From NCBI GenBank assembly GCA_047495785.1, contig JBLDXI010000029.1, positions 2,728,001-2,792,000 of the forward strand: DNA of 64,000 bases, written 5' to 3'. Each line of letters opens with the position of its first letter. Within the stretch, counting starts at the first letter, position 1. The stretch is from Lepidodermella squamata. Taxonomy: Eukaryota > Animalia > Gastrotricha. Positions 1-64,000 of this stretch are shown in pieces. Both the position numbers and the translations under genes were made by a program. Below the pieces are notes generated by a model. It was not told the origin of the DNA. It saw nothing but the letters and a program-made list of their open reading frames with translations, and ran no database searches.

Positions 1-2245
1 CTTCAGTTAAATATTTCTATAAAAAACCAAGTGACAGGTATTTTATAAGGAATGAGCAAACAAACATAATGGTAATAATAATATTAATACTACAGTGCTC
101 CCTCGTTAGTGGCACCCTCCTTAAAAGAACTCCCTCGTTTGTAGACCGTAATTTTGGACCCTGCTAAATAAATTAGTTGTAAATTTTTAATCAAACAAAT
201 AATAATTATTTGAACGATTAATAATATTAAGCGTGAAAATTTAAAATAATAAAGCGTTCCTAGAAACCTAGCGGTGCGTTGTCGTGGTTTTGAGAGATCC
301 AGTTATTTCAAGTTTAGTTCAAACGAGTTGATAGATCATCAGTGCTGTTCTTGTGACTTCGAAATGGCTGTGATTATGCAACAGAGTGTGTGGATTAGCT
401 GCCACTCAAGTCGCGCTGCGAGTCGTCTTGCTTTTTTGCTAAACTTCTCCATCAGAGATTACGCCAGTTTATCAGACAAAATCAGCGATTCAATTCAATA
501 ACTGTATAAATGCCCGTCAATCTTTTATCTTCTTCATTTGCTGATTTTTCCGCAGTTCATTTGCTGATCAACTAAATAACTCATCTGAATTGCCCTGATT
601 TTTCATTTTTTAGCTTTTTCCCGGCCAGAAAATCTCTTGAAATTTACCAGCATTATTAGCATGATCAAATTAGGATATAAATCATGTTTTATTTGAGGAA
701 ACAAAAAACTTCAGTTTTTCCCAATTTTGTTCCCGGCTGTGTTGCGTAATCATGAAAAATCACGTCCTTGTTTTAGGAATTATTTTAATTTCGATACATG
801 GATTCATTCTCATAAAATTAGACCGATTTCATTCGTTCCAGTTGTCCTGAATTATCTGAATTATTAGCCGATTTTCGATAGTCGATAGGCCTGATCTACC
901 ATGAAACTGGCTGCCACTACTTTACGATTTCATTGCTCAACGCCCTGGCCAACGTTACACAACTCGTGGCCAATATTGCCTGATAGATAATTTCAATCTT
1001 CACTATTTTCTTGTAAAAAATGGCGTACAAAAAATGTTGTGAGCGTGTCATGCCTAATGACACAGTCATGTGACAGTCTTTCTATCACACACACACTGCA
1101 TTACACATTCCTATAGACCAATTTTCTTCATCTCTTCATCGCAATGACTCGTGTTTGCCTAAGGCTGCTGTAAAGAAAATTCCCGCCACATTATGATAAG
1201 TGCTCGGCGTGATAACTCGCCGATTTTAACCATGCTAAAATGTATAATGCATATGTATAATGTATAATGGTGACACTAGACTTTTTTTTAGTGGAAGATC
1301 ATATCGAAAATTGGAAAAAATATTGCTATCCTTCCTGTTCTCTAAGCTTTCCAAATATATAAAATTTAGCCTCGTCCGATTTTTTGGGATTTATCTAGGT
1401 TTTCCATCGGTATGCCCAAAATAATGCCATGAAACGAGTTATTCTACAGTGCGACTGCGGAGCTCAGCGATCAGGAGAAATTTTCTTCTAGCTTGGCTGT
1501 GACACCAAAGAAGGAAACCTCACTTAGGAATTCAAATACAAGGAATGAATTTCTAAGATAGTTCGTAATTTTTTTCCGGTTTTCTGCACATTTGAACTTT
1601 GAATTAATTTTTGTCGAATAAACTCCGAATCGATGTCGATCGATTTATTCGGATAGTAAACTCATTTAAGCTCAAATTTCCCTTGTTACCTTTCGAAGCG
1701 ATTGCTGATTTTCCCGATGTTGTGCAACTCGTTGAGCTCGCCTCGTTTCTGAGAACGTTTTTATCTGTCGCAAAACATTGACTGTGGGGAGTTTTTTGAT
1801 GAAAAATGTTGTGCTGATCTGTGTTTTCTTGCGGACGTCAACTCAGTGTTGACCACCTAACCTGATGGAATTTCGCGAATGCTCAACGATCCCTTTCACT
1901 TCCCAGTTAACGAACAACTCGCTGACCTAGGGCGTCGATTTCAAATTATGGAAAATGCTCAGCTCCCCCAGCTGCAGTTGAACCTTGTCGAGCTTCAAGC
2001 AGAAAGCCCTGAGTAGTATCGGGATTTTCGAAGTTCGGCAGTTGGATTTTGGCGTCAGGTGTTGAAGACGACAAAGCTTGGAGGTTTGCTTAAAGCTTAA
2101 AAACATGTTGCGGCCGTTAAAAGGTCTGATTTTACCTGCGATCTGCGGCCACAACCGGGACTTTCCGGCCGCGAAACGTTTGCGGAGCATTGGTTCAGAG
2201 CCTTTTATTTTATTGATGCGTATGGAGAAAATAGCAGCGCGTATC

Positions 2246-2558
2246 ACGGGTGTGACTTTTTTCATCCAACCAATGTCTTATTTCATCCGTCGTAAAAATC
2301 ATCCGACATAAAAATATCGATTTTCTCGATTTTCCCGAGTTCGATTTTTCCGTAGGGGCATACACCTCTTATGCACCATATTTTTGCCCCTGAACCGATA
2401 ACATTTTATGGTGAAAGATTTATGGCGATCGGAGTTGTCACTTTTTTACTGTAATTTTTTGAAAATATGAAAAAGCAAGTCGGATGATTTTAGTCACATT
2501 TTTGCTTGTCGGATGATGAAAGAAGACATTGGTCGGATGAAAAACGTTTTCCCCCGTT
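2246..2558. mobile_element. MITE-like inverted-repeat element
   Basis: Imperfect TIRs (tttttcatccaaccaatgtctt at left, aagacattggtcggatgaaaaa at right) with subterminal catccgac/gtcggatg repeats; no coding capacity. Confidence 0.55.
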
Positions 2559-2688
2559 TCATGTATCACGTGGGGTGTCAAACAGATCAGAACGCGCAAG
2601 GCATTGTAACACAACTAATGAATCATTTCGAAAATTGACACAGTCTTCAGGTTAGATAAATTTATCAATATTGATGGATTCCATTACA

Positions 2689-5611
2689 CTACATCAACGA
2701 AGCTAACAATATGCAGATTAACGACATCGCAGTTTCAAGAGCATAATTTCGATGGGCGCCGCTGGTAACGTCAGAAGCAGTAACGAGTTTAGGCTTTCCA
2801 TTAGGCCCATCTCTATTGCAGTCAAGTCCAACAGCAGCAGTTGGTGGGGATCGACAAGCTTCGGTTACTTGCCTCATTTCCTTCGCCGACAGGGGTGAAT
2901 CGTAGACTGAGATACAGGCCATATTGTCACCTTCCATCAAGCCGTACTTCGTATTGGTTTCGCGATCTAAAGCCCCTCCGACTACAATCGACGGCACCCA
3001 CTGAATGGCCGAGTCTGATGCGTAGAACAGCCTCCGATCGACATTTGTTGAATTCGAGTACATGGTATTCGTATCATATCCAAGGTTCAAGTAGTAGGAA
3101 ACAATAAGAGTAATCGATTTATGGAATTGGTAAATCGTCAATTGCTGATCACTCGAATTATAAGTAAGTCCAATGAAATTCCAGGCCCAGCAGAGATCTG
3201 GTAAAGCTAGAGACGCTGCGACACTGCTGTTCCTTTTGTTGTAAACTTTGATATTGAGCATGTAGTCCTTTGTGCAATGAAGGGTTAGAAACGAGTTCTC
3301 CAGTTCCATCTCAAAAAGTCCACTAGGCCGGCCATCGCCTCGATCTGGCTTTCCACTACCTCGGTAGCTCACACTTTCGAAGAAAGCAACTGAAAATCCT
3401 GTTGGTTTCAGTGGTACCATTGTCTTGTACACAGCCAGAGTTTTATTTTCCCTCGTGTCCATATCACTGCAGCAGAAACCAGCAGCAAAGCTGAGGTAGC
3501 CGGAAAATTCTCCGTAGGGCGAACTACTATCCAAAGCAGCACTATACGATTTGCTATCTGGTTTTATCCCGCAAATTGCGTCGTTCAGTTGCGTGCTTTT
3601 GTCCAGATATGGCGCAAATACAAGAGATTTAGGATTCGGCCATGGAACACCACGTTGTACTGAAAGAAATAACTATTGGTTAGATGCACATTGAAAAAGA
3701 CAGGTTGCTGTAACCTTCTTATTACAACATCATGAACAGGTGGCAAAGATGTTATGTAATAGGTACTTGATATATATTAGCTGGCGAAATTGAAATTATG
3801 ATTATCATGTGACGTACTAGGACGTCGGGGCTCCTATCTCCACATACAAAATTCTCGTCACGTGCCGGAATAATGCAAATGATTCACGTAACCGCGGACT
3901 AAACATAGTTATTTAATGGCAAATTGAAAATTATTTATTTTAATTATTTTTGGTTATTTATTTTGGTTATTTTGGTTAATCGGAATTATAAAAAAATCCC
4001 AGATTTGTAAAGATTACTTAAAGATTCGTTTTTCATACGCAGAAAAAATGGCTTGAGATTATTGCTAAAACGCTCAAGTCGGGGCCCATATTAGTTCCGT
4101 TCGGCCCCCAAGCGTCAGTTGCGCAATTGGATGGTGAAAGTGGGCTCAACGCAAAACACCAAGTCGAAATTTTGAATGGAATTTCGGCCTAAAAGGTCTA
4201 TTTTCGAGGCGTTGGCCCAAGCACGGCGGAGAACTATGGGAACCAGTGCTATTGTTGGGCACTCGCCGTACCCGGGCCGCCGGGTTCGGGCCGGGACTTG
4301 ATACAGTTATCGGGTCGGGCGTTGGTTGTAGGATGATCCAAGCCCGAGTAAAGCGCTGGTTTCTATTGTTGTCCGCCGTGCCAACACCTTGGGCGGCGGC
4401 CGGCCCGTGTGCGGTGGAGCGTGATTCTTTCGAATTTGTTAAATTTACAGTGAACGTCGCATACGGGCATGTTTTAAAGCGGCCCGAGCTCGGAGCTGCA
4501 AATCATTCTTACCCGTCCGCGCACGACCAGAATTCGGGCTGGGGCCTCATTCTCGCGCGGAAAATTAAAATAAATCAGTTTTACACCACCTTTTTGCGCG
4601 CAAGTCATTCACAGGAAAATTTCCTTATCACCTCGCTTTTTCCATATCACCTCGCGCCTCAAAAGGGATTTAAACAAGCCTAAATACGAGTTATTCAACG
4701 ACGCTAACGATATCGCATACCATATGCAGTGTTGTCAACGAATGCAGCCATCTTACTTACCGTTTCCGTCACGCTTGCAGTCAACTGTCGGGGATTTCTT
4801 AGGAGCCTCACGACATGATTCCGGCAATAGCCCGATTTCTTTCGAATTCAATGCGGCATTGAACATCGAGAAACAGAACAAGTTCTGTCCGGGCCGGAAT
4901 CCCCATTCTCGGTAAACATCCCTATCCAAAGCATTACCGAGCGTTACTTGACTCCATTCTCCGCCGATTTGCACGGGCTTGGACATATTGCCAGAAGCCG
5001 ACTTTGTTGAATTGGTCTTAGGATCGATGACAAAGGCCGTTAGTTGGCTCGCTGAACTATCGTGGGATATCGCAAAAAATCGCCAATTATCAACCCCACA
5101 AGCGCTTGAGACGTTGAGCTTGATTGTCATATTTATATCGTCCTTATCAAAAATTTTGACGATCAGGTCATCTGACAAGCAGACAACTGTTAGAAATGAC
5201 TTGTCGGTTTCAAGTTCCAGCAAACCAGCATCAGTGTTAGGCAATGATCTCAGGTAAAACGATAGTGTGAAGCTAGGCTTTATCGGAATGGGACGATAGA
5301 TTGTTAGATAGTCCCAATTTCTTCCAATGTCTGTACTCAAAGAGTACGAACCAGATTGATTGTTAAATGGGTCGTTTCTCGGTATAAATGCGGCATAAGA
5401 GCTCGTGTTTACTGGAGCTAAGTTGCAGATTCTATCATTTAAATCGTTGTTTCTGTCCATCTGGGCATGAAATACTAAAGCGTCGAGTCTCGGCCAGGCA
5501 ATGGCTGCTGTCGAAATTGATGTACAGTTAGCATTCAAAATTGTATTAGTGCATGATCATACCTGGAGCTAAAGACCCGAATGATAACAATACAAGATAA
5601 ACCGGCTTCAT
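2689..5611 (-). CDS. Array copy 1: tandem LamG/ConA-like (pentraxin-like) two-domain, putatively GPI-anchored glycoprotein, about 588 aa
   Basis: Exons 5611-5563 (MKPVYLVLLSFGSLAP signal peptide), 5507-4761 and 3659-2689 join in frame through phase-1 GT-AG introns. LamG_3-like motifs SFTLSFYL, WRFFAISHDS, QIGG, MFNAALNSKEI. Hydrophobic C-terminus without a cytoplasmic tail. Confidence 0.85.
4072..4560. mobile_element. Truncated longer member of the MULE-like MITE family seen at 48600, inside intron 2 of copy 1
   Basis: gctcaagtcggggcccatattagttccg...cccccaagcgtc..ttgcgcaattgg matches the left arm of 48600-48737; right boundary approximate. Confidence 0.55.
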
Positions 5612-6369
5612 CACGACGCAGCTGGGCAAGTTAAATCAATAAGATTTTAAACTGATCCACACTTTCAATAAATTCAAGGCCGACGCCGTGTCAAGCATGC
5701 ATGTGATGTAAATGCCATTGACACAGCAGCTTTTCATGTTAATAATGTTGAGTCAATAGTATTAATACCTTTAATACGGATGAAATATTACGGAGCATGT
5801 CGTCGTGAATGTGATTCAATATGTCAAATGTACCTAGATTATCATTTGCGGCTTTGTCGCCAAGAGAACGCGGCATTCAAGAGCAAATATTAGAAAGTTG
5901 GCTTTTTACGCGAAAATTGCTATGCTACGATCTTGGATGCCGGAGCTGCCATGGAAGCAAAATTTTTTTGTTGATGTATTTGTGAAAGTTACTCATATTA
6001 CTCAAAATGCTCAACATGTGCTCAGAAACACAACGTGTGCCCAACCTTAACCGCGGTCCACCCAAGTCACTGGTGCCATAGAGAACAGAAGTACAAGAGA
6101 GAAACTTGAAACATTAATTCGAAGCGGTTTTCTTCGAGCGGGATCTTTTGTGGATAGAAATGGTCAGCAGACCACTTATACTTCGACCCTACTACAATTT
6201 ATGTTGAAGGAATCGCGTTCGTCATTAGATCATTTGATAGTCATTAGATTTTTCTGAATCACTCATTTATTACATTAATAGGAATCTGTCAATCGCCAAA
6301 ATGTCCAACATTCACAATTCTATTAAGAAAAAATTATGAAAAGGAACAGAAGTAGCATATTTATAAGAA

Positions 6370-7806
6370 CGGTAAAATAAAATCTGCCACCCCAAAAGGT
6401 AAAAGTCCGCCCTCGTTTAATCTCAGCCCTCTTTTAATAATAGCGCGCCCTCGTTTTAAATACGCGCGCCCTCGTTTTGAAGAGGTGCGCCCTAAAGTAA
6501 AGCAAGTCGCCTTGACTGGTTAAACCACCGCCCATTTTCATTTATCCAACTTGGGCAGCAAATTTTTTATTTAAATCAGTGCTTCGCAAACTCGGATTTT
6601 TTCCGGCCACGTGTGGCCGGCTGGGCAGATCATGGCGGCCCATTGGCTGGCGGTACGATTTTCTCAAAGGATTGCTGGAATGCGGCCGGATGCCTTGTTT
6701 CGCACGATCATAACCCGAAAATCAGCCCGTTATGCACTATTTTCAGCTAAAATTGTGGCTGGAGCTTAGGCTTTCCGGCCGCCAAAAATGCCGATGGTGA
6801 AAAAGTTTGCGGAGCACTGATATAAGCTGTTCGAATAAGACCTTCGGATGAGGATAGCAGCCCGATGGGCGATACATAGCACGGTCTACCAAATAAAACT
6901 ACACGTTATAGGTTAGCGCTACCGTTGATCTAATAGCGATCGCTGTTCGCAATAAGTCTTAGCTCTTTAATAGCCATATCGCAAATTTTTTGACAACAAA
7001 ACTGAACAGCAAAGTTAGTTCCTATTTATTACAGGTAGTAACTGTAGTGACCATTTTAGTGACCGGACATAGAATCCTTCACACGTAGCTTATCCGGCGC
7101 GTAAACATTCGAACGCAGATAATCCCTTGATCCCCGGCAAGTCGCTTTAACGCGGCGAGCTTGCAACACCTTCGACAGGCATGCGAGGGGCGCAGCGGGT
7201 GTGTGAACTTTCAGTAGTAATAAAATGCTTGAAGAGAGATGCAACCAACGCTTCCACGTCGTAATTTGTTCGGCCTGTAATAAGCATGCCTTGAACATAA
7301 ATCCGCCCTAAAACCTCTTGGAGTAATGACTCATTATTCTTCCTAGCAAAACCTGGCCGGTGGACGATTGGTAAGTGTCTTATGTCCTAATATGTCCCTG
7401 CTCAAGGATTAGTGGCTATTGCTTTTACGACTATTGCTTTACTGCTCAGATCCCAAAAAATCGTCCGCGCGATATTCCTATCGCTATCGTCCGCGGTAAT
7501 CATATCCCATGTAGTAGTTATTTTGGTTCATATACCGGTTCAGCCGATGTAATATTGATACCAAATAAAGGAATAGAGATGCGGTTAATAGGCATAATCA
7601 TCACATTTGTGTTTTTCTTATTCTAACGGGGCGACGTTTTATATTTCAAGGCGTCTGATTATCAGTCAGGTGCGGCTTTTCGCCTTGAGTGGCGGATTAA
7701 GGTGGATTAGTGCGGCGATCACGCAATGAGGGCGACTTTATTTATTTTTGGGCGACACAAATGGGGCGAACTTTTACCTTTTTGGGCGACAGATTTTACC
7801 TCACCC
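6370..7806. mobile_element. Non-autonomous DNA transposon (MULE-like) with a nested element
   Basis: Imperfect ~40 bp TIRs (taaaatctgccaccccaaaaggtaaaagtccgccc / ggggcgaacttttacctttttgggcgacagatttta); flanking direct repeat TTTATAAGAA; nested cagtgcttcgcaaac...gtttgcggagcactg element at 6577-6819. Confidence 0.7.
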
Positions 7807-7898
7807 TTTATAAGAACCATCAGGATGAGCAACATCGAAACATCAGGTTATAGAAGACTTCATAATTATATTATTTATCAGGCTGGTATTAATTGATC

Positions 7899-10800
7899 CA
7901 TTTATTATTTTTATTTATTTATTTATTTATTTAAGAGCATTTATCCCACAGTTGAGAGCTCGGTTATAAAAAATTGTCAATAAGAAAAAAGGTAGCAACA
8001 AGTCATGATTATTCGGTCCTGTTCAGAATTCAAGAGTCAAGTAGATGTACAAAAAATTAACAATTATTTGAGATCGACAGCAGCTTGCTATATACACGTT
8101 CATCCGTTATTGAAATCAGGTGTTTATAAACAATTTGACGGCACGCGTTCGCGCTGTGGCAAGCATTAAATCCACAAGTACAAGCCGGAGGCAATTCAGT
8201 ATAAGCAAGAATATCAATAGGACGATGGTAAGGACAATGTATGTACAAAGGAAGTTTGTTAAAAAAAGTAGGACCCCGATAAGCGAGGCTAATCTGACCC
8301 GTTTTCAGCCGCATGTTGGGAATTTTGAATGTCAGTCGGGCACCACGTGTTTGCCGAATGGCCTGATTTGCTGAAAAAATAGATTGTACGGACTTGGGGG
8401 CTTGGTCGACCAAACAGCGATACATTAAGGTGGCTAAATGAACGCCTCGTTTGCCCTTTAGGTCTAGCCATCCCAATTCTTTTCGTAAGGTCTTAGCGTC
8501 GGCATGATCTGGGGCGTTCATGATTATACGGACAGCCCTATTTTGAAGGCTTTGCATTCTTTGCAAAGACGTATCACATGCCTCACCGACAACTGTGTCG
8601 CAGTAATGCAGATGCGAAAAGATGAGCCCATTTGCCATGGCTTTGAGACAATTTCGGTTTAAGCCATTTTGCGCTGCTAATTTCAGTGCGAAAAGCCCTT
8701 TTCTCGCCTTAGCACATGCCTTTTCGACATGGTCATTGAAAATTAGTTTGTTATCTAAAATGACGCCCAGCAATGTCATCGAGTTTGTCTGATCGATTTT
8801 CTTCCCATCGATTTTGATTTCAATTTTTGGTTCTGATGAACTGTAAGAGATAATCATCAATTGGGATTTTTTCCCGTTTACTTTCAGTGAGTTGCTGCCC
8901 AGCCATTTTACAACTTCGTCTATGTCCTTCTGCAGTGTGGCCTGGACTTCGGAGTCATTTTTTGCGGAAAAATATATTGTTGTGTCGTCTGCGTACTGTA
9001 CCACGTACGATTTTTCGGAAGCACTCGGGAGTTCATTAATATAGATGATAAACAGTAGCGGCCCAAGCACACCCTGAGCAACAATTTCGGGCCTTTCAAC
9101 TGCCTAAATCAAAAAAACTAAATATGCAAATTAGCGAGAGTTTGTCTGAGGACAGTATTCTGTTGAAAGTGTAGTTTTTTGCGGAGCTGGGCCAGCGGAA
9201 CCGCGGTGAGAGTTTCGCTGTGAGAAATGGTTTCTATATTGCGCAGTCACTTGCTCGTCGCCAATAGAACTTTCACTTCGGGCAGTTTTTACTGAAAAAA
9301 CGTGGCTTGCACTGCTTCAAAAAAGACAGTTTAAAACGGAAATCCTTGGATGCCAGTTTCATTTTATTCATCAAAAATGAATCAATTGCAAAAATAAAAA
9401 ATTGTCAAGTTAATTGTGGATGCTGTTTCACGAGACGCCATGCTCGAATAGCTGCTTTGACTGCGACCACTGCGCCACTGCGACAGGCCCGAAGAAACTA
9501 TGGAAATAAATAACAATTAATAATTGAAATTAATTAAACAGGAAAATACCTACCTGTCAATTTTTCATCGACACCGTTACGAATTGTTGACCGACTGGTT
9601 AAGACTGGTTTGGCAGCAGAGTCGATTAGCGGGACAAACCTTCAACGCAATTGCGGGTAAATTAAAGAAAATGGAATTAATTTCAAAATTACCTTAAAAA
9701 TTCGATAAATATCTGACTTGTCCAAATTGCATGATCGACACACCTGGTAGCAAGGCGGCGGGGATTGATGAAGCTGAAAATGCGAAATTGAGGCCGGACG
9801 AAAAATTCTTACTAAATAGGTATTTGATGTTTTGGAATTAAAAACAAAAATGAGATGATTTGAATGAACCAAAAAGCCACATTTTTGAAGCATGGCGTGA
9901 TTACGCAACACCCCGAGGCTTGTGTGCACAACAATCGAGCGCCATAATAACAATGATTTTGCCCTATTTCAGCTTTTATTTAGAACGACAATTTTCAGTC
10001 ATTACAAATTTGGCTTTTACGAAATATCTAAATTATCGAATTTTGCTGGCATTCTTATATTCTTGATGGTTCAGGCTGAAAACGACAAAAATTCGGTTAT
10101 TTTCAGGATCCAGGTAAATAATTAGGAAAAATTAGGATAAAAAATCGGGAAAAAACGAGAAATTTTATGATCGAGCCAGGGAATTTTCCGCGAAAAAACT
10201 AGAGGTCGAGGCATCGAATTTCGTTCACTTTCGTTCACTACTTCTCACTTCGCAGTGAAAATAACGGAAAATCGTAAGTTTTTTCAACGGCGACGAAGAA
10301 ATATTTTCACCTGGCAGTTAACTTCGGGTCTCGGGTGGCAAAACGCCGAATTTCCCAAGTTTCATGAAAAAAACTGTGCCAATTTCGCGAAGTGACTGGT
10401 TTCCAGCTTTAACTTCAAGTTTTTTCCAAAAACTGCAGTAAGTTTCGAAAAAAGATGAAAAATGACAGTAAACGGCGTTTTCTGGCAGTTTCCTGCAATT
10501 CCCACTGGAACTTCGCAGTATTTCGCAAAAAACGTGCACTTGCTGCTCAGGGGCAGAGCCCTGGGGAACGCCATACGCCATGTCTGAGCGTAGCAGTTTC
10601 TGAGTATTGCTTGTTTATTTTGGTTATTTGCTGGCGGTCAGAGAGGTAGCTAGTTATGAGGTCGATAGCTGATTGGTCGAATCCTGCGCTTACCAGAGAG
10701 TTTAGGATCCCAACAGTACTCAAAGTATCAAAAGCCTTGCTCATGTCTATGCTAATTACTGCTGTAGTAAGTCCATTGTCCAGGGCGGTACGCCAGTCTG

Positions 10801-11960
10801 TTGTCATTTTAGCTAAGCAGGTATCAGTGGAATGAAATTTTCTAAACCCGAATTGTGATTGCGACAGAAAGTCGATCCTATGAAGATACGTCTTAATTTG
10901 AATTGACAGACATCGCTCGAAAGTGCGGAGTAGTGGTGATAGAATGGAAATAGGCCTGTAGTTGCTGACTAAGTTTTTAGGTCCATCTTTGTGTATCGGA
11001 GTGACAGTAGCGGTTTTCCAAGCATTCGGTATCCTACGTTCGATCAGAATTTTGTTGAATATTAGAGCGAGGTGAGGTGCTAAGAAATCTCCCAGCGATT
11101 TAAGAACGCATTCAGGGACTCCGTCCGAGGCGGTTGTAGGCTTAGTTGTCGATAAGTTGTTTAAACATTGCTTCACGGTAGCCACTGGTATCGTTTGAGT
11201 AATCCTTGCCGAGGGAATTCAATTGCTCAGCAATCGTTGGTTTTTCTGTTGTTACCACCATGGCGATTCCTCGATGATCGCTAACTCCTTCGGTCGCTCC
11301 TGTGAGCGCGATTTTTTTCGAACTAAAATTTGTACAAAAGTAGTCGAGCATTGTATTCGAAGCTGGCCTAGTTATTGTTCTTGTAAAGCTCAATTCTAGT
11401 CCCAGCGGGCTGATAACTACCTTGAAGTCGTGTTCATTGTCAATATTCATGAGATTTAGGTTAAAATCACCCCCAAAAACGTAATTTTGAGCAGTCGGAA
11501 AACGGGCCTTAACTTTCGCAAAGAGATCATGAAGTAAAAAGTAATCATCGTCGGTTGGTTCAGTGAATTTTGGTCTGTAGACACAGGTGATAGCAGTGGT
11601 TCCTCCTTTATCAGCCTTTACAAGAACAGTGACATTCTCAATGTAAGCACAAGGAATAGAGGCATCATCTAACACAAGGTACGATTTGCTTACAAGAATT
11701 CCAACTCCACCACCCACGTTCTGATTCACATTGTCCGTTGCCGGACGTAGTTTCCAGTAGCCTTTGTGAGAGGGGAAATTTTCTTCAATGTCGCTAGCAA
11801 TCGCACTAGGCCTATTTTTGCTTACTTCGCTAACGTCAGGCATATTCACTTCACAGAACATCAGAACGTCGGGCCTTATAACATCGAGAAATGAGAGCAT
11901 ATAAAATATTTTGCTACGTAGTCCTCGCAGATTGAAGCATTGAATAGAAAAATACGAGTC
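7899..11960 (-). mobile_element. Defective CR1/L2/Jockey-group LINE (APE endonuclease + reverse transcriptase)
   Basis: EN motifs CFNLRGL, GDFN, LDY, SDH (11142-11960). RT motifs PIHKDG, NYRPISIL, QFGFR, DMSKAFD, GVPQGS (10554-11185), then VLGPLLF and YADD (8057-9071). (TAAA)n tail at about 7899-7932. Frameshifts, a shortened EN-RT linker and an insertion disrupt it. Confidence 0.9.
9072..10553. mobile_element. Non-autonomous DNA transposon inserted in the LINE RT (CCC termini, 2-bp TSD, CACTA/Mirage-like)
   Basis: TIRs ccctgagcaacaa / ttgctgctcaggg(g) flanked by CA on both sides; removal restores PQGS-VLGP. Confidence 0.8.
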
Positions 11961-12576
11961 ATTTGGAGCGTCATTTGGAGGAGTCAGTTCGGAGCGAAAG
12001 CTGCCGTTTCAGACAACCAAAATTCCAGCTTTAATAATTCAGCGCCTCTGTTGAAAAAGGTTCAACGTTCAACAGTTGCATGCTTATGAGGAATTTCCCT
12101 GGAGATACCGCATCATTCAGCGCATCAAGAAATTGCAAGATATGCAAGAAAAACGCATTTTGGAATCTTGCATTTTGATTGAATTTGAATTTATTTAAAT
12201 GCAAGTTTCCAACGGGCCCCCAATGTTCTTATACAACTGTGGACAGATCGAGAAGGGTAATCCGGGTAAGGGCAAGGGGCGCATGTTCGGTAGGAATTCC
12301 GGATTGAGCTTGGTGTGTCAAGATATTAACATTTTTGGGCTAACTCGCTTCACGAAATTCAACAATACGCAAGCTGAATTCCATGAATCGCAAATTTCCC
12401 AGACCGGCATTTGCACTGCAGAACAACGCCGAACACAGGGGTTGAAAATGTCTGCCGAACAAAGGGGTGAAATCGAATTGTACTGACTTGTTCGGCTTTT
12501 TTCCGCTAAATTGTTCGGACTTGTTCGGAATTCTTCAAGGAAAATAATTTCAGCCAAAAAAATAAAAATCTGCAAA

Positions 12577-12910
12577 GGCTGTGGGAGTTGAACCATCGTT
12601 CTCACACTCCTAACCCAGCCTCTCTCACCACTAAGCCATCATCTACTCTCTTGAAATCAGTAACCGATTTCTTGCTATTTAACTGAATAACTCAATACTG
12701 AACATCGATGGGCACCTGCGCTCTTGCCAGCAAAGAAAGTCCATAAAGAAAATGAAAGCGGACACGCTGAATCTAATGGCTTTTTCAGAATTTTCGTAGC
12801 CATCATAGTTTCCAAGTTACGATTTGCACCCACTCAGTTAAATAGCAAGAAATCGGTTACTGATTTCAAGAGAGTAGATGGCTTAGTGGTGAGAGAGGCT
12901 GGGTTAGGAG
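12577..12910. repeat. About 78-bp inverted repeat containing a tRNA-derived (SINE-like) head
   Basis: 12607-12686 is the reverse complement of 12833-12910 with a 3-bp indel; the minus strand has A-box TGGCTTAGTGG and B-box GGTTCAACTCC. Confidence 0.6.
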
Positions 12911-12944
12911 TTAGGTTTGCTATTTAGGTTTGGAAAAAGTCGAG

Positions 12945-13150
12945 TCTAACAAGGTGAAAAACCGCCAAAGTTTAACTGCGACCGGTCATTTTCTAGTGCG
13001 TAATGGCGGGTGGCTGAAAAATGGTGATTTAATTTGTGTGAGCGACCATTTTTCACATTTTTTGCCTCGATCGTAAATCATCGATTTTCGTGTTTGCGTT
13101 AACAGCATTATCCTTGAATGGAGTCTCCATAACGTTATTCCTCTCAGGAT
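12945..13150. repeat. Dispersed repeat, second copy inverted at about 18130-18250
   Basis: Shared segments gtgcgtaatggcggg, tcgattttcgtgttt and tggagtctccataa. Confidence 0.6.
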
Positions 13151-13239
13151 TATTATCAAGCCTACCTTCAATCTCTTCAACTTCGACGACTAAACAATAG
13201 AAACTTCGTGCGCTCAACTGGGAAGCAGCCAAGTCTAAT

Positions 13240-14267
13240 GGCGCAACCTGCCGACGATTGGAAGACAAGCTGCAGGGAGCTACTTCGTGGTGCGACAAGT
13301 GGGACTGGGGCTGAACCTGCTCAAGTGTGAAGTAATGGTCTATGGGAATTACAACCGAAGACTGAAAGCTAGATTAACCCTTAGCCGCCGGCGAAATGAC
13401 GTGTTAACTCGAGCACCTTTCAAAAAATCCCAGAAAATCAAGAAGAAGCTAAAATCAAATTCTGAGTCGGCAGAAAGTCTTACATTTAGCCTTAGATTGA
13501 AAGCCGAACCTCTTTTTCAGAAGAAATTTACCTGGGTTGCCGTTGCTATGACGTGTTAACGCGTTTTCATGACGTGTTAACAAGTCATTTAAAATTTTTC
13601 TCACTATTTTCGACCTGGTCGGAATGGCTTTGAAAATTTGGATTTTCGGGGAGTGCTTGTTTCTTGCTATTGATTTATCATAATTTATGACGCAACAATG
13701 GGTTCGATAGCCCAAATCCTCCGACCACGGTGAATTTTCTCCGGAATTAACGCGTGTACACGTCTTCGGCGGCTAAGGGTTAAAGCTCATCGGTAATCTG
13801 GTTCCGCAAGTTTCGTCACTTGGCGTAACGCTGACCGCGCTTAAGCTGGGATGAGCATCTATCGAAGCTATCTTCGAAAGCTCGATCTGGGCGTTCTGGA
13901 CCAGAACCTGGGGATCCTGTTTCATCGAGCAATGGTTGAAAGTTTGCTGATCTACGGCTGCCCAGCTTGGCTGTGTCTCTGTCCAACAGCAGGAGTCAAA
14001 CGCATTTCGCTGCAAGTTGATGGCCCCAGGGCAGCCTTAGAACTGCCATACGAAGCTGTCAAGTTGGGTACGATCGCACTTTCAAGTGTGCCCTGCATCA
14101 CTGACACCTTTGAGAAAATGTCCGCTAAGTATAACGAAAGGTCCTTCCACGGCAGCAAAGTCATGGCCGACTACGTCGCTTACGTGTCGAGCTGCAAGTT
14201 CGATAAGAAGCAACAAAAGTACCTACTCGAGCACTGCCCAGCATGGCCTCTGGTTGGCGAGGTGTAA
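13240..14267 (+). mobile_element. Degenerate non-LTR retrotransposon RT C-terminal fragment
   Basis: GLGLNLLKCEVM and LFHRAMVESLLIYGCPAW resemble LINE thumb-region motifs; frameshifted and split by a piggyBac-like MITE. Confidence 0.6.
13378..13779. mobile_element. piggyBac-like MITE
   Basis: Perfect 13-bp TIR CCCTTAGCCGCCG / CGGCGGCTAAGGG with TTAA target duplication on both sides. Confidence 0.9.
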
Positions 14268-14560
14268 ATAAGAACATCAGAGTTTTTTTTGAGCGTTTAT
14301 GCGTATTAGCTGTTCAGTAGCCCTAAACCAAAGATAGTCCGAATATTTTCGATTGAATTTGAAGATAATCCAGAGAATTGGCATTCAGCTGCATGAAAGA
14401 GGCAAATGCATGCTCAATATCAAAAACTCAACAGCATTGTATTTTATCGATGCGCCTGGAGAAAATAGCTTTGAATCCCATGAATCGTGGAACGCGTCAA
14501 ACAAGTACATGCCATTCTAATAAAACTTAATTCAGATACATCGACATGTTTGTCGGTTTA

Positions 14561-16465
14561 CTACATCACCGTAGATAACAAGATGCAAGTCAAAGCCATT
14601 AAGGTTTCTGCAGCATAAATTCGATTGGCATCACTGGTAGAGCCGCTAGCAGATTTACCGGAAGAAGCAGTAACGATTTTAGGCTTTCCATTCGGCCCAT
14701 CTCTGTTGCAGTCGAGCCCAACAGCAGCAGTTGGTGGAGATCGGCAAGCTTCGGTTACTTGCCGCATTTCCTTCGCCGACAGGGGTGAATCATAGACTGA
14801 GACACAAGCTATGTTGTCGTTCGCAATCATACCATACTGGATATTGGTCTCGCGATCTAAGGCTCCTCCGACTACAATTGATGGCACCCATTGAATGGCC
14901 GAGTCTGATGCGTAGAACAGCTTCCGGTCGACAGACGTCGAATTCGCGCCCAAGCTATTCATATCATATCCGAGTTTCGAGTAGTCGAAAACAACTAGAG
15001 TGTTCGATTTATGAAACTGGTGAACCGTCAACTTCTGATCGCTTGAATTATACGTAAGGCCAATGAAATTCCAGGCCCAGCAGAGATCTGGTAAAGCTAG
15101 AGACGCTGCGACACTACTGTTCCTTTTGTCGAAAACTCTGATATTAAGCATGAAGTCCTCTGAGCAATGAAGCGTGAGAAACGAGTTTCCTAGCTCCATC
15201 TCAAACAATCCGATAAGCCGACCACCGCGCCGAGAGACCGCGTCGCTTCCTAAACTATCGCGGTTCCCAGCTGCGAAGAAAGACACAGAAAATCCTGCTG
15301 GTTTCAATGGCACCATCGACTTGTAGTAGGCCAAGGTTCTATTTTCAGTTCTGGACATTGCACTGCAGCACTGTCCAGTCATGAAGCTGTAATAGCCTGA
15401 AAATTGTCCGTAGGGCGAATACTCATCGAGAAAGGCACTTTGCGATCGGCTATACGGGGCGACCCCGCAAATTGTGTCGTTCAGCCGTGAAATATCGCCA
15501 AGGTACGGGGCAAATACTAGAGAATTAGGGTTTGGCCATGGAACGCCGAGTTGAACTAAGAAACAAATTATTCGTGTATTTCATTGTCGCTGTCAGCTGT
15601 CGAATCTCTTACCATTTCCTTCGCGCTTGCAATCAAATGCGGGAGACTTTCGAGGAGCTTCGCGGCAGGCTTCTGGCAACTGGCTGATTTCGTTCTCATT
15701 TAAGGCGGCATTGAACATCGAGAAACAGAATAAGTTTTGGCCTGTTCCGAATCCAAAATCAAGATACAAGTCCCTATCCAAAGCTTCCCCGAGCGTTAGT
15801 TGACTCCATTCTCCACCGATCTGGAAGGGTTTGCTAGTGTTACTAGATGCGGATTTCTTTGATTTTCCATTAAGATCGATGACATAAGCCGTCATTTGGT
15901 TTGCTGTGCTATCGTGGGATATCGCGAAATACCGCCAAATATTATCACCGCAAGTGCTCGAGACATTGAGCTTGATAGTGGCATTTATGTCGTCCTTATC
16001 GAAAACTTTAACAAAAAGTTCATTTGAAAGGCACGCAGCTGTTAGAAATGACTTGTCAGTTTCAAGTTCAAGTAGTCCAGCGGAACTGGCCGAGGACAAG
16101 TAAAACGATATAGTGAAGCTTTGTTTTATCGGAACAGGGCGATAGATCGTAAGGTAGTTCCTTTTTTTCACAATGCTTCGACTTCGAGAGTACGAACCAG
16201 CTTGAGAGCCAAACGGGTTTTTGCTAGCGTCGAATGCGGCGAAAGCGCTTGTGTTTACTGGAGCTAGGTTGCAGATTGTGTCGTTCAAATCGTTGTCTCT
16301 GTCCATCTGGGCGTGGAATACTAATGACTCGAGTTTCGGCCAGGCAGTAGCTGCTGCAGAACCTTCATTTTAAATCTCAATTGCATTTTATATTCACGTG
16401 TGAATAATTATACCTGATACCAAATACCCGATTGTTAATACTAGAAGGTTAGACAGCTTCAGCAT
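14561..16465 (-). CDS. Array copy 2: two-LamG-like-domain GPI-type protein, about 598 aa
   Basis: Exons 16465-16414, 16362-15613 and 15555-14561; introns of 51 and 57 nt; in frame; signal peptide MLKLSNLLVLTIGYLVS. Confidence 0.85.
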
Positions 16466-17623
16466 GATGCTGCTGAACGAGTTGATTTAAAATTCGATTT
16501 AACTGTAGCCAGGTAAAAAAAGCGTTGTAACCTTGTAAATCATGGAAAAATATGTAGGCTTCATAGGCATAGAGAATTTACGTGTCACTGCGTTATAGAG
16601 GTAAGAGAATTGCCGCAAATTCTTAAAAAATTTTTTTATAACATAATACAACTCGTGGCCAATTTTGCCGATAGATAATGCCAATCTTTACTATTTTCCT
16701 ATAAACCAATTGTCTTCGTCTCTTCACCGCAATGACGAGTATTTGCATAACACACTCACGCCGTCTCCTTTATGAAAGGACAGCATGTTTTTCATGCCTA
16801 GTGTTTCAGAACTTGCGCACCAGTCAATGTAATTAGTTTTGTATGTTATGCAGTTATGGCGTTATACAGCGTGCAAGCGCTATGCTTTAAGTAGCCGAAA
16901 ATTCATACGACTGATCTTGTAATCGGAATATAATTTGCTGATATATATTCTGCTCAGGGTGCGATCTTCGATCCCCGAGCTCCCAGGGATGGAAAAAACT
17001 TGTTTGCTGTATTTGCCAAAATGACGAGTCATTTCGGCTTATAACCGAAGCGAGAAAATTTTGGAAAATTTCCACTAAAACACGTCCCAGAACCTTCCAA
17101 AATTAACAAAACAGTAGGATAAATTCTCATTTTGTTGTTTGGCCCCGCCGAGCTGGGGGGATGATCCCCCCCATCCCCCCCTGAAAGTCGCACACTGATT
17201 CTGCTGATTTGACATGTGCAGAATTGTCGAAAGATATCACAGCTCAAAAGTCTTTACTAAAGAGTCGCTACTGACTAGTCGAGGTGCTGAAATAGCGGAT
17301 GCTCAAGTGTCGACGGCTTAACAGTCGTCTGCTGAAATAGCGAATGCTAAAATAGCGGCTGCTCAACCGTCGCAAGCTCTGGTGTTGCCGCTTAACTGAC
17401 GTTGCTGAACTGTCTTACAACCAAGACCGATATATGCGCTCCTGAAATGCATAACGCTTTCAGAATTTCTTTCCTCTGTGTCCTGATGGAAGCCGTCTAC
17501 ATTTTTGATACCTACTGAAATCACAAATTGGAAATTTGAATAGTAGAGAAAGAATCATATGGACTTCTTGAAAATTATCCCTCACAATGTACAGGCAATA
17601 TGGAATATTAATTTAGCAGAATA

Positions 17624-17897
17624 TCTTTCAGCGAAACCAAATTTACGGTGAGCGGAACCAAATTTGCTTTTTGCGGAACCAAAGTCGAAATAAGCCAAGA
17701 GTCATTTTTTGAATAATTCTACGAATTTTAGGCGAAGCATGAGTTCTGAATTGAACGCTCCGTCTTGTAGAGAGCTTTACGCTGAATTCGCTGGTGATTT
17801 TTCCACAATTATTGTGGGCCAATCCTGACCCGCAAAAAAAATCCGAAAAGCGATTTCAGGCCACTAGAAAATTCCAAAATTTGGCTCCGCTGAAAGG
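17624..17897. mobile_element. MITE-like inverted-repeat element
   Basis: ctttcagcgaaaccaaattt at left and aaatttggctccgctgaaag at right. Confidence 0.5.
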
Positions 17898-18536
17898 AGG
17901 ACCCTTAATTTAGATATAGTTCATTAGAATATTATAGAATCTCGAAATTTCTAAAAAAAATATTTGGGTGCAATATGGTCACCATGTGCAAGGCTAAAAT
18001 GTTGTGCGTTTTATTTGAGCCATATGCGCATAGCTAAATGTATAATGTAAAATCGACCCATTTTCAAATCGATTTTTCGAAAAAAGTCATTTTTGTAATT
18101 TTTTGGTAATTTAACTTTTTGCGCTCTTTCCCTTGAGAGGTTTAACTTTATGGAGACTCCACTCAAGGCAAATGCTGTTGATTCGCGCTAAACACGAAAA
18201 TCGATAATTTGCGAGTCGCCCGCCATTACGCACTCGGTTTTCACCTCGTTAAATCGATGGATTTAGATTGTAAATCGTTTACAATCTAAATTCGCATTTA
18301 TTTTCAAGGTTGTTAAATAATAAATAACCTTTTGTCACATTTGTTATGCGCCCTTCGGCCGTAATAAAATTAATTCGCACCGTAGGATAATTGGATGAGC
18401 CACGCCGTCAAAAAGCTCACTCTAGCTGCTGAGTTAGTAGAAGCTTCCAAGCTGTCGGTTAGCTCGGCGGCGAATGGGGCCGAAACGGCTGTGGATGGCT
18501 CCACATCTTCGGCGGCTAGTAATGAGAGTGAAACAA

Positions 18537-18704
18537 TGAGACTAAACTTCGAGTGTCGTTAATGGCGAGTTTTATGAATTTTGTAGAAGTCAATTCTCCC
18601 TTGGTGTCTTCCAGACCACGAAAAACCTGATCGAGTTGATACGTTTTCTGCTGGCTAAAAGTGTGAAATTTGTTATGGCGAGTCGAATGAATCAAGACGC
18701 TGTT
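18537..18704 (+). mobile_element. P-element/THAP9-like transposase relic
   Basis: Translates ETKLRVSLMA and TTKNLIELIRFLLAKSVKFVMASRMNQDAV, resembling the KMRVxLA and YVLTxRxNQDxLE motifs of P transposases. Confidence 0.5.
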
Positions 18705-19824
18705 CTCACAACTTAGCTAGTCGCCATTCATCATCAGGGGCATGTAGGATTTATGGCGTATATTTGGGGCGCGCGCTATAAAAGTCCCACTGATAACGCG
18801 CCATAGGGTCTAAGGTCTAATAGACCCTATGCCTATAAATCCCTGACCCCACACATCTTTGAGAATGTTTAAATTCGAAAAATATTTTGATAGCAATAAC
18901 TATGCCACAATTCAATTGGTGGCAGTTCTTACCTGGCGTCAATTCGATTTGACGTATGGTGTTTTTGCTGCAACTGCATGCAGGGTCGCATTTAGGTGTT
19001 GAAAGGAACAATTCTTTTGCTTTCTGTGTGTATGGATGAAAAGCGAATCAAATGGAAATTTACCTTCGATTATAGCGATCAGAAAGGATCACAGCCATTT
19101 GTTGTGTATTTTTATTACGCCGCAAGCTTCAATTCGCAGTTTATCGATCGTCGTCAACGCGGAAAATCAACATTTATGGATTGCCGTAGGTGGTTTCATT
19201 AGAAGCCAGTACTGGGCAAAGAAAACGGCACTTTTTTCTCAGACCGTAATTTGGTGCACCGCTGTACTTGTATTAGTCGAAGCGCTTTCTGTGACTGTCA
19301 TTAACGACGGTGTTCACGGCACGGCTGTGTACAAAACAGATTTCGGCTTGGCTCGATTACACTTCTCATGAAAGATGGGTTAAGCCATAAAATCGTAAAA
19401 AGTGTTGCCTTAATCGAATCGGCCAACGCGATGGCTATTTAGCTGACTTTCGGCTGATTTTTCGCCGAGGCCCAGCCTGGACTTTTTGGCTATAGCTTGC
19501 GCTAAATTGGCGTTTACAACATTTTATGTAGGCATTCGGTTTTACTGAACGGTAGCTGCAAAAACAGTTAAGTATTCCTAAATCAAAGATGATCCAAAAA
19601 TTCGATTGAAGTGTTCGAAACAAAGATAATCCAGAGAACCAAACGCTCCAAAGCCTTTATATGTTATTGATGCGTCTGGGGAAAAACAGCTGTGTAGGAG
19701 TCGTGAAACGCGTCAAACAAGTACATGCCATTCTAATAAAAATAATGAATCACTTCAACAAGTATCACATATACTAAAGTTCAGATACCAGTAGGATGGA
19801 TTCGATTCGATGGATTCGTTCGCA

Positions 19825-22800
19825 CTACATCCCCGTAGCTAAAACGATACATGTCAACGCCATTAAAATTTCACCAGCATAATTTCGACTAGCATCACTG
19901 GTTGAGTCGCTGGCAGATTTACCGGAAGAAGCAGTAACGAGTTTAGGCTGGCCATTAGGCCCATCTCTATTGCAGTCAAGCCCAGTAGCGGCAGTTGGTG
20001 GAGATCGACAAGCTTCGGTTAGTTGCCGCATTTCCTTCGCCGACAAGGGGGAATCGTAGATCGTAACACAGGCCATATTGTCATTTTCCATCAAGCCGTA
20101 CTTTGTATTGTTCTCGCGATCTAACGCCCCTCCAACTACAATCGATGGAACCCATTGAATGGCCGAGTCTGATGCGTAGAACAGCTTCCGATCGACAGTT
20201 GTCGAATTCGCGCCCAAGCTATTCATATCATATCGAAGTTGCGAGTAGTCGAAAACAATAAGAGTGCTCGATTAATGAAATTGGTAAATCGTCAATTTCT
20301 CATCACTCGAATTATAAGTAAGGCCAATAAAACTCCAGGCCCAGCAGAGATCTGGTAAAGCCAGTGATGCCGCGACACTACTGTTCCTTTTGTCGTAAAC
20401 TTTGACATTAAGCATGTAGTCCTTTGAGCAATGAAGGGTTAGAATATGTTAGAATAAATGTGACAATCATGCTCAACGTCTCAAGGGCTTGCAGGATGAA
20501 AAGTTGGCGATTTTTCGCGATTTCCTACGACAGCTCAACGAGCCAACTGACGGCTTATGTCTTCGATCCTAAGACCAATTTAATAAAGTCGGCTTCTGGC
20601 AATATGTCCAAACCCCTGCTGATCGGCGGAGACTGGAGTCAGTTAACGCTCGGTGATGTTTTGGATAGGGATGCTTACCGAGAATGGGGATTCCGAACTG
20701 GCCAGAACTTGTTCTGCTTCTCGATGTTCAACGCCGCTCTGAATTCGAGTGAAATCGGCCAGTTGCCGGGATCATGTCGCGAAGCTCCTAAGAAATCACC
20801 GACAGTTGACTGCAGGCGTGACGGCAACGGTAAGTTCGATGACTTTATTCATAAGCAACACTACATCATGTAGGCATCTATTGTGTGTACGCCTTTAGAT
20901 TATCTGATCTAACAGCTTAAGTTAAGATCCGTACGATCACCACCCCGTTGGACAAAATAAAAAATGAAATCAAAAGGTCGCGCGGCGTTAACAATTATGT
21001 TGCGCGACATTCCGAATTAATTTCCGCGACGTTTTCGGTTTCTCTCAGCGTAAATAATTCGGTTCTATTTTCAAAAATGTTTACTCATTCTGTTAAAAAA
21101 CATCAAGATTGTGAATTTAGCTGCCAGCATTCCAAGGTTTATACCCGTTTTATAGTTCCGGAGTGATTTTTGCGAGTTGCGATTTTTTTCGAGTGATTTT
21201 TGAACGACTTGACGACCATGATTTTTAGGAAGATTTTTTTTGCTTCCAGAAGCATTTTAATGTCGAAATGCTATCAGTGTCGAGTCCATATAGTACTAGC
21301 AATAGCAGGGGGCGGCTCTTCCGTCCGGCCATCCAAAATATAGAGAAACCGCAGAGAATGCTGGCAGCTAAATTCACAATCTTGATGTTTTTTAACAGAA
21401 TGAGTAAACATTTTTGAAAATAGAACCGAATTATTTACGCTGAGAGAAACCGAAAACGTCGCGGAAATTAATTCGGAATGTCGCGCAACATAATTGTTAA
21501 CGCCGCGCGACCTTTTGATTTCATTTTTTATTTTGTCCAACGGGGTGGTGATCGTACGGATCTTAACTTAAGCTGTTAGATCAGATAATCTAAAGGCGTA
21601 CACACAATAGATGCCTACATGATGTAGTGTTGCTTATGAATAAAGTCATCGAACTTACCGTTGCCGTCACGCCTGCAGTCAACTGTCGGTGATTTCTTAG
21701 GAGCTTCGCGACATGATCCCGGCAACTGGCCGATTTCACTCGAATTCAGAGCGGCGTTGAACATCGAGAAGCAGAACAAGTTCTGGCCAGTTCGGAATCC
21801 CCATTCTCGGTAAGCATCCCTATCCAAAACATCACCGAGCGTTAACTGACTCCAGTCTCCGCCGATCAGCAGGGGTTTGGACATATTGCCAGAAGCCGAC
21901 TTTATTAAATTGGTCTTAGGATCGAACACATAAGCCGTCAGTTGGCTCGTTGAGCTGTCGTAGGAAATCGCGAAAAATCGCCAACTTTTCATCCTGCAAG
22001 CCCTTGAGACGTTGAGCATGATTGTCACATTTATATCGTCCTTGTCAAAAACGTTGACGATAAGCTCATTTGACAGGCAGACAGCTGTTAGAAATGACTT
22101 GTCAGTTTCAAGTTCGAGCAAACCAGCAGCAGTGTCCGGCAATGACTTCAGGGATAGGTAAAAGGATAGCGTGAAGAGGGAAGAGCCGCCCCCTGCTATT
22201 GCTAGTACTATATGGACTCGACACTGATAGCATTTCGACATTAAAATGCTTCTGGAAGCAAAAAAAATCTTCCTAAAAATCATGGTCGTCAAGTCGTTCA
22301 AAAATCACTCGAAAAAAATCGCAACTCGCAAAAATCACTCCGGAACTATAAAACGGGTATAAACCTTGGAATGCTGGCAGCTAAATTCACAATCTTGATG
22401 TTTTTTAACAGAATGAGTAAACATTTTTGAAAATAGAACCGAATTATTTACGCTGAGAGAAACCGAAAACGTCGCGGAAATTAATTCGGAATGTCGCGCA
22501 ACATAATTGTTAACGCCGCGCGACCTTTTGATTTCATTTTTTATTTTGTCCAACGGGGTGGTGATCGTACGGATCTTAACTTAAGCTGTTAGATCAGATA
22601 ATCTAAAGGCGTACACACAATAGATGCCTACATGATGTAGTGTTGCTTATGAATAAAGTCATCGAACTTACCGTTGCCGTCACGCCTGCAGTCAACTGTC
22701 GGTGATTTCTTAGGAGCTTCGCGACATGATCCCGGCAACTGGCCGATTTCACTCGAATTCAGAGCGGCGTTGAACATCGAGAAGCAGAACAAGTTCTGGC

Positions 22801-23539
22801 CAGTTCGGAATCCCCATTCTCGGTAAGCATCCCTATCCAAAACATCACCGAGCGTTAACTGACTCCAGTCTCCGCCGATCAGCAGGGGTTTGGACATATT
22901 GCCAGAAGCCGACTTTATTAAATTGGTCTTAGGATCGAAGACATAAGCCGTCAGTTGGCTCGTTGAGCTGTCGTAGGAAATCGCGAAAAATCGCCAACTT
23001 TTCATCCTGCAAGCCCTTGAGACGTTGAGCATGATTGTCACATTTATATCGTCCTTGTCAAAAACGTTGACGATAAGCTCATTTGACAGGCAGACAGCTG
23101 TTAGAAATGACTTGTCAGTTTCAAGTTCGAGCAAACCAGCAGCAGTGTCCGGCAATGACTTCAGGGATAGGTAAAAGGATAGCGTGAAGCTAGGCTTAAT
23201 CGGAACAGGACGATAGATCGAAAGGTAGTCCCAGTTTTCTCCAATGTCTGTACTCAACGAGTACGAACCAGTTAGATCGCCGAACGGGTTGTTTCCAGGG
23301 ACAAATGCGGCATAAGAGCTCGTGTTTACTGGAGCAAGGTTGCAAATCCTATCGTTCAAATCGTTATTTCTGTCCATCTGGGCATGGAATACTAAAGCGT
23401 CGAGTCTTGGCCAGGCGGTGGCTGCCGTGGAACCTTATAATAGCGAATACCATTAACATTTCAAATTATATTCGAGCATGATCATACCTGGAGATAAAAA
23501 CCCGATTGATAATAATACAAGATAAATCCGCTTCATCAT
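19825..23539 (-). pseudogene. Array copy 3/4: LamG-like gene disrupted by an inverted triplication and a deletion
   Basis: Exon 1 (23539-23488) and exon 2 (23433-22672) are intact. Extra partial exon-2 copies lie at 21356-22176 (direct) and 20455-21322 (inverted). Only the 3' part of exon 3 remains (20444-19825), with AAA>TAA at 20272-20274. Confidence 0.8.
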
Positions 23540-24298
23540 GATGGAGCTGGAAGAGTTGAATCAATAAGAATTGATACTGACCCACACAAAAAATAAATTC
23601 AAGGCCGTCGCCTTGTAAATCACAAAAGTGATAGATATGCCTTTGACACAGCAGCTTTCAATAGGCCTAAAGAATGTCAATACTCATGAAATATTACGGC
23701 GCATATGTCGTCGTGAATGAGATTTACTAAGCTCTCAGGTATAATGTACCTAGAAAGTATTTGCGGCTAGAGAAGTCGCCAAGAGAACACGGCATTCAGG
23801 AGCACATATTAGCAATTGGGTCAAGCTATTCGTGCTTGACTATGCACGCGAAATCATCCAAGTTTTTTTATCGCGCGAAAAAATTGTCGGCAATGAGGAA
23901 AAGGATCGCATGTCGTCAAGCCATCCATGTTTGCTCATTGGTTTGGCACTAGCCCTAGTCACCAAAGATCACAAGTTCGATTCCACAAGGCACGGTTTTT
24001 TTCTTCGTGAACGTAATATTGCAAAAAAAGATTTTTTGAATTAGCGAATGTTCGTTTGTGTCATGGCTCCCGTCATATCAGCAAATAGTCAAGTGATGAT
24101 TTGTTACAAAACACTGCTAACAAGCAAGTCGGCTTGAATGTTCTAGACGAATGAATTGGTGATTTGGCACGCGTTTGAAATTAGAAATTATCGACAATGA
24201 GTTTTTGCTGAACAATTGAACAATTTGCTGGATGCTGAAAGCTGAACAAGCACCCCTGGCAGAGTAAAAATAAATAAATTAAATAAATAATAATAATG

Positions 24299-24420
24299 AA
24301 ACGAGAACCGCGATCGGTAACGACACCTTCGGGCAAGCTATGAAGTCGGAAGACTTGATCAATCACGGCTCTCGCCGTTTGCTCAGCAGAAGTTAGACCG
24401 GGAAAATAAATAAAATGCGC
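24299..24420 (-). mobile_element. Ty3/gypsy integrase fragment
   Basis: AHFIYFPGLTSAEQTARAVIDQVFRLHSLPEGVVTDRGSRF matches the integrase core around the second catalytic Asp. Confidence 0.75.
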
Positions 24421-24522
24421 CAGATTCTCTCGTTCAAAAAGTTGTTTCTGTCCATGATGAGCGCATGGAATACTAAGGAATCGAGTTTCAGCCAGGCAGC
24501 ATACAGTGGCTGCTGCAGAACT
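24418..24522 (-). pseudogene. Relic of the 5' end of array exon 2
   Basis: cagattctctcgttcaaaaagttgtttctgtccat...catggaatactaa...gccaggcag...gtggctgctgcagaac aligns to the exon-2 start of the paralogues, with indels. Confidence 0.7.
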
Positions 24523-25589
24523 CTCTTCGAAATTGGTCAGGCATTGTAGTCCGGGTTTTGCAAAGTGACCCAGATGAATCATCAGCTGGTTACTATTGCT
24601 TTTATGTTTTTAAGTTTTATGTGTACAGTATTTTCCTGTTTGGGTGGTGGGGCTGGTGGTGCGGTGGTGAAGTCGCGCGTATTTTTCTTAGCAATAATCG
24701 CGGTAGCAGTCGAAATCGAGCAATCAAGAAATATTGGCACATTGCGCGTGGCGGCTTAGATTTTCCAATTGCCTATCTTCACTTGTCAATATCTTCGTTC
24801 GTGTCGCGCTATCAAGTAATAAAGGAGGGTCTTCAGTGATGTAAGTACAGCCATTTGTTATAAATATTGCTTGACAGTTTCGCGACCACATGACCGCACC
24901 ACCTCACGCCGCCCCTTAGCTTTCCCGGAAAGCTACGGAAAGCTACGGGGCGGCGACGAGGCGAGAACGCCAAGGGAGGAGGCGGCGATTCGATCGACCT
25001 CGTTCTGGGCGTCTGAGCTTCGACAAAGGTAGCGCACGTGCTGGCGAGGTCCTGGAAGGCCGACTTGGGATCTCGCAATTATTACTTTGTGAAAAATCGC
25101 TCGAATGTTAACCAATAGCCGAATTCTCAGGCTTTATTACTAATTACTAACTATTTGAATTTTAGCATACGTGCATAAACAGTTGCGTAAAACAAGTGAT
25201 TTCTATTTCTGAAGGATAATTAATCTAACGGATAAAGTTGAAACCGTACTAGCAATTGATTTCAGTGGTGAAATACCGCGTGCGGCAATTGAAACTTCAT
25301 TTTGATAAGAAGACCGCCGGGAAATTCGAATATTAGCTTTTATCATTTATCATTTACCGGACCAATCAGAGCCGACCATGTTCATACAACATGCCTTAAA
25401 TAATACATGTTTTCAATAGTTAACACAGACTTCAGCGAGATGGAGATTTAAATTACCGGGAAGTATAATAAATATCCGAGACAATAAATGACAACTCTAC
25501 GTCACCATAACTAAAAAGATGGATAACAGCGCCAGTTAGGATTAGGGATTAAGACGCATAAGTCATAAGTTTGATTGGGGCCTCTTTTA

Positions 25590-27627
25590 TCACTCGTGGT
25601 TTTGATTAGGAGTAACGAGTTTTGGCGGTCCATTCGGCCCATCTCTGTTGCAGTCAAGCCCAACTGCAGCAGTTGGTGGGGATCGGCAAGCTTCGGTTAT
25701 TTGCCTCATTTCCTTCGCCGACAGGGGTGAATCATAGACTGAGATACAGGCCATGTGGTCACCTTCCATCAAGCCGTACTTCGTATTGGTTTCGCGATCT
25801 AAAGCCCCTCCGACTACAATCGATGGCACCCATTGAATGGCCGAGTCTGATGCGTAAATGAGCTTCCGATCGACAGTTGTTGAATTCGAGTACATTGCAT
25901 TCATATCAAATTTAATTTTCGATAAGTCCAAATGCAATGTATTAGATTTATAAAATCTGTAAACCGTGAACTCCTGATCGGTGGAATTATATGTAAGGCC
26001 AACGAAACACCAGGCCGAGAAGAGATCTGGTAAAGCTAGTGATGCTGCGACACTACTGTTCCGTTTGTCGTAAACTTTGATATTAAGCATGTAGTCCTCT
26101 GAGTAATGAAGGGTTAGAAACGAGTTCTCCAGCTCCATCTCAAACAGTCCACTAGGCCGGCGATCGCGCCAACGTCGATTTTCACTACCTTGGCCTCTCG
26201 CATCTGCGAAGAACGAGGCTGAAAATCCTGATGGCTTCAGTGGTACCATTGTCTTGTAAGCAGCCAGGGTTTTATTATCCTTCTTTTCCTTATTGATGCA
26301 GCAGTAACCAACTGCGAAGCTGAAGTGGTCGGAAACATCTCTGTAGGGCGACTCGGGTTCACACACAGCAGTATTCGATCTACTAACCGGCTGGATTCCG
26401 CAAATTGTGTCGTTCAGCTCAGATTTTTTGTCCATATACGGTGCAAATACAAGAGATTTAGGACTAGGCCATTGAACGCCGAGTTGTACTGAATGAAATA
26501 AAACTTGGTTTGTATAATGAAAGATTTCCATATTGAAAGAGATAGAGAGCGGAGTACCGCTAAGGATGGTAGGGATCATCCCTACCAGTTCCGTCGTTCA
26601 GCCGAAGACCAAAGACTCTTATGTTGATTTTCCTTATACGGCTAGTTTAATATAATGCTCATACCCTAAAGGCTTAAATCCCTTATAGCCGCACAATATA
26701 TACGCTATAGTTCGCTAGAGGTGTCTACCTGTTGTAGTGTTCCCTATGAATAAAGCCATCAAACTCACCGTTTCCATCACGCTTGCAGTTAACTGTCGGC
26801 GATTTCTTAGGAGCTTCGCGGCACGATTCGGGTAATTGGCCGATTTCATTCGTATTCAATGCAGTGTTAAACATCGAGAAACAGAACAAATTTTGGCCGG
26901 TTCGGAATGCCCATTCTTGGTAAGCATCCCTATCCAAAGCATCGCCGAGCGTTAGTTGACTCCAGTCTCCCCCGATCTGCAGAGGTTTGGTCATGTTGCC
27001 AGAAGCCGACATTGTTAAATTGGTCTTTTGATCGATGACGTAAACTGTCAGTTGGCTCGCTGAACTATCGTGAGACATAGCGAAAAACCGCCAGCTATCA
27101 GCCCCACAAGCGCTTGAGACCCTGAGCCTGATTGTTATATTGATATCGTCCTTATCGAAAACTTTAACGATAAGTTCATTTGACAGGCAGACCACTGTTA
27201 CGATAGACTGGTCAGTTTCAAGTTCCAGCAAACCAGAATCAGTGTCGGCCAATGATTTCAGGTAAAATGATAGCGTGAAGCTAGGCTTTATCGGAACAGG
27301 GTGATAGATCGAAAGGTAGTCCCAGTATCTTCCACTGCCTGCTTTCAAAGAGTAAGAACCAGTTAGATCCCCGAACGGGTTGTTTTTTGGGTCAAATGCG
27401 GCAAAAGAGCTCGTGTTTACTGGAGCTAGGTTGCAAATCCTATCGTTCAAATCGTTGTTTCTGTCCATCTGGGCATGGAATACTAAAGCGTCGAGTCTTG
27501 GCCAGGCGGTAGCTGCTGTAGAAACTTATAATTGCGTATACCATTAACATTTTAAGTTAAATTCGTGCATGATCATACCTGGAGCTAAATACCCGATTGA
27601 TAACAATACAAGATACAACGACTTCAT
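25590..27627 (-). CDS. Array copy 5: two-LamG-like-domain protein lacking the GPI tail, about 567 aa
   Basis: Exons 27627-27579, 27524-26769 and 26488-25590 are in frame; ends PKLVTPNQNHE*; a decayed tail sequence lies at 25497-25589. Confidence 0.8.
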
Positions 27628-29240
27628 CACGGTGCAGCTGTGCGAGCTTAATCAATAATATTTGATACTGACCCAAACTAAAAATAAATTCACGGCCGTC
27701 GCCTTGTGATCGTATCGTAAAAAATGGTTTATATATATGCTATTGTCACGGCTAATTATCTTTGTAAATTACAAAAAATGGGTCACATGCCATTGACAAA
27801 GCATCAAATAGGCAATTGGTTCTAAGAAAGTGAAATAGGCGGCTATTTTTGCCTCCAGGAGAACTGGTCATTCAGGGGCAAGACAGACATTCAGAAATAA
27901 ACGAGGTTATTTGCTTAACAATTTGCTGAACAATAGCTTCCCCTGGAAGAGTAAAAAAAAGCATCTTGAATAAATAAATAACAATAATAATAATAACAAT
28001 CAATCCTCAATCCTCAATCATTTACCATTTAGTATTCCATCAATGAGTTTATGGTATTTGCGAATGAAAAAACCACGAAAAGCCTGAAGCGTGCACCTTA
28101 TTTATTCTCAACAATCTAAGATAAAAACCATTGATCTGTAAAGATCGAGAGATCACGCCGCCTTAGCTTGCGGGGTTAACACTTTTAGGCATGTGTATCG
28201 TTTATCGTCTTCAGCTTATTCAAACTAAATTGCGTCCGCCTTCATCATTGACATTTTCTTCTTTATTAGAGAGCAAAACTTATTCGAACAACAACACATT
28301 TACGGCTGAAATCCCCTTTGTCCCGCGTCGAATTTGAAATTGGTCAGGGATTCTCATAATATTGCCTGACTGAATTTGTTTCATGAGATTTAAATCTTGC
28401 GGGTTTTTCAGCAGCAAAACATGCATATAGAGCCCTAGAAGAGGCCAGTTTTGAGGCAAAAGGGTCGAAGGCGAAATTCGTGGAAGGAATTCCGGGAAAT
28501 ATCGCGGGCTCCTTTTGACATAGTACTCGGGAGGAAGCTGTTACCTTCTTCGCATTACGCGTATACCTTGTATACCGCTAAAAAAAGGCGAAAAATCACA
28601 TGGGAGGAGCGATTTCAAAAGAATAGCATCGCAAAAAGGTGTGTCCTGCAGGCAATTGTTCACCCAGGACTGGTTTTTATTGTGTAATAATCGCGTAACA
28701 TAAGTTACATACGTACATACATACAGTGTATTTTAGTCTATTTCTAAAGAATATTCTAAAGAATAAGCTGAAGCTGTACCCGCACGTGATTTTAGTAGTG
28801 AAATTCCGCGCGCGACAATTGAAAGCGCCAACTTTCCAAGCAACTTTCGAATTTCCCAAATTTTTTACTTCCATTGCAAAATACATCAAATATCTAATGT
28901 AGAATTGATAATGGGCTTCTAGCTCGTAAAACTGAAAGCAATCTTTGTGTACTTGTGCTCAAAATTTGGTGTCTAAACACGCAAGTTACTAGGGCGCGCT
29001 TTACTTTGAATGCGCGTAAACAAATTTGGCTTTACATTTTCCGATCGAGAAACTTATATTCAGTCGATTCTAAATTTGATATAAAAACCATGGGAAATTC
29101 GATTGTTAGCCTATATTATCGAGCGCGTGGAAGAGACCTAGGCGGCCTGTGCCGACCAATTTCCTACAGCTCAGATAACACATCTCAGATAAATTACCGG
29201 AAAGTATAATATAAAATATCCGAGGCAATTAATAACAACT

Positions 29241-31166
29241 CTACATCACCATAACTAACAAGATGAATAACAGCGCCAGTAAAGATTCAGACACGTAATT
29301 TCGATTGGCGCCAGTAGTAGAATCCCTAGTGGGAGAAGAGGTTACGCCACTAATCAAACCACCAGTAGATTTAACAGAAGCTGTAACGAGTTTAGACGTT
29401 CCATTCGGCCCATCTCTATTGCAGTCGAGTCCAACAGCAGCAGATGGTGGAGATCGACAAGCTTCGGTTATTTGCCTCATTTCCTTCGCCGACAGGGGTG
29501 AATCGTAGACTGAGACACAGGCCATATGGTCACCTTCCACCATGCCGTACTTAGTATTGTTCTCGCGATCTAAAGCTCCTCCGACAACAATCGACGGCAC
29601 CCATTGAATGGCCGAGTCTGATGCGTAAAACAACTTCCGATCGACAGTTGTTGAATTCGAGCGCAACGTATTAAAATCAAATGTAAAGTTCGAGAAGTCA
29701 AAATAAAGATATGGGCTTCTTTTGTGAAATTGATAAACCGTCAACTTCTGATCGCTTGAATTATACGTAAGGCCAATGAAAGTCCACTCCCTGCAGAGAT
29801 TAGGTAAAGCTAGGGATGCTGCGACACTACTGTTCCGTTTGTCGTAAACTTTGATATTAAGCATGTAGTCCTCTGAGCAATGAAGGGTTAGAAACGAGTT
29901 TCCCAGCTCCATCTCAAACAGTCCACTAGGCAGGCGACCGCGCCAATCTGGATTAATACGACCTTGGCCACTCGCATCTGCGAAGAAAGAGGCTGAAAAT
30001 CCTGATGGTTTCAGTGGCACCATTGTCTTGTAAGCAGCCAGGGTTTTATTATGACTCCTGTTGATACAGCAGTAGCTAACTGCGAAGCTGTAGTAGTCGG
30101 AACCGTACGGCGAAATGCTTTCACGCACAGCAGTATCTGATATGCTATCCGGCTTGATTCCGCAGATTGTGTCGTTCATTTGCGATTTTTTGTCCAGATA
30201 AGGAGCAAATACAAGAGATTTTGGATTCGGCCACTGAACGCCGAGTTGAACTGAAAACAGTGAGAGATTTAGTTGATTGTAGTTATACCATAATTTTTGT
30301 TTGAATCTAATTTTCCTATATAGGTTCCTGCCACTGAACTTACCGTTTCCGTCACGCTTGCAATCAACCGTCGGGGATTTCTTAGGAGCTTCGCGGCACG
30401 ATTCGGTTAATTGGCCGATTTCACTCGAATTCAAGGCGGCGTTGAACATCGAGAAGCAGAACAAGTTCTGGCCATTTTGGTATACCCAAACATTGTAAGC
30501 ATCCTCATGCAAAGCATCGCCGAGCATTAATTGACTCCAGTCTCCGCCGATCGGCAGGGGTTTGAACATATAGCCAGTAACCGACTTTATTAAATTGGTC
30601 TTAGGATCGAAGACATAAGCCGTCAGTTGGCTCGTTGAGCTATCGTGGGATATCGCAAAAAACCGCCAACTATAATCCCCACAAGCGCTTGAGACGTTGA
30701 GCCTGATTGTTGTATTTAATTCGTCCTTGTCGAAAACTTTGACGATAAGGTCATTTGACAGGCAGACAGCTGTTACGATAGACTTGTCGGTTTCAAGTTC
30801 CAGCAAGCCACCATCACTATTAGGCGAAGATTTCCGGTAAAACGATAGCGTGAAGCTGGGCTTTATCGGAACAGGGCGATAGATCGAAAGGTAGTCCCAG
30901 TTTCTTCCCCTATTTGTATTCAAAGAGTAAGAACCAGTTAATTGCCCGAACGGGTTGTTTCCAGGGACGAATCGGGCGAACTCGCTTGTGTTAACTGGTG
31001 CTAGGTTGCATATTCTGTCATTCGTATCGTTATTTCTGTCCAAGTGGGCATGTAATACTAATGCGTCGAGTCTTGGCCAGGCAGTGGTTGCTGCAGTACC
31101 TTCGAGCATGATCATACCTGGAGCTAAATACCCGATTGATAACAATACAAGATACAGCGACTTCAT
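29241..31166 (-). CDS. Array copy 6: two-LamG-like-domain GPI-type protein
   Basis: Continuous ORF from ATG 31166; intron 1 shrunk to 18 nt (31100-31117); intron 2 is 93 nt (30251-30343); both are in frame and stop-free. Confidence 0.88.
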   Translation of the reverse strand: MKSLYLVLLSIGYLAPGMIMLEGTAATTAWPRLDALVLHAHLDRNNDTNDRICNLAPVNTSEFARFVPGNNPFGQLTGSYSLNTNRGRNWDYLSIYRPVPIKPSFTLSFYRKSSPNSDGGLLELETDKSIVTAVCLSNDLIVKVFDKDELNTTIRLNVSSACGDYSWRFFAISHDSSTSQLTAYVFDPKTNLIKSVTGYMFKPLPIGGDWSQLMLGDALHEDAYNVWVYQNGQNLFCFSMFNAALNSSEIGQLTESCREAPKKSPTVDCKRDGNGKFSGRNLYRKIRFKQKLWYNYNQLNLSLFSVQLGVQWPNPKSLVFAPYLDKKSQMNDTICGIKPDSISDTAVRESISPYGSDYYSFAVSYCCINRSHNKTLAAYKTMVPLKPSGFSASFFADASGQGRINPDWRGRLPSGLFEMELGNSFLTLHCSEDYMLNIKVYDKRNSSVAASLALPNLCREWTFIGLTYNSSDQKLTVYQFHKRSPYLYFDFSNFTFDFNTLRSNSTTVDRKLFYASDSAIQWVPSIVVGGALDRENNTKYGMVEGDHMACVSVYDSPLSAKEMRQITEACRSPPSAAVGLDCNRDGPNGTSKLVTASVKSTGGLISGVTSSPTRDSTTGANRNYVSESLLALLFILLVMVM

Positions 31167-31620
31167 CACGATGCAGCTGGGCGCGTTGACTCAATAAGAT
31201 TTGATACTGACCCACACAAAAAATAAATTCAAGGCCGGCGCCTTGTAAATCACAAAAAATGATGTATATGCTATTGACACAGCAGCTATTCATGTTCTAA
31301 TAGGCCTAAAGAATGTGAATACTGATGAAATATTACGTCGCATGTGATCGTAATTCAATGTAATTCATGTAATTCAATATGCTCAAAGGTATAGTGTACC
31401 TGGAAAATTATCTTTGAAAATTACAAAAAATGGGTCACATGCAATTGACACAGCAGCAAATAGGCAATATGCCCAAAGAAAGTGATAATAGACCGGAGTG
31501 TCCTCTCCTGGAAAGTTTGAAATTTATGAACTGGATGAACTACTAGAAAATCCAACAGACCAAATGTCAAAAAATGGTGGTTGGAAACTAAAAGGCTAGG
31601 AGGCAAAAATAATGACAAAT

Positions 31621-31830
31621 AAGGGTGATCGGTGGCCCTTTCTTTCCGCACAAGGAGATTCACAAGCTCATGTAACGGTCAAACGACAAGAAGACGCTAA
31701 ACCAGATCGATCACATCACGGTCATCCGCCGCTGGCGAAGTTCTCTTCAGGATGTTAAAGGCCATCGCGGGGCCAACATGAGCAAAGACCACATGCTAGT
31801 TGTAGGCTCTGTATACGCCTAAACCTGGCG
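31621..31830 (+). mobile_element. RTE-type endonuclease relic
   Basis: VIGGPFFPHKEIHK...NQIDHITVIRRWRSSLQDVKGHRGANMSKDHMLV. Confidence 0.75.
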
Positions 31831-32262
31831 CCACCGAAGGGAAGGGTGGCGCTCTGAGGGATCCTGAAGAAAGGTCAAAGTTCTCGCGAAGTCTGACTGA
31901 CTCAGTCAAGTCGTGAAATCTCGTCTCCACTCGCCTAAAGGCTCGCTCCGACTCTTTTCCCCTGTTTCATTCGTATTAGTCGATCTATATTACGTGCTAC
32001 TCAAAAATATAGATTTGATGCTACTGATTCGTGTATCTTTGTAGGCAACATCCGAAAGCTATTAGGATGGATAAATTCGTTAAATTGATGGAACTGTGAA
32101 TTAGCAAAGTCGAAATCCCCAAATCGTTGAGTAAATCTGACTTAAATTAACGACGTTCAGCGATTGTTACATCTTCTGTTATTTGTTGAGTAAGACAAAC
32201 GTTTTCTTGAGATACGAAATATTTCACAATATTAAAACAGCATAAACACGGCATGTATGTCC

Positions 32263-34368
32263 CTAAATCAAGTCGTTTAAACCTCCGTGAGACAAATCTC
32301 CAAATAGATATCGTCCACTGTAGTTGTCGAATGAGCATACTAATGGTTCCGTTTTAGGCACGAATCTCCGAGTTGGAGCTAGCGAAAAGTGCGAAGCTGA
32401 TTCTCCAAAGCCGCTGCGGCTGATGACCAAGGCATCCATCTCAATCAATATCAGCCAGTCCAGCCACGATTTCCCAGCCTGAAGCCATATCAAATCGTTC
32501 ATTAGATCCGTCTCAGGCAACATATCGATATGCTGAACAGTTAGGTTTTGCATTCCATCAGTTGAGAATATTTTTATCCGGCTGGAATTTACGATGCCTG
32601 GGCCAAGTAAATTCAGAATTTCGCTGTAAGTTATCGCCCAATCTGTTGTCATGAAAAGCGTGACATTATTCCCACGAAAGTCGGGAGAATCTAGCACGCG
32701 AAGAACTTCGTTCGCGTAGCATTTCAGCTCTGGAAGCCGTGACATGTCATGAAGGTTGTCAATATCTGAAATGATCGGATAGCATGAGATATTTGAAATT
32801 ACTGAGCAGTAACAGTTGGCAAGTGGATTTGGACCATTATGTACCAGTTTTGAAATTGCTGGAATGTGAGGTAAGGACAAACCGTGGAGTGCTTCGGGTT
32901 CATTAGGGGTATTGTTCCTATAGCCAACAGAAAACCACTTACATAATTACATAAAATTACGTGAATTTTGCAGGGATCCGATAAATTTGCAAATCAACAG
33001 GGGGGACCCTTACGTTTTTCAGAAATTTTCGAATGCCAGGGGGTTTTACTGTCTCAATTTTATGCCAAAAGATTCCCCGTGTTTCAATGTACTACAAAGC
33101 CAAATTGCCTCCAAGAATGTAGTCAAAAAATGAATGCGAAGTAGCATTTCGAAAATTTGGCTACTATGCTAAATAGGTCAGTTGACTAGGCCTGATCTGG
33201 ATTTGACATATTTTTCCGATTCCGGAAAACAATTTGCGAAAATAACCAGTCCACCAGTCGTTTTTACGTTTCTCGGAGCTCAACTATTGTAATTGAAAAT
33301 AACGAGAAGGAACTAGAACTTAAAAATGCTCAAAAATGTGAAAATTGCGTCAAAATCCCATGGTTCAATAGTTACCAGTCATTCGGTGGAACACACTTGT
33401 TTTTCCTACTTACACAAAGTCCGAATTTGAAGACCAAGTTTGATAGAATTATCCCAAAACTCGCGACCAACTGTATTGGATATCACGCTGTTGTATAGCT
33501 CTTTCAACTTTGCGTTAGGTCGGCCGAACATGAGGCGGATCGCGGCTGAAATCGCGACGTTCAAGTCATCGCTGTAGCTCATCAATCCAGGTGCTGATTG
33601 ATTAAAGTTGGCTTGAAAAGCCTTATTCCGCAAAATCGTATCTAGACCAGCATGCCGGTTACTCTTAATCTTCAGATCGCTATACTGCTCATGCTCTTCT
33701 ATAAATTTCTCGTTGGAAAGAAGTTCCATATACGGTTCGTCGGGTAAGTCTCCTTGATGCAACAGCCATTTAATATTTTCTGAGCGTTTCGCGGTGACTT
33801 TTTGAAACGTCGCAGCATCCACGTCGTAGAAATGCTCGTTCATTTCAAAATAATCAGCTGCATCCGATGGTCTTTGCCATTCCATGTTGAAAACGCGGCC
33901 AGTGCCTATTGCGAGGTAAAAGGCAATGACAGCGCCTCGAAGTCGATCTCCGAGACCGTGGCATTCAGGCCGTTTTATTTTGCACTTGGCCGAAGGATCA
34001 CGACCACTCAGAGATGGGAACATAAAGTCGTAACACGTGTCGTTGCCAAGCTTTGGGAATCTGCAGGTAGTCGTAAGTAACTTGAGCGATTCGCCTCGCC
34101 TCATTTTCTGTGCCATCACCTTGAAATAGTGCTCAGTGATGGATTTGGCCAGATCAATAGCTTTCCCTGGTTTCGGCGAGATTTCGATAGGATGATCATA
34201 TTCATCCATAGAAACCTACTGGTCATATTCAGGCGATTCAGAGATAGGTCCAGAGATAGCGACATGTGAACTGGGAATTTGCTGGCGAGAGAGAAATGCG
34301 ATTGCAAGCAAAGCTACAACAGCTGCAACTGAGGCTACTAAAAATTTGTGTGCATCATTCTGAGCCAT
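32263..34368 (-). pseudogene. GT-B fucosyltransferase-superfamily gene (GT11/GT23/GT37-like), type II membrane protein, apparently disrupted
   Basis: Signal anchor FLVASVAAVVALLAIAFL from ATG 34368. Motifs GLGDRLRG, LGLQIR, LFMTTD and DWLILIEMDALVISRSGFG. In-frame TAG at 34216-34218; insertion at 32944-33407. Confidence 0.7.
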
Positions 34369-35224
34369 CGGTCAAGGAGAACGCTAACAGGAATTCGTGT
34401 TCAAAACTTACATTGAGAAGGATTAACTAGGAGGATTGGTTAAATTTACTCGTGATGTGAGACTAATCAAACCGTCAGCCATTCGCGATGTTACGCTCAC
34501 ACTTCTTGTGCGCGAGCCAGAGACCGACCGCGCTTATTGATTGAGTTGAGTGGCCGAACGATAGACAAATCTATACAAATCGGAAAGTAACGATCTTCCT
34601 ATAGTAGATAAATTCACACCAAAACGTGAAAAAGTGGGCACGCGACCTTCAGTTTTATTCACTCATATCCGCACATTGTACTTTTTTAGATTTGTTATTA
34701 ATTTTCAAAATTCCTAGAGAAAAACTGTTATTTCCCAAAAATTCCGAAACAATTTTATGAGACGGTTTTGTTTTTATTTTTTTGAATTGTCTCCAAGTTG
34801 GTGAAAACACTCTTCTAAAACACATAGTATTTTCCTTGGAATTTTTCGGCGTCAAATAAAAAAGTTTACCGCGCCCTGGAAGATTCTTAAAATGGCAATT
34901 TTTCGTATAAGTGACAAACTTTGTGACAATATAAAAAAGTTAAGAAAACCGTCTCATGACACGGGACTCATTCGATAGAGGAGCGCTTGTGGTATTCCGG
35001 AATTTTTTTTTAGAATTTTCAGGAAATGAAAATTTTTCTCTGGGAATTTTAGAAATCAGGCCTTCAGGCCAATGTTATTTGATTTCTGAAAGTATTCGTA
35101 GCATATATGCATTTTATTTGCAAGAAGATAACACGGAGATCACATTTTTCTATAATCACATTTCATGTAAAATATCGATGAAAGACCACAGAAAAACCTC
35201 ACGGTAAACGAAGTTTGTGGTATA

Positions 35225-35541
35225 AAATATATTTCTCTCTTAACAATGTCGTGTACATAGGATAAATTTAAATTGCGGGTGTCGGTCACGCGCGAAAGGG
35301 CGACATTAAGCTGACCGTGTGGAAACGCCTCGCGCTGCTTGAGAGACAGGCCAACAAAATGGAAGGTCTGAAGCTGGCGCGTTTGTTGATTGAGCATCTG
35401 AAGGCTAATCGTACAGGAAACTGCCTCCAACGAATGACTACAGGTGTACCATTCTGATCGGCAATGAGAGGAATGCGTTGAATCTTGCCTTGGATAACGT
35501 TATGTCGCGATCGCTGAACAGATTGTCCAGTTCCATTGCAT
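35225..35541 (-). mobile_element. Helitron PIF1-like helicase C-terminal relic
   Basis: CNGT, RIPL, RQFPVRLAF, SINK, VGLSL and HGQLNVALSRV across frameshifts. Confidence 0.85.
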
Positions 35542-35836
35542 CTTTCCATTTGGCCCATCTCTATTACAGTCGAGTCCTATAGCAGCAGTCGGTGGCGATC
35601 GACAAGCTTCAGTTATTTGCCTCATTTCCTTCGCCGACAGGGGTGAGTCGCAGATCGTAACACGCGTCATATTGTCATTTTCCATCAAGCCGTACTATGT
35701 ATTGGTCTCTCGACCGAAAGTTCATCCGACTGCAATCTGCAATCGATGGCACCCATTGAATGGCCGAGTCTGATGCGTAAAACGGCTTCCGATCGACAGT
35801 TGTAGAATTTGAGTACATTGTATTCATATCAAACGT
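35542..35836 (-). pseudogene. Fragment of array exon 3
   Basis: FDMNTMYSNSTTVDRKP..ASDSAIQWVPSI and SPLSAKEMRQITEACRSPPTAAIGLDCNRDGPNGK, with indels. Confidence 0.85.
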
Positions 35837-35842
35837 ATTGAA

Positions 35843-36033
35843 ACAGGTTGAAGCAGCTTCGATTTCAACAGGGGCGCAGGTGTTCTCGAGGAGGTGTTTG
35901 GCGCAGACTCACGGCGAGTCGAAGCGAGTTCGATTCGTTCACCGGGAACGTTGGTAAATTCTGATCAATGCCAATGATTAGGCTACATGGAACACCTGCG
36001 CCCCTGTTAATATCGAAACCGCTTCAACCCGTT
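35843..36033. mobile_element. Small foldback MITE
   Basis: About 44-bp imperfect inverted arms including aacaggggcgcaggtgttc / gaacacctgcgcccctgtt. Confidence 0.7.
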
Positions 36034-36106
36034 GTGAATCTACAACCTTTCCATTCCCGCTCGCCCTTGAGCCGGAAGTTCTCACCTGTCTGCAGATCCA
36101 AATATA

Positions 36107-37111
36107 GTCCATCTTCCCGCACAAGTGCGGGTCGATGCGGGATGAGTGCGGGACAACTGCGGGACAGGTGCCAAAACATTGCGGGAGGACTGCGGGATGA
36201 CTGCGGGAAGAGTGCGGGATGAATGCGGGATAAAGTGATGCGGGGTGCGGAACAGACCCACAGCCTATATCCCGCAGGGATGTGGGATGGCAACATGCGG
36301 GTAATGATGCGACATAACTTAAACATCATCACAAATAAACAAACATGTATTTCACGAATAATGGCGTTTCCCGCCATTAATATAACCGCGAAATTTCGAG
36401 CAAGCTGAGTCAGTTCACTTGTGACAATTTCACTTAACAATCCCTAAATTTACTTCTCAGTTGTGCAAACTATTTGTTGGTTCGATCGATTTATTCGTGA
36501 CTGTTATTCAAGCGGAACCAGTGGTGCAATCGATTCGATTGCGGGTGTTGGGCTAGTGGCCACTGGTTCGATTCCCGCCCGCATCTGATTTTTTTTATTT
36601 GTATTTTATTTCAAAAAATTTAAATTTCGACTGGCGCATTGGCGGCAAATGGCAATTCGATAAAAACTGCCAAAGCCGACAAGGCGGCCGACTGTCAAGA
36701 AGGCAAAATCGTCAAAATTCATGCTAAATCGATTTATTCGTGACTGTTATTCAAGCGGAACCAGTGGTGCAATCGATTCGATTGCGGGTGTTGGGCGAGT
36801 GGCCACTGGTTCAATGCTCACAACTGCTCAGTTTAGTTTTTATGAAATGCTGATGCCTGATGCGGGACACGTTAGTGCGGGATCCGTCCCGCAGAGTTGC
36901 GGGGCGGATCCCGCACTGCCGTCGCAGCTGTAATACATCATCCCGCATCTGACCCGCATATGTGCGGGATGGTGGGGACTAGTGCGGGACCAGCTTGTGG
37001 AGCGATCCCGCATAGTATCCCGCACTTGTGCGGGTCAAAACTTGAAGAGTGCGGGGCCGGCTTAAAACTTTGTATCCCGCACCATCCCGCACTGAGTGCG
37101 GGAAGATGGAC
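36107..37111. mobile_element. Non-autonomous TIR element with GCGGG subterminal repeats and internal tRNA-like sequence
   Basis: TIR gtccatcttcccgcac / gtgcgggaagatggac flanked by TA; internal ~85-bp direct repeat (about 36487-36570 and 36728-36812). Confidence 0.8.
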
Positions 37112-38164
37112 TAATCCCAGTCCAGATCCAGCTTTAGAAGCGCTCAATTCCGGGTCCACCTTAGTTTCGTGCGCCCCCTCCCCCTTTAACATTAATAGGT
37201 ACAGTTGAATAAAGTGGAAAGAACACTTAGTTTTCAATATTCAAGAAACGGAAATGATGATACAGTACAGCTAGCATGCCTAACGAAAATTAGTGCGCTA
37301 GGTGTCGTTTTCTTTTGCTTTGATAGTGTCGACACGAAATAATACCGTCTATGCCGGCTCACTGTCAATGTAATTAGGCTGAAAATTACCAAAATGCTAG
37401 ATATAACGCCGCTCTTTGAGCAGTGGCAATGATACATAACAAAAAGCAATTAGCGTTAGTCATTGAGAACGTGGTGGCCGCGCACGCGCCGGTTTGCCGC
37501 TAGCTGCATACTAGCCAGTGACGTAATGGTAGGGTTGTTATTGAGTTTTGGCTAGTTGCCAGTTACTCTCAGCTTGAATTGCTAGAGCCGAAAATCATTG
37601 CATTTTCGATGACGCGTCGTATCTTTAACAGGAAAAAAGATGAAACTGAAAGATCCTAGTTAGTCAGTTTACTACTGAAGGATCCTGCAAGAAGCAGTGA
37701 GCGAAGTTGGATCCTCAAGTTAGGTGGTATTTTCCGGCTTAGGTTTTATTACTAGAGGGCCTCCCTGTTGTTTTTTCACGGTTTTCCACCTTGGCCTTGG
37801 GAACTAGAGGGTCCCATTCCCCCGGATACTTCGGGTACTGCCAAGAAGTATTAAGGCTTAATTTCGGACTAGAATTCAGAGGCGAAACTCCTTAGCGAAG
37901 TACCGCTAACGGTATTAGGGATCAACCCTACCTGTTCCTCCGGTCCGTACGGTGAGCTCATTCAAAGACCGAAGAAGGGGCCCTTATGTCGACTTCTGTA
38001 ATCCCTACAAGTTCCGCGGTCCTACTTCGCTCTATGGTTCTCATTCGCCGGAAATAAAATATTGTTTGAAAAAGCCGTGTTCTGAACATCCAACAAGTTT
38101 ATTTATCGTAAATCACGCGATTAGGAGAAATATTTTGTTGAAAATCAGCCGATTAATCGTGGTT

Positions 38165-39145
38165 TTAGTTCGAACCAACGCATATATCCATGGTAACGCC
38201 ATATATCGTAGCTGTGGTAGCGCCTGTTCTGCTGGTTGTGCCGCCGAGGGCAAAGCAGCAACCCTGGAAGGTGGCGTGTTCATATGCACGCGTGGGGTTG
38301 GTGACCTATATCAATTATTAGTCAATTAGAATTGGAAATTAGAAACAAAAATAAGCTCACTAATGTGCTAGATACAAGAACGTTACTAGCAACGCCAGCC
38401 GAGTAGGGGAAACGAACGCAAGTGCCGGAGGGTGATGAAGCCACCGTGGATGTTACTTTGTACGGAACATCGTCAGTTGCTCCAATGCATGTCAAAATGC
38501 CAGCGGTATTTCTCGGCTGCGCGATGATTTCGTATTTGATCAGGAAATAGTTAGCAGGTGTCTGTGTGGCCGCGCAGCACGCAGCAAATGTGCTGAAGCT
38601 GTTTGGCGTAGCTGTAGAAGCCTGGCCACATAAAGTCGGAATGAACTACCGTGATAGGGCGGGGAAAGGAAATAATTACCACAGCAGCAGGTGTCATAGT
38701 CAGATAAGCAGTACAAGAAGATCCTGCGACGTTGTGGCAGAATTTGACAGTTTCAGCCAACCCAGCGCCAGTCCCTAGTGTTGTCATTGAGCACATCTGG
38801 TAGGTAGCCTTAGGTAGAAACGGAGGAAATACAGAATTTAGTGACGAAAAGAATCGGAGATAATACCGCGGCTTGGCAAGTTTGGCCATTTGTTGGGCAC
38901 TGGCTGTTGGTTTTAAGGACGCAATTACTGGCTGTAGAGTCGCAGGTGTTAGCCGTTGTTTGGCAGGTCGAGCCGGTGGTGCATGCGCTGGATGATGAAG
39001 ATGAAGAGCTCATGCAACTTTGACCAGTTGGGCAAGTGGCAGTGGCAGTGGAAGTCGTTGGGCACGGAGTCGTAGTTGTCGACGAAGGGCAAGCTGTTAC
39101 AGCGGCACAGGCAGCAGCGAGAATCACAAGAGTAAGGTAAGCCAT
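38165..39145 (-). CDS. Secreted Cys/Thr-rich protein A, 269 aa, family not recognised
   Basis: Exons 39145-38867, 38808-38680, 38621-38361 and 38305-38165; phase-0 GT-AG introns of 58, 58 and 55 nt; signal peptide MAYLTLVILAAACAAVTA; AATAAA about 60 nt downstream; same exon structure as paralogue B. Confidence 0.82.
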
Positions 39146-40859
39146 TGAAATATCGTTGAAAGAATTGAAGAAAAAGATGAAAAGAAACGATGCTCCTAGC
39201 TCTGTTTTGCTAGGAACTTTAAAGCTGCACTGCATTAAGTCAGACCCGTTTAGCTTAACAGGCCGTATGACTAGGTTTCCCGAAGGTTTTCAAGGCAATA
39301 ATCGAAACACCGGGCATCATGGCTGCTCGAAAACTGGTATGATGACTTGAATGTTAGTCGCCGATTATCTCTATCGAACTTCAATAATATGCAATCGATA
39401 CAAGCCTGCCCGCGAATTTATTCGAGTGAATACGAAACAAGAAAGAATTTAGTGATGACATTTGCGAATTCTGAAGCATAAAAACTAATATTTGGCACGA
39501 AAAAAACGCCACGTATTTGTTACGGAAAAATAGCGTAGTTTAGTTCTAATTTACGTGTAATAAATTCCAAAATTTAATTGCTTTTAACGTGAAAATTCGG
39601 CTAATGAGTGCACATTTTTTGCTCAATCGACATTTTTTAATTTTCAGGTGTACATATTTAAACTCGAATTGATGTCTAAATTAGAGCGGAAATAATCTTC
39701 AATTTATTTAGGAATTTTCATTTAGATCGATCAATTCTCATGTGTCATCAAACGCAATTTTGAAATTTTGAATATTCCACCAGCATGAAACAGGATATTC
39801 AAGCAACAGCTTCCAAGGTTACCTAGCAACGAAACATTTATTCGGGAATAACATCCTCAAATGCGACAATAAAATGTGGCATCTTCGTGAGCTCACTCCC
39901 TTTTATGGAATGTGTCAAAAACATCCTGAAAGATGAAGGATGAGAAATACAGCTTCTCATGAAATCAGTCTAGCTACGTAATCGCTGAAATTAGCCGAAA
40001 ACACGGCATTATTCGACAGTTTTCGAAACTAGACAAGATCCTTCCAATACAAATTCGACCATGCTGAAAACTGAAAACGAAAATCAATATTAGAAGCTTC
40101 GGGGAAATCGTCATAGAGATTCAGCCACTACCCACTACCAGAGGAGACCAACCCTTCAGGTTCAACTTATGCGAGCAATCAAAATCGATGAAAAGGTGTC
40201 TGAAATGTTGTTTACCGTCATTATCCTCTCTTAGGTAATTCAACTTCGCTGAGTTCAAAAATTAACATCTCAGGTTCATAGGAAACACTCTTGACCAAGA
40301 AACCCATGTCACAACGGGGTTAACCAGTTTAGCAGCCAGCGAAGTCAGCGGCACAAAATGTCTTCGAGCTTTAAAACATTTCGACGATATTCATCAATGA
40401 CATTTCAAAATAAATATAATTTCAAAAAAATTATTTGCAACAGGACAAAATGTGTCATTTGGTCGCATAGAAATCTGAATTCCTCAGAAGGCAGTTGTTG
40501 CGTGTCAGATCGGAATCCTCAATTGGATGATCTGTTTGGAGAAATTGCAATTATCACGCATCCGTTTTCGAAAATATTTGTTTTGTATTTTATTTGTTTT
40601 GCTTATAATTAATTTTTGGTAAAACTTCAAGATCACTTATCATCAAATAAGTGGATAATAATATTAACTTGTTGTTACCACTCTAAATTACTGCATTACT
40701 ATTACTATTATTTAGTTCATTTGCATTCATTTATTTATATTTCTCGTTTTTCTTTTTCCTATTTTCTCGTTTCTTAGTGGTTTTATTTTTCTTATCCTCG
40801 CCCTTATTTTTATTATTGGTTTTCTTTTTCCGGCGAATTTCTCTACTGAAACCTACTGT

Positions 40860-41390
40860 AATTAGGCTTCTATGCACTCCGTTGATCCATCTAGTTCGAG
40901 GTCTACCTCTGGATGCAAACCATCCAAGCGGAGGCGTCCAAATATATATTTCGTGTATTAGTCCTTCTGCGTCATTATCATGTAGAACTAATTATGTGAC
41001 CTAGAACCTAAATACCTTAGCCTTTGTTTATCAACAATGCGGCTCACTTCCGCAGACCTCCGCATAACGCAAGTCTAATGTCTATTTTAGGAATATAGTC
41101 CATTAGGTAGACACCTACTATTGATGGAAGCCATCGATATTCTACAGTGTTTAGTCTATTTTCCTGGGGTATCGATATGTTCCACGATTAGCAGGCGTAG
41201 GCATTATGGTAGGCATTATAACACATGTCAGTACCTCAAGTTTTGTATCTATGGAAACCTGATTTTTGTTGCACATGAATTTATTCATGGCTCCGAAAAC
41301 CCTGCCTGCCTTAGAAATTCTGTAGTTTAATTGCTCATCGAGTTTGTCGTCACCAGTAGTAATACTACCTAAGAAGTAGGAACAGACCAT
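40860..41390 (-). mobile_element. Degenerate RTE LINE 3' fragment
   Basis: FLGSIT...RISKAGRVFGAM...DTKLEVLTCVIMPTIM and RGRPRTRW. Confidence 0.7.
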
Positions 41391-42113
41391 CTTCGGCACT
41401 GAAATTACCTTAACCTAATACCTTGTCAAATGACCGTTCAAGTGAAAAATGGGTTGTGGCAATTTTTTCTGTATCTTTCATCAATCATTTTCAAATGAAG
41501 TCCAATTTCTCCGCAATATACTGATGGCTATCAACATGTTTTTAATATCGTTCGACTCCTCGTGACATGATCTTGTAAGTGGCATCAAAATCTCCCAATG
41601 TCATAAATTCCGCCAAACTCCACTAACGGTCAAATAGCCTCACTAGGCCGAGTCAACGAGCTCATAGCTTTTTCAGCTTAATTCAGGATTGATTTTCCAC
41701 ATCCCTCTTCTTCACAGAATTCTGCAACAAAATTACACAAAAAAATTCTGCCGGCCAGGTCGAACAATTTTCAAGGGTAAGGAGCAAATCTCGCATAATG
41801 ACAAAGCTGCTGTTGATCGCTCGCGTGAATGTTTAGTGGCTGGGTACCATTAGAAGCTGTGGCTTGAATCTAAAATACCGTATTTTTCTTATTCAGAAAT
41901 TTTGAAAATTTTTGAAATTAATGTTCAATGACTCGCTCAGTTTTGATGTGCTCGAACCGAGTTGACCCCTCAACTGGGCTAATATTGGAACTACTACGGT
42001 ATCTAGTTTCATGCTGGTGGAATATGGAAGTGAAATTCGAAATTATTTTTTCGTTAACCGTTGAAGACACCTTGGCAGTTTTGCAGAATATGCCCGTTTG
42101 TAACATCTTGAAC

Positions 42114-42818
42114 TTCGTCGAGAACCCCTTTCTCCTCCGCTACCACTTGCCCAACCGGTCAACGTTGCATGAGCTCTTCTTACATTACTGGCACTACCTG
42201 CCAAACAACCGCAAACACAAGTGACTGCACTGCCAGAAATTGCATCCCTAAAACCAATAGCCAGTGCGCAACAACTGGCCAGACTTGCCAAGCCGCGGTA
42301 TTAGCTTCGATTTTCTTCGTCACTAAATGCAATAATACCCAGTCGAAAAAAATTAGACCATGGCTCGGTCTAAATTTGATACTGGGGTAGATTGTAAGGG
42401 TTCGACCCTACGTAGATCGAATGGTAAAATTAGGACCTACACAGGATCGATGCCCGTAGATCCAGTTTAATAGATCGACAATAGGTCGGAAAAACAACAA
42501 TTTTGGACGGATATTTTGCCTTTTGGATCTACGTACGATCTACTGAGCTCTCGGTCTACTGATTTTCGTCTAGGTATTTCCTCCGTTTCCACCTAAGGCT
42601 ACCTACCAGATGTGCTCAATGACAACACTAGAGACTGGTGCTGGGTTGGCTGAAACTGCCAAATTTTGCCACAATGTCGTCGCAGCTTCGTAGTGCTTAC
42701 CTGAAAGTAACATTTGCTGCTGTGGTAATTATTTCCTTCCCTCGCCATATCATGATTTTTCATTCCGGATTCATGTGGCCAGGCTTCTACTGATACACCC
42801 AACAGCTGCAGCACATTT
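42114..42818 (+). pseudogene. Relic paralogue of Cys/Thr-rich protein A
   Basis: TCPTGQRCMSSS...TTGQTCQAA, exon 2 ATYQMCSMTTL and the start of exon 3; no signal peptide, truncated; a ~240-bp inverted-repeat insert sits in intron 1 (about 42336-42576). Confidence 0.8.
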
Positions 42819-43591
42819 GGGACGGAGTTTGAGACTACCTAATGGGATAAAACAGCTTAAATCCCCCAAGGTATTCACCGGCGTTAACGATTTTTCGTAT
42901 TTTAATCAGGCTGATAGCTAGTGATCCAATTAGCAAATCTTACCTAATATAGAATATTTCTGAGCCCACATTAGTTTCAGCAGTATCGCGTATTTCCTAA
43001 ATCAATATATTTTTTTATTTTTTTACTACGGAGATAATTGGACTTGCGCAATAAATTAAAAAACACCTGTTTTCGCCGATACATACCTGCTCTTTTTGGA
43101 GGAAATTCTTAATTGTTCAATTCAGAAAAATATTAATTTAATTATAAGATATAAGGCTTATTTATTGTTAACGAATGTTGCCTCAATTTTTGCCCATTTA
43201 AAACTATTTTCCCAGTAATAACTTTCTTCTGTCCCTGGAAGTGTCCACACCTGTGTACATAGGTAAATATGTTTTTAATGTAATTATTTGTGTGCTATGA
43301 ATTGAAGAGAGAGATGCTGAAGGACAAAAGCACTTTTCGCGCATTTTCCAACGCCACCGCTGGCATTATACCTATGGGCATATCTTGAATCACAACTATT
43401 TTTTACGAGGCCACGTGCCGTAGATTTGTTTAAGCGTAGCCAGTATACAGGCATAGGCTTTGGTCTTTCACAAAAAGCTGTGTCAATAGCATTACTCTAC
43501 GTTGTGCGTGATATACAAGGCTGCAGTGCTGAAACAATTTCACAGTGTAGCTCAAATTATCGATTATTCATAATTATCTTTAAACTACTTC

Positions 43592-45735
43592 ATGATGAAG
43601 CCGACTGACCTTTTGTTACTATCAATCGCGTGTTTAGCATCAGGTATGCTTATGCAGGAATAGAAATGCAAACTGTACTCTGCGCTGTTATAAGGTACTG
43701 CAGCAGCCACTGCCTGGCCAAGACTCGACGCTTTAGTATTCCATGTCCAGATGGACAGAAATAACGATTTGAACGATAGAATTTGCAACCTAGCTCCAGT
43801 AAACACGAGCTCTTATGCCGCATTTGTCCCAAGAAACAACCCCTTCGGCGATCTAACTGGTTCGTACTCGTTGAGTACCGACATTGGAAGAAATTGGGAC
43901 TACTTAACGATCTATCGCCCTGTTCCGATCAAGCCTAGCTTCACACTATCGTTTTACCTGAAATCATTGCCCGACACTGCTGCTGGTTTACTGGAACTTG
44001 AAACCGACAAGTCCTTCTTAACAGCTGTCTGCTTTTCGAAAGACCTTATCGTCAAAGTATTCGACAAGGACGATATAAATATGACAATTAGGCTCAACGT
44101 CTCAAGCGCTTGCGGGGTCGATAGTTGGCGATATTTCGCGATATCCCACGATAGCTCAGCGAGCCAACTGACGGCTTACGTCATCGATCCTAAGACCAAT
44201 TCAACAAAGTCGGCTTCTGGCAATATGTCCAAACCCCTGCTGATCGGCGGAGACTGGAGTCAGTTAACGCTCGGTGATGCTTTGGATAGGGATGCTTACC
44301 GAGAATGGGGATTCCGAACTGGCCAGGACTTGTTCTGCTTCTCGATGTTCAACGCCGCCTTGAATTCCAGTGAAATCCGCCTATTACCCGAATCGTGCCA
44401 CGAAGCTCCTCAGAAATCTCCGACAGTTGACTGCAAGCGTGATGGAAGCCGTAAGTTCGATGGCTTCCTTCTTAGATTATGTGATGTGTGATGAAATAAT
44501 TCGAATTGAATAAGAAATGTCACACTTCAGTTTCATTTTTAGTGAGCTACAAAAACCTGTAGAAAGCGTACTCTCGATTCGGCTTCTTGCACCATAGAGA
44601 AGAATTGACATGTTACGGCTGTAGGTCAAGAAGATTCCTTTGATTCTAAATTTCTTAATTCCGTTACAAAGCGATTTATTTATGGCTTAATGTTTCAAAG
44701 TTAAAGTTTTGGCTATCTTTTTACAAAAAACTTATTGATCTTTATTCAGTGCAACTCGGCGTTCCATGGCCGCAACCTAAATCTCTTGTATTCGCCCCTT
44801 ATCTGGACAGAAACTCGCAACTGAACGACACAATCTGCGGAATCAAGCCCGATAGCAGATCGAATAGTGCTTCGTTGGAGGCTAGTTCGCCATACGGAGA
44901 AGATTCCGGCTACTTCAGCTTCGCAGTTGGTTACTGCTGTATCAATATGAAAATGAGTGATAATAAAACCCTGGCTGCCTACAAAACGATGGTACCGCTG
45001 AAACTAGCCGGATTCTCTGTCTCGTTCTTCGCAAGTGTGAGCGGCCAAGGTAGTGGAGATCCAGCTTTCGACGATGGCCGGCCTAGTGGACTGTTTGAGA
45101 TGGAGCTGGCGAACTCGTTTCTCACGCTTCATTGCGCAAAGGACTACACGCTCTATGTCAAAGTTTTCGACAAAAGAACCAGCAGTGTCGCAGCGTCTCT
45201 AGCTATCCCGAAATTCTGCTATGCGTGGAAGTTTTATGGCGTGACTTACAATTCAAGCGATCAGAAGTTGACGGTTTACCAATTCTATAAAACTAGCACA
45301 TTGCTTATTTTGGATTACTCGAAAATCACGTTTGATATGAATACAATGTACTCAAATTCGACAATTGTCGATCGGAAGCTGTTCTACGAATCTGACTCGG
45401 CCATTCAATGGGTGCCATCGATTGTTGTCGGAGGAGCTTTAGATCGCGAGAACAATACTAAGTACGGGTTGATGGAGAATGACAATATGGCCTGTGTAAC
45501 GATCTACGATTCCCCCTTGTCAGCGAAGGAAATGAGGCAAGTAACTGAAGCTTGCCGATCTCCACCTACTGCTGCTGTTGGACTTGACTGTAATAGAGAT
45601 GGCCCTAATGGCCAGCCTAAACTCGTTACATCTTCCGGTAAATCTAGTTACGGATCTAATAGTGGAGCTAATCGAAGCTATGAGTCTGAATCTTCACTGG
45701 CGTTTTTATGCATCTTGTTAGCTACGGTGATGTAG
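43592..45735 (+). CDS. Array copy 8 (opposite orientation): two-LamG-like-domain GPI-type protein, about 597 aa
   Basis: Exons 43592-43643, 43695-44450 and 44750-45735 join in frame; signal peptide and hydrophobic C-terminus present. Confidence 0.87.
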
Positions 45736-48328
45736 CGTTTTCGAGGATTTATAGCTTTAGCTATTCATCGTGCTAATACCGGTTATTTGAGTCTTGAATT
45801 CTGGCTGGAAGTCTGTTCATTATTGATATGATTCGGTATATCTGCGACCCATTGTATGAAAGTGGCCCTTATAGTTTTTGTTGCGCCACACATCACAATG
45901 CCAACGACGTTTACTCGAACTGAATTGTACTTTTTTACAGCCTGTCTCATTCTCATTTGAATATCTTATTTGTGTTTTTACGAATTGTACGTCTCACGGA
46001 ATACAAAGCTATTAAAATTTATGAGCATCAATAAATAGCTTTTGCTGAGTTTTCGAACTTTCGATAGAAGTTTGCAGGATAGAGATGGAGTCGGCAAAGT
46101 GAACTAAGCAAGTCTTAAGTTTATTTCACCTTTCTCTTTAATCGGGGTGTTGATTGAGATTCGCATCTTTGAATATCGTGAAATTCGTTCCGATAAATTT
46201 ATTGCAAAGCAGGGATCCATATGGCCAACTTGTGCTACCTAAATTTGTGTTGCCATCATGTATAATGGAAAAATCTTCTAAAACGCTCGAAAGTTTCAAG
46301 TTGCGTTGCATGATTTCAGCAGTCTTGGATGCCACGGTCTACAGAAACACTTCCATCCAGAAAAGTTTTCAAGGAAGTTTATCAAGTGCAACGAATAGAA
46401 AAGCCAGATCGCAAACGGAAAAACCTCTGGGCGTTTTTCCTACTAAGAAAAGCCGCTATGCTAATACAGCTGCAACCTTTCAAGAGAACAATTATCCTCA
46501 AGTCCATATCAAGTATTACAGATTATGCCATTACGGAAGCTATGAAAATGTCATTTTTAGTCAGGAACGTTATCGGTATTGCATCATCCGTAAACCTGAC
46601 ATCCTAAATCACGGTTGCTGCTATAGGTTTCAAGATATCCTCGTAAAAGTGTAGTTTTGTACTGGCTTAAAGCTGGAAACCTATAGGTGAAACAAAATCG
46701 TTCTAAACTTTCGATTAATTTCAATTCCACATAGCTCTGCTGGACGTGGGATAGGTGATGGCGAAAAATGTTATCATCAAATCCAAAATAGCAAATCGAC
46801 AAAAGAGAATGATTCATGCTTGCATTTCAAATCAAAATCAAATGTCTTCAGAAGAGCAAACGCGAATTTCTGGCCCGATTGTGATTTTTCGCTTTCAGCT
46901 TGAATATCGGAATCATTTAGCGAAGCGACCTTCAAAATTTTGGAATAGAAGATGATGGAAGGCTGATTTCGCTATATTCAAAATCAACAGTTGATGCTCA
47001 CACCTTAGTTTGCTCATCTTCTTACTACATGTATAGTATACTGAGTGGAGTAGCCAAGCTCAATACAGGTATATGATCACTACACATCGGGCTTTGTTTT
47101 ATGGCTGCATTTGTGTGGAGTTAGCGATGCCTTTGTTTCGCCGCTTGGCTTTTGTCATTAGTGGCATATACTCTGACGTGTGAATATCATTTATTGCACT
47201 GGCATATCTTTGCCGCAGGGCATAGGATTGATAGCCATGAAAGTGGAATGAATGCATTATTTTGAATTTTTACTGCTTGTTTACCAGCGTGACCAGTTAT
47301 TTGACCTGGCTTCGTCTCCGAATTTGCTCATCTCTGAATCAATTTCCAGTAACAACGAAGAATCTCGAAAGTCAAGGGAAAAAATGTGTCGAAAAACGTC
47401 AAAGTGTGCGTGATAATATCGCAAACATTTCGAAAATTCCCAAGATTTTCCCAAGAAATTTTCAATTATTTTCGTCAATATTAATTGCCAGATATCCGGA
47501 TTATCTTGCTATTCCAAATGATGCTTTGAATCGAAATAAATTGAAAGTCAGCATTTGAAATTTGAAGTAATCGATTATTGGCTCCATCATCCAAGTTTTA
47601 TTCCTGCGAATTCATATAACAGCTCGATAACAGATAGCGTAATTATCAATTTTGCTATTCGCCGAGATGCGAAATCCCAAAGTCTTGTTGCTAGTTGCTA
47701 ATCAGAAATGCTGGATTTTATGCTGGGTGAATTGCAGGATTGGTGATAAGAAAACCGAGTTTTCAAAAGTGAGAGGAAAATTCGGTGTCTGACAGACACT
47801 TTTCGATGTTTTTTTTACAAGAAAAAGATGAACAACGGCAATAAACTCAATAGCATGATAATAGCCTCCAGTCCATTGACCATTCTTATTTGCGTTACAA
47901 ACTCGCCTTTTATTGCTGTTCATTTCGACCATTGCTCCATTAGACGAAACACCCCTTTTTAACTTGTAACAAGTTCAAGAAATATCCTTTCATAACACAA
48001 CTTACGGGTTATCACAAGCTGTTTCTCGGCATTTCTTGTGGTCCGAGAAGTGGTTCCTCTTAGAATTTCCAAGATTAAATGTTGAAAACTCCCAATGTTT
48101 CTTCCAATATTTCGAAATTTCCAGAATCTAGCAATTCAAAAATCGATTTTGATAATTGAACTCAACTCACTTTTCTGCCTTTATCTCAAAATTATGGGGT
48201 TATTAGAATTTAATTTGCCGGAATTGAGTTGATTAATCCATCGGCCGCTTTGTATTCGGGTTTTTGTTTTATTCCATCGTTTTTTGACCTAGTCTCTCCA
48301 GCATTTTCACCCTTGTAACCTACATCCT

Positions 48329-49376
48329 ATGGACTCATCAACTCTACTTATTCTCGTTGCGGCTGTATCGGTTGTGAGAGCTTGCCCGCCAACGTCTACT
48401 ACTACAACCCCTTGCCCAACAACTCCGACCACGAGTTATCCTGGAACTTGCCCAACCGGCCAGAGTTGTCTGACTACTACGAACTATTGCGACCTGTCAA
48501 CAAGCAACTGCAACCTCAAGACAGCCAACCCATGCCCATCGGGGCAGTCATGCGCCGCCCCAAGCAGTCCGCCAGCATCGGTAATGATATTATTACTTTG
48601 CTCAATTCCGGGCCCATATTAGTTCCGTCCGTCCCCCAAGCGTCGGTTGCGCAATTGGAGGGTAAAAGTGGACTTAACGCAATTGCGTAACCGACGCTTG
48701 GGGGACGGACGGAACTAATATGGGCCCGGAATTGAGCTATTACTTTCATACGTGGCGAATAAGCATTGAGCATTATTATCAAGCCCGTCTACAATCTATG
48801 CAAAGTTAGCACGCAAGGCGGCCCAGGAATTGGCGGACAAGACCTGCAATTCTGCACAAATAGTGCCGTAGCATGTAATGCATTATTGACATCTGGATCT
48901 GCTGTAAGAAGAAACTTGAAAGCTCAGATTTGTTGCTAACGGTTTAATTTGATAGGTTGGCTCTTCCACCTATGCGAGTTTCACTCAATGTTGCGCGGCC
49001 CTTACGCCGAGTTCAAATGTTAAATACGAAATCATACCAGGCACCACGCCAGTTGTGGCGTGCGTAGCAGCCTTAGATTCAACCCCTTATAAAATATCCG
49101 CTGCCGCCCCCGCTGATACGACTGGTGTAGTCTGCTTTCGCTTCCCCAATACAGTGCCGACCGGCTATTTCCAGACCAACACCGTGGTATGATGATGATA
49201 TTATTCCTGAAAGCTATTGATGACACTGCTCTTTTAAGACAGTAAAAGGTGGAGGGTCTGTCAGGCAAGCCGCAACCTTCATACAATGCTGCGATCTGAT
49301 ATCTCCGACCGTCTTAACTCTTGGCAGTTCGGGTAGCGCTTATGGCGTTATAACCTTTGAAACATGCAGAAACTGA
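48329..49376 (+). CDS. Secreted Cys/Thr-rich protein B, 246 aa, family not recognised
   Basis: Exons 48329-48580, 48784-48903, 48956-49186 and 49239-49376, all phase 0; Cys pattern and the motifs FxxCC, KYEII and PYK align with protein A. Confidence 0.82.
48600..48737. mobile_element. MULE-like foldback MITE in intron 1 of protein B gene
   Basis: About 58-bp arms with one mismatch; 9-bp TSD TATTACTTT; removal leaves a 56-nt intron. Confidence 0.92.
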
Positions 49377-50099
49377 AAAATTTACCGTATCTACGTCCGA
49401 AATTGACGAAATCCACGAAAATAACTACTATTATTCCATCACCTTTCAAACTATTCTTCGTGAATTATCTCTTAGTCTGATTTCATTGAACTGCGCGTAT
49501 TAATATTCAGCATGCGTTGCATTTTTGAATACTTGAAAACAGTTATTTTCTTCTTTTTCAGTTTTACAGATATTACATAATCGCCCTGTTCTTACTTTCA
49601 TTGAATCTAATAAAAGCAGCTATCTTCCCGTCGAATTATTTGAGCAAATGGTGACGCGAGGATTGAATCTATGAATAAATCATACCACTGGAGACTAGAG
49701 CCACATTCAGCAGGCTTTAAGTCTGCTGAATGTGGCTCTAGTCAAAGAAGTCATGGTTTTAATAATAATTTCCGGGTGAGCAATCATTCGTAACTTGGTC
49801 AAATCAATCACTCGCCGTATAACTCAGCGCATTATTCGTATACAAACACGTCGTATAAGTACTTCGAAGAGGGTATTTTAGTTTGGTTTTCAACGTTTTC
49901 TGAATTAGGCTAGGTACATAGAGGATAATCATAGTATTTCTATTTTGCGGAATTCGCTATAAACTCGAGGTTCCCTTTGAGTAATATCGTTAGCGTCGCG
50001 CCGAAACAACCACATTAGATTTTTTAATGACCTTGATCAAAAAGGAAGAGGAGTTTCACAGTTTAAATGCGTACCGAAAACAAAGAGTGAAAATAAATG

Positions 50100-51847
50100 C
50101 GCTACTAAAACGAGTGTAAACTGCTACTAAATCAGTGAAACTGCTGAAAGCGTGTAAATTGCTTATAAATCACGCAAAGTGCGCGCATTTTGAATAATGT
50201 ACCTCTAAATAGAACAACTGGCTGTTAAAACGCGGACAACGGTCAACTTTTATTAGAACGGAGAAAAAGAACGAAGAAATGTTAATTTTTCCGCTGTTTT
50301 TTAGAGGCAGTGAACGAATTGTCATTAGTAGCAGCAGTAGTAGAAGCAGTAGTAGTAGTGCTTAGCAGGCTTAGCAGGCCGGCCGGCCTAAGTGGAAATC
50401 GATCGAGCCACACGATCTGCCGGCTGCTCTATCAAGGCTTTGACCGCCTTCTTCATCCGGCCACCAGCCCGACGACCTTCGACCGGCTCATTGGCCTCGA
50501 ATTTAGGCGGAACCGTCACCAAGTTCTGGCGGATACTCATCCCAAGCGAGTGATGGCAAATGTGGCGCTTTTGAAAGTCCGAGCATGAGCATTTGAAATG
50601 CGAATGAAGGCAATCGCCAGTTGCAACGAAATCTTCACATGGGCACGCGGGCGCCATGATTTTGGTGAGAAGACAACGCTCTCGCACGAAAACTTTGAAA
50701 TCGTCGAAATCCGCCCACTTGAGCGATTTCATTTGTCGTCGGTAGGTGTTAGCTTCAGTTTTGGTGATCGCAGACGCATTTGACCATCTGAAAACATTAT
50801 AAGACTGATGCTCGAACTCGACTTGCTTAATCTTCTGGTCGCTCCAGTGGACCGCATCCAGCCAAAGAGCATCAGTGACTGAGGGCGCAACGAAAAATGT
50901 CTTGCAATTAACGTCTTCGATGTCTCGGTTTCTAGACCACGCAGGAAAAACGCGCTCGACAAATAAAGCCAGCAGTTGAGCAATGGGCAGCCGCTCGCGA
51001 AGCGTAAATTGTCGCTTCAGCAAATCATTGTAGGATTCATTTCCGTTGTTGGTAGAAGGATCGCCATCAGCAAACCCTTCGAACCAGGTATTTCGCACGG
51101 AATTATCGAGCCATTCCTCGCGGAAATACTCGGCAAAATCCGGCGCCAACTCAGCCCATTTGTCAAGGAACAGTTGCGAAGATGCAGCGAAGATGCAGCG
51201 AACACGTCCATGCAATCGGCATGTAGCAGGTAATGAATTTGTGAAAAACACTGCTTATTTTCGCCTCGACCGCATTTAGAGCAGTTTTTGTATCGCTACT
51301 CGCCGTCAGCGGTGCGATAGCTTTGACCAGTGGTCCATTTGGCGTCTGGGTTCAGCTTCGTGGCGTAAATTGATGCGTCTTCCAGTGAAGCAAAGCGACC
51401 AGCAAGGCGCCAACATTGTTCGCCGCCTCTCACACCGCCGCGCTGCGAAGCCCCCGCATGTCTTCATCATCACCTTGATCGCTGAGGTCTGCCGAATCTT
51501 GGTCATTCTCCTGGTCCTCATTCGACGACGATTCGCCTTCAGATGAGCTGAGTTGCTCATTTTCATCATCAAAAAAATTTGTTGCCATCTTAAACGTCTA
51601 GGTGAAAAGCTGAGAGCGTGAAAAATAGTGATAACAGGAATTACTCGTTTTAATGGTAAAAGTACATAAAATAGGAGCGAATTGGCGGATTAACATCAGT
51701 TTCATCAAAATACAAGCCCTCCACCATATTTAGCGTCACATTTTGTTGTTTATCAGCACACCTGACGTTTCGTGCGCACTTTGACCTATTATGTAACACT
51801 TCGCGCGAAATAATAGCAATTCGCGTGCCTGTTTTAGTAGCAGTTTT
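50100..51847 (-). mobile_element. Defective MULE/Mutator transposon with SWIM zinc finger
   Basis: ORF 50388-51251 has YFREEWL, STNNGNESYN and SWIM CSCSDFQKRHICHH; acidic N-terminal relic at 51300-51590; inverted repeats aaactgctactaaa / tttagtagcagttt. Confidence 0.8.
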
Positions 51848-51859
51848 ACCGTTTATAGA

Positions 51860-52670
51860 GTGTCAATCGCACGCACCCGAAAACAAACAACTGGGTACTG
51901 CGAAGAAATGGACTTAGTGTTGCGGAATGGACGATGGCTTTGAAAATGTCGACTAACACGGCTCCAGTTAGAGGTGTACCGGGTGTCAGCCAGGACGGAC
52001 GCCAGTGCCGCCGATGCGGCGCTGAGATTGAATCCCTAGCACACGTTCTGGGCGCCTGCCCCTTTAACTCGCTGCTGATAACGTCGAGGCACAACAAAAT
52101 CCGCCAGAAGATTGCTTTGGAACTACGACGCCAAGGATACAACGTCACTGAAGAGGGACACTGTATAGCCGAAAACGGATTCTCTCGGCGTTTTGATATA
52201 TTGGCATTTCGAAGAAGAAGCAGACATGGAGCAATCATCGACCCTACAATTAGATTTGAATCATCAGAAGGTCAATTCGGAGATGTCGACATTGAGAAGC
52301 GTTCGATCTACGAGCCGTGTAGCAAGTTCATCTGCGAAGCCTTTGATTTGGACTCGATAGAAGTACACGGCCTTTATATCGGCACACGGGGCTCGCTAAC
52401 CAAAGAAGCGATCCAATTACTTCAAGATTACGGAATCAGCAGCAGTACAGCTGTTGATATGGCCCATCAAATTCTTAAGGATAGCATTAGGATCCTGAAT
52501 AATCATCTTTACTCAAACCTACTCCAACCTACTCAAAGACGCTAACTAATCAATCAATCAAGCAATTAATTCATCAATTAACCTCATCAAATTATAAACT
52601 TAATAATTTATAATCCTGTGTCTCAAAGGCAATGTTATAGTTTGTATATAACACAGTATACCAATAAAAG
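51860..52670 (+). mobile_element. 5'-truncated RLE-type non-LTR retrotransposon (R2/NeSL/R4 group)
   Basis: CCHC knuckle CRRC...HVLGAC, RHN, and restriction-like endonuclease RFDIL...IIDPTIRFE...EKRSIY; AATAAA at the 3' end. Confidence 0.85.
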
Positions 52671-53012
52671 GTTTTCTCTAAGTTTGACCATTAAACGTAA
52701 ATTCAAATTACGATCAGTGCTCAAAAAGCCGACCGTACTTCATCATTACGTTGGGCTCCTTAAAGTACGATCGAATGAGTCATCAAAATGGTTGTTTTGG
52801 CGCGTCGCTAACGATATATCGAACACGAATGAGAGAACAATCATTTGAATTGAGTTGAAAGAACCATAACTGAATTTGTGCAATTGATATGTAATAATTT
52901 AATCTACTTACCGTAAAATCCGAAATAAAGGCGCAGGGCCTTATATTTTCATAGCAACTGAAAACTGAGGGCTTAATACGGAAGAGGCCCAATTGTAGGC
53001 TGTGGTTTTATT

Positions 53013-54661
53013 AGGCTTTTTCACACTACGGTGAAGTGAAGAAAATTGAAGCATTTTTTTGAGAAAATAAATTCCATGTAGTGTGAACACGTGCTCTGGT
53101 GATCACAAAAAATTCACCACTACGTTGAAGTTATTATCTGAGATTGCAAATCGCCATATAAATGAAAAAAATTCATCACCGCTAATCCACGCGATCTGGT
53201 TAAAAATCATTTTTTCCTAAAAACCAAGTGTGAACATATCTAAAGTTGAAGTGTTTTTTTATATTTTTTTTCGAGCTCGGTAAAGCGCGTGCATCAAATC
53301 AATGCAAATTCTTTACCGCACTTATACCCCAGCACGAGCTGATTGAAGCTGGCGATCTTTTTTCACTTAAACAGTAGTGTGAACGCCAGAAGTTAACTTA
53401 GCGATGAGTGGGCAAATGCCTTCTATGCTCTAATAATTATAAGAAAATTAGTATAACCATGGAGCCTGAATATTTGCAAGTAAGAATAAGGCCAGACAAC
53501 AGTTTTATGCGTGCTTATAGATGTGCCGAAAACCGAAAAACCACTAGCTATCGATAGGATTAAATACCTAGGCTCAAAAGAGGTCTGTTTTGCAACGGAC
53601 ATTCTTGAATTTATGATATCAATTATCAATTTATGAGATGGGGCTGTACGACACATATGAGCAGAGACTTTTGAGCAATGCGGTCGATTAATCATTCACG
53701 AATATGCTGAGACGTTTCAGCGGCGACATTTGCGCAGTGATTACTTTTCATGTACGATTCAGCAATGGTTCTCTTATATTTAACCCAATCCCAGTCTTTT
53801 CCGATTGTTGCTGTTTCATCTCGGTAGCATTTACGCTGTGACATAAGCATTCACGGCAATTTCACGGCAAGAAAAATTTCCTAGAGTTTCAGCCGTACTC
53901 GGATAGAGAACAGTGGAATTAACTAAAAGTTGAGTTCAATTGCATCTACATTTTTACAACTTGAAATTTTCAATAAAGTTTGATCGTCCCTTGCTCATTT
54001 GCCGCGGCTTAATTCTCACTGAACTTTCGGGCCCGATGAATTGTTGCCACAAATTTGTCAATAATTGTCAAAACTCTAAATAATTTTTAAAATTTTTCCT
54101 GACAGTGTCACTGATAAAATAGGTCACTACTGATTCGACCGTCATTTGCTAGAAAGTCACAGCGCTGAAAAGTCTGACCACCAATATTTATTACTCACTC
54201 ATGAGTTGATTGCTTTTACTGATCAGCAGTCGAGGGTTATATTAGTTAGGTATTTGCAATTCTAGAAAATTCGAAAAAAAATTCTAATAATTAAAAATTG
54301 CTTGACCCTGAATAAACCTCAAATCTGAAATATAAGGCCCGGTATAACAGAGACTGGCAAAAAGAGCACGCTTAGACGCTTAGATTTAGCAATAGATAAA
54401 TCAATCCCTCCAAGGGCGTGAAATCCCTGGACTGTTTCGATTTACCCCGCCTATTTACTTGCTTAATATCGATAGAGACAACTAAAACGGGTTCTGGGTT
54501 GTATAAAGTGCCGTTGCACAGCTTTATGCTATCAAAAAGCCTATTTAGCTTCAACAGAAGCGTTCACACTACGAAATTTTAACATCACTTCAACGCACTT
54601 CAACGAGCACGCGACCGGTTAACGCTTTTTTACTTCACTTTACCGTAGTGTGAAAAAGCCT
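53013..54661. mobile_element. Non-autonomous PIF/Harbinger-like element
   Basis: About 29-bp TIR aggctttttcacactacggtgaagtgaag / cttcactttaccgtagtgtgaaaaagcct with 3-bp duplication ATT. Confidence 0.75.
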
Positions 54662-54695
54662 ATTTAGTTAAATATTCAAAGGTTCCGATGTTAAA

Positions 54696-57600
54696 ATGAA
54701 AGCTATCACAAATTTAACAAATTTCAAATGTCTTCTTCGTAGAGGTCATTTATACTTTTCTCGTTCTCCTCGAAAAAATAGAAAACATCGAAAATCAAAT
54801 CGTGCTTTGAATCGTAAGGAATTTTTCGAATTTACTTGGGGTACTCAAAATTTCAGCACAGGAAAAGATAAAACAGCTCCTGCTGCTCAAGAAATGAAAG
54901 ACCGCCAAATTGATGTTTTGATTGGGCAAGAATTTCGTAAAAAAGGTAAGGGAAAAAATCGGTGAATGGTGTTTGCGTTTTACATTCAGGGGTCGATGCG
55001 AGCGCCGCGAGAAACCGCGATGGAGTAGTAACTTTTACAGCGGAGAATCCCGAAATTTTAATTACCGGTGATGAGATGATCGATGAACGACTGCAAATTG
55101 TGAAATTAAAAATTGGCAACCAAAAAATTATAATAATGAACATATATGCGCCTGCGGAATCTGGGACAGATGCGTTGGATATTTTCATTGCAAAAGTAGA
55201 GAGTAAACTAGAGGAGCTTGAGCGATCTAAAGACAGCGATGAAATTATTCTTATTGGCGGTGATTTGAATGGCGAAATAGCTAAGGGTGGGGAGGAAAGC
55301 GAGGTGATAGGTGAATACGCTTCGCAAACAGGTAACGAAAAAGGTGAACGGTGGTTCGATTTTGCCAGCCGAAATGGCTACTGCTTCATAAATACCTTCT
55401 TTCCAAATTGTGGTTACACTTTCTTTCGGCACCACAAAACCACTGGAGAAAATCGACGATCATTTATTGACTATTTATTGCTACCTCAATACTTAAGAAA
55501 AAACGTTTTCGCCTGCGAAACGATAGCAGATGCTTGTTTGGGCCCTGATCATTTGTTATTATGTGTACGGATGAGATTCGAACTGGACCGCAAAAATGAT
55601 ATAGTTGAAGAGGCATGGCGCACGGCTCATGAGCGGCTAGACAGCCAACTTTTTCTAATAAATTGAAGCAGGTGATGGACCAGAAATTAAGTGACGTAGA
55701 TAGGACAACTTCAGCTGAGGATGTGTGGCTAAAACTGAAGACGCTGGAGGCGGAAAGTGCAAAAATCTGCGGGAAAAAACGAGTTAGGAAAAATGGTAAG
55801 CGAACTAGGTGGTGGGGCAATAAAACTAGGAAAAAAGCAGCGGCGAAAAAGCGGAAATTTAAACTATTCGCGAAGGAAAGGAAACGGTTAGATGAACTCG
55901 GCGTTGCTACTAGCGCAGATTTGAATAAACTGTGGGACGATTACGTTGAGGAGCGCAACAGCGAAAAGAAGGTTATAAGACAGGCTAAGGACGAAGTCAA
56001 AAAGGAACTTGGAAATAAGTTCTACGCGCTCAGAGATAAGCCTCAGGTAGCACAGTCGTTCTTTTGGCATCTAATAGCTTCTCTAACTAAAGGGTCGGGC
56101 AAGCACGACTATAAAATTGTAATCGAAGACGAAAATGGGAGGATTTTATCAGACAAAATTCAAGTAGCAGACAGATGGAGACGTTATTTTATGGGAGTTG
56201 TAGATGGGGTGGAAATATTAGCTGATGAAATAAATAAATTGAATGAAAATTTAGAATTTACTAGTAAATGTGAAACGCGCGTCATGAAACCGGTAACACG
56301 CGACGAGATTCAGCTCGCAATTTCAAAGGAAAAATTAAGAAAATCACCCGGTCTCGATGAAATTAGATTAGAAATGCTTAATGCGCTACAAAATTCGAAA
56401 ATTGAATGGCTAGAGTTTCTCTTCAATAAAATATGGATGTGGCTATGTGAACACAGGAAAAGTGTATCGCGCATTGGCTATGCGTACACACATTGCGTGA
56501 CACACAGCCAAATTTAAGCGCGCACTGTGTTCAAGTAGCCAATCACGCACACACAATGTGTACGCATAGCCATTGGGCGATACACAATCCTGTGTTCACA
56601 TAGCCATGACCATAAAATATGGGCTGAAAAACGCGTTCCTGATGATTTTCTGAATTTAATTCTGATCCCAGTGCCAAAAAAAGGAGATTTAAATAAGTGC
56701 AATAATTACCGCGGCATAAGTCTAATTAGTATCGTTGCAAAATGTTACGCGCGAATTCTTGAAAAGCGGCTTCGCGATGAAATAAATATAAAACTGGAAG
56801 AATTTCAACATGATTTTATGCAAAACAAAGGCACGGGCGACTGCACCTTCATATTAAGGCAAATAATGGAGACAATTATTGAATTTAACAGGAGCATTTT
56901 TATAACTTTTATGGACCTGGAAAAGGCTTACGATTTGTCGACCGCGATCAAGTTTGGAAAGCGCTCGAAGACCTAGGAGTTTCTCGCGATCTTATAGATA
57001 ATATTAAGGCATTATACAGGGATAGCATTGCTACTGTGCGAGTAAATGGCGTTAGCGCGAAACCCTTCCGGGTGACCAAGGGACTGAGACAAGGCTGCCC
57101 ATTGTCGCCCCTGTTATTCATAGCAGTATTTAATGTAGTTTGCAAGCGAGTTAAATTAGAAAAAACAGGTATCCCCCTAACTGACGATGAGTGGCTGATG
57201 TTACTAGCATTCGCGGACGATACTGCTTTATTATCGCAAGATTCGGAGAAAATGCAATTGATTATAGATATTTTTGTTGAGGCGTGTGGACACTTGGGCT
57301 TGAAAATTAATGTTCCAAAAACCAAATTCATGAGAGTTAATAAAAATGACTGCAATTTACATTTACCTTTTTTCCATCTACGGGCAGTACATTGAAGAAG
57401 TTGATGAATTCGTATATTTGGGAAGTGTTATCACGTCTGACGGCAGGTGTAAGGCTGATGTAAGGAATCGTTTAGAAAAAGGCAACAAAGCGTTTGGCGC
57501 TATGCGTAAGTATATTTTTGGCAATCGATCTGTCCCGACTAAAGAAAAAATGAAATGTTTAAAGGGCGTTGTGGATGCGACTATCATGCATGGCAGCGAA

Positions 57601-58279
57601 AGTTGGACGTTAACTTCTGAGGATGCGAGGCGACTCGACGTAGGCTATATGCGTTATTTGCGTAAGATATGCGGAGTAACACTTAGGGACAGGATTCGCA
57701 ATGAGGTCATTAGAAATATGTGTGGTTCAGAACAATTTACATTCAAAATTGCTAGGCGGCAACTTCGCTGGTACGGGCACGTCGCTCGCATGGACCCCGT
57801 AAGGCTGGCAAGCCAGATGCGGTACTGGCAGCCGCCGGATGATACTTGGAGTAGACCTCGAGGGCGACCAAAATTAAGGTGGATTGACTGCATCAAAAAA
57901 CATTTGAACAAATTAGGGATTAACAATTTTGAGGAGGCCGACGCCCTGGCCCAGGATAGAACTACTTGGAGACAAAAAATTCATAGTTATTTTGGTGAAA
58001 TTGAAATATCAGAGTAAGGATGAGTTTTTGAGGTTGACGATCAGGATAGGTAGCTTGCTACCGGTCCTCCTCCGACACTCGGTTCGCTTGGCGTGAACAA
58101 AATTTACATCACGCCCGGCGAATTGGGCACACCGGAGTGAATTTTATTTTATCATTTTTCCTTCTCATTTTTGTTTCTTCGTTTCTGTACTTGAAATCAA
58201 TTGTTATTATTATGTTATTGTTGATCAAGGAAAAGATAAAATAAAGAAAATGCTATGCTATGCTATGCTATGCTATGCT
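54696..58279 (+). mobile_element. Near-full-length RTE-clade LINE, inactivated
   Basis: EN (TWGTQN, GQE, YAP, GDLN, IDY, DH) and RT (KSPGLD, NYRGISL, DLEKAYD, GLRQGCPLSP, FADD, YLGS, RPRGRP); at least three frameshifts plus a MITE; (ATGCT)n tail at 58250-58279. Confidence 0.92.
56435..56611. mobile_element. MULE-like foldback MITE inside the RTE
   Basis: GG...CC termini, long inverted arms (tggctatgtgaacacagga / tcctgtgttcacatagcca), 9-bp TSD ATAAAATAT; removal restores NKIW-AEKRVP. Confidence 0.9.
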
Positions 58280-59123
58280 CGTTCTCCTCGCTATCTTTCT
58301 TGATTATCAAGAACATGGGTGCGTTTTTTGCTGCTTTTTGAGCCAAAATATCTCGGCCAGCCTCGCAGAGCTTTCCAGGGCGGAAACCGATCATAATTTC
58401 CAGTTTCACCGCGATTTTTATCATATTTTCAATCACAAACTTACCACGCAATTCAAAAGTTATTAGTCATGTGAGGCATGCTGAAGTTTTATTTGCACAC
58501 CGCGGTACTAAAATAGGCCAGAGGACTTATACGTAGTAGTAATAGTATGCCGGAGCTGGCTCACCCGCCTGAAAATGAAATTTCCAGCTCCTAGCATATT
58601 CTCCACAGGAAACTTTCGGCTTTTGCATGGGGCTTTACGAAATGCATAAATCGGCGCCAAATAATCAAAATCGCCTCCTAGGCATATCCAACTCGAATTT
58701 AAATCAATTATTTCGATCCCTCAAATTTTCAGCTTCGTAAAATTTAAAAACAGCCCTAAAAAGGGGTGTTTCTGGGAACATCGCCTAAAAATTGAATTTG
58801 CACTGGATATGAAATGCTGTCTATAGAATTTAATTATCGGCTCTTGCAAGAGCCGATATTTTTTATCTTTTAGATACAGCTGTTTTCGTACTCCGCATTG
58901 TTTTTGATGCCTGAGGTAAATAAGAATTTGAAATTATGCTCACTGAAATGAAACATCTCAGGGAAAATATGTGCTAAATTAAAATGATTAAATAATGTAA
59001 ATGCTCAAACAAACTAAATATTTAGTTGCGAATAACGCGGAGGATTTTCCGGATTCGAAAACATTGAAAAAGTCAAATCTGAAATTTCCCTATCCCTATC
59101 GGACATTTGAATATTCAAATGAA

Positions 59124-59732
59124 TTATCGACTTTTTACATTTAATTGCAACTCTTGAATCTTTTTTATAAACTCCTTTTTTATTTCATCATCACTAACGA
59201 AAGATTTACTCTCCAAATCTTTTTTAATCGGAGCCTTCATCTCTAAGTATTTTTCATACTCTTTTGTTATGATTTTGTATTCGCTTTCGCTAATGAAGTT
59301 GTCATCTAGAGCTTTTGATATCAGATCATTTATCGAATTCAACTTGCTGATAGCTAGCATGCATAATCTCTCATGCTTCTCAGCCTTCTTCATCAGCTGA
59401 TTAGCACCAATGCCAAAGCCGATGCCAACAAGTCCAGATCCGATAGAAACAGCTTCTAAAACTATAACTATAGGCGCACTTATTACAGTTGTTAAAAGCC
59501 CAATTCCTCCTACACCAAGTCCAATGGACATTGATGACAGGCCAATGTTAACGCCACTAAGGGCATTTGCTGATCTTTTGTACTTATCATAGCATTTTAG
59601 GCGGTAATCAATCTCGTTTTTGAGTATTTCTTTAAGCTTTTTTATTTCACTAATCCTGAATTCCTGAGTACTGTTAGTCTCTAAACGCGTTTCTAATTTA
59701 GGAGCTGTCGGATAAATATTATGCTCGGTCAT
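59124..59732 (-). CDS. Polinton membrane-active protein (resembles adintovirus GasderminX-type ORFs)
   Basis: Central Gly-rich double hydrophobic hairpin flanked by charged helices; FRISEI, KYKR, KH and SKLN.I...ISKAL.D motifs, recalled from Maverick ORFs. Confidence 0.6.
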   Translation of the reverse strand: MTEHNIYPTAPKLETRLETNSTQEFRISEIKKLKEILKNEIDYRLKCYDKYKRSANALSGVNIGLSSMSIGLGVGGIGLLTTVISAPIVIVLEAVSIGSGLVGIGFGIGANQLMKKAEKHERLCMLAISKLNSINDLISKALDDNFISESEYKIITKEYEKYLEMKAPIKKDLESKSFVSDDEIKKEFIKKIQELQLNVKSR

Positions 59733-60463
59733 TTATATATTAAACTAGAAATTCTTAGATAAAATTTACAAGATATTTTCGACTTGGTTGTCAATAACAC
59801 CTGAAATTTATCATCTTTATCGAAGTTATCAATCATTTCTAAGTGTTCTAAGCGTGTTTCTCCGAGCTGATTATAGGTGAAGTATTTCGTTCCTAGATCA
59901 TGGTACTCATTTCTTACGAAGCTGATTGCAATTGAGTTGCTTTCTCCATTTATGGCTACCCAAAGTTGTATACGAGCTAATAACGATTCCTTAATTACTA
60001 CTGAACCAGGTAGAATCCCATCTCCTTCAATATCTTCCTCTATTAAGGCATTGCTACTGTCAATCGAAATATGAGATGAATGTTGAGTACTAAATACCAG
60101 GAATTTTTTATTTTCAACACTATTATGTCCGGATACGAAAAGATGACTACTTTCTTGATTCGTTCCAGAGATGTTCTCTATATCCTGTTCAATTTTGGTT
60201 TTAAACAAATTGAAAGTCGCCACATGTGCTAAAAGCTTATCCTCACAGCCTTTCTTAAAATTCTCTCGTTCAGTTATAACGGCTTTTAAATTAACTGCAT
60301 CGTTATTGTGCTTAGGATCGCCAACGTTTTCTATTCTCATATTATTCATGTTTAAATTCCCTGAAAACGGTATTGAACCATCACTACGAATATATTCATT
60401 GTTTCCTTTATTTTTTATAAACTCATTCCATTCTTTAGGGATAAAAATCAGTGAGCTTTTCAT
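59729..60463 (-). CDS. Putative fibre/spike protein
   Basis: DGSIPFSGNLNMNNMRIENVGDP..NDAVN fibre-like repeat, then a coiled coil, then a beta-rich C-terminal head. Confidence 0.5.
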   Translation of the reverse strand: MKSSLIFIPKEWNEFIKNKGNNEYIRSDGSIPFSGNLNMNNMRIENVGDPKHNNDAVNLKAVITERENFKKGCEDKLLAHVATFNLFKTKIEQDIENISGTNQESSHLFVSGHNSVENKKFLVFSTQHSSHISIDSSNALIEEDIEGDGILPGSVVIKESLLARIQLWVAINGESNSIAISFVRNEYHDLGTKYFTYNQLGETRLEHLEMIDNFDKDDKFQVLLTTKSKISCKFYLRISSLIYK

Positions 60464-60954
60464 TCTTGATTTAAAACTAGATTTAATTTATCCTCCCATT
60501 TTTTTATCAACTCAGGTTTCCTATCAATTTTAATTCGATTAGCTATGTGTGTCAATCCAAGTCGTTTACAGATGTATTGTATAACGAATAGCAGATTTAC
60601 CATATTTTTCTTTGGGAACATTTTGAAATACAATCTATCAAGTTTTGCATACATACACATAATCATATCTAATTCTATACCATTGATATGAAAATCGTTT
60701 TCCCTGATCACTGACATGATATGCCATTTACGTTTATAAGGTCTTGTAAAAGTTTTGAAGGTAACTGGTTCACAGTAAGGATAGCAGCGACCACAGCTCG
60801 TACAGATGTTGAAATTTTCATGATAATCAGGAAATAGATCAATTTTACAAACTTCGCATGTCATGTATTTGTGTGCGAGGTTTTCATATGATCCACTTCT
60901 ATCGATTTTGTAATGCCAGTCAAAAATCTCTTCGTCAGTAAATTGTCTCTCCAT
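60460..60954 (-). CDS. VLTF3-like (poxvirus/NCLDV late transcription factor 3-like) zinc-ribbon protein
   Basis: CEVC...CTSCG followed by YKRKWH and a helical C-terminus with KNMVNLLFVI. Confidence 0.6.
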   Translation of the reverse strand: MERQFTDEEIFDWHYKIDRSGSYENLAHKYMTCEVCKIDLFPDYHENFNICTSCGRCYPYCEPVTFKTFTRPYKRKWHIMSVIRENDFHINGIELDMIMCMYAKLDRLYFKMFPKKNMVNLLFVIQYICKRLGLTHIANRIKIDRKPELIKKWEDKLNLVLNQE

Positions 60955-60988
60955 AAACTATTAAATAGACTAATCTTTAAATAAATTT

Positions 60989-61120
60989 TCAAACAATAAA
61001 TTTACATTTTTTAGATTTACATTGGCTGCATATACATTGCACCATTTTTCTATTATTTCTTGTGATAACAACTTGTTCATTAAGATTTCCAGTAACTTTT
61101 TTACACTTCAGACAGAACAT
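60989..61120 (-). CDS. 43-aa zinc-ribbon protein (DUF5679-like), below the ORF-track cutoff
   Basis: MFCLKCKKVTGNLNEQVVITRNNRKMVQCICSQCKSKKCKFIV*; fills the intergenic gap and carries the shared upstream motif. Confidence 0.75.
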   Translation of the reverse strand: MFCLKCKKVTGNLNEQVVITRNNRKMVQCICSQCKSKKCKFIV

Positions 61121-61133
61121 GCTTACATAATGA

Positions 61134-61589
61134 CTAGAAATAAAAATTGAACCAATTCAATAATATCGCATCATTTTCTGCGCTATTATTATTTTCAAAG
61201 TCTAGTAATATGTCAAGCTTATCACGTCCTTTACTTAGTTCATGTAAAAAGTAAATGCAATAAAAACCGCAAGCTACTGATTTTGAATTTTGTATCTCAT
61301 GAGTGCTATAATAAATATCTCTACCATTCTTTTTCGATAAAATCTCATTAGGACATACGAAACCAAAACTATCGAAATATATTATTTCCGATTTATCAAC
61401 TTTCATACATACCCAATGTGTACCGGATTTATTATCTAAATTAATTACATAATATCCGTTTATTAATGTTTCAGGCAATTTATCTCTAGGGTAACAACCT
61501 ATATATTCTCTTCCCAATTTCAATGATAAGATATTATCTATATGCCAATTTGAAAGTGGGAAGAAATTTCTTAGTTTTTTGACTCCCAT
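61134..61589 (-). CDS. Adenain-like (Ulp1-fold) cysteine maturation protease
   Basis: INLD..SGTHWV, YFDSFG and IQ...SVACGFYC supply the His-Asp-Gln-Cys catalytic set. Confidence 0.92.
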   Translation of the reverse strand: MGVKKLRNFFPLSNWHIDNILSLKLGREYIGCYPRDKLPETLINGYYVINLDNKSGTHWVCMKVDKSEIIYFDSFGFVCPNEILSKKNGRDIYYSTHEIQNSKSVACGFYCIYFLHELSKGRDKLDILLDFENNNSAENDAILLNWFNFYF

Positions 61590-62188
61590 GGTAAATATAT
61601 TCCGTTTCCTTTCTGAAACAATGTTGGTAAAAAAGTACCTAATAAACTAGCTATTAGTGGCAATACGAATGCACCACCATTTTGTTCTATGTTTTTCTCT
61701 GTTGCCAGTTTTGATCCACCTGGTAAAATATTTTTGTTCTCTAAAAGATCAATATACCTAATTATCTCTTGCATATCCTTTCTTGGAATATTGATGCTGA
61801 TACTTTCTTTTAATCCATTTCCTACAAGTTTATTACCAATCGCATTAGCAGCTGAATTTACTAAACCAGATACTGCAGATATCGCTAATGGAGCAGCAAT
61901 GGACCCAACCTTTGCTAAAATTGGTAATAGAGGAATCATACCACCTGATTGATTCTTTTTTAACTGAGAAATGCTAAATTTTATTTCTACTCCTAAATTC
62001 TTTGCTTTATTTTTTTCTATTTTATTAATCTGCGATTTCGTAAGAAGCACTTTATTCAAATTATTTATTGAATGGATATCTTTTTTACTTATTTGTAAGG
62101 TGATACTTTTATTGTTGTTAATTGCAGACTGTACTTTTTGAATTTGACCATCAGACAGGGGAATTTCGTATTCAAAATATTTACTCAT
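61571..62188 (-). CDS. Putative virion core protein precursor (adenovirus pX-like segments)
   Basis: Two GG-hydrophobic segments (QSGGMIPLLPIL, QNGGAFVLPLIASLLG) and adenain-type sites LVGN/G and LPGG/S. Confidence 0.55.
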   Translation of the reverse strand: MSKYFEYEIPLSDGQIQKVQSAINNNKSITLQISKKDIHSINNLNKVLLTKSQINKIEKNKAKNLGVEIKFSISQLKKNQSGGMIPLLPILAKVGSIAAPLAISAVSGLVNSAANAIGNKLVGNGLKESISINIPRKDMQEIIRYIDLLENKNILPGGSKLATEKNIEQNGGAFVLPLIASLLGTFLPTLFQKGNGIYLPWESKN

Positions 62189-62213
62189 TTTATTAGAAGA
62201 CTAGATTTTCTAT

Positions 62214-63593
62214 TCACAGACTACGCAGTGATATATCCAGAGTTCCATTCTTGTAATTGAAAGATATTTCTTTTTCACGTTCAATAAAACTATAAATTAC
62301 TAATGGTTTATTAACTGCTCCAACAGTAGCTTTGAAAACAATTGAACAAGTATTATCAGCTCGTGAATTATATATTGAACTTGCATCGATATCATTTAGA
62401 TTGAAACATAAGATTCTATACAAGTTGCAGAAATCAAGATAAGAAATTTGTGTTCCTATATTCAAACTTTCTCTATCGCCCGTTTGCGACATATTCTGTT
62501 TTATATTTTGATATAGTTTATGAGCTTTCAATGAATTGAAACTAACATTTGATTCATTAAAAGCTTCCTTATTATTAATCAATAAAGAATATGAAGTAAT
62601 GTTCCATATGTTGTATATCTGGTTTAATTTTTTAGGCATTTCAGTATCAGTATAATCTGGAATTAATACTAAATAAATATAACTAGGCTTTTTTATCTCA
62701 GTTGAAACCGTCCATTGAATATTCTGAATATTATTTGCAAATTGCTGTGATTGGAATGGTTCAATCGACATCCATTTATGAACTTTTGAAAATCCTGAAT
62801 TAAATTTCTCCAGAACTTCCAACTTATTTTTATTCATGAGCGTAACTTCAGGTATCATCAAATTTGCTTTCGATATTTTATATGTCATGCCAGCAGTTTC
62901 ACCTGTAGCAGCATCGGCAATAACATAAATTAAACTTTTATTGTAATTTGGGGTTAATATAATTCTAAATCTTGATTTAGTGAAAATGCCGTTGAATGAA
63001 TTGAAAAATGGTAAATCTTTCAAGAACAAAGTACATATCAATTGGTTACTTTTTACAAATGAATTCCTTACAATAAGACCATGATTTGCAGTAGCTTTGG
63101 ATCCATCAAATGAATCAGCTGTTACATCTTCGCTAAGTGTTCTTGTTGCTCTTGGTAATGGACAATCTCTAGAGAATAAAGATTCTTCTCCATACGTCTC
63201 AGCATATTCTTTACTCCATTTTAACAAGAAGTTGATATTTGCCCAATGTTCGGTGAATCTCAATTCTTCAATTTTATGATCGCTGTCTGATATCTGAATT
63301 TCAACAGATTCGAATAAACTTAGTACATGATTACGAATAGCGTATTTATCAGTAGCTGCAAAATCCTTAGCATTATTTCTAACAAAGTGTAATTGGAATT
63401 CAATATATCCTTCACGAACTAATAGAAAATTATCTTTCAAGTTGATTGTGGAAAATATCAATTTATTTGGTTGGCTCTGACTATCCTGAATGAAATTCTG
63501 CGCGGGAGTTTCAGTCCATACCTTCTTCTCAAATAATCTATCATCAATTTCAGTAGTTTCAAAAATATTGTTTATTATTTCCTGTTGTAACAT
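62214..63593 (-). CDS. Putative double jelly-roll major capsid protein
   Basis: 459 aa, beta-rich, adjacent to the protease; KPSYIYL and ISYLDFCNLYRILCFNL resemble Polinton capsid motifs. Confidence 0.75.
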   Translation of the reverse strand: MLQQEIINNIFETTEIDDRLFEKKVWTETPAQNFIQDSQSQPNKLIFSTINLKDNFLLVREGYIEFQLHFVRNNAKDFAATDKYAIRNHVLSLFESVEIQISDSDHKIEELRFTEHWANINFLLKWSKEYAETYGEESLFSRDCPLPRATRTLSEDVTADSFDGSKATANHGLIVRNSFVKSNQLICTLFLKDLPFFNSFNGIFTKSRFRIILTPNYNKSLIYVIADAATGETAGMTYKISKANLMIPEVTLMNKNKLEVLEKFNSGFSKVHKWMSIEPFQSQQFANNIQNIQWTVSTEIKKPSYIYLVLIPDYTDTEMPKKLNQIYNIWNITSYSLLINNKEAFNESNVSFNSLKAHKLYQNIKQNMSQTGDRESLNIGTQISYLDFCNLYRILCFNLNDIDASSIYNSRADNTCSIVFKATVGAVNKPLVIYSFIEREKEISFNYKNGTLDISLRSL

Positions 63594-63607
63594 TTTTTAC
63601 TGTATAA

Positions 63608-63919
63608 CTAGATTTTCTTAAATCCTTCACCGACGACTTTACCAGAACTATAATTAGCAATCTCTTTTTTAATTTTATTTTCCAATTCTTCAATGGCTTT
63701 TATATTTTGTTTTGGATCAGGAATTAATTTTTCAGTAATAGTATCTGCTACGTAATTTCCCAATTTATCACCTACTGTTTCACTTCCAGATTTCAAAGCA
63801 GATTTTAATAAAGACTGAACTGGTTCTCTACCTATGCTAATTAATTTCCCTAGTAATTGCCTACTCACATCAGCAAATCCTCTACCCTGAATATAAACTT
63901 TTTTAGATTTCTGTTTCAT
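63608..63919 (-). CDS. Small basic putative core protein (pVII-like)
   Basis: Basic N-terminus and adenain consensus IQGR/G followed by an amphipathic helix. Confidence 0.5.
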   Translation of the reverse strand: MKQKSKKVYIQGRGFADVSRQLLGKLISIGREPVQSLLKSALKSGSETVGDKLGNYVADTITEKLIPDPKQNIKAIEELENKIKKEIANYSSGKVVGEGFKKI

Positions 63920-64000
63920 TTTATTATCAAACTAGAAATTTCATAAAATGTGCTCGAAGCTGTTGCTTCAAGCAATGTTTATAAAGCTTTGCTTTATAAA

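Follow-up and report, generated by a model that had tools for sequence, protein, structure and literature searches.

Twin-LamG proteins with GPI-type signals encoded by a tandem array in the gastrotrich Lepidodermella squamata: a candidate set of surface binders

The stretch of Lepidodermella squamata DNA analyzed here (the window, 64,000 nucleotides of contig C29) carries five two-domain genes whose frames are open (c1, c2, c4, c5, and c6), together with a rearranged copy (c3) and one relic. On balance, we favor the explanation that this tandem array encodes secreted, disulfide-bonded twin-LamG surface proteins with GPI signals, acting as a candidate binding set. Each protein would consist of a signal peptide, two homologous jelly rolls of the Laminin_G_3 type (A and B), and a short Ser/Thr stalk, and would end in a hydrophobic signal typical of proteins whose C terminus is exchanged for a GPI anchor. 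By likeness to LamG/LNS domains and lectins, the variable rim of domain B may form the ligand-binding edge. If variation is indeed confined to one rim and that rim is the binding edge, each paralogue would therefore present a distinct surface on a common scaffold. The family may thus comprise membrane-tethered binders of glycans or proteins, found in the surroundings or on the animal's own surface, and encoded by an array that changes through duplication, decay, and deletion.

Organization and history of the array

The units were located by tblastn using the 642-amino-acid frame of c5 as the query. They share one plan, in which a signal-peptide exon, a domain A exon, and a domain B exon are followed by the Ser/Thr stalk and the hydrophobic C-terminal tail. 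Splice sites and frames are kept in six copies, and about 100 nucleotides 5' of the ATG are conserved among c1, c3, c4, and c5. The tree of the A exons is consistent with that of the B exons. Domains A and B are about 27% identical, an internal tandem duplication that bears out the tandem two-domain architecture proposed in the preliminary description of this locus. The encoded proteins carry N-glycosylation sequons and are built of just two LamG_3-like domains; they lack sushi, SEA, and cysteine modules as well as protease and channel parts.

In c1 (2689-5611, minus strand), traced by tblastn, GT..AG junctions preserve the frame and both exons are open. Its signal-peptide exon has the ATG at 5611-5609. 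The domain A exon lies at about 4750-5514 and is separated by a 1.1-kb intron, which holds a GC-rich insert, from the domain B exon (2689-3669), which also encodes the stalk and the hydrophobic tail; all are on the minus strand. The c2 gene (14561-16462, minus strand) comprises exon 1, an A exon (15608-16360), a short intron, and a B exon with the tail (14561-15547). A non-LTR retrotransposon with APE endonuclease and reverse transcriptase open reading frames (8057-11900, minus strand; PF03372 and PF00078) sits between c1 and c2 and is not a member of the family. In c4 (25590-27627, minus strand), exon 1 is followed by an A exon (26755-27522) and a B exon (25590-26543), both with open frames; the stalk contains a premature stop, which together with a 14-nucleotide insertion removes the hydrophobic tail. 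This copy may be a secreted form or else a pseudogene at an early stage. The c5 gene (29241-31166, minus strand; A at about 30315-31097, B at 29241-30242) has a first intron reduced to 27 nucleotides and a second of 93 nucleotides (GTAAGT...TTTCAG), and its 642-residue frame is unbroken because both introns are in frame and stop-free. Finally, c6 (43595-45735) lies on the plus strand, inverted relative to the other genes, with exon 1, an A exon (43697-44464), an intron of about 290 nucleotides, and a B exon with the tail (44698-45735).

The rearranged copy c3 (19828-23536, minus strand) combines the C-terminal portion of B, interrupted by one stop (19828-20445, minus strand), an inverted A fragment (20451-20837, plus strand), a partial A (21651-22175, minus strand), and exon 1 with a complete A (22664-23536, minus strand). 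It contains inverted repeats of 872 nucleotides that are 100% identical (20454-21325 and 22176-23047), and reflects either rearrangement in the very recent past or an artifact of amplification or assembly. A relic of a B exon (35545-35836, minus strand) covers residues of about 187 to 281 with stops and a frameshift. The five frames and the broken copy listed initially were all recovered, as was one of the two relics listed; the second is probably a piece of c3. The peptide strings quoted at that time are likewise all present (five after FS(V/A)(S/A)FF, five after CC, and two framework blocks). An unrelated gene, seen as two open reading frames, is embedded in the array (32263-34209, minus strand); it had no match in a Pfam search, and language-model features suggest that it may be fucosyltransferase-like, which we regard as a lead.

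The termini of the proteins, read by inspection, are compatible with export and lipid anchoring. Exon 1 of all six copies encodes M-K-x, after which some 12 residues form a hydrophobic stretch with A-P-G at its end. At the C-terminal ends of c1, c2, c5, and c6, small residues (S/G/A/N) precede a polar spacer some 7 residues long, which is followed by 13 to 17 hydrophobic residues and no cytoplasmic tail. The same GPI-signal-type ending occurs in u1 and, on other contigs, in divergent members with one or two domains. The putative assignment to the GPI type is therefore upheld by a signal peptide and a GPI-signal-like tail, with the exception of c4, whose stop falls in the stalk.

A second block, on contig C11, is 92 to 98.5% identical to the array but lacks four of the copies; it may be an uncollapsed haplotype. 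Both the B-exon relic and the embedded gene are also found there, and the counterpart pairs between C29 and C11 show 4, 4, and 1 nonsynonymous differences in their loops. The copy-number difference fits birth-and-death evolution, which had been proposed for the locus and to which the broken copy, the relic, and the tail-less copy also point, and not expansion. Indeed, the description of the array as expanding finds no counterpart in the data: the paralogues are old (dS of about 0.4 to 0.9, typically about 0.5), and the only recent large change seen is the absence of the four copies from C11.

Fold and relatives of the two domains

AlphaFold models of c5 domain A (pLDDT 89.5, pTM 0.90) and domain B (pLDDT 86.8, pTM 0.89) are both antiparallel two-sheet jelly rolls of the ConA-like/LamG type, about 200 residues long. 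The top structural match is the carbohydrate-binding domain 4 of AbnA (5ho0/5hon; Z of 17.5 to 18.6, root mean square deviation of 2.8 to 3.0, 193 residues), followed by lectin-like jelly rolls of other proteins, and hundreds of members of the superfamily match at Z above 8. A shape search of the ESM Atlas led to PF13385 clusters. Models and structural matching thus agree with the LamG half of the label first given to these domains. The pentraxin half lacks such agreement. Pentraxins (PTX3 and the PTX-like domain of ADGRG4) share the jelly roll of the superfamily at Z of 12.1 to 14.1, but PTX3 scores 12.5 to 14 against 17 to 18.6 for LamG_3-type and carbohydrate-binding domains. Moreover, the pentraxin signature (PROSITE PS00289, H-x-C-x-[ST]-W-x-[ST]) has zero occurrences by regular expression in all A and B exons, and PF00354 gave no match in the Pfam search.

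At the sequence level, searches of Pfam (even at E up to 1) and of PDB sequences returned no match for the window copies. A profile search of 1.84 billion proteins found 39 weak matches, with a best E of 2.5e-12, among them trypsin fusions (P0001 and P0012) and P0003, which has a Cys-loop ligand-binding domain. Direct matches to PF13385, whose gathering score is 27.6 bits, were obtained for 6 of 39 family members (best E of 1.5e-5); among the best ten profile matches that were scanned, seven carry PF13385, six of them above the cutoff and over the same region. Since it is the relatives and not the window copies that match the model, the homology of the latter to PF13385 is transitive. The family profile also matches 4qvs_A at E of 0.0017. 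Public collections yielded no close relatives or transcript-derived proteins, but records of this genome are possibly absent there, which makes this a weak negative.

Compared with the PF13385 domains of known structure (AbnA domain 4 and the S-layer-associated protein 4qvs; Z of 17.5 to 18.6), the array family has the same jelly-roll fold and the same C-terminal pattern, G..ALD...G....C..Y...L...E. It differs in its own N-terminal extension (WP..SL..D..ND.IC..P..PFG), its conserved cysteine set, its two-domain arrangement, and its ending in a stalk and hydrophobic tail.

Variable loops and selection

The differences among paralogues are concentrated in four loops of domain B. The most variable is V3 (in c5, residues 90 to 105, after "FF"; 29928-29975, minus strand), with 36% amino acid identity among the seven paralogues and with indels. 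The CC loop V2 (residues 56 to 68; 30039-30077, minus strand) is 53% identical and V5, a 19-residue insertion specific to B (residues 175 to 193; 29664-29720, minus strand), 49% identical, versus 77 to 87% for the framework. V3 and V5 are long insertions missing from A. The variation is thus localized to loops, as the claim of discrete, indel-bearing segments had anticipated. As for their proposed placement on one face, strand parity in an all-antiparallel fold, rather than coordinates, suggests that the variable loops share one rim of the B sandwich.

The LamG/LNS domains of laminin, agrin, Gas6, and neurexin have the same fold (Z of 12 to 14), and the neurexin LNS domain offers a parallel: Rudenko and coworkers reportedly described in 1999 a "hypervariable surface" on which ligand and Ca2+ binding and splice inserts lie on one loop rim. 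By analogy, this surface may correspond to the one-rim variation of domain B. In sequence, the array copies nevertheless match neither PF00054 nor PF02210 detectably; they vary between paralogous genes, whereas the LNS domains vary between splice forms, and they are of the GPI type, whereas laminin, agrin, Gas6, and neurexin are matrix or transmembrane proteins. We did not identify in them the conserved acidic and aromatic residues by which known sugar-binding sites are usually recognized.

The copies are under purifying selection (omega of 0.18 to 0.33), with overall values of 0.33 for B and 0.24 for A. With a framework dS of 0.4 to 0.9, it is selection, not recent gene conversion, that keeps the framework invariant. 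Within B, omega is 0.25 for the strands, 0.10 for the bottom-rim loops, and 0.94 for the top-rim loops. Diversifying selection across hypervariable segments, as suggested earlier, goes beyond what we observe: V3 is the only one of 16 tiled windows with omega above 1, a result that holds in subsets, while the CC loop (about 0.35), V5 (about 0.4 to 0.5), and the variable segments besides V3 as a whole (0.35 to 0.6) stay below it. For V3, omega is 2.6 to 7 in likelihood-ratio tests (p of 0.004 to 5e-6), but this excess hinges on the local dS, which is low and comes from 18 codons; against the gene-wide dS (0.51), its dN (0.56) is about equal.

These values bear on whether the proteins could instead be structural components of the surface coat or cuticle, their jelly rolls and stalk building a glycocalyx or epicuticle and their variable loops being unconstrained and without a role in recognition. 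An unconstrained, disordered V3 would look much like the one observed, and a neutral loop is compatible with a dN close to the gene-wide dS; moreover, the c5 B model predicts disorder in V3 (pLDDT below 50 for residues 94 to 99), and the remaining variable loops have omega below 1. On the other hand, the tests on V3 with the local dS are significant, the variation gathers on one rim and conservation is highest on the opposite one, and domain B gained its long insertions precisely at the variable loops. We therefore regard a purely structural role as rather unlikely, while giving it real weight.

Alternative functions and significance

The proteins could also be anchored enzymes, namely, ConA-like glucanases or lyases whose substrates would be polysaccharides from food bacteria or the cuticle. 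Their fold is shared with GH16 glucanases, carrageenases, and alginate/glucuronan lyases (Z of 11 to 13), and many family members have an acidic E-x-E motif (GL.E.E) on one strand. We find this improbable, as noncatalytic binding modules (Z of 15 to 18.6) score clearly above the enzymes. In addition, E-x-E differs from the GH16 motif (E-x-D-x-(x)-E), is not invariant across the wider family, and resembles the strand motif L-E-L..G typical of LamG domains.

Similarly low is the probability that the copies are decaying or untranscribed relics, with an array structure that is partly an artifact of whole-genome amplification and assembly. Pointing that way are the probable origin of the assembly from multiple-displacement-amplified DNA of one animal (PMC11660948), the identical repeats in c3, the possible haplotype status of the C11 block, and the lack of transcript evidence in our searches. 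However, five copies retain open frames, splice sites, and low omega across a dS of about 0.5, a pattern that only expressed, selected genes would show, and an artifact would account for c3 at most and not for divergent paralogues.

Least probable of all is an allorecognition system in which allelic loop variation specifies individuality: the array-like layout, the copy-number differences between C29 and C11, and the variable loops would suit it, but the C29 and C11 counterparts are nearly alike in their loops, the diversity lies between old paralogues and not alleles, and L. squamata, a solitary, microscopic, and largely parthenogenetic animal, has no obvious need for one. We found no evidence for the immune or allorecognition function envisaged at first.

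A set of anchored binders, the reading that we prefer, would have a functional analogue in the trans-sialidase-like proteins of Trypanosoma cruzi, a large, diversified, GPI-anchored family with a ConA-like lectin domain. The likeness to the trypanosomal sialidase lectin domain (Z of 14.6 to 15.5) is one of fold alone; the array proteins lack the sialidase beta-propeller, and the organisms are unrelated.

Gastrotrichs are almost unexplored at the molecular level, and the genome paper makes no mention of lectin, laminin, or gene-family analysis (PMC11660948). The array adds a family beyond the direct reach of Pfam, with its own N-terminal extension and with relatives in small animals from metagenomes. 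It also provides a compact natural experiment, in which a single scaffold is common to seven old paralogues and a signature of positive selection appears locally, in one loop. Should the loops determine ligand specificity, the family would offer a tractable case for studying the diversification of a LamG rim; if they do not, it is one more lineage-specific expansion of surface proteins. A more specific and, to us, doubtful possibility is that the array constitutes a germline-encoded gastrotrich repertoire of lipid-anchored receptors, with V3 under positive selection and its neighboring insertion loops on the rim of the membrane-proximal domain. Were this true, the paralogues and the copy-number differences between haplotypes would confer different specificities for microbes or food particles, and the fold class would have a recognition role so far undescribed for it within Spiralia.

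Organization of the array and of its genes

In a genome of 121 Mb on 151 contigs, the window (G000:C29:2728001-2792000) carries six gene units and one relic between 2689 and 45735, as delineated by tblastn with the 642-aa reading frame of copy c5 as the query. The copies c1 (2689-5611), c2 (14561-16462), c3 (19828-23536, rearranged), c4 (25590-27627), and c5 (29241-31166) lie on the minus strand, c6 (43595-45735) lies on the plus strand, and the relic is located at 35545-35836; two further copies, u1 and u2, are found just upstream of the window. The array noticed in the preliminary description is real, all of the peptide strings quoted there being found in the window. The GC content of the window is ~42%, and introns are short. 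HSP70, at ~75% identity to sequences of many phyla, was uninformative as to the source organism.

Each gene comprises three exons. The first encodes a signal peptide (M-K-x and a hydrophobic stretch ending in A-P-G, followed by a GT donor) and precedes a short intron (measured in two copies: 55 nt in c1 and 62 nt in c4). The second encodes domain A (~255 residues), separated by a phase 1 intron of 93 nt to 1.1 kb (GTAAGT ... TTTCAG) from the last exon, which encodes domain B (~290 residues), a Ser/Thr-rich stalk, and a hydrophobic C terminus. That c5 can be read as a single 642-aa frame is due solely to its introns: intron 1 is down to 27 nt, and intron 2, of 93 nt, happens to be in frame. We analyzed the exons separately and not as a joined spliced protein. 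Domains A and B are ~27 to 30% identical over their full length, and the gene was therefore born by internal duplication. Four copies are complete (c1, c2, c5, and c6). In c4, the A and B exons are open, but the stalk is interrupted by a stop and the former tail by an insertion of 14 nt, so that this copy would encode a secreted form or may be beginning to decay.

About 100 nt 5' of the ATG are conserved among c5, c4, c3, and c1 (31170-31270, 27631-27730, 23540-23640, and 5612-5710, respectively, all on the minus strand), with motifs such as ACAAGGCG.CGGCC.TGAATTTATT and GTCAGTATCAA, and far more weakly in c2 and c6. This segment probably represents a promoter common to these copies. A GC-rich insert of ~1 kb within the A-B intron of c1 (3700-4700) has no counterpart in the other copies; it is likely to be a small transposable element.

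Other elements are interspersed with, or adjoin, the array. A non-LTR retrotransposon with APE endonuclease and reverse transcriptase open reading frames (ORFs) lies between c1 and c2 (8057-11900, minus strand), and a weaker endonuclease-like ORF is found downstream (54962-56517, plus strand). An unrelated gene with two ORFs of 205 and 267 aa (32263-34209, minus strand), conserved at 92 to 95% in a collinear second block on contig C11, had no Pfam match. The language-model features of these ORFs fall near clusters with FUT8_N_cat, XG_FTase, or O-FucT, suggesting that the gene may be fucosyltransferase-like, beside genes of a lectin fold. Outside the array, the segment 59700-64000 is of low GC content (~30%) and bears a run of minus-strand ORFs. 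Rfam and tandem-repeat scans returned nothing relevant.

A ConA-like jelly-roll family with a putative membrane anchor

The 642-aa frame had no match in Pfam, in the PDB (phmmer), or in a word-based protein search, and an answer on its family came only from profile search and folding. From 1.84 billion representative proteins, a profile built on the exons of both domains retrieved 39 weak relatives (best E value, 2.5e-12) and none closer. In 7 of the 10 relatives scanned, PF13385 (Laminin_G_3) covers the matched region. In P0001 and P0012, the family domain is joined to trypsin-like domains, and in P0003, to a Cys-loop ligand-binding domain. PF13385 was also matched directly by 6 of 39 family members of this genome (best E value, 1.5e-5), and the family profile aligned with the LamG-like structure 4qvs_A, including its typical C-terminal pattern (E value, 0.0017).

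The AlphaFold models, for which 39 and 38 family sequences were aligned, are confident, with a pLDDT of 86.8 and a pTM of 0.89 for domain B and values of 89.5 and 0.90 for domain A, and both models yielded the same list of structural matches. The first is the carbohydrate-binding domain 4 of the arabinanase AbnA (Z scores of 17.5 for B and 18.6 for A; rmsd, 2.8 to 3.0 over 193 residues), followed, at Z scores of 15 to 18, by lectin-like jelly-roll subdomains of several bacterial proteins, the lectin domain of a trypanosomal sialidase, and the PilC lectin module. Calreticulin, calnexin, ERGIC-53, and PTX3 (Z scores of 12.5 to 14.1) and the LG domains of laminin, agrin, and Gas6 (12 to 14) come lower in the list. 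ESM Atlas searches agree with this assignment. These matches speak for a ConA-like jelly-roll fold only and have no bearing on function. The label “LamG-like” thus holds, through the PF13385 links and the predicted fold, while “pentraxin-like” is correct at the superfamily level only: the copies lack the pentraxin signature, and membership in that family was rejected.

The family has at least 20 loci on seven contigs of this genome, and we found no description of such a family in the literature. Metagenome-derived relatives possess its N-terminal elements (W-P, S-L, D, and G-P-F-G), share a C-terminal G-D-A-x-A-C ... E-I-A-Q-L-P ... C, and have signal peptides and, in some cases, hydrophobic tails; one is encoded on a compact animal contig, adjoining annexin and Cys-loop receptor genes. 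A distant domain homologue also occurs in a 727-aa ORF with extra C-terminal sequence (L039, G000:C29:234000-240000).

In c1, c2, c5, c6, and u1, the tail consists of small residues (S/G/A/N), a polar spacer of ~7 residues, and 13 to 17 hydrophobic residues, after which the protein ends. By inspection, it has the layout of a classical GPI-attachment signal and may serve as one. Divergent members with one or two domains, on contigs C46, C6, C34, C7, and C33, also end in such a stalk and tail, and this ending therefore represents a family trait. Domain B conserves eight cysteines and five N-glycosylation sequons, in keeping with an extracellular protein.

Variable loops and selection on domain B

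Among seven paralogues, the framework of domain B is 77 to 87% identical at the amino acid level. Identity drops to 36% in V3 (residues 90 to 105 of c5 domain B, after “FF”), 49% in V5 (175 to 193), 53% in the CC loop (56 to 68), and 56% in both V1 (31 to 45) and V4 (147 to 152). Relative to A, domain B carries long insertions at V3 and V5 (16 versus 6 and 19 versus 4 residues, respectively), and the length of V3 also varies among more distant members. Since the connections of strands E7 to E12 are only 3 to 6 residues long and the fold is all antiparallel, successive loops must point to opposite ends of the sandwich; strand parity, rather than coordinates, would thereby place the variable loops on one rim. 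Codons partitioned by predicted secondary structure, and not by variability, gave a dN/dS (omega) of 0.94 for the “top” loops (90-105, 123-127, 147-152, and 175-193), 0.10 for the “bottom” loops (78-80, 113-115, 135-138, and 162-165), which hold two conserved sequons (N137 and N161), and 0.25 for the strands.

The paralogues are old: dS is ~0.5 overall and 0.4 to 0.9 even within the “invariant” framework blocks, which are therefore kept by purifying selection and not by recent gene conversion. The pairs (c4,c5), (c6,u1), and (c2,u2) recur whether a tree is built from the A exon, from the B exon, or from either half of B. On account of these well-supported pairs and of the high framework dS, we reject gene conversion or cassette-type diversification for now. 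A diversity-generating retroelement was likewise rejected, the nearby reverse transcriptase being that of an ordinary APE-type non-LTR element.

Selection was assessed by fixed-omega likelihood-ratio tests on codon partitions. Taken as a whole, the B exon has an omega of 0.33 and the A exon one of 0.24. When B was divided without bias into sixteen 18-codon tiles, that of V3 had an omega of 2.6 (P = 0.004 against 1), and the others ranged from 0.10 to 0.60. The CC loop, stressed in the preliminary description, reaches only ~0.35. The A loops homologous to the variable B loops are the most variable parts of A, still with an omega below 1. For V3, omega is 3.0 in the structure-defined loop 90-105 (P = 7e-4), 5.8 in the seven C29 paralogues only (P = 1.4e-5), 7.1 in gap-free columns only, and 16 in the five indel-free copies. 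However, the dN of V3 (0.56) is about equal to the gene-wide dS (0.51), and the excess of omega over 1 hinges on a low local dS, over ~13 synonymous sites. Residues 94 to 99 have a pLDDT below 50, and V3 may be a wholly unconstrained, disordered loop. The main rival to a binding role is that these are surface-coat proteins whose loops merely drift.

The C11 block, rearranged copies, and the nature of the family

Over ~50 kb, C11:1892663-1941860 is collinear with window positions -12041 to 48002 (C29:2715959-2776002) at 92 to 98.5% identity, and the sequence upstream of the C11 block is unrelated to the array region. The block either arose by recent segmental duplication or represents a haplotype left uncollapsed at the end of a contig. 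A second pair of this kind (C29:3895735-3897508 and C46:521225-522998) was also observed, and the same two explanations are suggested for both pairs. The C11 block contains u1, u2, c1, the relic, and a broken c6 but is without the 23 kb carrying c2 to c5 (four genes). These four differ from their sisters far more than the C29 and C11 blocks differ from one another, and the simplest reading is a deletion in the C11 block and not an expansion of the window's array. Counterpart B exons on C29 and C11 differ little, by 9.5, 10, and 1 nonsynonymous changes (4, 4, and 1 of them in loops). Diversity sits between paralogues rather than alleles, and an allorecognition system is unlikely. An enzymatic activity is also unlikely.

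The rearranged copy c3 is pieced together from fragments of both domains, and its B fragment contains a stop. At 20454-23047, it contains inverted repeats of 872 and 679 nt, 100% identical, and a 300-nt direct repeat. All other paralogue pairs differ by at least 10%, which leaves a very recent rearrangement or an artefact as the origin of c3. On C11, the broken counterpart of c6 is likewise flanked by an inverted duplication of a similar kind (1934960-1935511 and 1937320-1937871), and both cases are either true palindromic rearrangements or chimeras of whole-genome amplification. Multiple-displacement amplification is known to produce inverted chimeras. Because DNA amplified in this way from one animal went into the probable source assembly (PMC11660948), an artefactual origin of c3 is a real possibility; the authors of that assembly detected no chimeric contigs (PMC11660948). 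That the array is purely an artefact is unlikely.

The best-supported reading, from the sequences and the predicted fold, is that of a family of putative membrane-tethered binding proteins in which a conserved twin LamG scaffold would present a paralogue-specific rim of loops on its membrane-proximal domain.
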